Part shown: positions 1 through 64,000 of the stretch, one piece after another
Layout of the letters: the number at the start of each line of letters is the position of its first letter
How positions within the stretch are numbered: the stretch's first letter is position 1
Assembly: GCF_006345805.1 (NCBI RefSeq)
Contig: NC_043000.1
Span: 24,800,001 to 24,864,000 of the forward strand
Length of the DNA: 64,000 nt
Direction: 5' to 3'
Source: Octopus sinensis
Taxonomy: Eukaryota
Notes under the pieces: generated by a model
What the model saw: the letters and a program-made list of their open reading frames with translations, nothing else
What the model was told of the DNA's origin: nothing
Databases searched by the model: none
Position numbers and translations under genes: made by a program

Positions 1-749
1 AAGGGAAAGGAAAATCAGGTGAAAAACTGAAAAATATATTCATGAGTACAAATAATGTTAAATTTAGATCTAACTTCAAACCTGACTCTATTCATTTGTC
101 TGTTGAATAGCATTTCAGATATTGCTCCACTGAAAACTGCAGACATAGAAGTATAAAAGACATACAAATAATTTTCTGAAAAAAAAAGTTTTGAATGATT
201 ATTTATTTTATTTGCCAATTCTAAAGGTATACAAATAGAAAAATAGAAGAATCTATTAAGTTTTCTGTCTAGCACTTTATAAAATAAAAAAATAAAAAGT
301 TGAAAAATTGAAAAAAAAATTCAGGAAGAAAGAAAAAGAAAATTTATCAACTTGAGATTCCAATGTCATTATCAAAGTAACATTCTGGAAGTGAGTTCCA
401 AAAGTTTGAGTAAACATTCATAAATTAAATATGGAGTAAATCTTTGAAGTTGTGTATCTGTAAAATAACCCAGACACCTCCCTTCAAAACCAAGTGTTAT
501 CAACCATGAATCTTTATATTATATCAACAGGCTTAGTTTATAATTATATTTTAGACTTAGATAAATAAATTTGGAAGCTGTGATCATTGAAATAAAATTA
601 GTTAGATATTGAAGGCCAATCGCAAAAGACTGAGCCTTACAGAAGGGATGACAAAGGACAAAGATCTATGGCACATTGTTGTACTCAAGATGACCCACCC
701 ACCACAGCAGAATCAATATCCTAAAACCATTTTGGTAATGCTTATCTAT

Positions 750-1023
750 AAGGAACACTGGTGCTGAGGCTAAATAAAAAGCACTGGGAATGGTTGTATA
801 TAAAAAGCATTGGTTATGGTTCTACATAAAAAGCACCAGTGCTGGTCTCATGTAAAAAGCACTTTATATGGTGCCACAAAAAGCATTGGTGATGGGGCCA
901 TTTAAAAAGCACCCAGTACACTGTAGAAACCAGGCCAAAACAGACAATATAGCCTGGTGTGGCTCCTATCAAACCATCCAACCCATACCAGCATGGAAAA
1001 CAGACATTAAATGATGATGATGA
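750..1023 (+). mobile_element. Degenerate RTE-type 3' end: ~25-30 bp AAAAAGCAC tandem units plus (GAT)n tail
   Basis: Repeated TAAAAAGCAC..TGGT units, then AAACCATCCAACCCATACCAGCATGGAAAACAGACATTAAATGATGATGA, which matches the 3' end of the LINE at 1160-2478. Confidence 0.7.
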
Positions 1024-1159
1024 CCTAATATAAGAGTCAGTAATGGTCAACTCACTAGGATTATTGACCATACAGCTCTAAACTTTGTACCCTGTCAATG
1101 GCACAGTGTGTCACAAGCAAAATCTCTCTCTCTCTCTCTGTATATATATCATCATCATA

Positions 1160-2478
1160 TGTAGGAAGGCAGGCAAATCACAAACACCTTCAGGTAGATG
1201 GCCCTGCTCGATCTGTAGAAAAGGCGTAGGTAGAAACTCTATAAGATGCACCAAGTGTAAGCTATGGACACATAAGAGGTGCAGCAATGTCAAAGGAAGG
1301 CTAACTAGGAAGATGGTTTTTGTATGTGGCAGATGCTCAGGAGCAATAAACACTGAAAATGCTGGAGACCAATTTCCGCCACATTCCAGGGAGAAAAACT
1401 AGAAATTGTTGATAGCTTCCATTACCTAGGCGACCAAGTCAGTAGCGGGGGCGGGTGTGCTGAAAGTGGAGCTGCTAGAGTAAGAATAGCCTGGGTAAAG
1501 TTCAGAGAGCTATTACCTCTGCTGGTGACAAAAGGCCTTTCGCTCAGAATAAAAGGCAGACTGTATGACACATGTGTATGAACTGCCATGCTACATGGCA
1601 GTGAAACTTGGGCCATGACTGCTGAGGACATGCGTAAGCTTGCAAGAAATGAAGCCAGTATGCTCCGATGGATGCATAATGTCAGTATTCATACTCGACA
1701 GAGTGTAAGTACCTTGAGAGAAAAGTTGGACCTAAGAAGAAGCATCAGTTGTGGTGTGCAAGAGAGACGTTTGCGCTGGTATGGTTATGTGACGAGAATG
1801 GATGAAGATGGTTGTGTGAAAAAGTGCCACACCCTAGCAGTTGAGGGAACCTGTGGAAGAGGTAGACCCAGGAAAACCTGGGACGAGGTGGTGAAGCACG
1901 ACCTTCGAACATTGGGTCTCACCGAGGAAATGACCAGAGACCGAGACCTTTGGAAGTATGCGGTGAGTGGGAAGACCCGGCAGGACAAGTGAGACCATGA
2001 CCCGTGGCCTCTACCTGGGACGTAGCCAGCCCACTTATGCATACCTTTCCTTCTTGTGACACAAACCCTACATGTGAAGACCTGTTGAGGCAAGTGAAAA
2101 TCAAAAATCAAAATCGAAATCGATCAACATCAATGGAAATTGTAGCTGTGATACTAGTGCCGATGGCACATAAGAGAACCATCCGAACGTGGCTGCTGCC
2201 AGAGCCGCCCCGACTGGCCTTGGTGCCGGTGGCACGTAAAAAGCACCATCTGATCGTGGCCGTTTGCCAGCCTTGTCTGGCACCTGTGCAGGTGGCACGT
2301 AAAAAGCACCCACTATACTCACGGAGTGGTTGGCGTTAGGAAGGGCATCCAGCTGTAGTAACACTGCCAGATCAGACTGGGCCTGGCGTGCCTTTGGGCT
2401 TCCCAGACCCCAGTTAAACCATCCAACCCATGCTAGCATGGAAAACGGATGTTAAACGATGATGATGATGATGATGAT
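1160..2478 (+). mobile_element. 5'-truncated RTE-clade LINE: ORF C-terminus with PHD-like zinc finger, 3' UTR and (GAT)n tail
   Basis: WPCSICRKGVGRNSIRCTKCKLWTHKRC...CGRC, a frameshift near 1400, then LEIVDSFHYLGD...ARVRIAWVKFREL...LYDTCV*TAMLHGSETW...RRLRWYGYVTRM...GRGRPRKTWDEVVKHDL (stop at 1992). These are typical RTE post-RT motifs. Premature TGA at 1579-1581. The 3' UTR has ~60-nt tandem units and a GAT tail. Confidence 0.92.
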
Positions 2479-2608
2479 TTCGTTTAATGTCTGCTTTCCA
2501 TGCTAGCATGGGTTGGACAATTTGACTGAGGTCTGGTGAGCCAGATGGCTGCACCAGACTCCAATCTGATCTGGCAGAGTTTCTACAGCTGGATGCCCTT
2601 CCTAACGC

Positions 2609-2611
<3 letters not shown>
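2479..2611 (-). mobile_element. Opposite-strand RTE 3' end fragment, tail-to-tail with the LINE above
   Basis: Reverse complement of 2330-2460. Confidence 0.9.
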
Positions 2612-2650
<39 letters not shown>

Positions 2651-2651
2651 T

Positions 2652-2825
2652 TATATTTACTCGTGTATAAATCATCACTATTTTATAGTTGATTTTAACT
2701 GAAGAGAAAATCTGGGATTCGACCTATACACAGAGCAAAACCATAACTATGAAGGGGAAAATGTTTTGTACCAAGACTTAACACTAAATTAGGGGTGTGA
2801 CTTATACCCAAGGGTATACTAGTAA
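2652..2825. mobile_element. pogo/Tigger-like MITE remnant
   Basis: Starts TATATTTACTCGTGTATAA and has internal CGACCTATACAC / TGACTTATACCC motifs, which resemble pogo-family subterminal repeats. Confidence 0.45.
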
Positions 2826-3184
2826 AGATAATCTTTACTAGTGTCATTTTAATAGTAGTCTTCATTACTAAAGAAATGAAGATTTGTTTGTGTTTAAATC
2901 TTGTCTTAGGGAAAGAAGGATAGACTTTAACATAGAATTCAACATGTCTCATGGCACAGCCCTATTCCCCACTGACAAAAAAATAAATAAAAAATCTTTT
3001 TATAAGGGTTTCAAATTTTGGTCCTGGGCCAGCAATTTTTGAGGGGAGGGGGAAATTTGATTTACATCAATCCCATTGCTTGACGGGTACCTAATTTATT
3101 GATTCCAAATGACAAAAGGCAAAATCAAACTAGGTAGAATTTGAACTAAAAATTCACTTTTAATTCCATGACCAAGTCTTAGGG

Positions 3185-3330
3185 CAAGAATGAGCAACCT
3201 TTTTCAAGAAGTGGTCTACATAAGACATGACTCATCATCAAATGAATTCCACTGCTATAAAAATTCAAGGTAATTTTTCCTTAGGCTTGCCATTCAGAAA
3301 GTCCCATGGGCCAGGAGTTGCTCATGGCTA
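3185..3330. mobile_element. hAT-like MITE
   Basis: Degenerate TIRs CAAGAATGAGCAAC / GTTGCTCATGGCTA; imperfect 8-bp TSD TCTTAGGG / TCTTACAC. Confidence 0.55.
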
Positions 3331-4327
3331 TCTTACACCTTGCTTCATGTAACTATATTTACACCTCACCTTAGTTATATTTCTGTTCTTAGCAAATAAC
3401 TAACACTGTTAATCCCCAGAATTCAACTAAGCTGAACCCATGTGTATAATAAACCAACAACATTTATCTGTATTTATTAGATAATCTCTAAAAATGACAT
3501 GCATAATAAACCTAAGACTATTGATAATATCTTTATATTTAGTCCATTGCTGCTTTGTGCATATATTATTAATATTATAATTACTGTATCTCCAGGAATG
3601 TTCTCACTAGTTACAGCTTTATGGAATAACAAATATATTAACAAATAAATAAGAAATAAGAAATAAATAAGAAGTACAATGGTTATGCATTTCAATCATA
3701 AGTTTCATCTTTACTACAGCTTTCATGATGTACTCTACTATATATATATGGCTCATAAGCTTTGCTTGCCTCAGTTTGCTTGACTGACAAACAAAGTCTA
3801 TTCCTTTTTTTTGTATTTATTCTAGCAATAAAAACACTATTTCTAACAATATTTATACGTCCAAATTTGCAAATACTTTCCCATGCATCTGACATGCAAG
3901 AAAGGGGGAAAAAAAAAAATTCATATAACTCGGCAAAAAAGAAAGAAAAATAGTTATTATGTTTGTATATCGAGCATACATGTTTTGAAGTAACATTCTT
4001 CTCAATCCATTATTCATTATCATCATACACCCACTTTTCCATGCTTGCATATGTCAGATGGAATTTATGGAGGTAGGTTTTCAACAACTGGATGCCCTTC
4101 CATTCACCAACCCTTACCTGTTTTCAAGTGAGGTAATTTTTTTCCCCATGGCCTGACATATTTATTCACCAAAGACTGGAAATGGTATAGTATGACAAGG
4201 ATGCCCATTTACAACCATCAAACGATGTTTAGACAAAGGTATACATATATGCACACACACACACAATATGGGCTTCTTTCAGTTTCTGTCTATCATATCC
4301 ATTCATAAGACTTAGGTCTCCCTTTTT

Positions 4328-4700
4328 CATCATCATCATCGTTTAACACCTGCTTTCCATGCTAGCATGGGTTGGATGATTTGACTGAGGTCTGGCGAAC
4401 CAGATGGCTGCGCCAGACTCCAATCTGATCTGGCAGAATTTCTACAGCTGGATGCCCTTCCTAACGCCAACCACTCTGAGAGTGTAGTGGGTGCTTTTAC
4501 ATGCCACTGGCACGAGGGCCAGTCAGGCGGTACTGGCAGTGGCTACACTCAAATGATGCTTTTTAAGTGCCACCTGCACAAGAGCCAGTCCAGCGGCACT
4601 GGCAACGACCTTGCTTGAATGTTTTTTCACGTGCCACCAGCACAAGTGCCAGTAAGGCAATGCAGGTAGTGATCATGCTCGAATGGTGCTTTTTATGTGA
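4328..4700 (-). mobile_element. RTE 3' UTR copy with ~4 tandem ~60-nt units
   Basis: (CAT)n CGTTTAAC... start; repeated GGTGCTTTT(T)AC.TGCCAC units; homologous to 2150-2460. Confidence 0.85.
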
Positions 4701-4972
4701 TATAAATTATCTAGGAGTTCAGATGTAATGAACACATTTTTCAGCATCAACTAGCAATGAACAAATGTATTTCATATACTGTCATGACATGCCTCCCCTC
4801 TCTCTCAAAAGTAAAGTCAGTGGGTGGATGGTAGAGTTGGTAAGGGCTCCGGACAAAAGTGTTATGCTGTTATGAAATTATGTCTCTTTAAATTTTGAGT
4901 TCAGATCTCATTGAGATTAACTTCCTCCTAATCTTCTGGGGCCAAAAGAAGTATCTGCTTCTGAAGTATTTT

Positions 4973-5170
4973 GTTTTTGGATTTGGTTTGCAAGATTCTT
5001 TATGTGAGTTCGTGTGTTGAAGCATATTCTGTTGTGTCTGGGGAGAGTCATTTTCTCTCCCCAGTCATTTTGTGCTTTATAAAAATAAGAAATAAGTGGA
5101 AATTTTACCAGTGAGTGTGTTAAATTATAGGCACAAAAAGAAAATGACTCTCCCCAGACACAACAGAACA
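4973..5170 (-). mobile_element. Fold-back non-autonomous element, PLE-like anatomy
   Basis: Exact 15-bp TSD CTTCTGAAGTATTTT (4958-4972, 5171-5185). Inverted arms TTCTGTTGTGTCTGGGGAGAGTCATTTTCT / AGAAAATGACTCTCCCCAGACACAACAGAA. An unpaired 52-nt tail lies at 4973-5024. Confidence 0.8.
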
Positions 5171-5377
5171 CTTCTGAAGTATTTTTTTTCTAATTACTTA
5201 TATTTGTTAAATCCAAAACTTCTGGTTCTGAGAGCTTAATGAATTTAGTTCATTAAAGACACACTAAGCAGCAATGATTATGATAAAGCTGTGTACATTC
5301 ATATTTAACATGCTCATTGAAAGACCTCCGCAGTGGAAACTGTCTCAAGAAAGTGAAATTCTCCTTGTACATAATAT

Positions 5378-5607
5378 ATTTCTTTACAGCCCACAAAAGG
5401 CTAAACATAGAGGGGACAAACAAGGACAGACAAAGGGTTTAAGTCGTTACATCGACCCCAGTATGAAACTGGTACTTTATTTATCGACACCGAAAGGATG
5501 AAAGGCAAAGTTGACCTTGGCGGAATTTGAACTCAGAACGTAACGACAGACAAAATACGACTACACATTTCGTCTGGCACGCTAACGTTTCTGCCAGCTC
5601 GCCGCCT
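5378..5607 (-). mobile_element. tRNA-derived SINE family B (Meta-domain-like core)
   Basis: Minus strand reads GGCGGCGAGCTGGCAGAAACGTTAG...GAGTTCAAATTCCGCC (A/B boxes), then GCCTTTCATCCTTTCGG..TCGATAAA...GTACCAG. 13-bp TSD TTGTACA(T/C)AATAT. Confidence 0.9.
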
Positions 5608-6184
5608 TTGTACACAATATGTGTAAAAACACATCATGTTGCTGTTTATATATATATATATATATATGAACAGGAGTCCTTAGTGGGCTATGAATGACCT
5701 GTTTTGTCTCTGTAACTAATGATGTATAACGATGCAGAAATATCATACAGTCCAATGATACCATTTATAGCCCAGCTTAGAAACATTTCGTGCACACTAT
5801 CTATGTGGAGGATTTCTCTCTCAAGACACTTTCTGAAGTGAAGGCCTTTCCATGTTTTAGTGTACACAGCTTTATTTTGACAAGTTTTAACTGCTATGAG
5901 ACATGAAATATTTAATGTTTAGAGACACTGTCCTTCATCAGAGAGAGAGAGAGAAGAGAGTGGGGGGGAGAGAGAAACAGGCAAAGGCTGTGGAGTTGTC
6001 AGTTTTGTTGTAAGCCAACAAATGATATCAAAATCATTAGGACACAACATTAAACATTAAAAACCACATTAAAGAAAATACTGATGCCACATAATGAAAC
6101 CAAAATGTTATTTATAATATCAACAATATCAAGTTGTTCTGAAATTGATGATGAATTCTGTAGATTCTTCCAGATCCTTTAGAG

Positions 6185-6378
6185 CAGTGGTTCTCAACTG
6201 CTACCCCCAGGGATGCATGCAACCCTCCAGCATCCTTTCAATGATCCCTGATGTTCTTCCCTCTATAAACATAATATTTTTTCCAAACTGACTTGCATTC
6301 TACTTTTTTTGGTGTGATCCCCTAAAAAAATCCATGTTTTGGATCAGGCATCGATATTAAAACGGTTGAGAACCACTA
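6185..6378. mobile_element. hAT (Charlie/MER5-like) MITE
   Basis: TIRs CAGTGGTTCTCAAC / GTTGAGAACCACTA. The TSD is only partly conserved. Confidence 0.7.
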
Positions 6379-6976
6379 GTACAGAGAAAGGAACCTAGCT
6401 CTGAGTAAATTTAAATGACTTTACTATTGCTTCAGAATGGACTACAGCAATGGTACAACCAATGTTAATTGTAATTACACAGAGTAAACAAAATCTAATT
6501 ATTTGTCTTGCTTGCCGAATCAATTCATCACACTTAAGTTGAAAAATCAAAAATTGTTTGTAATTTAATGAAGGGTGGTACCAATAATCCAAAATAATTG
6601 TCTGAGAATATTATTCTCACTGGATGTTTAAAGACGAAAGCCATGCTAACTACAATGGCTCTCACACTACTAAGTATTGATTAAATTAAGCCAGGGAAGT
6701 TTATTAATAGATTCATAATTAAGCAAATATTTATTACATTTCAAATTGCGAAACTACACATCTACACACTTGCACAACGTATATAACATACACATGAGAA
6801 AGTTTGAAAGAGTCGCGTTGGAGAATTTGAACATTAGCAATTGAAATAGAATTCTACAGCATAGAATCATATGCAAAATAGATAAGAATCATCTCAAAGT
6901 TCTTTATTCAAGTTTAGCTTTCCTTGTCCTTGAAATTATTCTTAAATAAGAAGTAGGTCTCCTGCTTCGTCATGTA

Positions 6977-6977
6977 A

Positions 6978-7021
<44 letters not shown>

Positions 7022-7093
7022 TAATAATAAAAATAAAAATAATAATAATAAAAATAAAAATAATAATAATAATAATGATGATGATAATGATGA
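6977..7093. repeat. (AAT)n/(GAT)n microsatellite
   Basis: Direct reading. Confidence 0.95.
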
Positions 7094-8471
7094 TAGTATG
7101 TGGCGGGAGAGAAAGACTGTGTGGGTGTGAGTGTGAGAAACAGCCAGAGAAAGGGAGGGAGGGAGGGAGGGAGAGAGAAAGGGGAGAGGGGGAGTGGGAG
7201 CAGAGAGAGAGAGAGAGAGAGAAAAAGAGAGTGAGTGAGAGGAGTTTGAGATTTTTAGTTGCAGAACAGGTCCATCCAGAAAGCTGTCTTACAAAATGAG
7301 TTTGTAATTGTTGTTGAGACTCCCACCGATCTTCGCTCGAGTAATCATTCGATAAAAGAAGTCTATGTCCTTATTGTAGGCATATTGTCATAACATTTTA
7401 ATAGTTCAAAAAAAAAGAAGAAAAATTAAAAGCAACAGAAAACATGAAAAACTACATTGGTTCACATTTTTGAAATTTTTGAGGGTCGTTTGGTTAGTAT
7501 ATCAACAGGTTGGGAGAATGCACAGAAATTCTCTTATAAGAGTTGAATTGTTTGTTGTCTATGTCTCGCCCTTTGAAATTTCTTACCAGCATGAGGCCTT
7601 TACAGGGTGAAATATAGTCTCCAATATGAGAAATAAAAAACAACTTACTTTCACATGTTTGAGCAAATAGAAAAATACATCTACATGTCTGCTAACAATA
7701 ACAAAAAAATTTTTAAAGACTATAAAATAAGGACAAAACAAAGAAAAATCAACAATAACTGCCTGTATGTGGTTGGCAGACATGTGGGAAATGTTGCTCA
7801 AATTACAGTCAATCATCTTTTTCTTTTTAGCTTATTCATTTCAGTCATTAGACTGTGGCCAAGCTGGGGCACTGCCTTCAGGAATTTTTTGATGAATAAA
7901 TAGACCCCAGTACTTATTTTTACCTTTCAAGTCTATCAGTCTCTTTTGCTAAACTGCTAAGTTAAAGGGACATAAACACACCAGCACCAGCTGTTAAGCA
8001 GTGGTGGGGGTCAAACACAGACACAAAGACACACAAACACACACCCGACAGGCTTCTTTTAGTTTCCATACACCAAACCCACTCACAAGGTTTTGGTTGA
8101 CTCGAGACTATAGTAGAAGACACTTGCTCAATGTGCCACTCAGTAGAAGGCACTTGCTTCTTACCATACAAACATGCCTACGAAAAGGAAAAAGATGGGA
8201 CAGTCATTGCCGGAATGCCTTTGATCATAGGTCTGCTCAATCAAAACCAACTTGGGGTTAAAGCAACAAAAGCCATCAAACACAAATTAACAAATGTTAA
8301 GAAGACAATGATCTCCTGCACAGACACATAGATAGGAGTTAATATTGGTCTCAGATGTATAAGAGAGGTGTCGTATGATATGTGAATATGTGTGCATGTT
8401 ACATATATTGAAAGATGTGATCAGCCCATGCACGGATATTAAATGATGGTGCACATATATATATATATATA

Positions 8472-8842
8472 CTAGCAGTATCGCCCGGCGTTGCTCAGGT
8501 TTGTAAGGGAAATAACTATAAAGCATTTTTAGAGAGTTATAGCCAAAAAATAGCAAAAAAATGGAAAAAAATGATGCTAAATTTTTTTAGTTAAAAAAGG
8601 TGGAGTTGCGTCCCCTAGACAGTTTGCGGTTTGTGTTTCTGATTCTCGACCCCATGTCGAATTTATCGATTTTTTTCAGAACTGGGGGAACTTTTCAAAA
8701 CTTTCGCTGCGTTAGTTTTGATTTATGACATTGGGCTATGTGTGTGTCAAGTTTCATCAGAATCGGTTGAAAGCCGTGGTCAGGGTGAGGGTACAAGCAA
8801 ACAGACACACAGAAACACGCACAGACAAACTGCCGTTTATAT

Positions 8843-8847
<5 letters not shown>
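8472..8847 (-). mobile_element. Non-autonomous Helitron
   Basis: Minus strand: A|TCTCTATATAAACGGCAG...CCTGAGCAACGCCGGGCGATACTGCTAG|T. This gives a 5' TC, a subterminal GC-rich hairpin, a 3' CTAG, and an A|T target inside (TA)n. Confidence 0.85.
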
Positions 8848-8897
<50 letters not shown>

Positions 8898-8916
8898 ACC
8901 AGTACTATACATACAC

Positions 8917-8962
<46 letters not shown>

Positions 8963-9326
8963 GTATATATGTATAGTGCTGGTACTACATAAAAAGCACC
9001 TGTGCTGGTGCCATGTATAAAGCACCCAGTACACTCTAAAGTGGCTGGCATTAGGAAAGACATCCAGCCACAGAACCCATACCATAACTGGACCCTGAGG
9101 CAGCTCTCTGGCTTGCTAGCTCTGGTCAAACTGTCCAACTCATGCCAACACGGAAAAGGGACATTAAATGATGATGATAATGATTATATATATATATATA
9201 TGGAAGGACTGTAGCTAGACTCCTGGTTCAATAATAGTATGAGTGAGGAGTCTAATGCGGGTCATGTGAGAGTATGTATATGTTAAATAATATGGCAACA
9301 AGCCAAGCCAAGGATTTGGTGTCTTA

Positions 9327-9362
<36 letters not shown>

Positions 9363-9366
<4 letters not shown>

Positions 9367-9695
9367 AATAATGAAGGGTGAAATTAATTAATTTGGAATA
9401 ATTATCAATTACACCAAGTAGTCTTCGGCATGTAAAAGCCTCATTCGAGGAAAATTTAAGTAATACTAAGCAATAAAGGGTTTAGCAACGAATTGCCTTA
9501 CCACATACCGATTTAGAAATAGCAGTCAAAGAGTTATAGCTATTTCTTCTACTAAAAAGGGAGATCTCAGTAAAAACAATTGCTGTTTTTACTGAGATCT
9601 CCCTTTTTAGTAGAAGAAATAGCTATAACTCTTTGACTGCTATTTCTAAATTCGGTATGTGGTAAGGCAATTCGTTGCTAACCCTTTATTGCTTA

Positions 9696-9699
<4 letters not shown>
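9363..9699 (-). mobile_element. Fold-back element: ~116-bp near-perfect palindrome plus ~100-nt one-sided tail, inside (TA)n
   Basis: Arms 9463-9578 and 9584-9699 with a 5-nt loop ATTGC. Unpaired 9363-9462. (TA)n lies on both sides. Confidence 0.8.
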
Positions 9700-9755
<56 letters not shown>

Positions 9756-11530
9756 CAACAACAATAAGTGATTAAGAGAAAGGAAATGGTTAGAACAGAG
9801 AAGTTATACTGAATAATAAATTCAATTCAACAGGAGTTTATCTTTGATTTGTACTTTGAAAAAAAAGAAAAGAAAAAAAAGTATGTAAGATAATCAGAAG
9901 ACGAGGGGGTCAGTGATCTTGATCTTTGTTATGGTCAATGACCCATGACTTTTGCAAGTCCTCTCAGATTGAACTCAGAATGTTAAGAGCTGAAACAAAT
10001 ACTACAAGTCTGATGCCCTAACAATTCAGCCACCCTACTAGACTATTGTTGAAAAAAGGAAAGGATTGCTACAAAATCTACTTTCAATGACAATATTGCA
10101 GAAAGGATTTTTGCAGCAGAATTAGGGAATAATCCTAATTTACTTATCATTAACATAATTTTCAAAAGGATATCGAAATTCTTGGCCTTAAAGCAAGGTC
10201 ACCATATGAAAGCACAAGAATACTTTAATCTTACATAGCTTTAATCATCAAAAGCACAAGAGGTATGAATAAATCTTGACATGATGCTAAATTTAAAAAG
10301 GCTGGTCCCATTGTCTGGAATGGATTGATTGCAAACAATCTTGTTCTGAAGTTCATCAATTAACTTATGTCTATGATTCTTTGAGGTGGTCAGGTTTAGA
10401 ATTTACATGAAATGATCTCCGGAAAAATGAATAAAAGGAAACATATTAAGACAACCTCAAAAGAAATGCTATTTTTATCTATGTCCTCAGCCCTTATCCC
10501 TGAAAGTATAGACTGTGATCCTCATTTGGCAAACTAACGACATATTATCCAGTGCTGTCTTTGAGAAGAAATGGCCAGAATCAACAAAAAGAACTGTGTT
10601 TGGTTTAAATGTTAATAAAGGAGTTTGATTCAAGACAATGGTAGCATGCAGATTTGGAGAAGTATTAATGGGGCTGAATATAAAACGATCTAACGAGTCG
10701 ATGGTTGTAATTTACGCAGTGTTTATTAAAGGAAGCCATTGGCGTAATCATTACCGATGTTTTCTTGATCTCTTTGTGAAATACCAAATATTTCAGTGAT
10801 ATCAGAAAGCGTTGATTTTGACCTTTCCCGACAAGCTCCTAGAATGTCTTTTGAAATTTTCTCTGATAGTGTTCTGTTAATTGATGTAGCACATCTGCCT
10901 TTTTCAAATCAACAATATTCCATCTATTGAATGGAAACTTTGTTATGTCTGATGTGCCATTCACAAATACAATACAAGCACTTCATTGTACTTTGGTATT
11001 TGGATGAAAATATTTCCCATTCTTTATAAACTCAATAATTTCTAAATTAATGCATTCTCGTTAAGAACGAAAAATTGAATATGATAGTTCACTGAACGTG
11101 ATATATATATTTAATGTCAGTGGATTTCTGCTTTCAGTAATGAGTGGGTCTCTTAATGTATGCAAATAAGTCGTTAGAAACCGTTTTTCCACACCCACTG
11201 TGAACAATGCAATGCTATATTACAAGTGTATCTACCTGTGCAAGGCTGTACTGCACATATGGCTGCCTGTCAAATGCTATATTACAGTTTCAACCACCAC
11301 AAGTAGTCTTTGTCATTAACATAAATTTGCAATCAATAAAACCCCTGCAATGGTATTGTCATTTTTGTTTCAGTGACCTTTACAGTTATTGCCATTAGTT
11401 GGTTGCTCAGGCCAAGGTCAGCTCTGATAGAACAATCCAACATTATATTCAAGGTATGTACACTTTTTCAGTGCCAAATAACAGGGGCATTCACCTATCC
11501 AATATCATATTACAGGTATATCTACATATT

Positions 11531-12159
11531 ATAATTTAGGGTATCAAAGAGATACCACCACGCTGGAAATAGCAGCCAAAACTTGACTTTAAAACCACAT
11601 TGAATGTTTATACAGCACCAGGCCACTTGATAAGATCGATATTTAAATTAATGATCTTATCCTTATTTATGTAAATTTATATATTTATTTCGTCATTATA
11701 TTCACTGTGGTGGTATTTTGACCATATCACACGAGGAGTTATAGGAGGGCAATTCAAACTGGTCGTGTGTGTACGTGCATATAAATGTATGTATACGTTC
11801 ATATATGTAAGTATTTGTATGTTATATGTATATATATGTGTTTTTATGTTACTATCTGTGTATATTCCACAGGAGAGGCAAAGCATTTCTTATGCAGAGC
11901 CAGAAATCCGGGATCTGGAATTATCCAGTAATTTTTTGCCAGTTTATTTTGTCCTTTTGTCTTCTCTCCTGGTGCTGTTTGAACATTTAATGTGGTTTTA
12001 GAGTCAAGTTTTGGCTGCTATTTCCAGCGTGGTGGTATCTCTTAGATATCCTAAATTATAATTTTAATAATAATTATGACCTTTGAAGGTTTTTGTTCCC
12101 ATGCTGGCCACTTGATAAGATCGATATTTAAATTAATGATCTTATCCTTATTTATATAA
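11531..12159 (+). mobile_element. Non-autonomous element with inverted 5' piece and direct terminal repeat (pseudo-LTR-like)
   Basis: Inverted repeat 11528-11622 / 11968-12062. Direct repeat 11621-11675 / 12106-12160. 17-bp TSD AGGTATAT(C/A)TACATATT (11514-11530, 12160-12176). Confidence 0.8.
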
Positions 12160-12282
12160 AGGTATATATACATATTCAGAATTATATTATGGATATATCC
12201 ACCTGTCCAAAATTATATTACAGCTATGTCCACAAATTCAGCAACAACATGAAATAAAAGTCACTAAAACAAGCCAACAAGT

Positions 12283-12533
12283 GGAGGCGCAATGGCCCAG
12301 TGGTTAGGGCAGTGGACTCGTGGTTGTAGGATCGCGGTTTCGATTCCCAGACTGGGCACTGTGAGTGTTTATTGAGCCAAAACACCTAAAAAGCTCCACG
12401 AGGCTCCAGCATGGGGTGGTGGCAATCTCTGCTGTACTCTTTCAGCACTACTTTCTCTCACTCTTTCTTCTGTTGGCCTGCTCGTTGTGACCAGCAATGT
12501 GTAACAACATATGATAGACTGGTTGGTCACGTG
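12283..12533 (+). mobile_element. tRNA-derived SINE (family E)
   Basis: A box TGGCCCAGTGG and B box GGTTTCGATTCC. Exact 18-bp TSD AAAACAAGCCAACAAGTG (12266-12283, 12534-12551). Confidence 0.85.
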
Positions 12534-12804
12534 AAAACAAGCCAACAAGTGAAGATTTATATGGTTGCTCAACCTGCCAGAAATAGCAGCCATACCTCCT
12601 CACATCACACTCTAATGTCTTAATGCAGAAAAGGGTACATTAAGTAAAATATTGCTACATACTTTTAAAAAAACGATGAAGTGAAAGATAAAGCAAGAAT
12701 GCTTTTGAATCACAGGTCAGCTCTACATGGGCTGACCTGGAGATAAACACCAACAAAGATGATGACACCATTACGGGTTTCATTTTTTGTGCTCTCTTGA
12801 CCAT

Positions 12805-13222
12805 AGGCATGGCTGTGTGGTAGAAGTTTGTTTCCCAACCACATGGTTCCAGGTTCAGTCTCACTGTGTGGCACCTTGGGCAAGTGTCTTCTATAACCCT
12901 TGGCTTACCAAAGCCTTGTGAGTAGATTTGGTAGATGGAAACTGAAAGAAGCCCATTGTAAATATGCATATATATCTATGTGCGTGTATCTTTGTGTCTG
13001 TACTTGTCCCTCCCCATCACCACCACCACCACCTGACAACCATTGTTGGTTTGTTTACATCCCTGTAAATTAGTGATTCAACAAAAGAGACTGACAGAAT
13101 AAGAATCAGTCTTTAAAAAAATGCAAATAAGTTCTGGGGTTGATCTTTTCAACAAAAATTCTTCATGGTGGTGGGTGCCCCAGCATGGCCACAGTCTAAT
13201 GACTGAAACAAGTAAAAGATAG
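12805..13222 (+). mobile_element. tRNA-derived SINE family A
   Basis: Head TGGCTGTGTGG...GGTTCAGTC...GGCACCTTGGGCAAGTGTC, a central (TG/TA) spacer, and tail CCAGCATGGCC...GACTGAAACAAGTAAAAGA. More than 10 copies in the window. Confidence 0.88.
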
Positions 13223-14104
13223 GTTAATACTGATTATTATGGCACCCAATTCCATTGTCTTGGCCACCTCCATAGAATTACAGAGAAGCTGCTAAATTGA
13301 TATTTTCTTCCAATATTATTCAAACTTTCTGCATATATTCTATGTTTGCTTTTGCTTTTGTTTCCCATTTTAAAAGAGTTGTTATCAAATTCCAGCCAGT
13401 TTTAATTCTTTCAAGAGAACATTTGGCAACGCTAAAACTAAATCAAATGAAGGTAGTTTTGTGTCTTTATAAATCATATGCATTCAATTTATCTGAACAA
13501 CAACAATGTGAAGAGCTATACAGCTAGCTATATGCTGTGGCTGTCGTTAAGAGCTGGCAGAAATTGTGAAGCTAAAAGGGTTAAGGATATCTAATTAGGC
13601 ATCGTTCCAGTTCCAATGTCTCACCTTCAGGCTGTAGATTAACAGAATAAAGATGTCAAGATGTTGAAACATTCTCTACAAGATTACTGAACTAATATCA
13701 TAAACATCAGGTCATTGCCAATCTATAAATTATGCTAACAGGGTATGTGTATGCGAGCGAGTGAACGTGTGTGTGTGTGTGTATGTGTGTATGTATATGA
13801 AGGTGTCTGTGTGTGTGCCTTTGTTATAAATCAGTGAAATAAATTTTCACAGGAATTCTGTCATTTACTGTAGTGATTACCTCTGTAAATCATCAATGAT
13901 TGATTATCTTGTAAGCCATTTGTGTAATCTAGTGTAATGTTTATGGTCCTGTGAAGATAATTTCTCTCCATTTGTCAGTCAGGAATGAAGTGCTAAAATA
14001 TTCAATTACACGACATTCATTAGCAATATAGAAATTTTATAATTCAAATATGACATTCTCAATCATCATCATCACAACCAAGTGATTTTAATTATGAAGG
14101 CAAG

Positions 14105-14145
<41 letters not shown>

Positions 14146-14749
14146 GCATGTTTAGAAACCTTTCTTAAGTGATGGTTATTTTACAATATATGTTATGATA
14201 ACAGCCACGGTTTACTTGGTCTGTGATGACACTGGTGTCAAGCTAGCATTGGCCTTGCTTCCCCTTGGACATCATCAGTGGAGTGAAGAGAGAAGGTTTG
14301 GATGCTTCAGTAACTCCTATTCTTCTGAAGGTAGGGGGAAATTTATCCAGGTTTGTTTCACGGAGAAGGGCTTACCTAGTACAAAAACATCAATCATAAC
14401 TGGAGAGGGTCCTTAGATTTGGCTTACATACAAAGATGCTTTCTATGAAGAAGGGGCATATCTAGTTGAATAAATTTCACTCTCATAGTGAAGCCATCAT
14501 CATTTAACATCCATTTTTTATGCTGGCATGGGTTGGATGGTCTGATAAGGAGCTAGCAAGCTGGAGAGATTCACCAGGCTCCAATTGTCTGTTTTGGCAT
14601 GCCATTCCTAATGGTAACCACTTTACTGAGTGTACTGGACACTTTTCACGTGGCAACTGGACCAGTGCTTTTTACAAAGTGAAAGGTAGAAATCTATATT
14701 GGTATGGGACTCAGCCAAGATTAAAATATGAGGTACAAAACAAGGTACT

Positions 14750-15135
14750 CTTTTAATTGCTTCAATCATTTGACTGCAGCCATGCTGGCGCACTGCCTTT
14801 AGTCAAGCAAATCGACCCCAAGACTTATTCTTTGTAAGCCTAGTACTTATTCTATTGGAGACTTTTGCCAAACCGCTTAGTTATGGGGACTTAAACACAC
14901 TACCATCGGTTGTCAAGTGATGTTGGGGGACAAACACAGACACACACATACATATATGTATACATATATACGACGGGCTTCCTTCAGTTTCTGTCTACCA
15001 AATCCACTCACAAGGCTTTGGTCAGCCCGAGGCTATAGTAGAAGACACTTGCCCAAGGTGCCATGCAGTGGGAATGAACCTGTAACCATGTGGTTGGTAA
15101 GCAAGCTACTTACCACACAGCCACTCCTGCACCTA
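14750..15135 (-). mobile_element. SINE family A, full length
   Basis: Reverse complement of the family A consensus. Confidence 0.9.
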
Positions 15136-15574
15136 TGGAAAGTTTCTACAATATTTCTTTGGGATTCTAATGAGTCATACCATCACTCAAGAAAATATTG
15201 CTACTACTTCTAAGATATTGATTTCTACCAAAGGTACAATACCTCAAACTTGGGTAGATCAAGGGTAGTCACATAAACTGGCCCCAGTACTTGAATGGTA
15301 TTATATTTTATTAACCATGAAAAGATGAAAGATGAAGTTGACCTTGGAGGAATGTGAACCCAGAATGTAAAGCAGCAGAACAAATACTGCAAAGCATTTT
15401 ACAGCATTTATTTTGCCTCTTTACATTTTAATATTTTGAGTACAAATCTATCTGAGGTCAGCTTGATAAAATAAAGTACCAGTCAAGTACAGGGGTCGAT
15501 GGTGTCAACTAACCTATTTTGCCAAAATTACTGACTTTGTTCCTAAATCAGAAACAACAAGTGATATGTGTTGT

Positions 15575-16270
15575 TAAGGCTGAGAGGTGGAAACCTGAAT
15601 TGCATTATAGCAGCTCAGGAACAAGCCATTAGAACAAATTTAATAAAGACAATCATTGATAAAACTCAGTCATAAAGTAAATGCAAATTGTGTAGAAAAG
15701 GAGATGGAAGTATTACTCATCTTCTAAGCAAGTACAGTAAACTATCAGAAAAAGAGTATAAACACAGACGTGGATGTATTTATGATTTGTAAAAGAGTTC
15801 ATTGAAATGATAGAATTTTGAAGTGAGAGAAAAGTAGTATGCACAGAATTCAGAGATTGTGATGGTGAATGATTACAGGACTTTATGGGATTTCCTTACA
15901 GAGACTATTGAAGCAAGGAGGCCAGATACAATTGTAGAAAACAAATCCACCCCACAAAAAAACAAAACATACTTTATGATCACTGATTTGCAATCCTATA
16001 CAATAGTGTTGTTGAACTTGAGAAAGCCCCCCAAAAATATCAGGACCCAGGCAAAGAGATAAAGAAACTAGAACACAAGAATGAAAATAGTTTCTGTGAA
16101 AATTGGTTGGCGCACTCAGTACAACATCCTAATTATTGCCAAAGATGCTGAATTATAACGGAATTGAGACACAAACTGTTCAAACCGCAGAAAAGCACCA
16201 TTCTGTATTCTGTATGAATCCCCAGAAAGATTCTTGAGATTTGAAAAGACTTGTTGTCACCAGACCTCAG
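15575..16270 (+). mobile_element. Decayed R4/Dong-clade LINE 3' part (zinc knuckle plus restriction-like endonuclease)
   Basis: IAAQEQAIRTNLIKTIIDKTQS*SKCKLCRKGDGSITHLLS...EKEYKHR, then LWDFLTETIEARRPDTIV. These resemble R4-clade AAQEQA / CRLC..H / WDF..RRPD motifs. Stops and frameshifts are present. Confidence 0.82.
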
Positions 16271-17510
16271 GATAACATCTCTACACAAAGGCTATTACAT
16301 GCCAACTAAATTAGCATGTAGAAGCATTTGTACAACAGTAACAACATCAGCACCAACAATAAAGTTAACTAAATGCTAACACAAGTGAAACTGAAATCTA
16401 TAAAAATACATTTTTGCATGCAGCCAATATTGTATCCAGTCCAGTGTTCTGGATTAAGTCTAAGCCACTAATTATATTTGAAAAATTAAATTGTTAGATG
16501 GCCAGGAGATTATTCTCTGTTCCATGGCTTTTAACATTTGAATTTATTTTTTGGTCTCACACACTTAATGTTATATTTTAAACTCTGACCAGGCTAGAAG
16601 CTGGCCACATCCATATAACAATTTATGAAGCCAAATTGTTTTTTGCACATTCTTTTCCTAGGAATAGTTCATCTAAGATCATACTGTCAAATGTATCTTT
16701 TTTACTAAAATAGTAGAGAGGAATTTAAGGGAGATTTTGCTATCATTTATAGCAGGTCAAACAACTGCACAGAGCTTAACCATTCATCGACTGAATATAT
16801 TTTGAATACTATGTCTCACTTATTAAAAAGAGATTTCAGAACAAAAACTAAACAGTAGCTAAAAACAAAACAGATTTGAGTAAAGTCGCTTGTTCAGCTT
16901 TCTAGCTATCATCCCAGAACTTAAGCTTAAATTGTGAACAACAAATTGATTTTTATTTGAAGCGAAGCAAAACAAAAGAAGAAATAGAATAGATACAGAA
17001 TATTTCCATTAACTGTTTTAAAAAAAACTGTTTCAGAAGAATAAGGTGGAACATTTCCCTCCACGAAAAGGAAAAATATTTTTTCTGTTTAAAGTGTAAA
17101 AAATGGCTCAGAAAAAAATGGTAGACAAAGTCTGATAATGCAGAATGGATTGTCCATTAGAAAGTATGTGCACCGATCAGCTGAGAGCAGAAAATGAAAT
17201 AAAAACGGTAATAGGAATCAATCTCCAGCATCAGGCATAATTGAGTTTCAAGTCATCAAATTTCTTTAGCATTAAATTATATTATATGATAAAAAGATTG
17301 CTAGATATATATTTGTTATTTAAAAGGAAAGTGAATGTGTATGAAAGACATTATTGGAAAATACTAGAATCAAGGCTGAAGAACAATGAAATGTACTGAG
17401 ATTACAGTTGTGGCATTTGAAGATGATTGAAATTATACTGAATGTGATGAAGTTCTTTGAAAGATCTTAACTTACAGTACAAATCAAAAGTTAGAAAACT
17501 TTTACTATCA

Positions 17511-17684
17511 TAATGGTTTCAAATTTTGGCACAAAGCCAGTAAGTTTGAGGAAGTGGGTAAGTTGTAACTGGTACTTATTTTACCGACTCTGAAAGGATG
17601 AAAGGCAAAGTTGACCTCGGTAGAATTTGAACTCCCATCATAAAGAAGGTTAATGTGCTAATAATTCTGTCAGCTCACTGCCTG
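17511..17684 (-). mobile_element. SINE family B variant
   Basis: Core GAAAGGATGAAAGGCAAAGTTGACCTCGG. 14-bp TSD AACTTTTACTATCA (17497-17510, 17685-17698). Confidence 0.85.
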
Positions 17685-17749
17685 AACTTTTACTATCACA
17701 GATTGGTACAGTCATTACGTAATTAGACAGAATACCTTACATATTAGGA

Positions 17750-17906
17750 TTTTTTTATTTAGTTTCAGCTCGTGAGCTGTGGCCATGCTGGGGCACTGCC
17801 ATTAAAAGCAAAGTCGACCTCGGAATTTGAACTCGAAATTTAAACACAGGCAAAAAACTGCTAAGCATTTAACCCGGCATGCTAATGTCACTGCCAGCTC
17901 GCTGCC
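17750..17906 (-). mobile_element. Chimeric SINE: family B head plus family A-type tail
   Basis: TSD (CC)TTACATATTAGGA (17735-17749, 17905-17919) encloses the B head joined to GGCAGTGCCCCAGCATGGCCACAGC...CTGAAAC. Confidence 0.75.
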
Positions 17907-18424
17907 TTACATATTAGGACGTTGACTTAACAATCATAAAGTTATGGGTTCCATTTTGAGAGCAGACAGCATATTATGTCCCCAAACAAAGTACATCATT
18001 TCACATTGCTTTGGTCCCTTTTGTTGAAAATGAATATTGACCAACTGCCTGTACAGCCGTCTCTCATTCCAGTTATTGTGTCCTTAGTGTTCCACAGGGT
18101 CAAGGGTGCCAGAGCTCAGTAGGTATCTATATGTCATAATCATCCTTTAATGTCCATTCTCCATGCTGGCATGGGTCAGACGGTTTGCCAGGAGCCAGAC
18201 TAGGTTCCATTGTCTGTTTTGGCATGGTTTCTACAACTGGATGCCTTTTCTAATGCCAACCACTTTGCAGAGTGTACTAGGTGCTTTTTATGTGGCACTG
18301 GTACCAGTAGTTTTTACATGGCACCAGCAATTTTTAAATGGCACCAACTCCATTGTTTGATCAATGAAATTTTAAAAAATAATAAAAGAGTCCAGTCAAA
18401 TATTAGAGTATATATAAGTGACTA

Positions 18425-18740
18425 GGCTTCTTTCCACCGTATTTCTGTCCTGCAATTGAGAGATATGTTGTCTTCTTCCAGGTTTCACAGGCATAGGTGG
18501 CTGTTGGTCTAGCAGTAGATGAGTACAAGTGTATGTATGTGTGTGTGTATATATATATGTGCATATGTGTGTGTGTATAAAATGTGTGTAAACAAGATGT
18601 GGCGCAATATGTTCTGGGATGACATGACAGCAATGGGAGTTGGCCCAAGTGGAGCCAGGAGCAAGGCAAACAATCAGGATGTCCGGAAAAGGGTCATTGC
18701 ATGTGGAGCTGACAGTACTGGAGGGTCTAAGACCTAAGAG
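18425..18740. mobile_element. Two RTE fragments in opposite orientation
   Basis: Minus strand LYSSTARPTATYACETWKKT (18440-18535). Plus strand KMWRNMFWDDMTAMGVGPSGARSKAN...* (18590-18737), which resembles an RTE C-terminus. Confidence 0.6.
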
Positions 18741-19468
18741 AGCTAAGGTGTATATGTATGCTAAATTCTATACATTTAATATTTTATAGTGCCACTCCAT
18801 TACCAATCTTTGTTTCTGTCAATGTGTGGAGGGCTGTAATAAAAAACAACAATAAAATAAAGCCTAAAAAGTTCTCTAAAATGAAAATAAATAACTAAAT
18901 GAAGAAGCTAAGAGATGCAGATAAGCTGAGCTGAGATCTCACACTATCTTAACCATTTTAATTAACAATACCAGTTTAGCAAGTAAAGTGACCAAAAATA
19001 AAGTCTTACATGGATCAACATTACATTACAACTGTTACTAGTAAGATATGCAGTCAATTAGTTAAGATCTGGTTATACAGATCTGTTAGAAATCTATATT
19101 TTCTCATTCTGTTCATTGATGTATACATTCTCCGAAGCTAAGTAGAGCAGCAGGGAAATAAAACAAAAGCTAAATAACAAAGAAGAACGAAAATATATAT
19201 AAAAAATAAACTAAACTTCAATCATTATTATTATTATGCAGCTGTCTGTCTTGTCTACCTTCTCTGCATCTCTTACCAATCCAATCGAATCCCATCCCAC
19301 CCACCCATCCATCCATCTATCTACCTATGTATGTATGTATGTATGTATGATGTCTTGTTTCTCTGTTTGTTTTTTCGTTGTTCAAAAAAAGTTTGTTTCT
19401 ATGTTTTTGTTTTTATGTTTTCATTTTTCATTGTGTTCAACGTTTTTTGGATGTCCTGTACCCATATA

Positions 19469-19471
<3 letters not shown>

Positions 19472-19529
<58 letters not shown>

Positions 19530-19655
19530 TATATATATATATATATATAATATACATATATATATATACATATACATATATATATATAATATACATATAT
19601 ATATATACATATATATATATACATATACATATATATATAATACATATATATATAC

Positions 19656-19705
<50 letters not shown>

Positions 19706-19799
19706 ATATACATATATATACATATACATATATATATATATATATATTATATATATACATATACATATATATATATACATATACATATATATATATATA

Positions 19800-19850
<51 letters not shown>

Positions 19851-19935
19851 TATATACATATACATATATATATATATATATATTATATATATACATAGGT
19901 ATGTACATATACGTATGTATATATGCATATATTTA
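19472..19935. repeat. Compound (TA)n/(TACATA)n microsatellite
   Basis: Direct reading; it is the source of the YIYI 'ORFs'. Confidence 0.97.
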
Positions 19936-20437
19936 TATATTATTTATAGTATTATATGATCGAACGCCACACATCCTTTTCCAAGTATGTATGTATGTAT
20001 TATGTAAGTATGTATGTATCTATGTATCTATCTATCTCCATTTATCTCTATCTATCTCTCTATCTGTCTATCTATCTATCTGCTTCACTTTCTCTTTCTA
20101 ATATATATATTTTTGGTGGGGATTCTTAATACAAGCACCAACTGGTACTGGGGTCAGTTACCTCCCCTAAAATTTCAGGCCTTGTGCTTAAAGTAGAAAA
20201 AAGTTATTATTAAGCAGTGAGCTGGCAGAATAATTAGTGCTGGGCAAGTGCTTAGTGGTATTTATTTTATCTTGATGTTCTGCAGTCAAATTCTGTCATA
20301 GTCAACTGTGCTTTTCTTCCTTTTGGCATTGATAAAAATAAATACCAGTTGAGCACTGGCCTCAATGTAATCAACTGGCACCCTCCCACAAAATTTCAGG
20401 CCTTGTGCTTATAGTAAAAAGGGTCAATGTTATTATT

Positions 20438-20750
20438 GTTACTTCCACCTTAGCAAAGGTGGAGGTATTGCTTTCAGTTGCGTTTGTTTATTTGTTTGTT
20501 TGTCCATGGACAAGATATCTCAAGAACAGATGGATGGATTCGGATGAAACTTTCTGGGATGTTTGACCTCATGACTGGCATGAACTGATTAGATTTTGGG
20601 ATCAATCTGGTACCAGACAAGGATTCTAGATTATTTTTCTGGTTTTTTTACTTAATTTTTGAGAGCAGTCGGGTTCATTTTCAGTACTCTCGTTTGTGAG
20701 AGCAGTTGAGTTTATTTCAGATATTCTCATTTTAAAAATCATCTCCAGCT
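20438..20750 (+). mobile_element. Helentron-associated (HINE/DINE-1-like) element, partial
   Basis: TTACTTCCACCTT..AAGGTGGAGGTA short inverted repeat at the start, (TGTT)n, then CAAGATATCTCAA...GGATTCGGATGAAACTT, as in DINE-1-like elements. Confidence 0.65.
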
Positions 20751-21118
20751 AATTTATAGTGGTGGACTGGCCTGTTGCATGCCACTACACTATTGAAGTT
20801 GCCATGCAGCTTACAGAACTACAAGCCAGTGGATGGGTGGAGTGGGTCTATGAGCTTCATGCTAGAGGATGAGATAATTGACCTGCAGTAGAAGCACAAA
20901 TCACAAAATGTTGGGGAAAAGGAAGAGTCAATTACTTCAACCCTAGTGTTCAACTGGCATTTATTTTATTGACTCCGAAAGGATGAAAGGCAAAGTCGAC
21001 CTCAGCAGGATTTGAACTCAGAATGTAAAGCCAGGTGAAACAACATTAGGCATTTTCTCCAGCATGCTAATGATTCTGCTAGTTCAATACCATAATAACA
21101 ACAACAACAATAATAATA

Positions 21119-21560
21119 ATTGACATAACTGTATCTATCAAGACCTGCCAAAAACTGAGCAAGTATAATGATCTTGAAATAGAAATCGGCAAAATGTGGA
21201 ACCACAAGATTAAAACAATAGCTGTTGTCATAGGTGCCCTAAGAATTATAGCAAAAGGGGCTGATTGCTACCTAGCTCAGATACCAGGAAACCCCAAAAT
21301 GGCAGAAATTCAAAACATAGTGGTCATGGGAACTGCCCATATCCTATGTAAAATACTGTCTATGTAATCTCAAATTTTAAAACAAACTTATAATTTTCTT
21401 ATGTTTCCTTAAACGTTCTCTAGAACAAAACTATGTACAAAACCAAGTATATGGCACCCTAGGCATAACACCAACTTGAACTTCTAACTTGTTGTCTCTT
21501 GAGGTCTCTGGGTGAGACTTGGATTCAACTTGTACAAATACAATGCAAAAGTCAAACATA
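21119..21560 (+). mobile_element. R4/Dong-clade LINE 3' end inserted in (AAT)n
   Basis: Open frame 21122-21367: QKLSKYNDLEIEIGKMWNHKIKTIAVVIGALRII...EIQNIVVMGTAHILCKILSM*. Flanked by AAT repeats. Confidence 0.88.
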
Positions 21561-21577
21561 TAATAATGATGATGATG

Positions 21578-21720
21578 ATCTTGGAACCGCCCGAATATTC
21601 CGGCAGGTGCTCAAAAAATAAGAGGTGTTACCTTAGTTCACTGGCAGTGCACAGCTGACACTGTAGTACATCTCCAGTGTAGTACAACGTTAGAAGCTGT
21701 GCAAAGGCAATAATAATAAT
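21578..21720 (+). mobile_element. Extreme 3' end of a second R4/Dong-like family
   Basis: LGTARIFRQVLKK*, a short UTR and an (AAT)n tail. Confidence 0.7.
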
Positions 21721-22410
21721 GATGATAATAAAAATCATGGGCTTTCTATATTTGTACCCCAGTGTCACTTTGATGGTATGCATTGCTCTCTCACTCAATA
21801 ACATTAATAATAACCATCACCAGCACCACCACAACCACCGCCACCATTTAGTCAACCACAACTTGCATTCATGTTAGTTCTGGAGATTTTCTTTGACTCA
21901 TAACACTCTAAGTAAGTAAAGAAAGGCATGAATGCCATACAATCCTCTTTTTTGCTAAACCCGACGTCTTCAGGCTCTGTAAGAAATCAATAATATTGAT
22001 TTGCTATGGATGTCAATGTTTGTAGTATCATAACAGTGGTTTTATAGATATTTTAATCTGAGAAACAAAACCATTCAATAGACAGTGTTTTGCTTTGTCA
22101 TCAGAGAAAGGAATTGGAAACATCTATTACGCAGAAGTCAATGATTAAATAATATTCTTTGATTATCCATGACATCAATGGTTTTAAGCCAATCTTCCTA
22201 TACCAGCATGACGAGGATTCAGTTGTGGGTGATGGTTGGTGAGTCTTTTTATTATAGAAATCTTTTGCGTTTACAAAACACGGTTTTGATTTGTAAGATT
22301 TACAAAGATCTTAAGACTTTGTATATTCTTTGTCACTTTTTCTACCTCTTTAATCATCAGCTTTCTTCCTTTTCTCTTTCTCTCTTCTTCTTTCACAAAC
22401 ACCCACAAAC

Positions 22411-22772
22411 AGATATATATATATATATACACACATATATACACATATATATACATATATATACACATATATATATATATATACACATGTATACACACAT
22501 ATATATATATACACATGTATATATACATATATATATATACATGTATATATATACATATATACATATATATACATGTATATATAGATATATATATACATGT
22601 ATATATATATATACATATATATATATACATGTATATATGTATATATATATACATATGTATATATATATACATATATATAAACATATATACATATATACAT
22701 ATATATATACATATATATACACACATATATACATATATATATACATATATATACACACATATATATATATAC

Positions 22773-22819
<47 letters not shown>

Positions 22820-22975
22820 CATACATACATATATACATACATAAATACATATATGCATGCATACATAAATACATACATATATACATGCATAAATACCTAC
22901 ATAAATAAAATCATACATACCTAAATACATACATAAATACACACATATATACACACATACATACACACACACATA
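22411..22975. repeat. Compound (TA)n/(CA)/(TACA)n microsatellite
   Basis: Direct reading. Confidence 0.97.
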
Positions 22976-23447
22976 TGAATACCAGAAAGTCTTTCAAATA
23001 TGATGTCATGTTGAGTGTCAGTTCATTAATCTCTGTTGATTCATTGTAGATACAAAACTTCAATATCTTTAACCACAATAAATGTTAACTCAAATGCTGA
23101 TAAAACACCAATCCTCATCTCTCTGCTTCTCTCTTCCATGCCAAAACACAACTGTCTGTATCTCATAAAATGATCTTAGTCTTACACACACATACATATA
23201 CATATATATGCACCATCACACACATTTGCATATATATATATATGCATGTACATGCATACACACATCCATATATAAGTTTGGAAGAACAGGCAGGAGAAAT
23301 AGAACTCAATACAGGAGTGTATATAACTATCTATTATTTTTAATTGGCAGAAAGTTATAAAAGTAACTCGAAGGCCAAGAGTTTCATGCATGGCACTTAT
23401 AAAACTAACAGTTAAAATTAATTGAAAAGTATATGCATATATATATA

Positions 23448-23775
23448 TCATCATCATCGTTTAATGTCAGTTTTCCATGCTAGCACGGGTTGGATGGTTT
23501 GACTGGGGCCTGGGAAGCCAGGAGGCTGCACTAGGCTCCAATCTGATCTGGCAGTGTTTCTACAGCTGGATGTCCTTCCTAACGCCAACCACTCCATGGG
23601 TGTAGTGGGTGCTTTTTACGTGCCACCGGCACAGGTGCCAAGCGAGGCTGGCAGCAGCCACGAACAGTTGGTGCTTTTTACATGCCACCGGCACAGGGAT
23701 CACAACTCCAATTTCCATTTGATATTTATTTTGATGTTGATGTTAAGTACTTGACTCAATAGGTCTCCTCAAGCA
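23448..23775 (-). mobile_element. RTE 3' UTR copy
   Basis: Reverse complement of ~2075-2460. Confidence 0.85.
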
Positions 23776-23816
23776 CATTGTATTGCTTCGGCAATACATA
23801 TTCTAAATGCATATAT

Positions 23817-24003
23817 ATAGGCACAAGAGTGGGTGTGTGGTAAGTAGCGTGTTTACTAACCACATGGTTCTAGGTTCACTCAGTTTCACTACATAGCACT
23901 TTGGGCAAGTGTCTTTTACTATAGCCTCGGGCCAACTAAAGCCTTGTGAGTGAATTTGCTAAACAGAAACTGAAAGAAGCCCATCTTGTATGTATGTGTA
24001 TAC

Positions 24004-24057
<54 letters not shown>

Positions 24058-24262
24058 ATGTTTGTGTGTCTGTGTTTGTCACCCCACCGTCACTTGACAA
24101 CCGATGTTGGTGTCTTTATGTCACCATAACTTAGTGGTTCGGCATAACAGACCAATAGAATAATTATTAGGCTTACAAAGAATAAATCCTGGGGTCAATT
24201 TGTTTGACTAAAGGCGGTGCTCCAGCATGGCCGCACTCAAAAGATTGAAACAAATAAAAGAA
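23817..24262 (+). mobile_element. SINE family A, full length, with expanded (TA)n spacer
   Basis: Matches the family A consensus. An RTE 3' end follows at 24270-24447. Confidence 0.88.
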
Positions 24263-24471
24263 TATATATAAAAAGCACCCACTACACTCATGGAGTGGTT
24301 GGCGTTAGGAAGGGCATCCAGCCGTAGAAACATTGCCAGATCAAACTGGGCCTGGTGCAGCCTTCTGGCTTCCCAGACCCCAGTTGAACCGTCCAACCTA
24401 TGCTAGCATGGAAAGCGGACGCTAAACGATGATGATGATGCTGATGATATATATATATAATACAAAAATGG

Positions 24472-24502
<31 letters not shown>

Positions 24503-25005
24503 GCCTCTATAAACCCCCGACCAGTGCAGAAACATGTGTAGCATTGATTAAAAATATCTTCTTTCCCTACAGACTAATAACAGGTAAGTTATATAGATTT
24601 TCTCAAATATTCTTTCAAATAATTCTATTGTATTTTATAGTAAGTTTTCTAAATGCTTATATTATTTTATTGAATATAACTTTCTATGTGTATTCCATAC
24701 AATAAGGTTATCCTGAAATAGGAGTTGCGGTTCTGTTGGTAAAATCCTAAATTTGTAATAATATATATATACACACACAGTATATAATTATATTAATTAT
24801 ATACTGCTTATTATTATGTACTTTATTGTGATTTAGGTAAATGTTTTATCATATATTTTATTTTTTCTGTATGGTATGATTTACGTCTATCATTGTTTGA
24901 ATTACATAATAGTGGTTTTTCTCCAATTTATATATATATTTATATTGTGAAATTTGATTTAATACTAAATTGAATTTTTTCTTGTAAGTTTGGAATTATA
25001 CTCCC

Positions 25006-25041
<36 letters not shown>

Positions 25042-25643
25042 CATATATATTGCATGCACACACATATCCTGATCATCTGATTATCAAAAAGTTATTCACT
25101 TTAGCAATCAGATTCTTAAAGTCAAAACTTAATATCATTTCATATCTCAAAATGTGTAGACACTTAATCATGATGGTAAGAGAGACAGACAAGATAGGGA
25201 AATGGAAAATTTTCAGATATGGTGTTTTTGAATTGGGTATGAGTGAAGTTAGAAGGCTGTGATAGGATAAGACTTGGATAGGGGATAACATTTTAATTCT
25301 CTATAGAGATAAACAATTTCAGATTGCTAGATAAGGTAGCTTCAAATTTGTTAGTGAACTGAGAACCTGTACATGACAGAATCATCACCAAGGCCAGATT
25401 AAGACCCATTGAGGCCCTAAGCACTTAAAAAATTTTATTGCCCCATATGTATGTAATTCAAAATATATATAATAATAATAAACCATAAAATAAATTTTTA
25501 TTTTTCAAAATGAAACAAAGCTAACATTAAGATGGGAAAATAACATTTATTTGTGTCTATTTCTACTTTATTCATATCTGAAAAGTTTTCTCTTATTCTT
25601 TTTAACTGCAAAGTTTTTGATGTGAAACGAAATGCTTTGTTAA

Positions 25644-25858
25644 CCCTTTAGCATTTAAACTGGCCCCCACATCTGGCCCAAATATTCTCTCTGTTTTATG
25701 TTCAAGCCAGCCAGATCCAGCCTCTTACACCTACCCTACAATGTCATTCTTAAAATAAACCATCACATCATTGACATCTTGAAGCTATGAGATACAGCAT
25801 GATTAATTCAAAATGATGTGAAAAATAAGCATTACATTTGCCAATCTGAATGCTAGAG
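25644..25858. mobile_element. piggyBac-like MITE
   Basis: TTAA|CCCTTTAGCATT...AATGCTAGAG|TTAA. A second copy is at 44777-45211. Confidence 0.72.
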
Positions 25859-25984
25859 TTAAAGAACAAAATGCTCTACCTACACCACGAATTGAATCTT
25901 ATGACTTTATGATGATTCGTCCAACATCCTAAATGCTAGGAGATGGGAAAAAAACCTTCTCAAGACTTTCATGTATTCAGTGGC

Positions 25985-28320
25985 GCAGACATTGGTTCAG
26001 ATCATTATAAGGCAGATATGAAGATAGAACTGATGAAAAAATTATTTAAAAAATCTTAAAAAAAAAAAAAGAAAATCAAGGCATTTTTTGATATTGGCAA
26101 AGTTAATGAACATGACATCAGAGAACTCTATCAGTTCAACCTCAAGAACCAATATGCCACATTAAATGCAGAAACAGATATAGATCAATATTGGAGTAAA
26201 TTGAAAAACAATCGAAACAGCTGAAAACAGAAGAGAAAAATGATGATGATGATCATCATCATATGAATCATTGTCATCATCATTTAAAGTTCACTTTCCC
26301 ATGCTTGCATGAATCAGATAGAATTTGTCTAGCTCGATTCTCTACAGTCAGATGCCTTTCCTGTCACCAACTCTCAGATGTTTACAAGCAAGGTAATATT
26401 TCCCGTAGGCAGACATGTTTTTCCATGGAAGACAGAAAGACAGAAATGTAAAAACATCACTTGTTTATAGCCATCTCATGTCGTCGGGATAAGGTTACAT
26501 ACACACACAAACACGTTTATTCTTAAACAAGGTGTCTGAAGACAGTAAAGAATGAAAAATGAAAGACTAGAAATGAAAGACTAGAATTACATCAAAGAAG
26601 TGCTAAAATTAACCTAAATAATTTTTTTCAAACATTTTGGTCCCAAACAAGACTTGAGGTCAATGTAGTTTAAGGGATTACAAAGAGTGAAAAGAAGGGG
26701 CCTATAAATTTAAAAGATATTGATAGACAAAAAACTTACAGAGGGAAACAGGAGGATGATAGTGAGTTCCAGAGAACAGCACTTTGAGGAAATAAGCTAT
26801 TAGAATAAAAGGACTTATGACTAACAGAAAGCTCAACAGAGAAATGATGTGCCTGGGAAGAGGAGAGGGTGACACATGTAAAGGTCTTGGCAGAGTACTA
26901 GAGCAGAAAGCTAATCAGAACAACGATGGAAATGCTTATAGAAAAGACACAATGAAGATACAATCTGTAAATGAGTTAAAGATTCCAAACTAATAGAAAA
27001 GGAGAGGAGGACCCATCAACTTGATTTTGAATTCTGAATGAAGCAAGTTAGGACACTCAGAGGAGGTATTAGCCTAAACATGAAGGCAGTATTTAACACA
27101 AGGTCAACTATTTAAATAACCATAAGATAGATGATAATGAAATTACATTAGGAGAGGTTTAGAAAGTTTTGGAATCATTGGAAAATTACAAAGCTACAGA
27201 TGCAGACAGAATCTTAGGCGAATTTGCTAATATAGAGAAGCCAGGGTTACTAATCAAAGCAACATGATCTGGTGAGATGAGGAAACAGCAAAAGAATGAA
27301 AAAGAGCGGTCATTGTGAAACTGCCAAAAGCAATTCCAAGGACTGTCAAGCTGGAGGATAGTCTCTCTCTCTGGTGACCAGTAGACTGGTTAGTGGTTGT
27401 GTTAAACAGAATCAGGGGAGAAATTCCAAGGGACCAACAATCTGGATTTTGTGGAATGAGATCGAGCACTGTTGCAATTTTTGAATTGTGATGCATAAAT
27501 GAAAATTCTTGTGAATACAAGTCAATGGCAGACATTAACTTTGTCAGTTTCCTGAAGGTTTTAAACTGCAAACAGAAATATTCTTTGGGAAGCCCTCAGA
27601 AGTTATGAAATACCTAAATAATTAATAAACAGACATAACATAACACATTTGGAGTGGTTGGCATTAGGAAGGACATCCAGCTGTAGAAACTTTGCCAAAT
27701 CAGATTGGAGCCTGGTGCAGCCTTCTGGCTTGCCAGCCCTCAGTCAAACCATCCAATGCATGACAGCATGGAAAGTGGATGTTAAACGACGATAATGATG
27801 ATGATGATGATCATCATCGTTTAACGTCCGCTTTACATGCTAGCATGGGTTGGACGATTTGACTGAGGTCTGGCAAACCAGATGGCTGCACAATACTCCA
27901 AACTGATCTGGCAGATTGGAGTCTGCCAGATCAGATTGATGAACAAAAGCAATATATAAATTTCCAAGTGTTATGTATAAGTTAATGAAGCAATAAACAT
28001 TTTGCTGTTGAGACTTGGGCTAAACAGGGATATGTTTTGTTTCCATTCCTCTTTAATAGTGTTTCAGATTTTGGACTGATGCAGGTTGACTGAGGAAGAA
28101 CACCAAGCCACAGGCTTATTATGGGACAATGACAAGATGTTGTATGAAAAGGATTTTGCTGATAATGTTGCTTTAACTAGAAAAGATGAAAATAGTTTGT
28201 AAACCCGAATGGAATGGAACAAAAATACTTGGCATGGCACAAAACAGACTAGAGGTAGATGTGGTAAGAATGAATGACCCAACTTGCAGAGCAACAAGAG
28301 ATGGATTAAAGACTATTGAT
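25985..28320 (+). mobile_element. Old fragmented RTE LINE interrupted by younger inserts
   Basis: Collinear remnants: IGSDH (~25990), KATDADRI..EF and W*DEETAKE*KRAVIVKLPK (27190-27330), QQSGF (~27435), INFVSF.K (~27535), KQGYVLFPFLF (~28020), DFADNVAL (~28152). Confidence 0.7.
26620..27130 (-). mobile_element. CR1/L2-group LINE 3' fragment
   Basis: Minus-strand translation FYSNSLFPQSAVLWNSLSSSCFP resembles the SFFPRxxxLWNSLP C-terminal motif. Confidence 0.65.
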
Positions 28321-29515
28321 TAATCTTCTGATAACAGGTTATACTTCTTGGTTTCAAAGGAAAAGTGCACAGTAATATATATTTAAGTATAGTAACTAGT
28401 GAACCAACAAGAGAACCCTAGGCCTTCAAGAAATAGCAGCCAAATGTTCTTCAAATCATGCACTTCTATCTTAAACACAACATAAGGTATTTTTATGTAA
28501 CTTATAAAGACTGGGTGGTCACAGTTGGAATAGCTTTGATTAAATGTTTGCTCAATCAGGGTTGACTTGGGTCCAGCCTCAACAACAACAAGAACTACAA
28601 GGTGACTGATTGCAAGATTTAATTTATTCCAGAACCTTACACAGGCATAACATGAAACGTAATATCTGGAGAAGAATATAAATTCAAAACATGACATGGA
28701 AAGTTCTGCATCTTTTCCATAGAGCTATATTCAAATTTTTCTTCATACACGTGCATATATTCTGAAGGCATAGGAAGGTGTTTATGTGCATATATCCATA
28801 GCCGAAAGAGAATGTTACATGCATGCTTGTGTGTGTGTAAAAGTTTAAAGATGATGAGAGAACCTGTTGTTTTAAGAATATTTGTATAAGATAAAATAAA
28901 TGAAAATATCAGAATCACACACTGGTAGTCGCTAGAAAAATACGCTCAACTGTAAAAATTACTGTTGCAAACAGATGATTTCTGTTGTCTTTTGTGTTTG
29001 ATTTTCTCTTAATACTTTGTAATGTGGGATAGTTCAAAAGTTTGTTCTGAGATAGATACTTGATGCCCAAGCCAGTATGGAAAAGAAATTGTGATATTAA
29101 ACTCTTCATCAGAAGAAAGTTGCTTGTAACACTCGTAATGTAACACTTCAATATAATTCAGCAGATACACATAAATAAGTACACACTCCAACATGGAACA
29201 TGGACATTAAATAATAATGATGATGTGTATGATGATGATGACATATATACATACACACACACACATACTCACATATGTGCATGTCTGAGTCAACTGCAAA
29301 TCCTATTATCAATAAATTAAAATGAAGTCATATAAATTGCATAAAAGAAAGAAAGAAAAGAAAAGAAAAAGAAAGTAAGAAAGAAAGAAAGAAAGTTTTG
29401 AGGCTAACAATTTTGAATTAATAGATTTTGCTCAAGTTATTTGGTGTGATGTTGTTTGCTTCTGAAATAGCACAGCAGATAAAAAAGATAATAAATAGTA
29501 GTAGCAGCAGTTGTA

Positions 29516-29563
<48 letters not shown>

Positions 29564-30323
29564 TCAAAGATCTGTAATGCTTTGATAATTTGCAGTTAAA
29601 ATTCCTGAAGCTATGAATAAATGAAAACTGTGAGACAAAAAAAAGAAAAACTTTAAAGTAAGATCTCCCCAAAAAGGCTAAAATTCATCCCCAACCCATC
29701 ATAATTTGGTAATATATGAAAAAAGAAAAAACAAATTCATAGCTAAAAGCTTCCCTTCATCAGCACAATGATTTAACTGTACAGTAAATGTTTATCAAAG
29801 TATTCAAAGGGCCAGCCTTGTCACATCCTGTGTGAAACTGAAACTCTCTGAGAACTTTATTAAGGGTATGTAAGTCTGTGGATTGCTCAGCCACTTGCAT
29901 GTTAATTGCACAAACAGGGTCTTCCACTGATTGGATTGGCTGGAACTTTTGTCATTGTAATTGATGGAGTTTCAGTTTTTTTTTTATTACAACCATGAGA
30001 GAGAGCGAGAGAAAGAGAGACAGAGAAAGAATCTTTGTTGGTATTAGAGTACTGGAAATCTTTCGCTGACTCTTTACTTACAATTTTTCTAAAACTAACA
30101 CCAGTATAACTTATATCATAAAACAAGTGGGAAGCCACCTGGGTATTCTGCAGATAATTCTTTTTAGATATGCACCACCTCCACCCTCTCAATACCTCTG
30201 GCGGTCTGTCAGAGATTTTGTAGCATTAAGAAAAGATAGATACCAAGCTAGATACACAGATATAGATAAACATATACATATATATAAATATATCTCGTCG
30301 TTTAACGGCTGCTTTCTATGCTT

Positions 30324-30368
<45 letters not shown>

Positions 30369-31865
30369 TCATATATCCTTATATTTAAATATGTAAACAA
30401 ACATATGTATTTTTATTTTAATAACTAAACCACTAAAATCGGTTTCATTTTTTTATCTTCTTTTTTTGTATTCACTGAAGATAAATGATATCAGCTTGGA
30501 TTAATATCCAACAGTTCACTGACATGAACTGTACTTTTAAATTTGGTACTGACCTAATAGTGTGTGTATGTACACATAAGCATAGCTATGTGGTTAAGAA
30601 GTTTGCTTCCCAGCAACATGATTTCAAGTGGTGCCTTGGGTAGGTGTCTTCTACTATAGCTCTGTGTCAAACAAAGCTTTGGTTGATGGAAACTGAAAGA
30701 AGCCCATAGTGTGTGTGAGTGTGTGTATGCTTATATATCCTTGTATTAACATCTCATGGTAGTTGTAAAGAAGTGCCACTGTCATACAAGCGGTGTCATT
30801 CATCTTTAGTATTCTGTGAAAACATGTCTGGCTATGAGGAAATATAACCTTGTCCGAAAACAGAGAGAGTTGGTCACCTAGGGGGTTTCCTGTCCATAGA
30901 AATGTGCATCAATGAACACCATACAACCCTTGCAGGCATGGAAAAATGGACATTAAATGTTGGTAACATACGAGTTATATCTCCCATACTTTTCATATTT
31001 CTCTATATGCATTGAATATGTCAGCAATACATGTATATAAAATGGTGATGAGTACCAACATTAATTGTTAAGAGCTTCCTCTTTGCATGAAACCATTGGT
31101 AATCTTGTTAACCCAGAAATAAAAAAAAAAGTAGGAGTGGCTGTGTGGTAAGTAGCTTGCTTACCAACCACATGGTCTCAGGTTCGGCCCCACTGTGTGG
31201 TACCTTGGACTAGTGTCTTCTACTATAACCTCGGGCCGACCAAAGCCACTCAATTCACTCACAAGGCTTTGGTCGGCCCGAGGCTATAGTAGAAGACACT
31301 TGCCCAAGGTGCCACGCAATGGGACTGAACCCGGAATCACGTGGTTAGTAAGCAAGCTACTTACCACACAGCCACTCCTGCACCTTATAAATATGGAAGC
31401 TTCACGAAATTGCATGTCATCCTTGACGTGTCATATATATATATATACACGATGGGCTTCTTTCAGTTTCTGTCTACCAAATCTACTCACAAGGCTTTGG
31501 TCGGCCTGAGGCTATAGTAGAAGACACTTGCCCAAGGTGCCACACAGTGGGACTGAACCCGGAACCATGTGGTTTATAAGCAAGCTGTTTACCACACAGC
31601 CATGCCTCATTTTATTATCCACTTTTCCATGTTTGCATGGATCAGAAAGAATTCATTGAGGCAGATTTTCTATGGCCAAATGGCCTTCCTACTACTGACC
31701 CTCAACTACTTCCAAGCAAAGTAACAGTTTCCCATCCTTGGCTGGACATGTCTTGATATCACGTGATAGCTGTAAATGATTGTCACCATAATACAAGTGG
31801 TAGAGTTCATTTCCATTACTCTGTGAAGACACACACACACAAACAATAGGCTTCTTTCAGTTTCC

Positions 31866-32280
31866 TTATTTCTTTATTGCCCACAAGGGGCTAAACATAG
31901 AGGGGACAAAAAAGGACAGACAAAGAGATTAAGTCGATTAAATCGACCCCAGTGCGTAACTGGTACTTAATTTATCGACCCCAAAAGGATGAAAGGCAAA
32001 GTCGACCTTGGCAGAATTTGAACTCAGTATGTAACGGCAGATGAAATACCTATTTCTTTACTACCCACAAGGGGCTAAACATAGAGAGGACAAACAAGGA
32101 CAGACAAACAGATTAAGTCGATTACATAGACCCCAGTGCGTAACTGGTACTTAATTTATCGACCCCAAAAGGATGAAAGGCAAAGTCGACCTTGGCGGAA
32201 TTTGAACTCAGAACGTAATGGCAAACGAAACACTGCTGAGCATTTCGCCCAGCATGCTAACGTTTCTGCCAGCTTGCTGC
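31866..32280 (-). mobile_element. Dimeric SINE family B, inserted in a family A-type head
   Basis: Two tandem ~185-bp units joined at GAAATACC|TATTTCTTT. TSD-like TTCTTT(C/T)AGTTTCC lies on both sides. Confidence 0.88.
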
Positions 32281-33549
32281 TTCTTTTAGTTTCCCTTTAC
32301 AAAATCCACAAGCCTTAGGTCAGTCTAGAGTTGCGATGATATCAACCATAGGTCTCAACAGAATGGTTAGAGTGAGGGAGGAAGAAAGTGAGACACAGAT
32401 TGGTTCAGTAGGAAGTTTATATATCCTCTTTCCTTAGACTGGAGGCCTCTTCTGAAAGTCTACCATAGAGTGAATTTCACTAAAGGCATTGAAGTGCTAT
32501 GTGGGGGCCCTTTAGTGCAACATATTAAATGTACCACTTAAGAACAGATAAAGACTAACCACAGAGTGCTGTCTCTACAACATTGTGGAAGACTAAGATA
32601 TATAGATAAGTGGCCATAACATCATTCAGATGCTGGACTTTATAAGATTAGATAAGAATGAACTAAGACGTTTGGTAATAAGCTGCTCAGTAGATATATC
32701 CAACCCGTGCTACCTTGACTATGCCAGTGCTGCCTTGACTGGCTTCTGTGCTAGTGGCATGCAAAAAGCACCAACTGATCGTGTCCGTTGCCAGCCTCCC
32801 CTGGCACCTGTGCCTTTGGCATGTAAAAAGCACCCACTACACTCACGGAGTGGTTGGCGTTAGGAAGGGCATCCAGCTGTAGAAACACTGCCAGATCAAA
32901 TTGGGGACTGGTGCAGCTCTCTGGCTTCCCAGACCCCGGTCGAACCGTCCAACCTGTGCTAGAAAAACAGATGTTAAACGATGATGATGATGATGATAGA
33001 AGCAAGTTGAATGGGTAAGTTGAACTTGATGGGTTTCAAGCTCAGAATATAAAGGAATGCTACAAAACAGCACAAGACATACTGTTTAATGCTCTACAAA
33101 TTCTGTCAATAAATTATTGCTGTTTGGAAATCACATTTGCACCAAACAGAAAATTCTCTGTTAAAACAATGAAGCTGATGATGAACGGATGAATACTTTC
33201 TTATATACGTTTGGCAAGAGATCTGAAAACATGAATTGAAGAGAAATATATTTTGGAACAGTGATCATCATAATTATCAAATATTGAACATTGGTGCCGG
33301 TGCAAGCATTTAATAATTCCTAATTACTATTCAACCAAAATGCAATAACATACATACATGTATATATATGCTTGCTTGTTTATGCTTATTCATTGAATCT
33401 AACAATGGCTATCTTTTTCTTTTATCAGATTTTAGTTTTATTTACATAAAGATTGAATCACAATTTAATTACAAGGAAACAAAGAAAAGGAGAAAAAGAA
33501 GCGGGGGTGAGGTGGATAAAGCAGCAGAAGATGGGCAGGGGGTGAGAGA

Positions 33550-34010
33550 GTAACAGGCTGTCCACCCCCTGAACAGCATGTTCAACTGTACTCTGCAGAC
33601 ATGACTGCAATGGCACTGCTGCAGAAAACTGCCAGCAACTCTCACTGCAGCAGCTACTGCCACCGCATGGCCCACTTTTCAGATGGGCCACAGATATCTC
33701 GATTTTATGGAGGAAATTGTCAGTGCAGGGTCCAAGAACACCTGCAGACTTGATAGCAACCCGTACAAACTGATAGCAATGGGTCAGACTCTTGTATCCA
33801 TTAATTTTTCTCTCTTCAGCATTATGAGTGGTGACATCTGGGTTTGCAGCCAATACAGCAAGGCTGAAACCAGAAAATGTCTCACAGCACATCGAGTCCC
33901 AAATCAGAGATCTGGGTCCCTTATATGGTGAGAAGATTATTCCAATGAGTCTACATCTAAGTCCTTAACATACCCCCTTCAATACAAGATTGAACCTGTA
34001 ACTGCTTCAT
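33550..34010 (-). mobile_element. CRE-clade non-LTR retrotransposon C-terminal (RLE) remnant
   Basis: RSLIWDSMCCETF...HNAEERKINGYKSLTHCYQFVRVAIKSAGVLGPCTDNFLHKI...LQSTVEHAVQG resembles the CRE-type LVWDxTCxDT...AExxKxxKY...FxPxAxETxGxxG...QRLSxAVQ pattern. Confidence 0.72.
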
Positions 34011-34840
34011 TGGAGGGGTCAGGTGCACCTGTGTACATAGCGCTTTTCATTCCTGTTAGTCCTGAGTGAGCTTCCCCTTTCAATACCCACTGATAACGAG
34101 CCCTTCAAAAGGAATGGTATGTTCCACTCTTGAATACACACACATACATACAGGCATGGCTGTGTGGTTAAGAAGTTTGCTTCCCAACCATGTGGTCTTG
34201 GGTTCAGTTCCACTGTGCAGCACCTTGGGCAAGTGCATTCTACTATAGCACACCACATCTGATGCCTCTTATGCCTAACTTTTCTCTCAAGAGGCTTACA
34301 CTCTATCAAGCATGCACACTGACATTGCACATGCAGTGCAATTTGCCAAAATATTTTCATCGTGGTCTCAAAGTGACAAAAATATTTTGGCAAATTAAAT
34401 TTAAATGTTGAAGTGAATCTAACGGCTTTTGTGTGTTTCTTAAATCGCTTATAAACACCTTCCACGCTGCAATTGTTTTCGTTCCATCAAATGATCTCAG
34501 ATCAGGTCACTTGCTATGCAAGTACATCTCCCTATATTTAAAGATATATATATATTTATCTATATATAAATTTATATAAAATTATATATGGGTGTAAGTA
34601 CATGTGTACCTTAGTCTAGACATTACATGATGGTTGTAAATGAGCATCATTGTCATACATCTGAGATTGTCTGTTGCCAGTCTCTAGTGAAAAACATGTC
34701 TCTCAATGGGAAAGTATTACCTTGCTTGAAATCGGATGAGAGTTGGCAACAGGAAAGGTATCTGCCCATAGAAAATCCACCTCAACAAATTCATCTGACT
34801 CATCCAAGCATGGGAAAGTAGACATATGATGATGATGGTA

Positions 34841-34889
<49 letters not shown>

Positions 34890-35817
34890 ACATACACACA
34901 TACACACACACATATATATATATATATTATATATATATATATATATATATGTACAAACATGTGTGTGTAGATGTAGATATAATTTCATTAAAACTGGAGC
35001 AAGAAGTCTGCACAAAATGTGCAGAAAAGGTTATATTATTTATTGGTGAATTTCCAACAGATATATTGGGGACACACACCATGTTTGTACACACACACAC
35101 ACACACACACACACTTGTCTCTCTCTCTTTCTGAAGAAAGACTACAGCAAGCTATTTGTCGAATATAGAGCTTTGATATGGCTGCATAGTAAATAACACA
35201 TATTTTAACACTGATCTATTGATTATTTTGTATTAATGATTTGGTGAATCATACCAATATTACATGATCAATATACTCAATATGTAAATAACTTTCAAAT
35301 ATTTCATGCTTTCCTGCTTCCATTTTATTTTGGCTGCTTCTTTGGTAATGACTTGGTAATCAGCCAGCTAGATTAATTGAGACTGTTGTAAGTCAACGAT
35401 GTTAGCAAGTTTGTTAAAGAACAACTAAAAGAATACAAGTAGAATCTAAACTGTAATTATAATCTAAATTGTAGTTGTAACAATAAGAGCAGGTGTTTTT
35501 ATCTACCACAAAGCTGTCCCGGAAAAGCTCTAAAGTAGCAACATACTACAATCAATCAACATTTGTAAGTATGGCCTGAGATGCAGCCTTCCCATTCATC
35601 CATCCATCCATCCATCCATTCCAATCATCAGCCAAACAGGTTTTCCTTCCAATCTAATTGTTGGTGTTGAGGCACTACCTTTTTATTTATTTTTTTTGTT
35701 GTTGTTCTTCACTGACACTTCTTTTATTGGGTGAGAATCCTTAAGAAGGTGCATATTGTATGGTTGTCAACACCATACCGGTATTATGACAAGACTATGC
35801 AAGGCATTAGGATAATA

Positions 35818-36372
35818 TTGGGTTGTCCGGAAAGTTCATGCCGATTTTTAAAGGAAAGAAAAAGGTCAATAAATACTTGCCATTACATTTTTAATCAACC
35901 AAATATGAACCATTTTGTTGCACAATGTATCTCCATCTTTCCTTTAACTTGAAAATACCCTCTTCCCAGAATTGAGGTGGTTTTATGGCAAAGAATTCAT
36001 CAAGGTATCTTTTTATGTCATCCAAGGAATTGAAATTTTTACCATTAAGACTATTCTGCAGAGACCTGAATAAGTGGAAATCCAAAGGAGCAATATCTGG
36101 TGAATATGGAGGTTGGGGTAACACATCCCAGCCGAGCTGCAGCAATTTTTGTCTCGTTCTCAAAGCATCAAGTGCTGAAAATGAACTTTTCAAGGGTTAC
36201 AGAATTAACACAGGTTATAGGAACATAAACCTTCTTCCATGAAAAGATAGCTTAAACTGTGCTCTAAATGGAGGTGTAGTCAAATCCTATTTTATGGACT
36301 CAACCATGTTGTTCTAAAATAAGTCGAAAGGTAAGCTACTATAAATCGGCATGAACTTTCCGGACAACCCAA
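35818..36372 (-). mobile_element. Internally deleted mariner transposon (555 bp)
   Basis: Perfect 30-bp TIRs TTGGGTTGTCCGGAAAGTTCATGCCGATTT (35818-35847, 36343-36372) and TA TSDs (35816-17, 36373-74). Confidence 0.95.
35891..36160 (-). pseudogene. mariner transposase C-terminal fragment
   Basis: TRQKLLQLGWDVLPQPPYSPDIAPLDFHLFRSLQNSL...GIFKLKERW..IVQQNGSY contains the YSPDLAP motif and third catalytic Asp. The N-terminal part is deleted. Confidence 0.93.
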
Positions 36373-36577
36373 TAGTATGATAGGTATTATGACAAGACCT
36401 TACACTAAGTGGTATGATAAGACTATTAAAGGTATTAAGATATGAGGATGCATTATGACAAGAATATGATAGGCATTGTGACACATCTATCTAATGCATT
36501 GAGATAAGACTAAATGTAGCATTAAGACAAGACCATGCTACACACATGGCAAGATTGACAAACTAAGGCATGACAAT

Positions 36578-36742
36578 TATTTACATTTGATGGATATTTG
36601 TCTTGATCTTGTTTGTTGTTAACACACTTTGGCTGATATACCTCCCAGCCTTCATCAGGTGTCTTGGGGAAATTTCAAACCTGGGTTCTCAGTCCAAAGG
36701 TATTTTTCGATGTTATTATTATTATTATTGTTCAGGCAGTGA

Positions 36743-36781
<39 letters not shown>

Positions 36782-36961
36782 TAATAACATCGAAAAATAC
36801 TTTAGGAATGAGAACCCAGGTTGGAAGTTTCCCCAAGACACCTGATGAAGGCTTGAGAGTATATCAGCCGAAATGTTGTGTTAACAATAAACAAGATGAG
36901 GACAAATATCCGTCAAATGTAAATAAAGTACATAATTCCTCATCTCTTAAATATAGAACTG
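36578..36961 (+). mobile_element. Fold-back copy of hammerhead-containing family (PLE-like)
   Basis: Exact 14-bp TSD TAAGGCATGACAAT (36564-36577, 36962-36975). ~160-bp inverted arms. A ~35-nt tail occurs only on the right arm. Confidence 0.9.
36837..36882 (+). ncRNA. Minimal type I hammerhead ribozyme (slightly decayed)
   Basis: Stem I GACAC/GTGTT; core CTGATGA plus extra A; stem II GGCT/AGCC; GAAA; then TGTT (inferred ancestral CGTT, palindromic stem III). Confidence 0.7.
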
Positions 36962-37989
36962 TAAGGCATGACAATGTGAGACATTAAGCTAAGACTATGT
37001 GAGGCATCATAGAAAGAAATATGAAAAGTTTTGGCAATGACGAAACGGTTAAGACTTGTAAAAATGATTTTTGCAGAATAAAATCTGTGATTATGGCAAC
37101 AGTTAATCTCCTCTACATTCCACCATCAAAAGGAAAAAAAATGAAAAAAACAAAAACAAAAAAAAATGGTATAATTGCTGAAGGAATCAGATTCTTGCTA
37201 CAACACAATGTGACTGAATTTATTCTCAAGGATTATGTGAGTCAGCTTGTTTTGTTAATTTGATTAAAAAAAAGACTTAAAAAGACTGGAACTAAAAGAT
37301 AGAGTGCAACAGAAGGTGATACGATTCCTACAAAACATATTTGGCAAGCAATCATCAGAGCATCGTACATTGTATAAACACATTGGAATATATTCAATGA
37401 AGGGGATCTGAAGGGTAATGCATGCATTGAATTCATTCAACAGCTTGAAATGATTTCTAAATTTCAGATGATTGCATAAATAGATAAATAAAATGGGAAA
37501 GAGAATTTGATCTTGATGTTACCATTTTGTCATATGTTGAGAGAAGCAAATATATAAATGTCATTTTGGGGGAAAAAACATGCATTATCAAAATGTCTTT
37601 ATTTTAATGAGAAAAATGGATCACTTCCAGGCAATATGTAAATCCACAAAATAAACAGGTGAATAAATAAAAAACGTTTGAGGGAATTGAGCATGAAGAT
37701 TCCGCTAGTACTTGTGAAGTCAGGATATAATAATACTTCAGCGATCAATGTGAAAAACTCAATAATGTTAGCGCTGAGATGCAAGTTGATTGACACTAAC
37801 AGTCTGGTAACTGTAATATCTCGGAACTGAAAGGATCTGAAGCTGAAACAATTTCATGGATCACTCACGGAAATTTAGAGAAAGTTTGATGCCTTAATGG
37901 AAACTGATAAGGGGGAAACAAACAAACAAACACACACACACACACACACTAAACAGGTTGTGTTGTTGTAGGTGGTTGTTGTAAGTGAA

Positions 37990-38280
37990 AGCATGTGGCT
38001 TAGTGGTTAGGGTGTTCGGCTCATGATCGTAAGGTCATAAGTTCGATTCCTGGCAGTGTTTTGTATTTTTGAGCAAGACGCTTTATCTCACGTTGCTCCA
38101 GTTCACTAAACTGGCAAAAATAAGTTGTACCTGCAATTACAAAGGGCTGGCCTTTTCACATTCTGAGTCATATTGAACCTCCCTGAGAACTATGCTAAAG
38201 TTATGCATGTCTGTGGAGTACTCAGCCATTTGCACATTGGATCAACTAGAGCCCTTACCATCATAACCGATGGAATGCCA
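37990..38280 (+). mobile_element. tRNA-derived SINE (family F)
   Basis: A box TGGCTTAGTGG, B box AGTTCGATTCC, then TTGAGCAAGAC. Its 3' part recurs at 29800-29970. Confidence 0.75.
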
Positions 38281-38799
38281 GGAGGTATAACAGAAAGTAA
38301 AAAGATCATAGCTTCCTTGGTATGGAGACTGCAGAATTTTGATACTTCAACATTAATCCATGAGACTAAAGCACCTTGTCAGTTTTGGGAGATTAACTCT
38401 TTCAGTATCAACCTGCCTAGGATCACCCTTGATTCCATGATACAAATTTCCAGTTTTAAAGTAATCCAAAATAAAACCTTTCACCAAAATTCCATGTTAA
38501 TTTATGTTTCAGACATCAGCTTAACAAGAACAAGCTTATTTCACTAAATTCTTCATTCTTTTCAAAATCTATAGAAACAAAAGCAAAGAGTTTCAACTCT
38601 TTTTTGTATGGCTAGAAAAGGGTTAAGAGGTTTCAAATCTACCATTTTTCTCAAAGGAGATATTAGGCCATGTTATTTTGAAGCAAGACCATTGCCAATA
38701 TATATATATATTTATTAAATTACTAGACACAGTGAAGCAGGAGAAACTAATTGATATCATCATTATCATCATTTAATGGCTGTTTTCCATGTTAGCATT

Positions 38800-39207
38800 C
38801 TCTTTTACTCTTTTACTTGTTTCAGTCATTTAACTGTGGCCATGCTGGAGCACCGCCTTTAGTCGAGCAAATTGACCCTAGAGCTTATTTTTTGTAAGCC
38901 TAGTACTTATTCTATCGGTCTCTATTACCGAACCGCTAGGTTACGGGGATGTAAATACACCAACATCGGCTGTCAAGCGACCCTGGGGGGACAAACACAG
39001 ACACGCAAACATATACACACACATACATATATAAACATATATACGACAGGCTTCTTTCAGTTTTCGTCTACCAAATCCACTCACAAGGCTTTGGTCAGCC
39101 CGAGGCTATAGTAGAAGACACTTGCCCAAGGTGCCATGCAGTGGGATTGAATCCATGACCATGTGGTTGGTAAGCAAGCTACCTACCACACAGCCACTCC
39201 TGCGCCT
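38800..39207 (-). mobile_element. SINE family A, full length
   Basis: Matches the consensus. It is head-to-head with a plus-strand copy at ~39355-39692. Confidence 0.9.
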
Positions 39208-40819
39208 GCTTCAGTAGGGTCTTTTAGAAGTTCATTCCAGATGGAGCACACAGGCTTCTCTTTTAGTGGTTATGCAAAAGGTAAGATGGAAATTTCAAGA
39301 GATTTTGAAGTAGGTGTAAATAAATTTGTTCAAATTCTTGTCTATTAACAGACTTGGCAGTGTGGTGAAGAAACCTGCTTTGCAACCAATTGGTTCCAGG
39401 TTCAGTCCCACTGAGTGGCACCTTGGGCAAGTGTTTCTACTAAAGCACAGGGCTTGTGAGTGAATTTAGTAGGCAGAAACTGTATGGAAGCCCATCATAT
39501 ACATGTGTGTGAATATGTGTACCTTTGTGTTTTGTATCTACCCCTCCACCATTGCTTGACAATTGATGTTGGTTTATGTAACATAGAAGTTCAGCAAAAG
39601 CGACTAATAAAATAATTTGCTTGACTAAACCCTTCATGGCAGTGCTCCAGCATGGTTGCAATCCAATGACAGAAACAAGTAAAAGATAAAAGACAACTGC
39701 ATCTTCTGAATCAATAATTCACTTTCCGGCATAACGTATTTTGCTAAATTAGATTAAAAGGGGACATTATGATAAATATACCTGCAGGTCCTTTGAAGAT
39801 GGACTCGACTTTCATATGGAATTAAAATAAAATAATATATATGAACATATACAATAATGATAAAATAATAAATACCAAGCAAAGCATGGAACGGTTCGTC
39901 ATTTTTTGTTGCATTAAAGATCAATAAAACTTCATATATATATATATATATATGAAGAATACACATGTAATGATTTTATAATATAAAAATTAGCAAATTT
40001 TTATCATGGAATGGTTTGCTTTTGTTGTATTTAAGACCAATAAAATTTTTCAAAAATTTCAGTACATGGACATACATACAGACAGAGGAAGGATGAGTTA
40101 AAACAAATAATATAAATATTTATTTGGAAAAAGGCAACAGGCAAATTAGAATGGACCATATGAATTAAAACCATAGTCCGCACTATGCTTTGAAAAGCAA
40201 TTGAATGCATTATTAGAAATGCCATGAATAATAACAAAGTTTATCCAGATTATACATGGATGGTGCTAAAAGTGTGGGAAAATCTATGTATCAAGGTAGA
40301 TTAGATCATAAAAATATAGGAATTATCAGGTAAGATGATCAGTCAGACTAAATCTGTGTTAGAGACACCGATGAGCTGTATTTTTCTTTTCTTTTATACG
40401 GATTGATGAAGAAGTGTATACAAATAGATTGCCCTTTGGCAGTGAGAATAATGGATGTGAAACCCATCAAAAGACAAAAAGCAATATAACATCAAAACAA
40501 GGATACACACAAACACACATATATATGACAGGCTTATTTCAGTTTACATCTATGAAATCCATTTAAAAGGCTTTGGTCAGCCCAAGGCTTTAGTAGAAGA
40601 CACTTGCTCATGGTGCTGTGCAATCAGACTGAACTCAAAACCAGATGACTGAGAAGCAAACTTCTTAAGCCCACAACCACACAGTAATGATAAAAGCTAT
40701 ACCTGATGATGCACAGTATGGCACAGTATGTTAGCTGATACCTGACATTCGCTAGAATTACTTCACACAATGCCCACATGGCCTAAAGAAATTACAACAT
40801 GAAACAGATGCACCAACGG

Positions 40820-41250
40820 ATTTTGAAAAAGTTCCTAATTTCGGTAAATGCATACATTTGCTGGTTAGAGGTAAAAAGAAGAAATAAGCAGAAACAGTTT
40901 GGTAGATTTCAAAAATTTTGCTACTAGAAATGGAAATGGTGTTCTAAACACATTAGGGTTTGACAAAACCTAACGGTTTGTGTATATGGTTTGACAAGAT
41001 CAGGTGTAAACCCATGAAAATGCCTGTCTATCATCTCAAATCAAATGGAATTGCTGAAAGAATAGTCACAGGTGTTGAAATGGATCTAAAAGCATATTCA
41101 CCAGGTAATGGTTTTACTAATGAATATTTTAAGCCAGATGCATTTGAGATATCAGTCAATACCTTATTTAGGAAAACTTCTTAGTTCACCTGTCTTTGAT
41201 GGACAGGCAAGTATGATAATCATTAATGATGCCACTTGAAGCTGCAGCTC
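40820..41250 (+). mobile_element. Ty3/Gypsy integrase core remnant
   Basis: FLISVNAYICWLEV and PVYHLKSNGIAERIV resemble VDAYSKWLE and PxYHPxSNGxAER. Confidence 0.75.
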
Positions 41251-41419
41251 TAGTCTGATATTGATGCAGAGGAATAAGGAATACTTCATTCAATATTATT
41301 ATTATTGTTATTTTGTGCTTTGGAATCTTCAGACACCCAACATTTATTTGACAAGTCATGCAATGCCTCATTTCCATGTACAAGTGATAGGTTTGTTTTC
41401 TGTGTTCACTCACCGTGCT

Positions 41420-41730
41420 GGAGACATGTAAAAAGCACCGTCCGAATGTGGCAGATGCCTGTGCCACCTTGACTGGCATCCGTGTCAGTGGCACGTAAAA
41501 GCACCAACCGATCGTGGCCGTTTGCCAGCCTGCTCTGGCCCCTGTGCCGGTGGCACGTAAAAAGCACCCACTACACTCACAGAGTGGTTGGCGTTAGGAA
41601 GGGCATCCAGCTGTAGAAACTCTGCCAGATCAGACTGGAGCCTGGTGCAGCCTCCATGGCTTCCAGACCCCGGTCGAACCATCCAACCCATGCTAGCATG
41701 GAAAACAGACATTAAATGAAGATGATGATG
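41420..41730 (+). mobile_element. RTE 3' UTR copy with tandem units
   Basis: Homologous to 2150-2470. Confidence 0.88.
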
Positions 41731-42809
41731 ACTCACATTATTGGTTTTTGATACAGACAAACTTTATTGGTTGAACAGAAGAAAAATATTTATCTTTTCT
41801 AACATAACTTTAATGACCTCTGTTCCTTTGAGCCGGTTGATCTTATAAATACATCACTCAGGCATCTCTGCAACCATTCCACTTCCCACCTTTTGGCATT
41901 GTTGCAATTTTGGTGCTTCCATCCATTCTTGAGCTTACATCAGCCATTAAGACCAATCCTTTCTTCCCAGAACATCCAACCCTCTGGAATCTTCTTGCTC
42001 ATGTCTCTCCTGCAGTGTTGTGTTCAACATTTTACATGGAACATTAATTGCTTCAAGCTCACTGGTCTTAGAGAACCCGCAAAAGTCATGGACATCATTC
42101 CACCTTCAGCAATAACTTACAATATACACAGTGTATTAATTCAAAAATAAATGAAGGGGGCAAGTTGTTTTTACATTACTGCCATCAACAACCATCAATC
42201 GCAGAGAAGCCAACAATATAAACAAATAGAGTGAATGATGGAAGCCTGCTAAAAAGAGCAGCCAAGTCTTACTCAGGCTTCACCCTCTCACCATAAATAA
42301 GAAAAAAAATATTGAATGTTGGTCAGGAGTTACTATATGAACCAAACAGGATGTTGGTGGCCAGAATGCCTGATCATAAATCTGCTCAGTCAGGGCTGAT
42401 GTGGGGCTAAACAACCTCCACCACCACTTCTATACAAAATGGACCACCACTACTAATAACAATGATTAGTCACATAAACCTACAGTAACATCAGTAACAG
42501 CTTCTTTTCACTAAATAAGAACAGTTCCATAGATACCATTATGTTATTCTAAAGCATGAACAAGTTCAATGAAGTACTAACAAGCTGGTAGATATTTCCT
42601 AGTGGAATATATTGATTAGTAGTTTTCACAATAATCAATTGAAATGCTGTTTACTGTGTTTGTTTCGAATTAACACTTAAGTAAAGAACAGTCATGTTAT
42701 TGTTTTTATAAAGCACGAGCTGAGAAGTTCGATGCACCAACTCCAGCATGCAATCCTCAGAAGAGGAGAAAGCAGTAAAAAACCCAAACTTGCTTTACTC
42801 CAATTCAGT

Positions 42810-43040
42810 TTTTATTCCTGTCTTCATTATGGTTGTGAATGTTGGGGAAATGACAAACAATACAATCATGAATTCAACCAGCTGAAATGGGGATTTCTGC
42901 AAAGGATTTGGGGTGATGTTACTCAACAGGGTACAAAGTTTGGAGATCAGAGAATCTCTCCCGGTTGAGTTGATACTTCTCTACAATGAGAAGTCAGAGT
43001 TCTGATACTACAGACATGGTTAGAATGCTGCAGAAAAGGA
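42810..43040 (+). mobile_element. RTE C-terminal remnant
   Basis: LHYGCECW, then IQPAEMG / GFLQRI in shifted frames. Confidence 0.6.
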
Positions 43041-43178
43041 TCCTAAACTTCCAGTTTAATGAACATTCTTTTGCAGTGGACAACAAGCAAATAACAGTGA
43101 GAAAAGAGATACGAAGTCTCTTATACAAAGACATACACAAGAATATGCACAAACACATGATGGGCCTCTTTTAGTTTC

Positions 43179-43582
43179 TTATTTCTTTATTGCCCACAAG
43201 GGGCTAAACAAAGAGGGGACAAACAAAGACAGAAAAAGGGATTAAGTCGATTACATCGACCCCAGTGCATAAATGGTACTTAATTTATTGACCCTGAAAG
43301 GATGAAAGGCAAAGTCAACCTAGGCAGAATTTGAACTCAGAACGTAACGGCAGACGAAATACCTATTTCTTTATTACCCACAAGGGCTAAACATAGAGGG
43401 GACAAACAAGGACAGACATAGGTATTAAGTTGATTACATCGACCCCAGTGCGTAACTGGTACTTAATTTATCGATCCCGAAAGGATGAAATGCAAAGTTG
43501 ACTTTGGCGGAATTTGAACTCACAACATAACGGCAGACAAAATACCACGAAACATTTTGCCCGGCGTGCTAACGTTTCTGCC
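43179..43582 (-). mobile_element. Dimeric SINE family B, second copy
   Basis: Same dimer junction GAAATACC|TATTTCTTT as 31866-32280. Confidence 0.88.
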
Positions 43583-44776
43583 AACCAAATTCACTAACAA
43601 GACCTCGATTGATGCAAGGTTTTAGTAGAAGATACTAACCCAAGGTGGCATGTTAGTGGGACTGAACCAAAAACCACATGGTTGAAATCCAAACTTCCCA
43701 ACCGCACAGCCATGCCTGCACCTATAACCTAATAACTGATGTATTGAAAAAAAATGTTTATTTTCCTTAGGAACCAGCCACATGAATATAAACTTTGATT
43801 GCATAAATAACCAAATGAAAATAATGAAGAAACTATGATTTAATTTCAGGAAACATATTTAAAGTGATTATTTCAAAATGCACACTTAATGACATTCTCA
43901 CATTCCTCTCCATCAAAAGCTGCCAGTGTGGAAACAATACTGAACACAGATTCTATTTTTAAGTTTAGTAGTTATTAAATGACATTTTCCTTCACCATTT
44001 GAAACAAGATTAGGGGTGCCAAACTCAAATAAAAATACAAAATACACTTTCTCCTATTTCATTTACCAAATTTTTCTTTATGGAAAAAAAAATTTTTAAA
44101 AAAAGGTATAAAAATATGGAAAATTACATTTATAAACAGTCTTCTTTATGAATTATAAGAATTATATTTATAACTTGTAAATTATATTTGAGTGAAAATT
44201 TTACTGTTTTTACGTTCTGATAGTTTTCTCTTCTATAAAATTTGACAAATGAATGCTTTGCAATTAATGTTCCATTAACAGAACAACAGCACTTCTATGG
44301 AGCTCAAGTTCAACTTATTACAATCTGCAGGCTAGTGGATATTGATTAAGGACAAACATGTTCCATGCTTCCAATATAAGCTGAAAAGTTATGTAAGTAC
44401 AAAGTTCAGAAATATGCTCCAAAAATTAAATTACAACAGCAGGATTTAAATTTATTACTCTTGTTCTTATAATTTTTTTCCCACTGTTTAAATAGAATAA
44501 TCTTCTTCTGGCTAATAAGGAAGTAAGAGGGGGGAATGTGAGAGAGTGAATGCTGGCATATTACCAGTACTTGTTTTATTACCTATAGAGAGGTGAAAGA
44601 CAATGCCAATATTTGTGAAATTTGAATTCAGAGAATGAATATAAAATTAAATACTCAGGTAAGTCATTTAATGGTATATCTCAATGAAAAATAATAGTTT
44701 GCAATATGTTTCATTAAAAACCCCTTGGATGAAAAGAGCTGACACAAGATACTCTTCCTAACACCAATCATTGTAA

Positions 44777-45211
44777 CTCTTTAGCATTTAAACTAACCAT
44801 ATCCAGCCAAAATATTCTTTTTTACTCTAGACACAAGGCCCAAAATTTTTGTGGGGGTGGGGTCAGTCGATTATATTGACTCCAGTACACAACTGGCATG
44901 TAATTTATTGACCCCGAAAGGATGAAAGACAAAGTCAACCTCAGCGGTATTTGAACTCAGAACGTAAAGACAGACAAAATTCCACTAAGCATTTGACCAG
45001 TTTCTGCCAGTTTGCTGCCTTCCAGCCACAACGTTCTGCCAGTTTAATGTTCAAACTGGCCAGATCTGATTTCTCATGATTAACCAACAACATCATTCCG
45101 AAAACAATCACATCATTGAAATCCTGAAGCTATGATATAATGCATCAGTAATTTAGAACAATGTGAATCGACACACATTAAATTTGAGAGAATAATCTAA
45201 ATACTAAAGGG
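44777..45211. mobile_element. piggyBac-like MITE with nested SINE B variant
   Basis: Ends ...TACTAAAGGG|TTAA. The SINE at 44819-45020 is flanked by a degenerate TSD TCCAGCCA.AA..TTCT. Confidence 0.72.
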
Positions 45212-45264
45212 TTAAAGCATGTACAGGGTGTTTTTTCATATCACTAGTACTTGATTAGGATTTT

Positions 45265-45775
45265 GATAATCAAAATCACAATCAAATGGAAATTGTAGTT
45301 GTGGCCCATGCCAGTGCCGCATGACTGGCTCCTGTGCTGGTGGCACACAAGCACGATTCATGCGTGGGTCATTGCTTGACTGGCTCCCATGCTGGTGGCA
45401 TGCTATAAGCACCATTCATGCGTGGGTCATTGCCAGTGCCGCCTGACTGGCTCCCCGTTCTGGTGACACATAAAAAGTACCATCTGAACATGGTTGATGC
45501 CAGCCCCCCTGCCCTGACTGGCTCCTGTGCCAGTAGAATGTAAAAAACACCATCCAAACGTAGCTGATGCCAGTGGCACCTGACTGGTGCCAGTGCCGGT
45601 GGCATGTAAAAAGCACCCACTACACTCTCAGAGTGGTTGGCATTAGGAAGAGCATCCAGCTTTAGAAACTTTGCCAGATCAGATTGAAGCCTGGTGCAGC
45701 CTACTGGCTTGCCAGTCCTCAGTCAGACCGTCCAACCCATGCCAGCATGGAAAACGGACGTTAAACGATGATGAT
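45265..45775 (+). mobile_element. RTE 3' UTR copy with ~5 tandem units
   Basis: Repeated TGACTGGCTCC..TGCTGGTGGCA...AGCACCAT units and a GAT tail. Confidence 0.85.
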
Positions 45776-48611
45776 GGCACTAGTGAGGTCAACATGCAAC
45801 TAGCAACACTATGAAAATTGAAGTATGTGCGTGTGTGGGACTTTATGCTAGGAATTGAAGGTTTAAAGTATATGAGGAACAAAGTGAAGAGCAGACTCTT
45901 GTAGAGGAACTATATGACACTATATGTATATATATATATAGTTGAAAAATATCATTATAGGTATAAAAATACCATAAACAATTATAGAAAAATGGAGGAG
46001 AAAAAGATGTTGAATCAAAATTAGATTCAATACAAAATAGTATTCAATACATATGCACGTTTCAAAGGACAATACAAATATGTAAGAAAAAAATTTTTGT
46101 AAGGACATCAAAAAAAGTTTTAATAGAATAAGATAAATTAAAATAAGATACAATAAGGGAGGATACAAGTGGGGTAATAGAGAAAAAAACTGGATATTTG
46201 CATTCAAGTTTTAAAAGGGGAAAAAGTAACAGTAATAATCATAGTAAGAGAGATGAAAGGGGAGGAAAAAAAGACAGACATATCAATGTGTATGCACGTC
46301 TATATGTGCAGTAAACTATAACATAAAAATAAGAATGAAAAGCTAATGGGTATGTATGGCTATATATATATATATCACACATATTAGTCGGTCTGAGACT
46401 ACAGCAGAAAACCTTCTCGCAAGACACCATGCTATGGGACCAAATCAAAAACCAAAACCACATAGTTACAATGTGAACTTCCCAACCACACACCCCTGCT
46501 GGTTTCTAAAGCCATGTTTAAAGGTTTCATAAGCACAGACTACAAATTACTTAATCATATCAAGTAAAATAATTAGCTTTTAGCAGATATTTTGATCCAT
46601 TTGATGAAAAGTTGTCTCCCTTGTTAGAACCTTCTTGACATTTAAAGGAAAGAAATTTTGCATCTCTTCTTTAGTTCATACAATTCCACAAGTTCCATGA
46701 AATGTCAGAGTTTCTTCAGTGATATTGTACTTTCTCTCTCAGCCTGTATAAAGTGTTTTATATACAAGATATAAGCATGCTTCAAGTGGATCATTAAAAG
46801 TATTTACGAGAAGATTACTAACGGCAATTTTTGTTTTTGAGGATTTGAGGATGATTTCAAAGCTTCAAGCTAAGCAAAAATAATCAAAACTGCATTTGTT
46901 AATGAGAACCAACAGATGTTTTGAAGGTAAGCAGTCTGAAGAATATCACAATAAAGTGAACAAATTCTTTTAAATTTTCATTTCAAATAGTAAAATCTGC
47001 CACCTTACAACCCCCCTGACCTACACCTACGTCCTCCACCTTCTCCTCAAACTGATATTCCTGTTTGACCACACTCTCACCATCTTCACCACTCGCTGCA
47101 TTTCCTTCTATCCCCATTCTTATCCATTTACCACTCTGCTTCACATTCTTACCCACCCACATTACCCCCTCTTATATTCCCCTTCCTGTACCTTAAGGGC
47201 ACACCCTCATACATCTTTATTTCATTATATTGGTCATAAGGCCTTACACAATGAAACGAAGCTGCGGGCTGGACGTAGACATAATGTTATATGAAAATGA
47301 TGATTAATGGGGAAAAAAACGATGTCCACCGATCAATTTTTCCCATGAACATTGATCTTTTGTATATTGTTCATGAGGCAACAAACCTCTACACTGTTCA
47401 CAATATTCAATAACAAAATAAGGTGCTAAGCCTCTTACCTTTCTTTCCAAACTTGGAACTTTCAATAGTTCTCGCAAGACACCATGCCATGGGGCCACCC
47501 TGATACATCTTAACCACCGTCCTCTTCCTTTTCCATCTGGGGTTACCACATATCTCTCTACAGCAAGATACTCATTCCTGACACTTTATGATACTTTAAC
47601 AGCTTGTCACCTGGCATAAAGCCACCTCCCTCAGTGCTACTCCACCCCTTGGTAACCTCCCTCAGTTGAGTGGTGTCTTATCTTGTAAGTTACTTGGTGA
47701 CTACAAATGCTGATACCATATAAAAAGCACCCAGTATACTTTGTAAAGTGGTTCATGTAAAGAAGGGCACCCAGCCATAGAAACCACGCCCACACAGACG
47801 TGAGGGCTTGGCATAGTCCTCTGGCTTGTTGGTTCCTGTCAAACTGTCCAGCCAATGACTGCATGGAAAACAGATGTATGATGATGATTATGACGATGAT
47901 GATAATGATGAGGAAGATGAACAGGATAAATCTGTGTAGTGAGTGGGGGGAGGGGAGTTTCAACATTTTGGGGGAGGAGATTTCTTTAGTAAAATGTATT
48001 AAGATGTATTAAAAGGCTGGGAATGAAATTTCCTAACATTTCTTGTTGCTTTGGAAAAAGAATGTTGTCTGTAAGTCAGAATTCTTGAGGTACATGAACT
48101 TACTACATGATTCATTAGTTTGTTTTAGGTCTGTTTTTTCATGCTTGCATGGGTTAGATGAATAAGCTATTGAGGTATTGTCTTACAGTCATATGTTATT
48201 CCTGCTGCTAACCCTCGCCTGTTTTTCATGGAAAGGACCTCTTATTCCATGTGGATTTGAAGGTGTGAAGTGAGCAGAAGATCTGTTGACAGGAGAGCAA
48301 GCAACACCATCATCACATCTTGTAACTTTCATACAAATGAAGCAGATGTAAACAGGCAGGCAGGCATACATAATGGCTGTCCACTCCTGACCGAGAAAAA
48401 CCATCAATGACCGTTGCCCATGCAAAATGTCAGCAATGTTTGTGCATCCAATTATTGCATCCATGGTCATCTTCACCTGGGCTTGTGCCCTTGGCTTCCA
48501 TGCTTGCTGCGATAACCTCCTACTCGACCAAGCAATGGAGAATCGCAATCATGCAACTTATTATTTTAGGTCGAATAAGATTTGCACAACACCTCACAGA
48601 TCCTCTCCACT

Positions 48612-48845
48612 TAAGGCGGCAAGCTGGCAGAAACGTAAGCACACCAGGCAAAATACTTATCAGTATTTCATCTGCCGTTACATTCTGAGTTCAAATTCTG
48701 CTGAGGTCGACTTTGCATTTCATCCTTTTGGGGTCGATAAATTAAGTACCAGTTATGCACTGGGGTCGATGTAATCGACTTAATCCATTTATCTGTCCTT
48801 GTTTGTCCCCTCTATGTTTAGCCCCTTGTGGGCAATAAAGAAATA
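48612..48845 (+). mobile_element. SINE family B, full length
   Basis: Exact 16-bp TSD ACAGATCCTCTCCACT (48596-48611, 48846-48861). Confidence 0.93.
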
Positions 48846-51554
48846 ACAGATCCTCTCCACTCTATTGACATGATCCAGAGACAAGCCATACACATCTGCA
48901 CATACATACAAACAACAGTCTTTTAATTTCTGTCATCCAAATCCACTTGGTCAGTCCAAAGCTATTCTACAAAATACTTGCCCACTGTGCTGCACTAACT
49001 ACTCTATTTTTATCTTTTTTCATTTGCTGTAGCTGCCCATCACTAGTTGCCATAGTTTTGACATCTTTTACTTTATAAAAATCAAAAAAATTCAACAAAA
49101 AAAAAACCTACTCAAATTAGCTACATTTTTATGCATTTATTTTAGCATCAATTGAAAGGTTGTCAGACGGTTGAATAAAGTCCGAGAAGAGTAAAACAGT
49201 TGATTCCACAAAATCATTCATGCATTTTTTTTTCTCCCAGTTGCAATAAATTCATTTTGTTTCTTTACAATGACACCTAGCAAAGTTAGTATTCATGTTA
49301 TGTCCACGGAAAACAAAAACAAAGCAAACAATAAAATACAATCTTTTTTCCTCTCTTTTTCAAATTTCCCTTCAAATTACAAAAGTCACATTTGCGAAAT
49401 ATTGCATGTATGGCAAAGAAAACTGTCTTGCAATAATTTCTTTTTCACTAATACGGTATTATTATCAGACAAGTTTTTGGTTTTTTTCTGTGGTGTATGT
49501 GTGTGTGTGTGTAGGAATTCCTTAATCCTTTTTTATTTAAACTAGCCATATCGGGTCCAAATATTCTTTTACTCTTTTCTTGTTTGTCATTTGACTGTGG
49601 CCATGCTGGAGCATTGTCTTTAGTTGAGCAAATTGACCCCAGGACTTATTCTTTGGAAGCCTAGTACTTATTCTATCAGTCTCTTTTGCCAAACCGCTAA
49701 GTTATGGGGACGTAAACACACCAGCATCGGTTGTGTAGCAATGTTGTGGGGACAAATACAGACAAACTATTACCTGTGATCAGGTGAGGTAACATTTCCC
49801 TATGGCTAGCCATGCTTTTGCAGAATATAAGAAATGAATAACAGTGCTTGGATGATTTGACATTAATTTATTACTACCATATTTATTATGTCCCTGTAAC
49901 TTAGCAGTTCAGCAAAAAGAGACCGATAGAATAAGTACTAGGCTTACAAAGAATAAATTCTTGGGTTAATTTGCTCAACTAAAGGTGGTGCTCTAGCATG
50001 GCTGCAGTCAAATGACTGAAACAAGTAAAAGAGAAAGAGAGAGTATATCAAGATGAGACAAACACACACAGCTTCTTCCAGCCTTTGCCTGCCAAATCCT
50101 CTCACAAGGCTCAGAGCTATAGTAGAAGACACTTGCCATGGACTGAAGCCAGAACCATACAGCCATGCATGTGCTGGTTTGGATGTAAGAAATCCATGTA
50201 TTTCATATTTCAAAATAAGCGATTATTGAAAGTGGAATATTGAATAAATTTCTTTTTTCTTGCTCATCAATGTTGCAGTATTTCCCATTCTTTTTCTATT
50301 CATATAGAAAAAGACAATAATTAATCAATAACATCTACTCTGGGTCTCCCGTTTTGTTATTTGCAACTATGAAACATCCAAGTGGCAAAAAAAAAAGAGA
50401 AAACATAGAAATTATAAGTACAGAAGTGTAAAATGCAGTATAAAAGGTGAGATTTCTAGGTCAGATTCCTATTCAGTTGTGAAGTTTATTCAGCTACAAA
50501 TGTTCCATTGTGGCGGACGTCTCTGATAAACAGCCATCAGAAAATGCATAGAAATAATGGGTGAATATTCTATGACCACAACATATATAATCGCTTTGAT
50601 TGTTATTAGTTCAAGGAGATTTTCTCCAGTGAAGACTTCTTCCAGTTGGATGCCTGTTGCCATCACAAACCATTTTGCAAGAATGTAAAATTAGATCTTT
50701 ACAAAATGGTAGCATACCAAAGAGATTATTTCTTACAAGTGAAGTGCATTGTACAGCAATTTTCTCAATCCAATTCACATTTCCTTATCCAGCTATTTTA
50801 ACTAATTTATTCTGGTCTGTGATTTACAGCTTGGTTTACTCCTACACATTCTAATCCTTATGTTATTTATTTGACCTTTGAAGAAAATGATGCTATATTG
50901 ATGATATAAAATACAGCTTTTAAGTTTTCTTTGGAGGCTATAAATGTTCAAATTACACTCGGTGCTAGGCAACTCTTGAATAAAACTTATCACTAAAATA
51001 TCAGTCAGCTTATTGTGAAAATGCAAAATAAAATGTGCGAAAAATTAATGGGAAAATGTAGATATATATAAAATCAAAACATATATATATATATATATAT
51101 ATAGTAAATTAAGAAATTTTCTTTTCCCATGCTCCCAAATGGTGATTAAATGAAGGAAATAAAGAATATTCAGATATTTTAGAAGAGTATAAATCTTTGA
51201 TAAAGTAGACTTTATCTAGTGGAATCTATCCAATTCTTGACATTGCATGTGGGAATAAATGTATATTACGTTTTACATTTTTCACCTTTTAAGCATTTTT
51301 TTATAAAAACACATATTCGGCATTTTATGTTTTTAAAGTAATGAGGATGCACACACATATACATACATACATACACACACACACAGAAGCATGGACATGA
51401 CATTAGGCAAATATTACATACTAATAGTAAGGATATATTAGAGAATTTAAATATTTAAATTTGACTCACATTTCAAATTATTCAAGGCTATAACAAGAGT
51501 GTCTATGGGTCATTGGGGAGGGGGGGCATTCCTTTGAAGGAAGTTGACATAACA

Positions 51555-51555
<1 letters not shown>

Positions 51556-51607
<52 letters not shown>

Positions 51608-51698
51608 CATACATATATGCATACATACATGCATACATAAATACATACATACTTATACATATATACATACATATATACATGCATATACATACATATAA

Positions 51699-51731
<33 letters not shown>

Positions 51732-51946
51732 CATATATACACATACATACATATATATATACACACACACACATATATATATACACACACACACAATATA
51801 TATACACACACACACACCATATATATACACACACACACACACATATATATACACACACACACACACATATATATACACCACACACACACATATATATACA
51901 CACACACCACACACATATATATACACACACACACACACATATATAT

Positions 51947-52007
<61 letters not shown>

Positions 52008-52061
52008 AATTAGAGAAGAGCCACCATGTAGAATTCAACAATGATATACTTAAAACTTTAT

Positions 52062-52131
<70 letters not shown>
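51556..52131. repeat. Compound (TA)n/(CA)n microsatellite
   Basis: Direct reading; includes a higher-order (CA)n(TA)n alternation at ~51750-51965. Confidence 0.97.
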
Positions 52132-52133
<2 letters not shown>

Positions 52134-52264
52134 TATTTAGAGTGGATATATTTGACATCTATTTTTAGCATATAGACTCTGACATTCCAGAGCCCTTAAT
52201 TATAATCATATTTTATTATCATTTACTTAAAAGAAATAACAATATATATATATATATATATATA

Positions 52265-52466
52265 GTTAATCCAAACAAGAAAGCACAAAAAAACACAACA
52301 ATGCGAGGACATGGAACAAATATAGTATTATTGGACGCTAAGGAAAGAAGGAGGGTTTAATGTTTCGAGCGGAGCTGTTCGTCGGAAACATAGGAGAAGG
52401 AAAGATCCAGAGAAGGGAAGACAGAGGAAAAAAATCATCAACGGTACACACGCGGTCACATTTTGA
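52265..52466 (-). mobile_element. Short element in (TA)n carrying a hammerhead-like motif (PLE pLTR-like)
   Basis: CpG-rich ~200-bp segment with (TA)n on both sides; contains the motif at 52355-52389. Confidence 0.6.
52355..52389 (-). ncRNA. Minimal hammerhead-like motif (variant or decayed)
   Basis: Minus strand GTTT CCGACGA A CAGC TCC GCTC GAAA CATT AAAC. Stem I is GTTT/AAAC, the core has U4>C, and stem II is AGC/GCT. Confidence 0.5.
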
Positions 52467-52766
52467 ATATATATATATATATATGCATGTGCACACACAC
52501 ACACACATACAAACATGGATAAGACTATTCTGGAATAAATACAGAGAACCTCCTTGTTATTGAATACATTCAAATACAAGAGCACAAGCAATACACGTAG
52601 ACCATTCCCATCAAAACAGAAATTTCTAGTTCTGTATGTATAATTAACCAATATTCTACTAATCAAAATAATAATTATTGCCGATATTCGTTTAGTTGTC
52701 GAATCTGAGGAAATCTGATTAGTTAAAAATTATTGCATTATTGTATGAATTGGATGCAGCCATATT

Positions 52767-52980
52767 CTTTTCTGTTCTAGGCACAAGGCCAGAAATATTT
52801 GGGGAGGGTGGAGCAGTTGTTTAGATTGACCAAAGTGCCCAACAGGTATTCATTTTATTGACTCCAAAAGGATGAAAGATAAAGTCGACCTTGGCGGAAT
52901 TTGAACTCAGAACATAAAGACAGACGAAATACTGCTAAGCATTTCACCCACTGTGCTAACGTTTCTGCCAGCTTGCTGCC
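52767..52980 (-). mobile_element. SINE family B variant
   Basis: Exact 17-bp TSD TTGGATGCAGCCATATT (52750-52766, 52981-52997). Confidence 0.9.
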
Positions 52981-53479
52981 TTGGATGCAGCCATATTGGA
53001 ATGAAAAGTCCTTAAGTAATGCCATCTTTTATCTTTTACTTGTCTTATTCATTAGATTGTGCCCATGCTGGGGCACTGCCTTGAAGAATATTTAGTTGAA
53101 TGAATTAACTCCAGAGCTTTTTTTAAAGCCTGGTACTTATCCTACTGGTCTCTTTTACCGAACTGACAAGTTATAGGGATGTAAACAAACCAACACTGGC
53201 TGTTAAGCAGAGGTGGGGGACGAGATACACATGCATGCACACACGCACACACATACTTTCAGTTTCTGTCTACCAAATCTACTCAAGGCTTAGGTGGACC
53301 TGGTTCTATAGCTGACGACACTTGCCCAAGGTGCCACACAGTGGGACTGAACCTGGAACCATGAGGTTGGGAAGCAAACTACTTACTGCATAACCACACC
53401 ATACTTAAAATTATGAAATGATTCGCTGGGATAATACTCATACAACTGACTTTGATAATATTTAGGGAACAAGGTATGC

Positions 53480-53855
53480 TCTTTTACTTGTTTTAGTCAT
53501 TTGACTGCGGCCATGCTGGAGCACTGCCTTTAGTCAAGCAAATCGACCCCAGGACTTATTCTTTGTAAGCCTAGTACTATTCTATCGGTCTCTTTTGCCG
53601 AACTGCTAAGTTATGGGGATGTAAACACACCACCATCGGTTATCAAGCAATGTTGGAGGGACAAACACAGACACGCAAATATACACACACACACATACAT
53701 ATACATATATATGACGGGCTTCTTTCAGTTTCCGTCTACCAAATCCACTCACAAGGCTATAGTAGAAGACACTTGCCCAAGGTGCCACGCAGTGGGACTG
53801 AACCCGGAACCATGTGGTTCGTAAGCAAGCAAGCTATTTACCACACAGCCACTCC
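53480..53855 (-). mobile_element. SINE family A, full length
   Basis: Matches the consensus and carries a private AAGC duplication. An older copy precedes it at ~53030-53402. Confidence 0.9.
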
Positions 53856-54296
53856 TAAGCCTATATATATTTTTTTTTTTTAATATTCTAGTCATAGCAG
53901 CTGTCATTGGGTAAAGGAATTATTGCTAGAAATAATTGATGCAAATGGGTGCGAAATGCTAAAACATTTTGTCAAAAATAATTTCTTACACAAAATTCTT
54001 CATCATTATTTTGTGTCTGAAATTTCATGCTGGTTTAGATTGGACAGTATGTCATGGCCCCAGTTAGTTTTTATTTGCAGTTCCTGACCCTATGATGGAT
54101 GAGAGGACCATATTCCATTCCTAAGTTTCATTCTTGCTATAGGTTTCTGTAGCCAGATGTCCTTCTTAATGTCTTGTCCCTGGCAAGACTTAAGTGTTCT
54201 CTATCTGACATTGCATTTGTTTGTACAAACCAGCATGGCAGATAGGAGGAAAGAAGAAAAGACTGATGAAAGGGAAGGAACAAATGGCAAGGTGAC

Positions 54297-54351
<55 letters not shown>

Positions 54352-55019
54352 TCTTTATTCACCATAAGGTTGAGAAAAAGAGCCCCCCCCCCATATGTGA
54401 ACAGACAAAACAAACATTGGGGTCAGGTTATCGAATGAATAAACAAACAATTAAAATATATACATTGTTATATTTTGGAATGGTCACATTGCCAGTTTAG
54501 CCAATAAAAACACAAGCACTATATATTTGGTGTTATTTTGCTTCAGTGATATTTATTTTTTACATTAATCTTAACCTTATTTCGGATAGAGAACACTTAA
54601 GTCTTGCCAGGGACAACACATTAGGAAGGACATCTGTCTACAGAAACCTATAGCAAGAATGAAACTTAGGAATGGAATATGGTCCTCTCATCCATCATAG
54701 GGGCAGGAACTGCAAATAAAAACTAACTGGGGCCATGACATACTGTCCAATCTAAACCAGCATGAAAATTCAGACACAAAATAACGATGGAGAATTTTAT
54801 GTAAGAAATTATTTTTGATAAAATGTTTTAGCATTTTGCACCCATTTGCATCAATTATTTCTAGCAATAATTCCTTTACCCAATGACAGTTGCTATGACT
54901 AGAATATATAAAAAAAAAAAAAAAAATATAGGCGTAGGAGTGGCTGTGTGGTAAATAGCTTGCTTGCTTACGAACCACATGGTTCCGGGTTCAGTCCCAC
55001 TGCATGGCACCTTGGGCAA
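53773..55019. repeat. ~437-bp inverted duplication (53773-54208 vs 54582-55019)
   Basis: Base-by-base reverse-complement match with about 14 substitutions by eye, plus poly-T length change. Confidence 0.95.
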
Positions 55020-55511
55020 ATATATAGTGCGTGTGTTTTTATTGGCTAAACTGGCAATATGACCATTCCGAAATATAACAATATCTGTTTCAACACCCGA
55101 CTTCACATAAAAAATCTTGCACAACAAATATTTAAAATATATACAATTAAATGAGAATGAGTGATTTACAAAAAATGAAGCGGAGGACTCGGTTGACCCC
55201 ACAAACCACATACTCACACTGAAGACTTTGCTTTCTCCTTTTTTATATTCTCGTTTAGACAGGTTCTTTCACTCACAGCATACTTGCTATAGACTTCCAT
55301 CTTTTACAAAACACACTTTGCGACAGGCATTTCTTCTCCAGCCTTATTTTCCATTTCATGTGGAAAATGAAAAAGTCGATTAGCTTGAGACTGGAGATGA
55401 ACATGCCTGTTGCAATTCCTTTCACTCTCATCTTCCATTCTACCTCTTTTGCAACAGCAACTACCGAGAGAAAACAGGCTCGCTCCTCCCTATTCAGGGA
55501 GGTTGGCAGAA
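54349..55511 (-). mobile_element. 5'-truncated Tx1/L1-clade LINE in a (GA)n/(TC)n microsatellite, split by a later insertion
   Basis: ORF end 55273-55510: ACFLSVVAVAKEVEWKMRVKG...FFIFHMKWKIRLEKKCLS..VFCKRW. The 3' UTR has AATAAA (54354-54359, minus). (GA)n lies at 54299-54348 and 55512-55524. Confidence 0.7.
54465..55131 (+). mobile_element. Fold-back (PLE-like) insertion carrying captured flanking DNA
   Basis: 14-bp TSD TTAAAATATATACA (54451-54464, 55132-55145). Inverted 66-bp arms 54464-54529 / 55017-55082. Tail 55083-55131. Confidence 0.8.
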
Positions 55512-56384
55512 AGAGAGAGAGAGACAACCAGATAAGAAAATTAGAGTGATAAATGCAAATATGTCCAATTTATACTAGTTGAGTAGAACATTTTTTTGAT
55601 TGTTTTGTTTTTGTCAAGGAATTTGGAAAAAAAAATCTAATAAGGACTATTTAATTTTGTAACATCAATTCTAAAAGTAATGAAAAACTCTGGTAATCCT
55701 AATCTCAATTCTGGTAATCACAAGACTAAATCTTTTAGATTGAATATCACTGACTAATTGAAAAGAACTCAAATTTAGTTTTATTTCTCACTAAATACAT
55801 TATCAGCTTTGTCCGTAATTATTAATACACAAGGCAATTGAAACTGAAGGTCTTAATTGGTAATTGATAAGTAAATAGAAATTGGCAGGTACAAAATGAA
55901 AGTAACACCTGTTCGATAAGTTCTTTGTCTAATTACAGAGCGTCTAGCAACCTAAGTCTGAAAATAAGCACATAAAACCTAAAATCTTATATATGTTGGG
56001 CTCATGTATCATCAGTCTTATAAGAGCAGAGAAAGAAAAGATTTAGATGTAGTCATCTAATATCTTATGAATATATGAAACTAAGATTGAAATTTGTTTT
56101 TTCTTTTTAAATTTGAAAAGTAAAATTTATGATCATTTTAACCTTTTAGCGTTTAGATTTCTCTGTTAAATGTAAAGCTTGCTTATTCACATTGTTTTGA
56201 ATTAATTATGCATATTCTTGCAGCTTTGAGATTTTGACGATGTGACTTATTTTTAGAACAATATTTTCTTTTTAAATTTCACATTTAGAAAAGAAAAAAC
56301 TTACGACTATTTTAAAACAATTATGCATTCTTTACATTATTTATATTATTTACATTTGACGGATATTTGTCCTCATCTTGTTTG

Positions 56385-56434
56385 TTGTTAACACAACATT
56401 TCAGCTGATATACCCTCCAGCCTTCTTCAGGTGT
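56385..56434 (-). ncRNA. Minimal hammerhead ribozyme copy (decayed)
   Basis: Minus strand GACAC CTGAAGA A GGCTG GAGGGTATAT CAGCT GAAA TGTT GTGTT. Confidence 0.6.
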
Positions 56435-56518
56435 CTTGGGGAAATTTCAAACCCGGGTTCTCATTCCTAAAGTATTTTTTGAGGATGATGATGGTGATGA
56501 TGATGTTGTTGTTGTTCA

Positions 56519-56591
56519 GGTCACTGTTTGGAATCGAACTCAGAATCTTGGGGTTAGTAGCCCGCACTCTTAACCACTACACCATATGCCC
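56519..56591 (-). promoter_or_regulatory. tRNA-derived head / Pol III internal promoter (not a functional tRNA)
   Basis: GGGCATATGGTGTAGTGGTTAAGAGTGCGGGCTACTAACCCCAAGATTCTGAGTTCGATTCCAAACAGTGACC. A box TGGTGTAGTGG, anticodon-like loop CTACTAA, B box GAGTTCGATTCC. The acceptor stem is imperfect. Confidence 0.8.
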
Positions 56592-57439
56592 ATCATGTTA
56601 ACAACAAACAAGATGAGGAAAATATCCGTCGAATGTAAATAATGTACATAATTCCTCATCTCTTAAATTTAGAACTGTATTATGCATTCATTTAGAAACT
56701 TTAAAATTTGTTAATTATCTGAAGATATAATGAAATTTAAAAAAAATTAATAAACTTACAGCTCAAAATATTATGTATTTTAACATTTGCATGAATGAAT
56801 AATATATAAACTGATAACCGTATCTTATTTTTTTGGGCATCATACACTAATATCCCTGTGGCTCAATGAAAAATCTAACTCCAAAGTTTTTTGATATGTT
56901 ACTATAGTAACCAACAGTTCCTTCCAATAAATACCTGTTAACCCAAATGATGGCATTGCATGTTTAAACTCCTAATTCCAACATGATCGATATATTCAAC
57001 AAAGCTATCTATATAGTTCTACCTAACTGTAAAGTTACAGCAGATCAATCACCACAAAGGTTTGGTGATAGATCAGCAACTATGGATTGGTCGGGAATCA
57101 TACAGCTGAAGATCTTTACATTGAGATGTTTGAAGCTCGGTGAAATCTATTTAACAACCTGCAGTCCAGTCCGTATGGACAAATGATCGACCTCTGGACT
57201 ATCTCTCATATGCTGAGCTTCGCTTTTATTTTGCAGTCTTTTTCTCAGATGTATAAAGCAGCAATGGGTGAATTATATTCCACCAAATACACATGCGCAT
57301 GGAAGAAAAGATGTTAAATGATGGTGATGATTATGACGTTCATATAAACAAATATATATATATATACATGCACTCACAAATATATATATATATATATATA
57401 TACACACTCACAAATATATATATATATATATACACACTC

Positions 57440-57486
<47 letters not shown>

Positions 57487-60400
57487 CACTCACAAATATA
57501 TATATTTATATATACGTATATGTAGACATATGCATACACAACATACACATATATGTACATACATACAGATATATGCACACACACACACACACACACACAT
57601 CTTCATACATTCCCGTTTCATTGTCTTTTATCTTAAACATTTTTAGTGCTCAAACCAGTTTTTATACGAAATTGTCTCTTCGTTCTAAGAATCTTCTGCA
57701 CTATTAAAGAGATCAATCCCCTGTGTTTCCTTGGTTACATCTGAAGCATTAAAGCTACCAAACTCATTGTGTGTTGAGAAGATAGAATGGATTCAGCTTC
57801 TTAAAGGTGTAGAGTTGTTATTGATTAAATGTTGCTCAAAAATAAATGAAACCAGAACTCGTTTAGAATTCTTATATCCAGAATGGTGTGGGTTACCTTT
57901 TACCTTGTATGTTTTACTTGTTTTATTCACTGGGTTACGGTCATGCTGAGGCATAGGCTTAAAGGCTTTTAATCAAATGAATTGGTCCTGTTTCTTATTT
58001 TATTTGATCAGTCTCTTTTGCCAAAATGCTAAGTTACAGGGACATAAACAAACCAACACTGGTTGTCAGGTGCTGATTGGAGGAAAGAGGGGTGCAAAAA
58101 CACAAATACGTACACAAACACATCTATATACATACATAAATATATACATACATTGATCAAATTCATTCACAGGTCACTGGCTGGCCTAGGGCTATTGTAG
58201 GAGACACTTGCCCAAGGTTTTATGCAAGTGGGACTAAACCAAAAACCACATGGTTGCAAAGCAAACTCCTTAACCACACAGTCATGCATACACCTGGACA
58301 AATGTTCAAAATATCTCGTCTATTTTTTGTGTGTAATATACCTATAACCTAGAGTCATGGCCAAAAGTTTGGAACATAGATCTGGAAATTAGAATTTTTA
58401 TATTAAATGCCCTCTCTCTGTAAAAACAAAAGAAGGAATGGCTATGGCTGGAATTCTTCTGATTATAGTTCTGCTCAATCAGGACTGACCATATTCTATA
58501 CAGCTTCATTGAGTACATAATCTACTGTTATTATGCATCTCCTTACATCCCATGTGCATTTCAGTGGCTAACAAGATAAAGTGTGAATGGCTTCCATCTA
58601 AAGAGAAGTGAGTTTTTCTCTCATCAATGACAGGTATTTTGAATAAATTGGTAATCAGCTTTTCCCACAGTTATCTAACAGTAGATCAGATAAGGACAGA
58701 CAAAACAATGACTTGGTAATGGAACACCAAACTAACTAGAAATTGATAAGCGGTCAAATGTTTTACAGGTTTGAAATTAAAGTTCCTCTCATGAGAATAG
58801 AGCAGATAGGGTTACAATATCTCTCATGTCACAGAGTGGGCAGTAAGCGCTTATTCCAAGTTTTAAGCAATAAGGTTTAACTGAGTGTGATATGACGTTT
58901 ATCTGCTATGCATGGTCATTCACAGGTCATCAAGGAATCCAGAAAAGCCAGAAGGCTTTTAATGGTTAATAATTAATTCGATTTGATGGCCATTTGAATA
59001 AATCTAAACACACACCCACATTCACACAGAGCTAATCCGTTTTAAATAAGAATGATCTAGAAGTCATGGACACAGGTGTTGGTGTGTGGTTAAGAAGCTT
59101 GCTTCATTGCCATGTGGTCTTGGGCTCAATCCCACTGTGTGGCACCTTGGACAAGTGTCTTCTATAATAACCTTTGGTTGATGAAAGCTTTGAGTGGATT
59201 TGGTAGATGGAAACTAGAAGAAGCCTATTGTGTAGCTGGCACCCAATAAATGCTACAAAAGTGTTTGGCATTAGGATGGGCATGTAGTCATAGAAACCAT
59301 ACCAAAGCAAACACTGACATATGATGTAGACCTTGGACCTGTTGGATCCTGTTAAACCATCCAGCCAATGCCAGCATGGAACATGGACATTAAAGGACAA
59401 TGATGATACACAAATATATGTATTTACATTTATTGCTGCTTAAAAGTGAATGTTGCATTAGAACAAAGCATACTGCAATGGTTACCAAGAGAAAACCTCT
59501 CATATGGACTTGTGGTGCATATAAGCACTTTTGTTTACACCGCCAGCAAGAGACAACCACTGCCATTGCCACTATCAGGATTGTAAACAAGAGTGCTTAC
59601 ATGCACCACGGAACTATATGAGAGGTTCTCTTGTGGTAACTAGTACAGTGTGTTGGGCTCAATCCCAACACACTCAATTCTAACACAACATCCATTTTAA
59701 GTGGGAGATAGATATTATCTTTTAGCATTAATACTGCTTCTGTCACCATTCTATGTGTGTGTGTGTGCATATGCATGCATGTGTGCGTGAGAGCATTCTT
59801 GTCTTGACATCATGAGATGATAGTAAACAAGTGTTGTTGTTATACAAGTGATGTTGTTCGTTTCTAGTCTTCTGTGAAAAACATGTCAGGCCATGGGGAA
59901 ATATTATCTTGCTTGGAATCATTTGGCAGTTGGTGACTGAAATGGCATCTGATGGCAGAAATATGCACCTCAATAAATTCCACCTGACCCATGCAAGCAT
60001 GGAGACGTGAATACCAAATGATGGCAAATACTGTTGCCCAACTCCAGGTTCTATATTCATAAATAAACAACAGATAAATCCTCTTGAAGATCCAGCTGAA
60101 CTAAATATACTGCCCTAGTACACCACAAAAGCACATGGTATGATGTAGGTTTAATCCTTGAACTTGCTAGTGCAGTACTATTTTCATCTGGTTAATATAC
60201 TTTCAGTGTTTGAGCTGATAAGAGATCCTCTTTGTGGTCATTCAATCTGGCCAAAATAGCATCCTCATCATCATTGTATCATAACGCTTCGATTTTAATA
60301 ATGGAAAGATGTATTAGATAATGTTGTCCACTGCCTGAAACAAAATATGGTGGGGGATGATCATAACTGGAATGTCTTTGATCATAGATAGCAACAACTT

Positions 60401-60499
60401 CTAATGATTGAGCAGCTTCCCCATAACAGACTCGTACTCGTAAATAATTGTTTGTTGGTAGATGCGAAGAAATGAATGGGCTAACATATAAATACATAC

Positions 60500-60560
<61 letters not shown>

Positions 60561-60769
60561 TATGATGGGCTTCTTTCAGTTTCCATCTACCAAATCAACT
60601 CACAAGGCTTTGGTCGGCCTGAGACTATAGTAGAAGACACTTGCCCAAGGTGCCACGCAGTGGGACTGAACCCAATACCATGTGGTTGGTAAGCAAGCTA
60701 CTTACCACACAGCCATTCATATATATATATATATACACACACACACATTCACAAACACACACATAATAT

Positions 60770-61185
60770 ACATCATCAATTAATGTCCACTTTTTCCATG
60801 CTTGCAAGGTCAGGCAGAATTTGCTGGACCAGATCATCTAAGGTTGGATGTCTTCGTTGTTGCCAACCATCCCTTGTTCTTAGGCAAAGTAATATTTCCC
60901 ATGGCCAGGTATGTCTTCCATGGAAGACTAGAAACAAACAACTTCACCTGTATGGCATTGATGCTTGCTTACAACTATCAGTTGATGCCAAGACAAGGGT
61001 TCAAAAACACACACACACAACAGGCTTCTTTCAGTTTCTGCCTACCAAATCCACTCACAAGACTTTGGCTGTCTTAGGTAGAAAACACTTGTCCAAGGTG
61101 TTGCTTAGTGACATTGAATCTGAAACCACATGAGTATGAAGCCAAGTTTTTGAATTTCTTGACCACACAGCCATGCCTGCACCTA
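60770..61185 (-). mobile_element. SINE family D: family A head plus different body and RTE-type tail
   Basis: Head as in family A, body with GGCCATGGGAAATATTAC.TTGC, tail GCAAGCATGGAAAA..GGACATTAA.TGATG. Related copies are at ~4015-4320, 26275-26510, 30580-30960, 34585-34840 and 59755-60025. Confidence 0.78.
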
Positions 61186-61926
61186 ATACATTCCCCTCCT
61201 CCCCTTTTCCATGTAAAATCCTCATTGGTTCTCTAACTATCATTAGGTTTACATTGCACACCCAATGTTTCAAGCCGAGCTGAATCTTTCCACGAATAAT
61301 TCAAATTTAGTTGGCAGCTGAGAACCTACCTGGTTTTAGATCTACAGGATATTTGGAAGCTTAATTCACAATGATGTGTTAGCTAAAGATGCATAAAATA
61401 ACAGACCTGTCAACATTTGTTGGATGGGAATATTGAACAGCAACAGCGACTTGTTCATAAGCTCAACATTTCCCTTCAAACATGTTAAATTTTAATGTAA
61501 AGGTGAAGTTTTGCATAGAATCGAAAGAAAACCCTCTGCTGGTATTGTAAGTAAAAAACCACTTAGTGGCTACCTGCTACTCGTATTGTAAATAAAAGAC
61601 CAGTCACTTATATTGGCTACTGGTTAGGTCTGTTTCTTATCAAGATTGCTAATTAGGTGTTATTTTGTAAAGTTAAATGCAGGAAACAACAGTTCATGGT
61701 TGGATATAAATTACAGGGAGAACTACAATTGTGATGAATGATTAGAAGCAGATGTGGTTTTCTGGGAAACCTGTTTGTGTTTGTGTTGAATTGCAAAGAA
61801 TATAAATGGGTGATTAGCTTACGATGTGAGTGTTGAATAGTAATGGAGGTAAATGTGTGGTTTCTCAGTGTTTTCGTTATGAACTGATAAACTATAGTGA
61901 TAATTTTGTTACAGAAGTATCACTAA

Positions 61927-62320
61927 TCTCTCTCTATATATAAAGCTGAAGTTGTCTGTGTATGGCAGGTTTGGTAGCCTTCAACTAACACTATCTCCTC
62001 CGAGACCCTGCGGCGCAAGTTGACCAAAATTGAGAGTATGATAGAAGAAGGCTTACTCTTCATTCCGTAGAAGAAAAAATTCAAATCGGACTATGTTAAC
62101 ACCAAAAATTATTTACATCAAAAAGGTGCTTTTTTTCTATGAAAACCCTTATTTTTTACGATTTTTTTACTGTTGTGTCGCCATTTCTCGGTGTATTTCA
62201 ACTGGAAAAATGTTCACTTTAAGAGAATAACAAGCTAAATAATGCAAAATTTTTACTTTTCAAAAATTCCAATTCTATAGGGTTGAAACAAACCTGAGCA
62301 ACGCTAGGCGATACTGCTAG
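61927..62320 (+). mobile_element. Non-autonomous Helitron (second family, same 3' end)
   Basis: A|TCTCTCTCTATATATAAAG...CCTGAGCAACGCTAGGCGATACTGCTAG|T. Confidence 0.85.
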
Positions 62321-62683
62321 TTTCATGATAAAGGCAAGATGATGTTTTTATAATGCACCAGTGATGTGGACTAACACACGTAGATTTGATTTGAGACAAA
62401 TTAATTAATTAATTCTACACTACAATTATCTGGCATGTCTATTCAATATTAGCAGTAGAAGTCTGTATGGTAATAGTAACGATCTGAAATCACCTATTTC
62501 TAACCAATCAGTGACTTAGATATTATATTAACAAGCATTACAAGTCACTAACAGATTATCATATCTTACAGACAATGGAGCCTGATGTGGCTACCTGTCT
62601 TGCCAGCTCCTATCAAACAGTTCAATCCATGTCAGATTGGGAAACAGACACTAAATGATGGGGATGATGATAGTGGTATATAA

Positions 62684-62918
62684 GAAGGCAGTGAGCCTGG
62701 CAGAAACATTAGCACGCCAGGTGAAATGCTCAGCAGTATTTCATCTGGCACTACATTCTGAGTTCAAATTCAGCTGAGGTCGACTTTGCCTTTCATCCTT
62801 TCAGGGTCAATAAATTAAATACCAGTTACGCACTGGGGTCGATGTAATCGACTTGATCAGTTTGTCTGTCCTTGTTTGTCCCTTCTGTGTGTAGCCCCTT
62901 GTGGGCAGTAAAGAAATA
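62684..62918 (+). mobile_element. SINE family B, full length
   Basis: 13-bp TSD GGTATATAAGAAG (62675-62687, 62919-62931). Confidence 0.92.
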
Positions 62919-63179
62919 GGTATATAAGAAGCACTATTTTTTTTTTAAAAGTCTCAAAAATCACCCTGAGTCTTATATACAAAATTGGGATTCTCATCAG
63001 CTAATTTCATCCTTGGCACCTCATTTTTTTTGCTGAATATACACAGCTGAAATTGTGGTGCATCTAATATATCCATGCATTTTTTATGCCTCCAAATACA
63101 TTACTTACCGGTATTATTTGTCAGGAGTCACAGCTCAACAAAATACAAGCAACTCTTCCATGATCTTTTGCACCTTGGC

Positions 63180-63686
63180 AGAAGCCAAGTGAGACCATAG
63201 CCCGTGGCCTATGCCAGTGGGTGTAACCAGCCCACTTATGAGTACCCCTCATTCATTGGACAATAAACTTTGCTTGTGAAGACCTATTGAGGCAAGTGAA
63301 ATCAAATTCAAAATCGCTGACGTGGCTGATGATAGTACCGCCCAATTGGCACTCATGCCAGTGGGATGTTAAAAGCACATCTGAGCGTGATCGTTGCCAC
63401 AGCCATGGATTGGCTTCTGTGCCAGTGGCACATAAAAAGCACCATTCAAGTGTGGTTATTGCCAGCATTGCCTTACCAGCACATGCCAACCACTCTGAGA
63501 GTGTAGTGGGTGCTTTTTACATGCCACTGGTATGGGAGCTAGTCAGGCGGCCCTGGTATCGATCACATTTGGATAGTGCTTTTTACATGCCACTAGCATG
63601 GAAGCCTGTCTGGGGGCACTGGCATCGACCACATTCGGATGGTGCTTTTTACATGCCACCAGTATGGAACCCAGTCAGGCAGACCT

Positions 63687-63690
<4 letters not shown>
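63180..63690. mobile_element. RTE 3' UTR with orientation switch near 63483
   Basis: 63180-63480 parallels 1981-2280 on the plus strand. 63484-63690 is the reverse complement of the tandem-unit region. Confidence 0.8.
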
Positions 63691-63724
<34 letters not shown>

Positions 63725-64000
63725 CTGCCCTCCCCTCCACACACATATGAAGTTATCCAATCAATGCCTGTGCCACCGTTCATCAGCTGATGTGTGAAGA
63801 ATGGTGACATGAGTATTGATTACTGATTGATGATCAGATAATTTCATACCCCCAGTTTGCCAGGAAACCTAGAATACAGTATGTAAGCCATAATTGTATA
63901 ATACATCAAATATGTTCCTTTGTCTCAATGATACTAACATCTACTTCTTTGTAGTAACAACATGTGGCTAGTCATTTTATATACACATTCATACATACAT

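What the first reader, a model, noticed from the sequence alone, without database searches (positions are those of the whole stretch)
4958..56689. Six insertions from five families share one asymmetric fold-back anatomy
Seen: 4973-5170 (TSD 15 bp, tail 52 nt); 9363-9699 (in (TA)n, tail ~100 nt); 11531-12159 (TSD 17); 36578-36961 (TSD 14, tail ~35); 54465-55131 (TSD 14, tail 49); 56331-56678 (TSD 11, tail ~32). In each, one arm abuts the target directly and the other is separated from it by an unpaired tail. The inner junction differs between the two copies of the same family. They are not MITEs, because the inverted repeats are not both terminal and the TSDs are long and variable. Known: Penelope insertions often carry an inverted 5' pLTR copy without the short 3' tail. 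Inference: a diverse, abundant set of non-autonomous PLE derivatives (about one per 10 kb here) that repeat annotators would probably mislabel as unknown or DNA elements.
Basis: partly seen in the sequence, partly recalled or inferred. Interest (0 to 1): 0.72.

Follow-up and report, generated by a model that had tools for sequence, protein, structure and literature searches.

The report
Penelope-style fold-back retroelement insertions
Six hairpin-shaped repeats in this large animal genome (likely an octopus) are each one insertion event with a "tail" at only one end, which is the known footprint of Penelope-like retrotransposons; one is the cut-off end of such an element, and the others are likely short non-coding riders on its enzymes, so the pattern is real but mostly known.

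Summary
All six fold-backs are at the stated coordinates. Five have exact or near-exact target-site duplications of 11-17 bp; the sixth lies in (TA)n. In each, one arm abuts the target and the other carries a 26-100 nt tail.

- **el1** is the 5'-truncated 3' end of an abundant element that encodes RT plus a C-terminal GIY-YIG nuclease, so it is a true Penelope-like element (PLE). Of 10 copies of that element, 6 end with this tail and 4 end without it.
- **el5** belongs to a ~399-nt non-coding family whose tail is 83-88% identical to that PLE tail.
- **el2, el3, el4 and el6** (three families) show only the PLE insertion signature. No parent PLE was found for them.

In genome samples, the second arm of a fold-back lacked the tail in 17 of 17, 16 of 16 and 11 of 12 cases. 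It ended at a fixed site each time, while the inner junctions varied.

Rfam detected no hammerhead or tRNA in any of these elements. The anatomy is already published for PLEs, and this scan has noted it before on other DNA of this genome.

The SINE-like family with the PLE footprint is the part most worth following up.

The parts
4973..5170 (-). el1: 5'-truncated 3' stub of an RT/GIY-YIG Penelope-like element. The direct copy is 4973-5056 (parent 3'-end positions 217-300). The inverted tail-less copy is 5081-5168 (positions 158-246). A 24-nt filler lies at 5057-5080.
4973..5026 (-). el1 tail, about 54 nt and AC-rich. It is absent from the inverted arm.
   Evidence: 4 of 10 parent copies end exactly where it starts
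4958..4972 (.). el1 TSD, left copy (CTTCTGAAGTATTTT)
5171..5185 (.). el1 TSD, right copy
9363..9699 (-). el2 (family F2): head-to-head dimer of a 218-nt non-coding unit inside (TA)n. The direct copy is 9363-9580 and the inverted tail-less copy is 9584-9699.
9363..9462 (-). el2 tail, 100 nt
   Evidence: tail-less arms end at unit position 112-127 in 17 of 17 places
11531..12159 (+). el3 (family F3): inverted tail-less arm at 11531-11622 (unit positions 348-442), followed by a full 539-bp unit at 11621-12159. The unit starts and ends with the same ~52-bp direct repeat, in the manner of a pLTR.
12063..12159 (+). el3 tail, 97 nt
   Evidence: 9 of 39 genome copies end at query 530-562 and the other 30 at 621-629
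11514..11530 (.). el3 TSD, left copy (17 bp, 1 mismatch)
12160..12176 (.). el3 TSD, right copy
36578..36961 (+). el4 (family F4, SINE-like): inverted tail-less arm, an (ATT)n/(AAT)n centre, then a direct arm with tail.
36927..36961 (+). el4 tail, 35 nt. It pairs with the sequence just upstream to form a 9-bp stem (z = -2.6).
36564..36577 (.). el4 TSD, left copy (TAAGGCATGACAAT)
36962..36975 (.). el4 TSD, right copy
54465..55131 (+). el5 (family F5, full unit ~399 nt): inverted tail-less arm at 54465-54585 (family positions 218-339), a filler, then a direct arm at 55017-55131 (positions 274 to the end).
54586..55016 (.). el5 filler: an inverted 95.5% duplicate of the nearby flank at 53773-54211. 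The duplicated stretch is a 350-bp repeat, a poly(A) run and the head of a neighbouring SINE.
55083..55131 (+). el5 tail, 49 nt; 83-88% identical to the tail of el1's parent PLE.
54451..54464 (.). el5 TSD, left copy (TTAAAATATATACA)
55132..55145 (.). el5 TSD, right copy
56331..56678 (+). el6 (family F4): a full-length inverted SINE-like copy at 56331-56585 (head, microsatellite and body, no tail), then a 5'-truncated direct copy with tail at 56596-56678.
56653..56678 (+). el6 tail, about 26-32 nt
56320..56330 (.). el6 TSD, left copy (ATTATGCATTC)
56679..56689 (.). el6 TSD, right copy
2330..2611 (.). Older fold-back of a sixth family with a (GAT)n centre. No TSD was found. It probably has the same anatomy, but this was not verified.
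27693..27913 (.). Second fold-back of the sixth family
23437..24456 (.). Third fold-back of the sixth family. Its arms (23437-23618 and 24269-24456) are split by a later SINE insertion.

Best explanation
Each of the six fold-backs is a single retrotransposition event bounded by one target-site duplication, and it was likely made by Penelope-like element (PLE) enzymes that would prime DNA synthesis from both cut target strands, starting at two fixed sites on the RNA that lie 26-100 nt apart, so that one arm keeps the 'tail' and the inverted arm lacks it.

**Shown**
- The anatomy and the TSDs.
- el1 is the 3' end of an RT + GIY-YIG element.
- That element has two alternative 3' ends, separated by exactly the tail.
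- el5's family shares that tail.
- In genome samples of F2, F4 and F5, the second arm is tail-less and ends at a fixed site, while the inner junction varies.

**Inferred**
- F2, F3 and F4 use PLE enzymes in trans.
- The two arms are two cDNAs primed on opposite strands, each 5'-truncated on its own and then joined head to head. At the joint there can be filler or copied flanking DNA, as in el5.
- The one-tail rule reflects a fixed geometry of a dimeric enzyme on its template.
For: **1. Single events**
- TSDs of 11-17 bp flank the whole fold-back in 5 of 6 window elements.
- TSDs of 9-19 bp flank 9 of 16 genome fold-backs of F4. With shifted boundaries, 0 of 26 controls reached 9 bp.

**2. PLE parent of el1**
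- A GIY-YIG search gave 5029 candidate sites.
- el1's arm plus tail matches the 3' terminus of one family at 92-99%.
- The ORF end and that terminus are colinear in 13 non-self places and in 10 of 10 loci chosen by protein similarity.
- One 428-aa ORF has GIY-YIG. It also aligns to the RT motifs of an RVT_1 + GIY-YIG ORF, E = 3e-8, including RYVDD aligned to RYLDD.

**3. Optional tail**
- 6 of those 10 copies end with the tail and 4 end at its first base.
- F3 copies end at query position 621-629 (30 of 39) or 530-562 (9 of 39).

**4. Shared tail**
- F5's tail matches the PLE tail at 83% over 53 nt (E = 2e-7) and 88% over 41 nt (E = 4e-8).

**5. One tail per fold-back, fixed outer end, variable junction**
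- F2: 17 of 17 places. Tail-less arms end at unit position 112-127, and there are at least 10 different junction strings.
- F4: 16 of 16. Tail-less arms end at 170-180 of 205.
- F5: 11 of 12. Tail-less arms end at position 62-75.

**6. Other PLE traits**
- F3 forms partial tandems with a 52-bp terminal repeat.
- Targets are (TA)n or AT-rich for F2, F5 and a second PLE family.

**7. Literature (passages seen)**
- Inverted 5'-truncated copy, one-sided 30-40 bp tail and TSD are typical of EN+ PLEs (PMC3846280, PMC8557442).
- A purified PLE protein cuts and extends both strands and starts reverse transcription at two internal sites that delimit the tail. The authors call this signature unique to PLEs (PMC11167929).
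Against: - No parent PLE was found for F2, F3 or F4 among 50 GIY-YIG loci (30 checked with tail-only queries) and 20 extra 3-kb flanks.
- Rfam finds no hammerhead in the window at gathering score or at E <= 10, in six representative loci, or in el4 alone. Only hand-parsed, non-canonical cores were seen.
- The F2 and F3 tails (~100 nt) are far longer than the published 30-40 bp.
- In vitro, the published enzyme showed no difference in start site between top and bottom strands (PMC11167929, passage). The strict one-tail rule therefore needs an extra assumption.
- The genome samples are the tool's 'best candidates', which may favour loci with two arms, so the fold-back fractions (16 of 29; 11 of 29) are probably inflated.
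- No TSD of 8 bp or more was found in 10 of 10 F4 monomers. This is unexplained.
Confidence: 0.7

Rival explanations
1. The PLE enzymes are the same, but the mechanism differs. A single cDNA folds back and primes on itself (snap-back or self-priming), as proposed for palindromic PLE junctions, instead of two cDNAs being primed on the two target strands.
For: - PMC3846280 (discussion passage) interprets inverted PLE structures with palindromes at the junction as self-priming.
- el2 and some F2 dimers have almost no filler at the centre, and the 5' end of the unit is itself palindromic (gcaattgc).
Against: - Self-priming gives no reason for the inverted arm to stop at one fixed site just before the tail in 17 of 17, 16 of 16 and 11 of 12 cases.
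- Many junctions carry filler or unequal truncations.
- el5 has 431 nt of foreign sequence between its arms.
- The same fixed site is also an alternative 3' end of single copies.
Confidence: 0.15
2. F2, F3 and F4 are ordinary LINE-dependent SINEs or short retroposons, and their inverted arms arise by a twin-priming-like accident of LINE integration. Only el1 and el5 would then be PLE-related.
For: - No PLE parent was found for these three families.
- F4 has a pol III-type head judged by eye.
- LINEs are abundant in octopus genomes (PMC13282606, PMC8967140, passages).
- L1 twin priming gives 5' inversions (recalled: Ostertag and Kazazian 2001).
Against: - Twin priming inverts an upstream segment without duplicating it. 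Here both arms copy the same segment.
- There is no poly(A) or short-repeat 3' end. The window's abundant LINE-type SINE does end in (TAAAAGA)-like repeats and shows no one-sided tail and no TSD around its inverted pairs.
- The two-3'-end and one-tail pattern is the same as in the proven PLE family.
Confidence: 0.12
3. The fold-backs are DNA-transposon MITEs or fold-back elements, or two unrelated insertions that landed head to head by chance.
For: - The genome is very repeat-dense.
- Inverted pairs of the abundant SINE occur in the window without TSDs.
Against: - TSDs are long, variable and enclose both arms.
- The inverted repeats are not both terminal.
- Copies are 5'-truncated with a fixed 3' end.
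- el1's parent encodes RT and GIY-YIG.
- The tail asymmetry is systematic.
Confidence: 0.02

Closest known systems
Insertions of endonuclease-bearing Penelope-like elements with an inverted 5'-truncated pLTR copy and a one-sided 30-40 bp 'tail' (Adineta vaga Pen families, PMC3846280; general scheme in PMC8557442, Fig. 2 legend)
   Same: - TSD, then inverted tail-less copy, then direct copy with tail, then TSD.
- TSD length varies.
- Partial tandems with terminal repeats (F3).
- The tail is optional at the ends of single copies.
- Host DNA is captured between repeats (el5).
   Different: - Most elements here are a few hundred bases long, with no ORF.
- Tails range from 26 to 100 nt.
- No Rfam-detectable hammerhead.
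- One family (F4) carries a pol III-type head.
Poseidon PLE of Anolis carolinensis reconstituted in vitro (PMC11167929)
   Same: - Two internal reverse-transcription start sites delimit the tail.
- Both target strands are cut and extended.
- AT-rich targets.
- An AC-rich region at the start site (the el1 and el5 tails are AC-rich).
   Different: - In vitro there was no strand difference in start site, whereas here exactly one arm per fold-back has the tail.
- That paper does not discuss inverted copies, in the passages I saw.
Non-autonomous PLE derivatives: putative non-autonomous Chlamys elements such as MRC1 (PMC8557442) and animal non-LTR retrozymes (bioRxiv 10.64898/2026.07.22.740005, abstract only)
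   Same: - Short and non-coding.
- 3' similarity to autonomous PLEs (F5).
- pLTR-like repeats and head-to-tail copies (F3).
   Different: - Retrozymes are defined by hammerheads and tandem arrays. No hammerhead was detected here, and most copies are dispersed singles or head-to-head dimers.
Schistosoma Sm-alpha SINE-like elements with hammerheads
   Same: A short element with a pol III-type front end that may ride on PLE machinery, as F4 may.
   Different: - Sm-alpha has a canonical active hammerhead.
- F4's CUGAUGA...GAAA stretch does not score with Rfam.
L1 twin priming (recalled: Ostertag and Kazazian 2001)
   Same: Both target strands would prime cDNA synthesis, giving a 5' inverted segment inside one TSD.
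   Different: - Twin priming inverts a different, upstream segment.
- It has no fixed second start site.
- It ends in poly(A).

Membership tests
EN+ Penelope-like element (autonomous) | [quoted passage not shown] | tested here: met
   This applies to the parent of el1 only.
- GIY-YIG lies in the orientation of the terminus in several copies.
- A 428-aa ORF aligns to the RT motifs of an RVT_1 + GIY-YIG ORF, E = 3e-8.
- RVT_1 itself did not reach Pfam significance in this decayed family.
- No such ORF lies in the window: 59 of 70 ORFs of 85 aa or more were scanned.
PLE insertion signature | An optional short 3' extension ('tail') at one end only, and two alternative 3' ends | tested here: met
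   - All six window elements carry it.
- Parent PLE: 6 of 10 copies with the tail, 4 of 10 without.
- F3: 30 versus 9 of 39.
- Second arm tail-less in 17 of 17 (F2), 16 of 16 (F4) and 11 of 12 (F5).
- The F2 and F3 tails (~100 nt) exceed the published 30-40 bp.
PLE insertion signature | An adjacent inverted 5'-truncated copy with a variable junction, inside one variable-length TSD | tested here: met
PLE insertion signature | pLTRs, that is, partial tandem organisation | tested here: inconclusive
   Met for F3: 52-bp terminal repeat and overlapping head-to-tail hits. Not examined for F2, F4 or F5.
PLE / retrozyme | A hammerhead ribozyme in the terminal repeat | tested here: not met
   No Rfam hammerhead at gathering score or at E <= 10. 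My simple descriptor gave 2 hits in the window against 1.5 expected, and neither lies in the six elements. Core-like strings in F4, F5 and one PLE family were parsed by hand only. Rfam may not model the minimal PLE hammerheads, and Naiad PLEs lack canonical hammerheads (PMC8557442).
PLE-dependent non-autonomous element | 3' end homologous to that of an autonomous PLE in the same genome | tested here: inconclusive
   Met for F5. Not met for F2, F3 or F4 in the 70 PLE flanks compared, out of more than 5000 candidate sites.
tRNA-derived SINE | Head derived from a tRNA, with internal A and B boxes | tested here: inconclusive
   - The F4 head reads TGGCGTAGTGG ... AGTTCGATTCC, which fits the recalled A/B box consensus by eye.
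- ARAGORN finds no tRNA in the window or in 13 loci.
- The Rfam tRNA model gives no hit on two heads at E <= 10.
LINE-dependent SINE | 3' end of poly(A) or short tandem repeats, or homology to a LINE 3' end | tested here: not met
   The six elements end in unique tails. The window's abundant SINE, by contrast, ends in (TAAAAGA)-like repeats. Homology to LINE ends was not searched genome-wide.
MITE / fold-back DNA transposon | Both inverted repeats terminal; short TSD of fixed length | tested here: not met
L1-type twin priming product | The inverted segment is a different, upstream part of the element, with no duplication | tested here: not met
   Both arms copy the same segment.

The most novel reading that the evidence does not exclude
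A pol III-type SINE family (F4, more than 1400-4500 candidate copies) and several other short non-coding families are copied by Penelope-like enzymes rather than by LINEs. This would be the first clear SINE-PLE partnership, and would mean that part of the octopus SINE expansion is PLE-driven. The strict rule of one tailed and one tail-less arm, found in dozens of independent insertions, is an in vivo record that PLE integration is a coordinated double target-primed reaction by an enzyme dimer with two fixed start sites on the template.
Probability: 0.4. Interest if true: 0.6.

Novelty: new member of a known kind. Interest (0 to 1): 0.35.

Why it matters
- **Annotation.** Repeat annotators split or mislabel such fold-backs. 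Recognising the PLE footprint (TSD, tail-less inverted arm, variable junction, tailed arm, TSD) allows correct boundaries and classification in cephalopod genomes, where SINEs and 'unknown' repeats make up a large share.
- **Mechanism.** The many young, independently formed dimers are natural data on how PLEs integrate, a step not yet worked out experimentally. F2 is the best case, and it is nearly absent from a related species' contigs.
- **SINE-LINE rule.** If the SINE-like family F4 truly depends on PLE enzymes, the textbook pairing of SINEs with LINEs gains an exception.
- **dsRNA.** Perfect intronic hairpins of 100-250 bp are also potential sources of double-stranded RNA. This was not tested here.

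Tried and rejected
- **Hammerheads.** Rfam gave none on the whole window at gathering score and at E <= 10, on six representative loci, or on el4 alone. My regular-expression descriptor gave chance-level hits outside the elements.
- **tRNA origin of the F4 head.** ARAGORN and Rfam on two heads found nothing.
- **Parent PLE for F2, F3 and F4.** I ran BLAST of the elements and of tail-only queries against 30 GIY-YIG loci, 20 loci of el1's parent family, and 20 further 3-kb downstream flanks. Only el1 and el5 matched. The F2-like hits in L075, L089 and L107 look like separate insertions.
- **Pfam on window ORFs.** No RT or endonuclease was found.
- **Shared 3' RNA structure.** Only F3 (z = -4.3) and F4 (z = -2.6) fold better than shuffles. 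F2 and F5 do not, and the el1 test piece included filler, so it is not valid.
- **TSDs of F4 monomers.** None of 8 bp or more in 10 of 10. By eye there were only 6-7 nt matches in two of them.
- **Expression.** No RNA holder is listed for the el4 stretch.
- **Empty sites.** I laid contigs of four runs on 4800-12300 and on 36300-37250. Short-read contigs break at the repeats, and no bridging empty site was seen among the rows shown.
- **A seventh candidate.** The 16-bp 'TSD' at 35796-36382 was rejected. It is a TA-flanked TIR element inside a minisatellite.
- **Inverted pairs of the abundant SINE** (49572-50033 and 38808-39686). They have no TSD and no one-sided tail, so they are not of this kind.

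Full report
**Setting**

The window is G000:C4:24800001-24864000 of a 2.7-Gb genome in 13516 contigs. Earlier notes of this scan call it an octopus; I did not verify the species. The window is 36% GC. It holds no RT or endonuclease ORF among the 59 ORFs scanned, out of 70 non-low-complexity ORFs of 85 aa or more. It is dense with short repeats.

**Observation**

A script searched for direct repeats that abut one arm and lie up to 130 nt from the other. It found:

| Element | TSD |
|---|---|
| el1 | 15/15 |
| el3 | 17 bp, one mismatch |
| el4 | 14/14 |
| el5 | 14/14 |
| el6 | 11/11 |
| el2 | inside (TA)n, cannot be judged |

Nine other inverted pairs of the window gave nothing of 9 bp or more, except one. 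That one turned out to be a TA-flanked TIR element sitting in a degenerate 23-bp minisatellite. The same minisatellite surrounds el4. However, el4's 14-bp duplication is exact and out of phase with the minisatellite unit, so I keep it as a TSD.

In every element one arm abuts the target, and the other is followed by a tail of about 54, 100, 97, 35, 49 and 26-32 nt.

**Family by family**

- **F1 (el1).**
  - A Pfam GIY-YIG search of the genome gave 5029 candidate sites, 147 of them listed.
  - el1's direct arm plus tail matched the region about 850 nt downstream of one such site, in the same orientation.
  - The ORF end and this terminus are colinear in 13 other places.
  - In 10 of 10 loci picked by protein similarity to the GIY-YIG ORF (10548 candidates), the terminus lies 750-950 nt downstream of the stop, beyond a CA-rich microsatellite stretch. 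It is 94-98% identical to el1.
  - A 428-aa open frame has GIY-YIG. Its N-terminal part aligns to the RT motifs of a canonical RVT_1 + GIY-YIG ORF from another family of the genome, E = 3e-8.
  - el1 is therefore a stub of an autonomous-type PLE. The direct copy covers terminal positions 217-300, the inverted copy covers 158-246, and 24 nt of filler lie between them.
  - Six of the 10 parent copies end with the tail. Four end at its first base.
- **F5 (el5).**
  - The family unit is about 399 nt, with fixed ends, non-coding, with 1732 candidates.
  - Its last ~50 nt are 83-88% identical to the tail of the F1 parent, with no similarity further upstream.
  - The tRNA-like sequence next to el5's direct arm is not part of the family. 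The whole 431-nt interior of el5 is an inverted 95.5% copy of DNA lying 250-690 bp upstream of the insertion site. It is joined to both arms with a few bases of overlap.
  - Of 29 loci found with a monomer query, 11 carry a head-to-head tail-less arm ending at unit position 62-75. One carries a tailed inverted copy 281 nt away. Nearly all sit in (TA)n.
- **F4 (el4, el6).**
  - The full unit has three parts: a head with A- and B-box-like motifs (judged by eye against a recalled consensus), a microsatellite, and a ~190-nt body with a 35-nt tail.
  - ARAGORN and the Rfam tRNA model do not recognise the head.
  - Of 29 loci found with a 140-nt 3' query, 16 are fold-backs, 3 are ambiguous and 10 are single copies.
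  - In 16 of 16 fold-backs the inverted arm ends at position 170-180 of 205, while the direct arm runs to 199-205. The inner ends vary from full length to deep truncation.
  - Nine of the 16 have TSDs of 9-19 bp around the whole structure. Of 26 shifted-boundary controls, none reached 9 bp.
  - Contigs of a related species bridge both junctions of el4, so el4 predates that split.
- **F2 (el2).**
  - The unit is 218 nt.
  - In 17 of 17 distinct places, one arm reaches the end of the tail and the other stops at position 112-127.
  - The central junction differs among copies, with at least 10 different strings, some with filler or truncation to position 9-29. The dimers therefore formed independently.
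  - The family is nearly absent from one related species' contigs, so it is young.
- **F3 (el3).**
  - The unit is 539 bp and begins and ends with the same 52 bp.
  - Genome copies overlap head to tail.
  - 24 of 39 start at the same base.
  - 30 of 39 end at the full 3' end, and 9 of 39 end about 85-100 nt earlier. Inverted arms also end at that earlier point. In one locus the tail sits on the inverted arm instead.

**Mechanism**

Passages of PMC3846280 and PMC8557442 describe exactly this layout for endonuclease-bearing PLEs. PMC11167929 reports three things about a purified PLE protein:
- it cuts and extends both target strands;
- it starts reverse transcription at two internal sites that delimit the tail;
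- it is predicted to be a dimer.

I infer that each fold-back is the product of two target-primed cDNAs, one from each start site. Each is truncated on its own, and they are joined head to head, sometimes with filler or copied flanking DNA.

The fixed outer end of the tail-less arm argues against simple snap-back synthesis.

The strict one-tail rule is not predicted by the in vitro result, which showed no strand difference. It remains partly unexplained.

**Against the reading**

- No parent PLE was found for F2, F3 or F4 among 70 PLE flanks.
- No hammerhead was detected by Rfam.
- The sampling is biased towards best-scoring candidates.

**Novelty**

The anatomy is published, and this scan has reported it several times on other DNA of this genome.

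Five literature searches were run. I saw their listings and read passages of seven papers. None of what I saw states that a pol III-type SINE is mobilised by a PLE. The library lacks most subscription journals, and I opened no supplementary files.

**Verdict**

- These are new members of a known kind.

Noticed in passing
window 54586-55016 and 53773-54211: The 431 nt between the two arms of el5 are an inverted 95.5% duplicate of DNA 250-690 bp upstream of the insertion site. The duplicated stretch is a 350-bp repeat, a poly(A) run and the head of a neighbouring SINE. It looks like flanking DNA or its transcript copied in during integration.
   Followed up: partly
window 2330-2611, 27693-27913, 23437-23618 with 24269-24456: A sixth, older fold-back family with a (GAT)n centre. 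In locus L196 a similar sequence plus (GAT)n sits directly in front of the F4 body, as if 5' modules are swapped at microsatellites.
   Followed up: partly
window 35821-36374: A TIR element with TA flanks, mariner-like by its ends (no Pfam hit), inserted in a degenerate ~23-bp minisatellite that runs to about 37007.
   Followed up: partly
window 53460-53862 and about 15 other copies: The most abundant ~400-nt SINE of the window ends in (TAAAAGA)-like short repeats and has no one-sided tail, which points to a different, LINE-type 3' end.
   Followed up: partly
loci L093, L099, L111: F5 copies lie immediately next to tail-less ends of the F1-parent PLE in 3 of 30 loci of that family. This could be a preference for inserting at PLE termini, or it could be chance.
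   Followed up: no
loci L059, L060, L069 (3' ends): A second, young PLE family (open frames up to 781-883 aa) ends in (TA)n. About 95 nt before its end it carries UUGAUAA-GGUUC...GAACC-GAAAC-AUGU. By hand this resembles the U3-A8 minimal hammerhead variant described in PMC4209133. Rfam does not score it.
   Followed up: partly
window 1082-1399 (+): An open frame with a PHD-finger match (25.1 bits, cut-off 24), probably an exon of the host gene.
   Followed up: no
window 9318-9819 and 8314-8815, contigs of run X18: The F2 family and another repeat at 8314-8815 have almost no depth in one related species, but very high depth in three others. Both are therefore lineage-specific, recent expansions.
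   Followed up: no

Follow-up and report, generated by a model that had tools for sequence, protein, structure and literature searches.

Canonical EN+ Penelope-like elements are described as carrying an inverted pLTR and a tail (PMC8557442, PMC3846280, PMC11167929), with the pLTR and tail encoding the start of the element's ORF (PMC3846280). The origin of the inverted repeats and the tail is presented as an open question (PMC8557442, PMC11167929). Self-priming has been put forward for the inverted repeats (PMC3846280), and the Penelope protein of Anolis cuts and extends both strands, starting at two sites that bound the tail (PMC11167929). The copying of nearby host DNA at integration is on record for other retroelements. 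Templated insertions of L1 are reported as 22 instances among ~3,600 solo insertions, typically shorter than 250 bp and drawn from within 15 bp of the site (10.1101/2024.08.27.596794); three L1 templated insertions are given in PMC11702581, and zebrafish LINEs carry extra 5' nucleotides templated by the flank (PMC4760211).

Here, we describe an insertion of 667 nt that lies within a LINE 3' UTR and is bounded by a 14-nt TSD. The window, meaning the whole 64,000-nt stretch of Octopus sinensis DNA that was analyzed, supplies the coordinates used below. From left to right, the sequence reads as a TSD, the inverted arm, upstream DNA in inverted copy, the forward arm, the tail, and the second TSD (Table 1). 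The initial annotation had ended the left arm at ~54581; the arm is retained but its boundary is moved, as comparison with 13 arms of other copies shows the element running through 54585, and positions 54582-54585 match the donor imperfectly (TCGG vs TCAG). CpG decay as the source of this left-junction mismatch is unsupported, since run X3 (see below) has the donor letter. The inverted patch, previously given as 438 nt, is real and corresponds to 433 donor nt (substitutions in Table 1), with one 2-nt gap that falls in the T run. Its donor is indeed close by, at 260 nt upstream of the insert rather than ~250 bp. The 3-nt CAA microhomology noted earlier at the right junction was also seen in comparison with the arms of other copies. 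The right TSD opens with 5 nt (TTAAA) that recur in the family's terminal sequence (TTAAACG) and so are common to both. A further inverted-repeat pair follows just downstream, at 56307-56672 of the window; its 27-41-nt arms flank 200-280 nt, and it may be a small DNA element.

Table 1. Features of the insertion and its surroundings, in window coordinates
Feature	Coordinates	Strand	Remarks and basis
Patch donor	53773..54205	+	SINE head (to ~53862), T run, 316 nt of unique DNA
Host LINE, distal 3' UTR, up to (GA)n run	54348..54464	-	Paralogue comparison
Left TSD copy, 14-nt	54451..54464	+	Sequence repeat; paralogue comparison
Inverted tail-less Penelope-like arm, 121 nt	54465..54585	-	Begins at the family's fixed inner start site; comparison with arms of other copies
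Inverted copy of 53773-54205, read as a locally templated patch	54585..55019	-	15 substitutions in 433
Forward arm, 5'-truncated	55017..55082	+	CAA at 55017-55019 common to patch; element ORF ATG at 55059
Penelope tail	55083..55136	+	Carries on the ORF's first codons; final 5 nt common to right TSD
Right TSD copy, 14-nt	55132..55145	+	Sequence repeat; paralogue comparison
Remaining 5'-truncated host LINE	55146..55514	-	3' UTR, ORF2 end from ~55256; paralogues

The arms belong to a Penelope-like element of the EN+ type. A 19-base tail pattern has 2,354 matches genome-wide, compared with 1 for the reversed control, and the sequence at 55017-55131, assumed at the outset to be a repeat family, is one with at least 2,354 tail copies. 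That the element is of PLE type, as first suggested, is borne out by long copies in which a single ORF encodes an RT plus a GIY-YIG at the C terminus; the window copy itself has neither RT nor EN. One long copy (L093) holds a 628-aa open frame with RT motifs followed by a GIY-YIG core, in which Pfam places RVT_1 (E 0.004) ahead of GIY-YIG (E 0.011), with neither hit reaching the curated cut-offs. A C-X4-C-X2-C linker directly precedes the GIY-YIG core in L090, L091, and L093. A CX2-5CxxC linker between RT and EN is said to mark the Neptune and Nematis clades (PMC8557442); by the linker alone, the element would be of Neptune/Nematis type. A MITE or foldback DNA transposon was rejected, given arms of variable length (~40 to 1,600 nt), a tail beyond one of them, and an RT encoded by the family.

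Positions 55059-55136 translate to 26 residues that form the ORF start, matching the frame across the tandem junction in L119. Read-through tandems were also found in L089, L114, and L120, and L119-L120 form a tandem array of near full-length copies. The N-terminal part of the family ORF contains an Asn/Gly/Ser-rich low-complexity stretch (L119 tandem junction, L077, and L096), recalling the N-rich inserts of Adineta Penelope elements, and the family 3' UTR has an internal (AT)n run that collects nested insertions (L119, L077, and L096). Rfam searches of L001, L004, and L093 gave no hammerhead hit, only microsatellite-driven matches below gathering scores. By eye, a hammerhead-like core is placed ~235-190 nt from the element end, outside the arms in the window, with folds not above those of shuffles; the core in the pLTR of L004 (L004:1405-1470) has one non-canonical base, and that of an older relative, L022, appears canonical. 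An older related Penelope family is represented by tail fragments 76-80% identical at window positions 4981-5054 and at L037:3237-3343, the L037 copy having an inverted arm.

The survey of the family covered 227 loci (30 + 97 + 83 + 17). These comprised 30 of 45 matches chosen for their similarity to the right arm, 97 regions that take in the first 100 tail-pattern matches (C1 sample), 83 loci that were new matches of one tail variant, and 17 of 39 other tail-search matches. Two opposed arms were present in 145 of the 227 loci. Within the C1 sample, 66 of 97 loci had an inverted arm, which began 53-56 nt from the end in 60 cases. The two-arm form is thus the norm of the family and nothing special to this locus. 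Most family copies are near-perfect palindromes, with a median arm-arm divergence of 2.2% (n=105) and an arm-arm overlap of 1-9 nt in 85/145, the overlaps being slightly inflated because they were taken from BLAST ends. Relative to the tail-less forward arm, the inverted arm was longer in 104 of the 145 loci and shorter in 25. Given that the inverted arm is often longer, a single-cDNA hairpin cannot produce it, whereas two cDNAs from two fixed sites can. The behavior of the Anolis protein fits such a two-cDNA model, and self-priming of one strand fits less well. Foreign DNA at the arm junction, together with the longer inverted arms, likewise favors two cDNAs that were primed separately and then joined at their ends, rather than self-priming. 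Other repeat families, at L137 (~1,400 nt within the inverted arm) and L138, share the two-arm palindromic form, the L138 family having 2,578 candidates.

The right flank of the insertion is a repeat with 1,021 candidates in the genome, and 14 host LINE paralogues were fetched for an empty-site comparison. In 13 of the 14, the 14-mer is single and the right flank follows directly (four have one or two substitutions); the remaining paralogue has a deletion at the site. The paralogues thus supply the empty site in place of an outgroup and show that the insertion cost no flanking DNA. This comparison upholds two statements of the initial annotation, namely that the 14-nt TSD is genuine and that removal of the insert restores a continuous LINE 3' UTR, and it rules out the 14-mer as a mere element end plus AT run. 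Paralogues L033 and L037 hold minus-strand frames, which we take to be RT-like and Cys/His-rich from their motifs, that end ~110 nt from the site, placing the insert within the LINE 3' UTR. This target is atypical of the family: in 176 of 227 copies an AT run comes next, where a TSD is unreadable.

Judged from its sequence, the 433-nt patch is a true local inverted duplication, in agreement with the earlier proposal. Searched against the 2.7-Gb genome, the unique part (53890-54290) matches twice, at the donor and at the copy, and the triple AAGC unit occurs in 2 of 58 matches to the SINE motif, again the donor and the copy. The copy is the derived one because the donor extends on both sides whereas the copy cuts the SINE. 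Fold prediction suggests that the 53773-55019 region would form a 433-bp stem if transcribed; a long dsRNA hairpin of host sequence from this locus is a prediction only.

Local DNA between the arms was found in 5 of the 226 other loci; three of these patches are inverted and two direct, they measure 26-195 nt, and their donors lie on one side or the other at 0.1-1.2 kb. The inverted patches are those of L014 (26 nt; donor 219 nt downstream), L190 (167 nt; donor 117 nt downstream), and L241 (~195 nt; donor 99 nt downstream; its AT run is interrupted by a piece of the element), and the direct ones are those of L050 (29 nt; donor 500 nt downstream) and L121 (161 nt; donor 1.2 kb, or 1,220 nt, upstream). 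The donors of L190, L241, L050, and L121 have no other close copy genome-wide; for the L014 26-mer, searched against the 1.49 Mb of loci only, the best foreign match was 19 nt. The rate in the two pattern-picked sets was 3/180 (1.7%, 95% interval 0.6-4.8%), which corresponds to roughly 40 patches genome-wide, a lower bound because the flanks spanned 1.5-4 kb. With the focal locus included, four inverted donors lie 99-260 nt away and two direct donors 500 and 1,220 nt away, six cases being too few to test. All six patches occupy the center, between the arms, and junction overlaps at patched loci are 1-7 nt, the one observation here that bears on polymerase theta-mediated end joining. The initial annotation regarded such insertions as a route to local inverted duplications. 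Three copies enclosing inverted flank DNA among the 226 other sampled loci, within five recurrences overall, agree with this, but direct captures also occur and donors lie on both sides.

Several other spacers were rejected as local captures: L085 (a SINE, 83% to its neighbor), L154 (a SINE fragment), L137 and L237 (other nested repeats), L138 (a high-copy repeat), L003 (spacer of element sequence), and L145/L146 (one duplicated locus, with a 105-nt spacer 74% like local DNA). In L145 and L146 (G000:C1), the same insertion and spacer appear twice, 40 kb apart, reflecting a segmental duplication or an assembly duplicate. Not counted were L110 (44/170 nt match downstream DNA), L108 (a 405-nt direct pair away from the junction), and L018, L101, and L127 (19-29 nt spacers for which no source was found).

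We interpret the focal feature as a truncated Penelope-like insertion whose opposed arms enclose upstream DNA that was copied as a templated patch during integration, and we assign this reading a probability of about 0.6. The endonuclease would cut both strands 14 nt apart, yielding two 3' ends. The bottom-strand end would prime cDNA at the outer start site (tail, 5-nt TTAAA match), and the top-strand end would prime at the inner start site, ~55 nt further in. Both cDNAs would stop early (120 and 121 nt), for which the usual outcome would be annealing through a few bases. At this locus, the end of the top-strand cDNA would fold back onto a stretch of its own strand that resection had bared 260 nt upstream; fold-back priming presumably used 5 of 6 pairs, one G:T, after which 433 nt would be copied. 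The new end would then release and anneal to the other cDNA via CAA, and the gaps would be filled. For fold-back and copying and for release and annealing, host break repair is favored, with the element's RT a close alternative. Use of the 3'-ended strand at a resected break can account for all six products. Strand invasion by the other cDNA would yield each of them as well, so neither side nor orientation is proof of fold-back, and the perfect match at the presumed priming junction, 1 nt only, speaks against it. The proposal that polymerase switched template onto adjacent DNA during PLE-type integration thus stands for the PLE, the same-age local patch, and its recurrence, but not for the polymerase that switched.

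A broader reading, to which we would give slightly less than even odds, is that Penelope integration in this family may routinely involve a double-strand break whose two ends each carry a cDNA, begun at two fixed sites, and that this intermediate may last long enough to copy hundreds of flank bases, leaving ~40 or more local duplications, half or more of them inverted. If so, a genome rich in Penelope elements would regularly gain hairpins of host sequence from them, and the patches would be an in vivo record of the formation of inverted pLTRs.

An unlikely alternative retains the same timing but has the element's own RT jump from its RNA to a local template, without resection or a host polymerase; the template would be either a nascent transcript from the locus or flank DNA reached through strand invasion. 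A processive RT would suit the long tracts, and template jumping is evident from element-derived snippets at other junctions (L012, L122, L153, L178, and L208). L1 ORF2p reportedly extends DNA ends with DNA as the template (PMC11702581). Against this alternative, the donors found here lie on both sides, in both orientations, and up to 1.2 kb away, as at repaired breaks.

Less likely still, a plain palindrome would have formed first, and its center, broken as a hairpin or cruciform, would have been patched later with local DNA. Palindromes are fragile DNA, and both the palindromic form of most copies and the central position of all six patches suit this sequence of events, but the arm junction is also the meeting place of two new ends. 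Age provides a further comparison. Donor-copy differences at five loci (28/895, 3.1%) agree with arm-arm differences (28/803, 3.5%; Fisher p 0.69), with a rank correlation of 0.9 over the 5 loci (L050 was excluded, its arms being too short). With the modest power of 5 loci and 56 substitutions, this favors a patch as old as the arms and dating from integration rather than from subsequent palindrome repair.

Short reads bear on both the haplotypes and the integrity of the assembly. In run X3 (organism B), one unbroken contig without a link to the insertion site covers 53890-54290. At 11 diagnostic sites, it has the copy's letter at 6 and the donor's at 5, with one private change in the duplicated part, and it looks like a single pre-duplication haplotype. 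The short X3 branch is odd (p 0.054; 0.05-0.09), and the nearby unique flanks differ from X3 at 2/371 sites; faster mutation of both arms of the inverted duplication, or haplotype mixing in the assembly, may be responsible. Run X18 covered only 43 nt of the unique part, and X4, X19, and X21 (3% of X21 read) gave no useful cover. Run X1 may be the assembled sample and would then be independent in method at best. At 2 sites its 183-nt contig agrees with the donor and not with the copy in the assembly, at least 2 of 15 donor-copy differences being absent from it, and none of the listed short-read contigs bridges a junction. An assembly artefact, such as a fold-back chimeric read, is very improbable: the assembly has many indel-like errors in element copies and the X1 contig mixes donor and copy letters, but donor and copy differ at 15 sites, the X1 contigs hold both allele sets, the 183-nt contig ends exactly at the left inner junction (54585/54205), and the perfect TSD matches the empty paralogues.

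Under the preferred reading of a patch templated during integration, the locus can be placed among described systems. With canonical EN+ Penelope elements, it and its family share an RT with a C-terminal GIY-YIG, 5' truncation, an inverted truncated copy at the 5' side, a tail at one end only, a pLTR and tail encoding the ORF start, AT-rich targets, and a TSD. They differ in the tail, ~55 nt here and 30-40 nt there, and in the foreign DNA between the arms, whose source here is traced to the insertion's own flank. Penelope elements of Adineta vaga also have non-element DNA enclosed by pLTRs and a TSD, but their spacers moved in trans or are given in that account without an origin (PMC3846280), whereas donors here are 0.1-1.2 kb away. 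Similar to the templated insertions of L1 and the extra nucleotides of LINEs, a local genomic segment was copied at integration with microhomology. In contrast to the L1 cases, a different order of retroelement is involved, the insertions are fixed in the germ line, tracts are longer and donors more distant, and the patch is enclosed by arms that both represent the same end of the element. L1 twin priming (PMC2912911, PMC12016303) resembles the two-cDNA model in that both target ends prime cDNA, the 5' part is inverted, and the inner junction shows microhomology; here, however, the second cDNA starts at a fixed site, and the two cDNAs span one and the same sequence rather than adjacent parts. 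Fold-back templated insertions at double-strand breaks in yeast (PMC11724301) are likewise inverted local copies primed by microhomology near the break. They are mostly 5-34 bp, whereas 433 nt were copied here, from a cDNA end; this length far exceeds both the yeast fold-backs and typical L1 templated insertions and counts against our preferred reading.

The focal feature is useful as in vivo evidence on Penelope integration. More than 2,000 young copies make patches countable, and the Anolis in vitro system makes the model testable. Patches duplicate host DNA locally, and transcripts of inverted ones would be predicted to fold into long hairpins. The literature searched contained no account of locally templated patches in Penelope elements, most subscription papers lying outside the reach of that search. 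Templated insertions at L1 elements and at breaks are already known, as is host DNA between Penelope repeats; locally templated patches in Penelope elements are apparently new.
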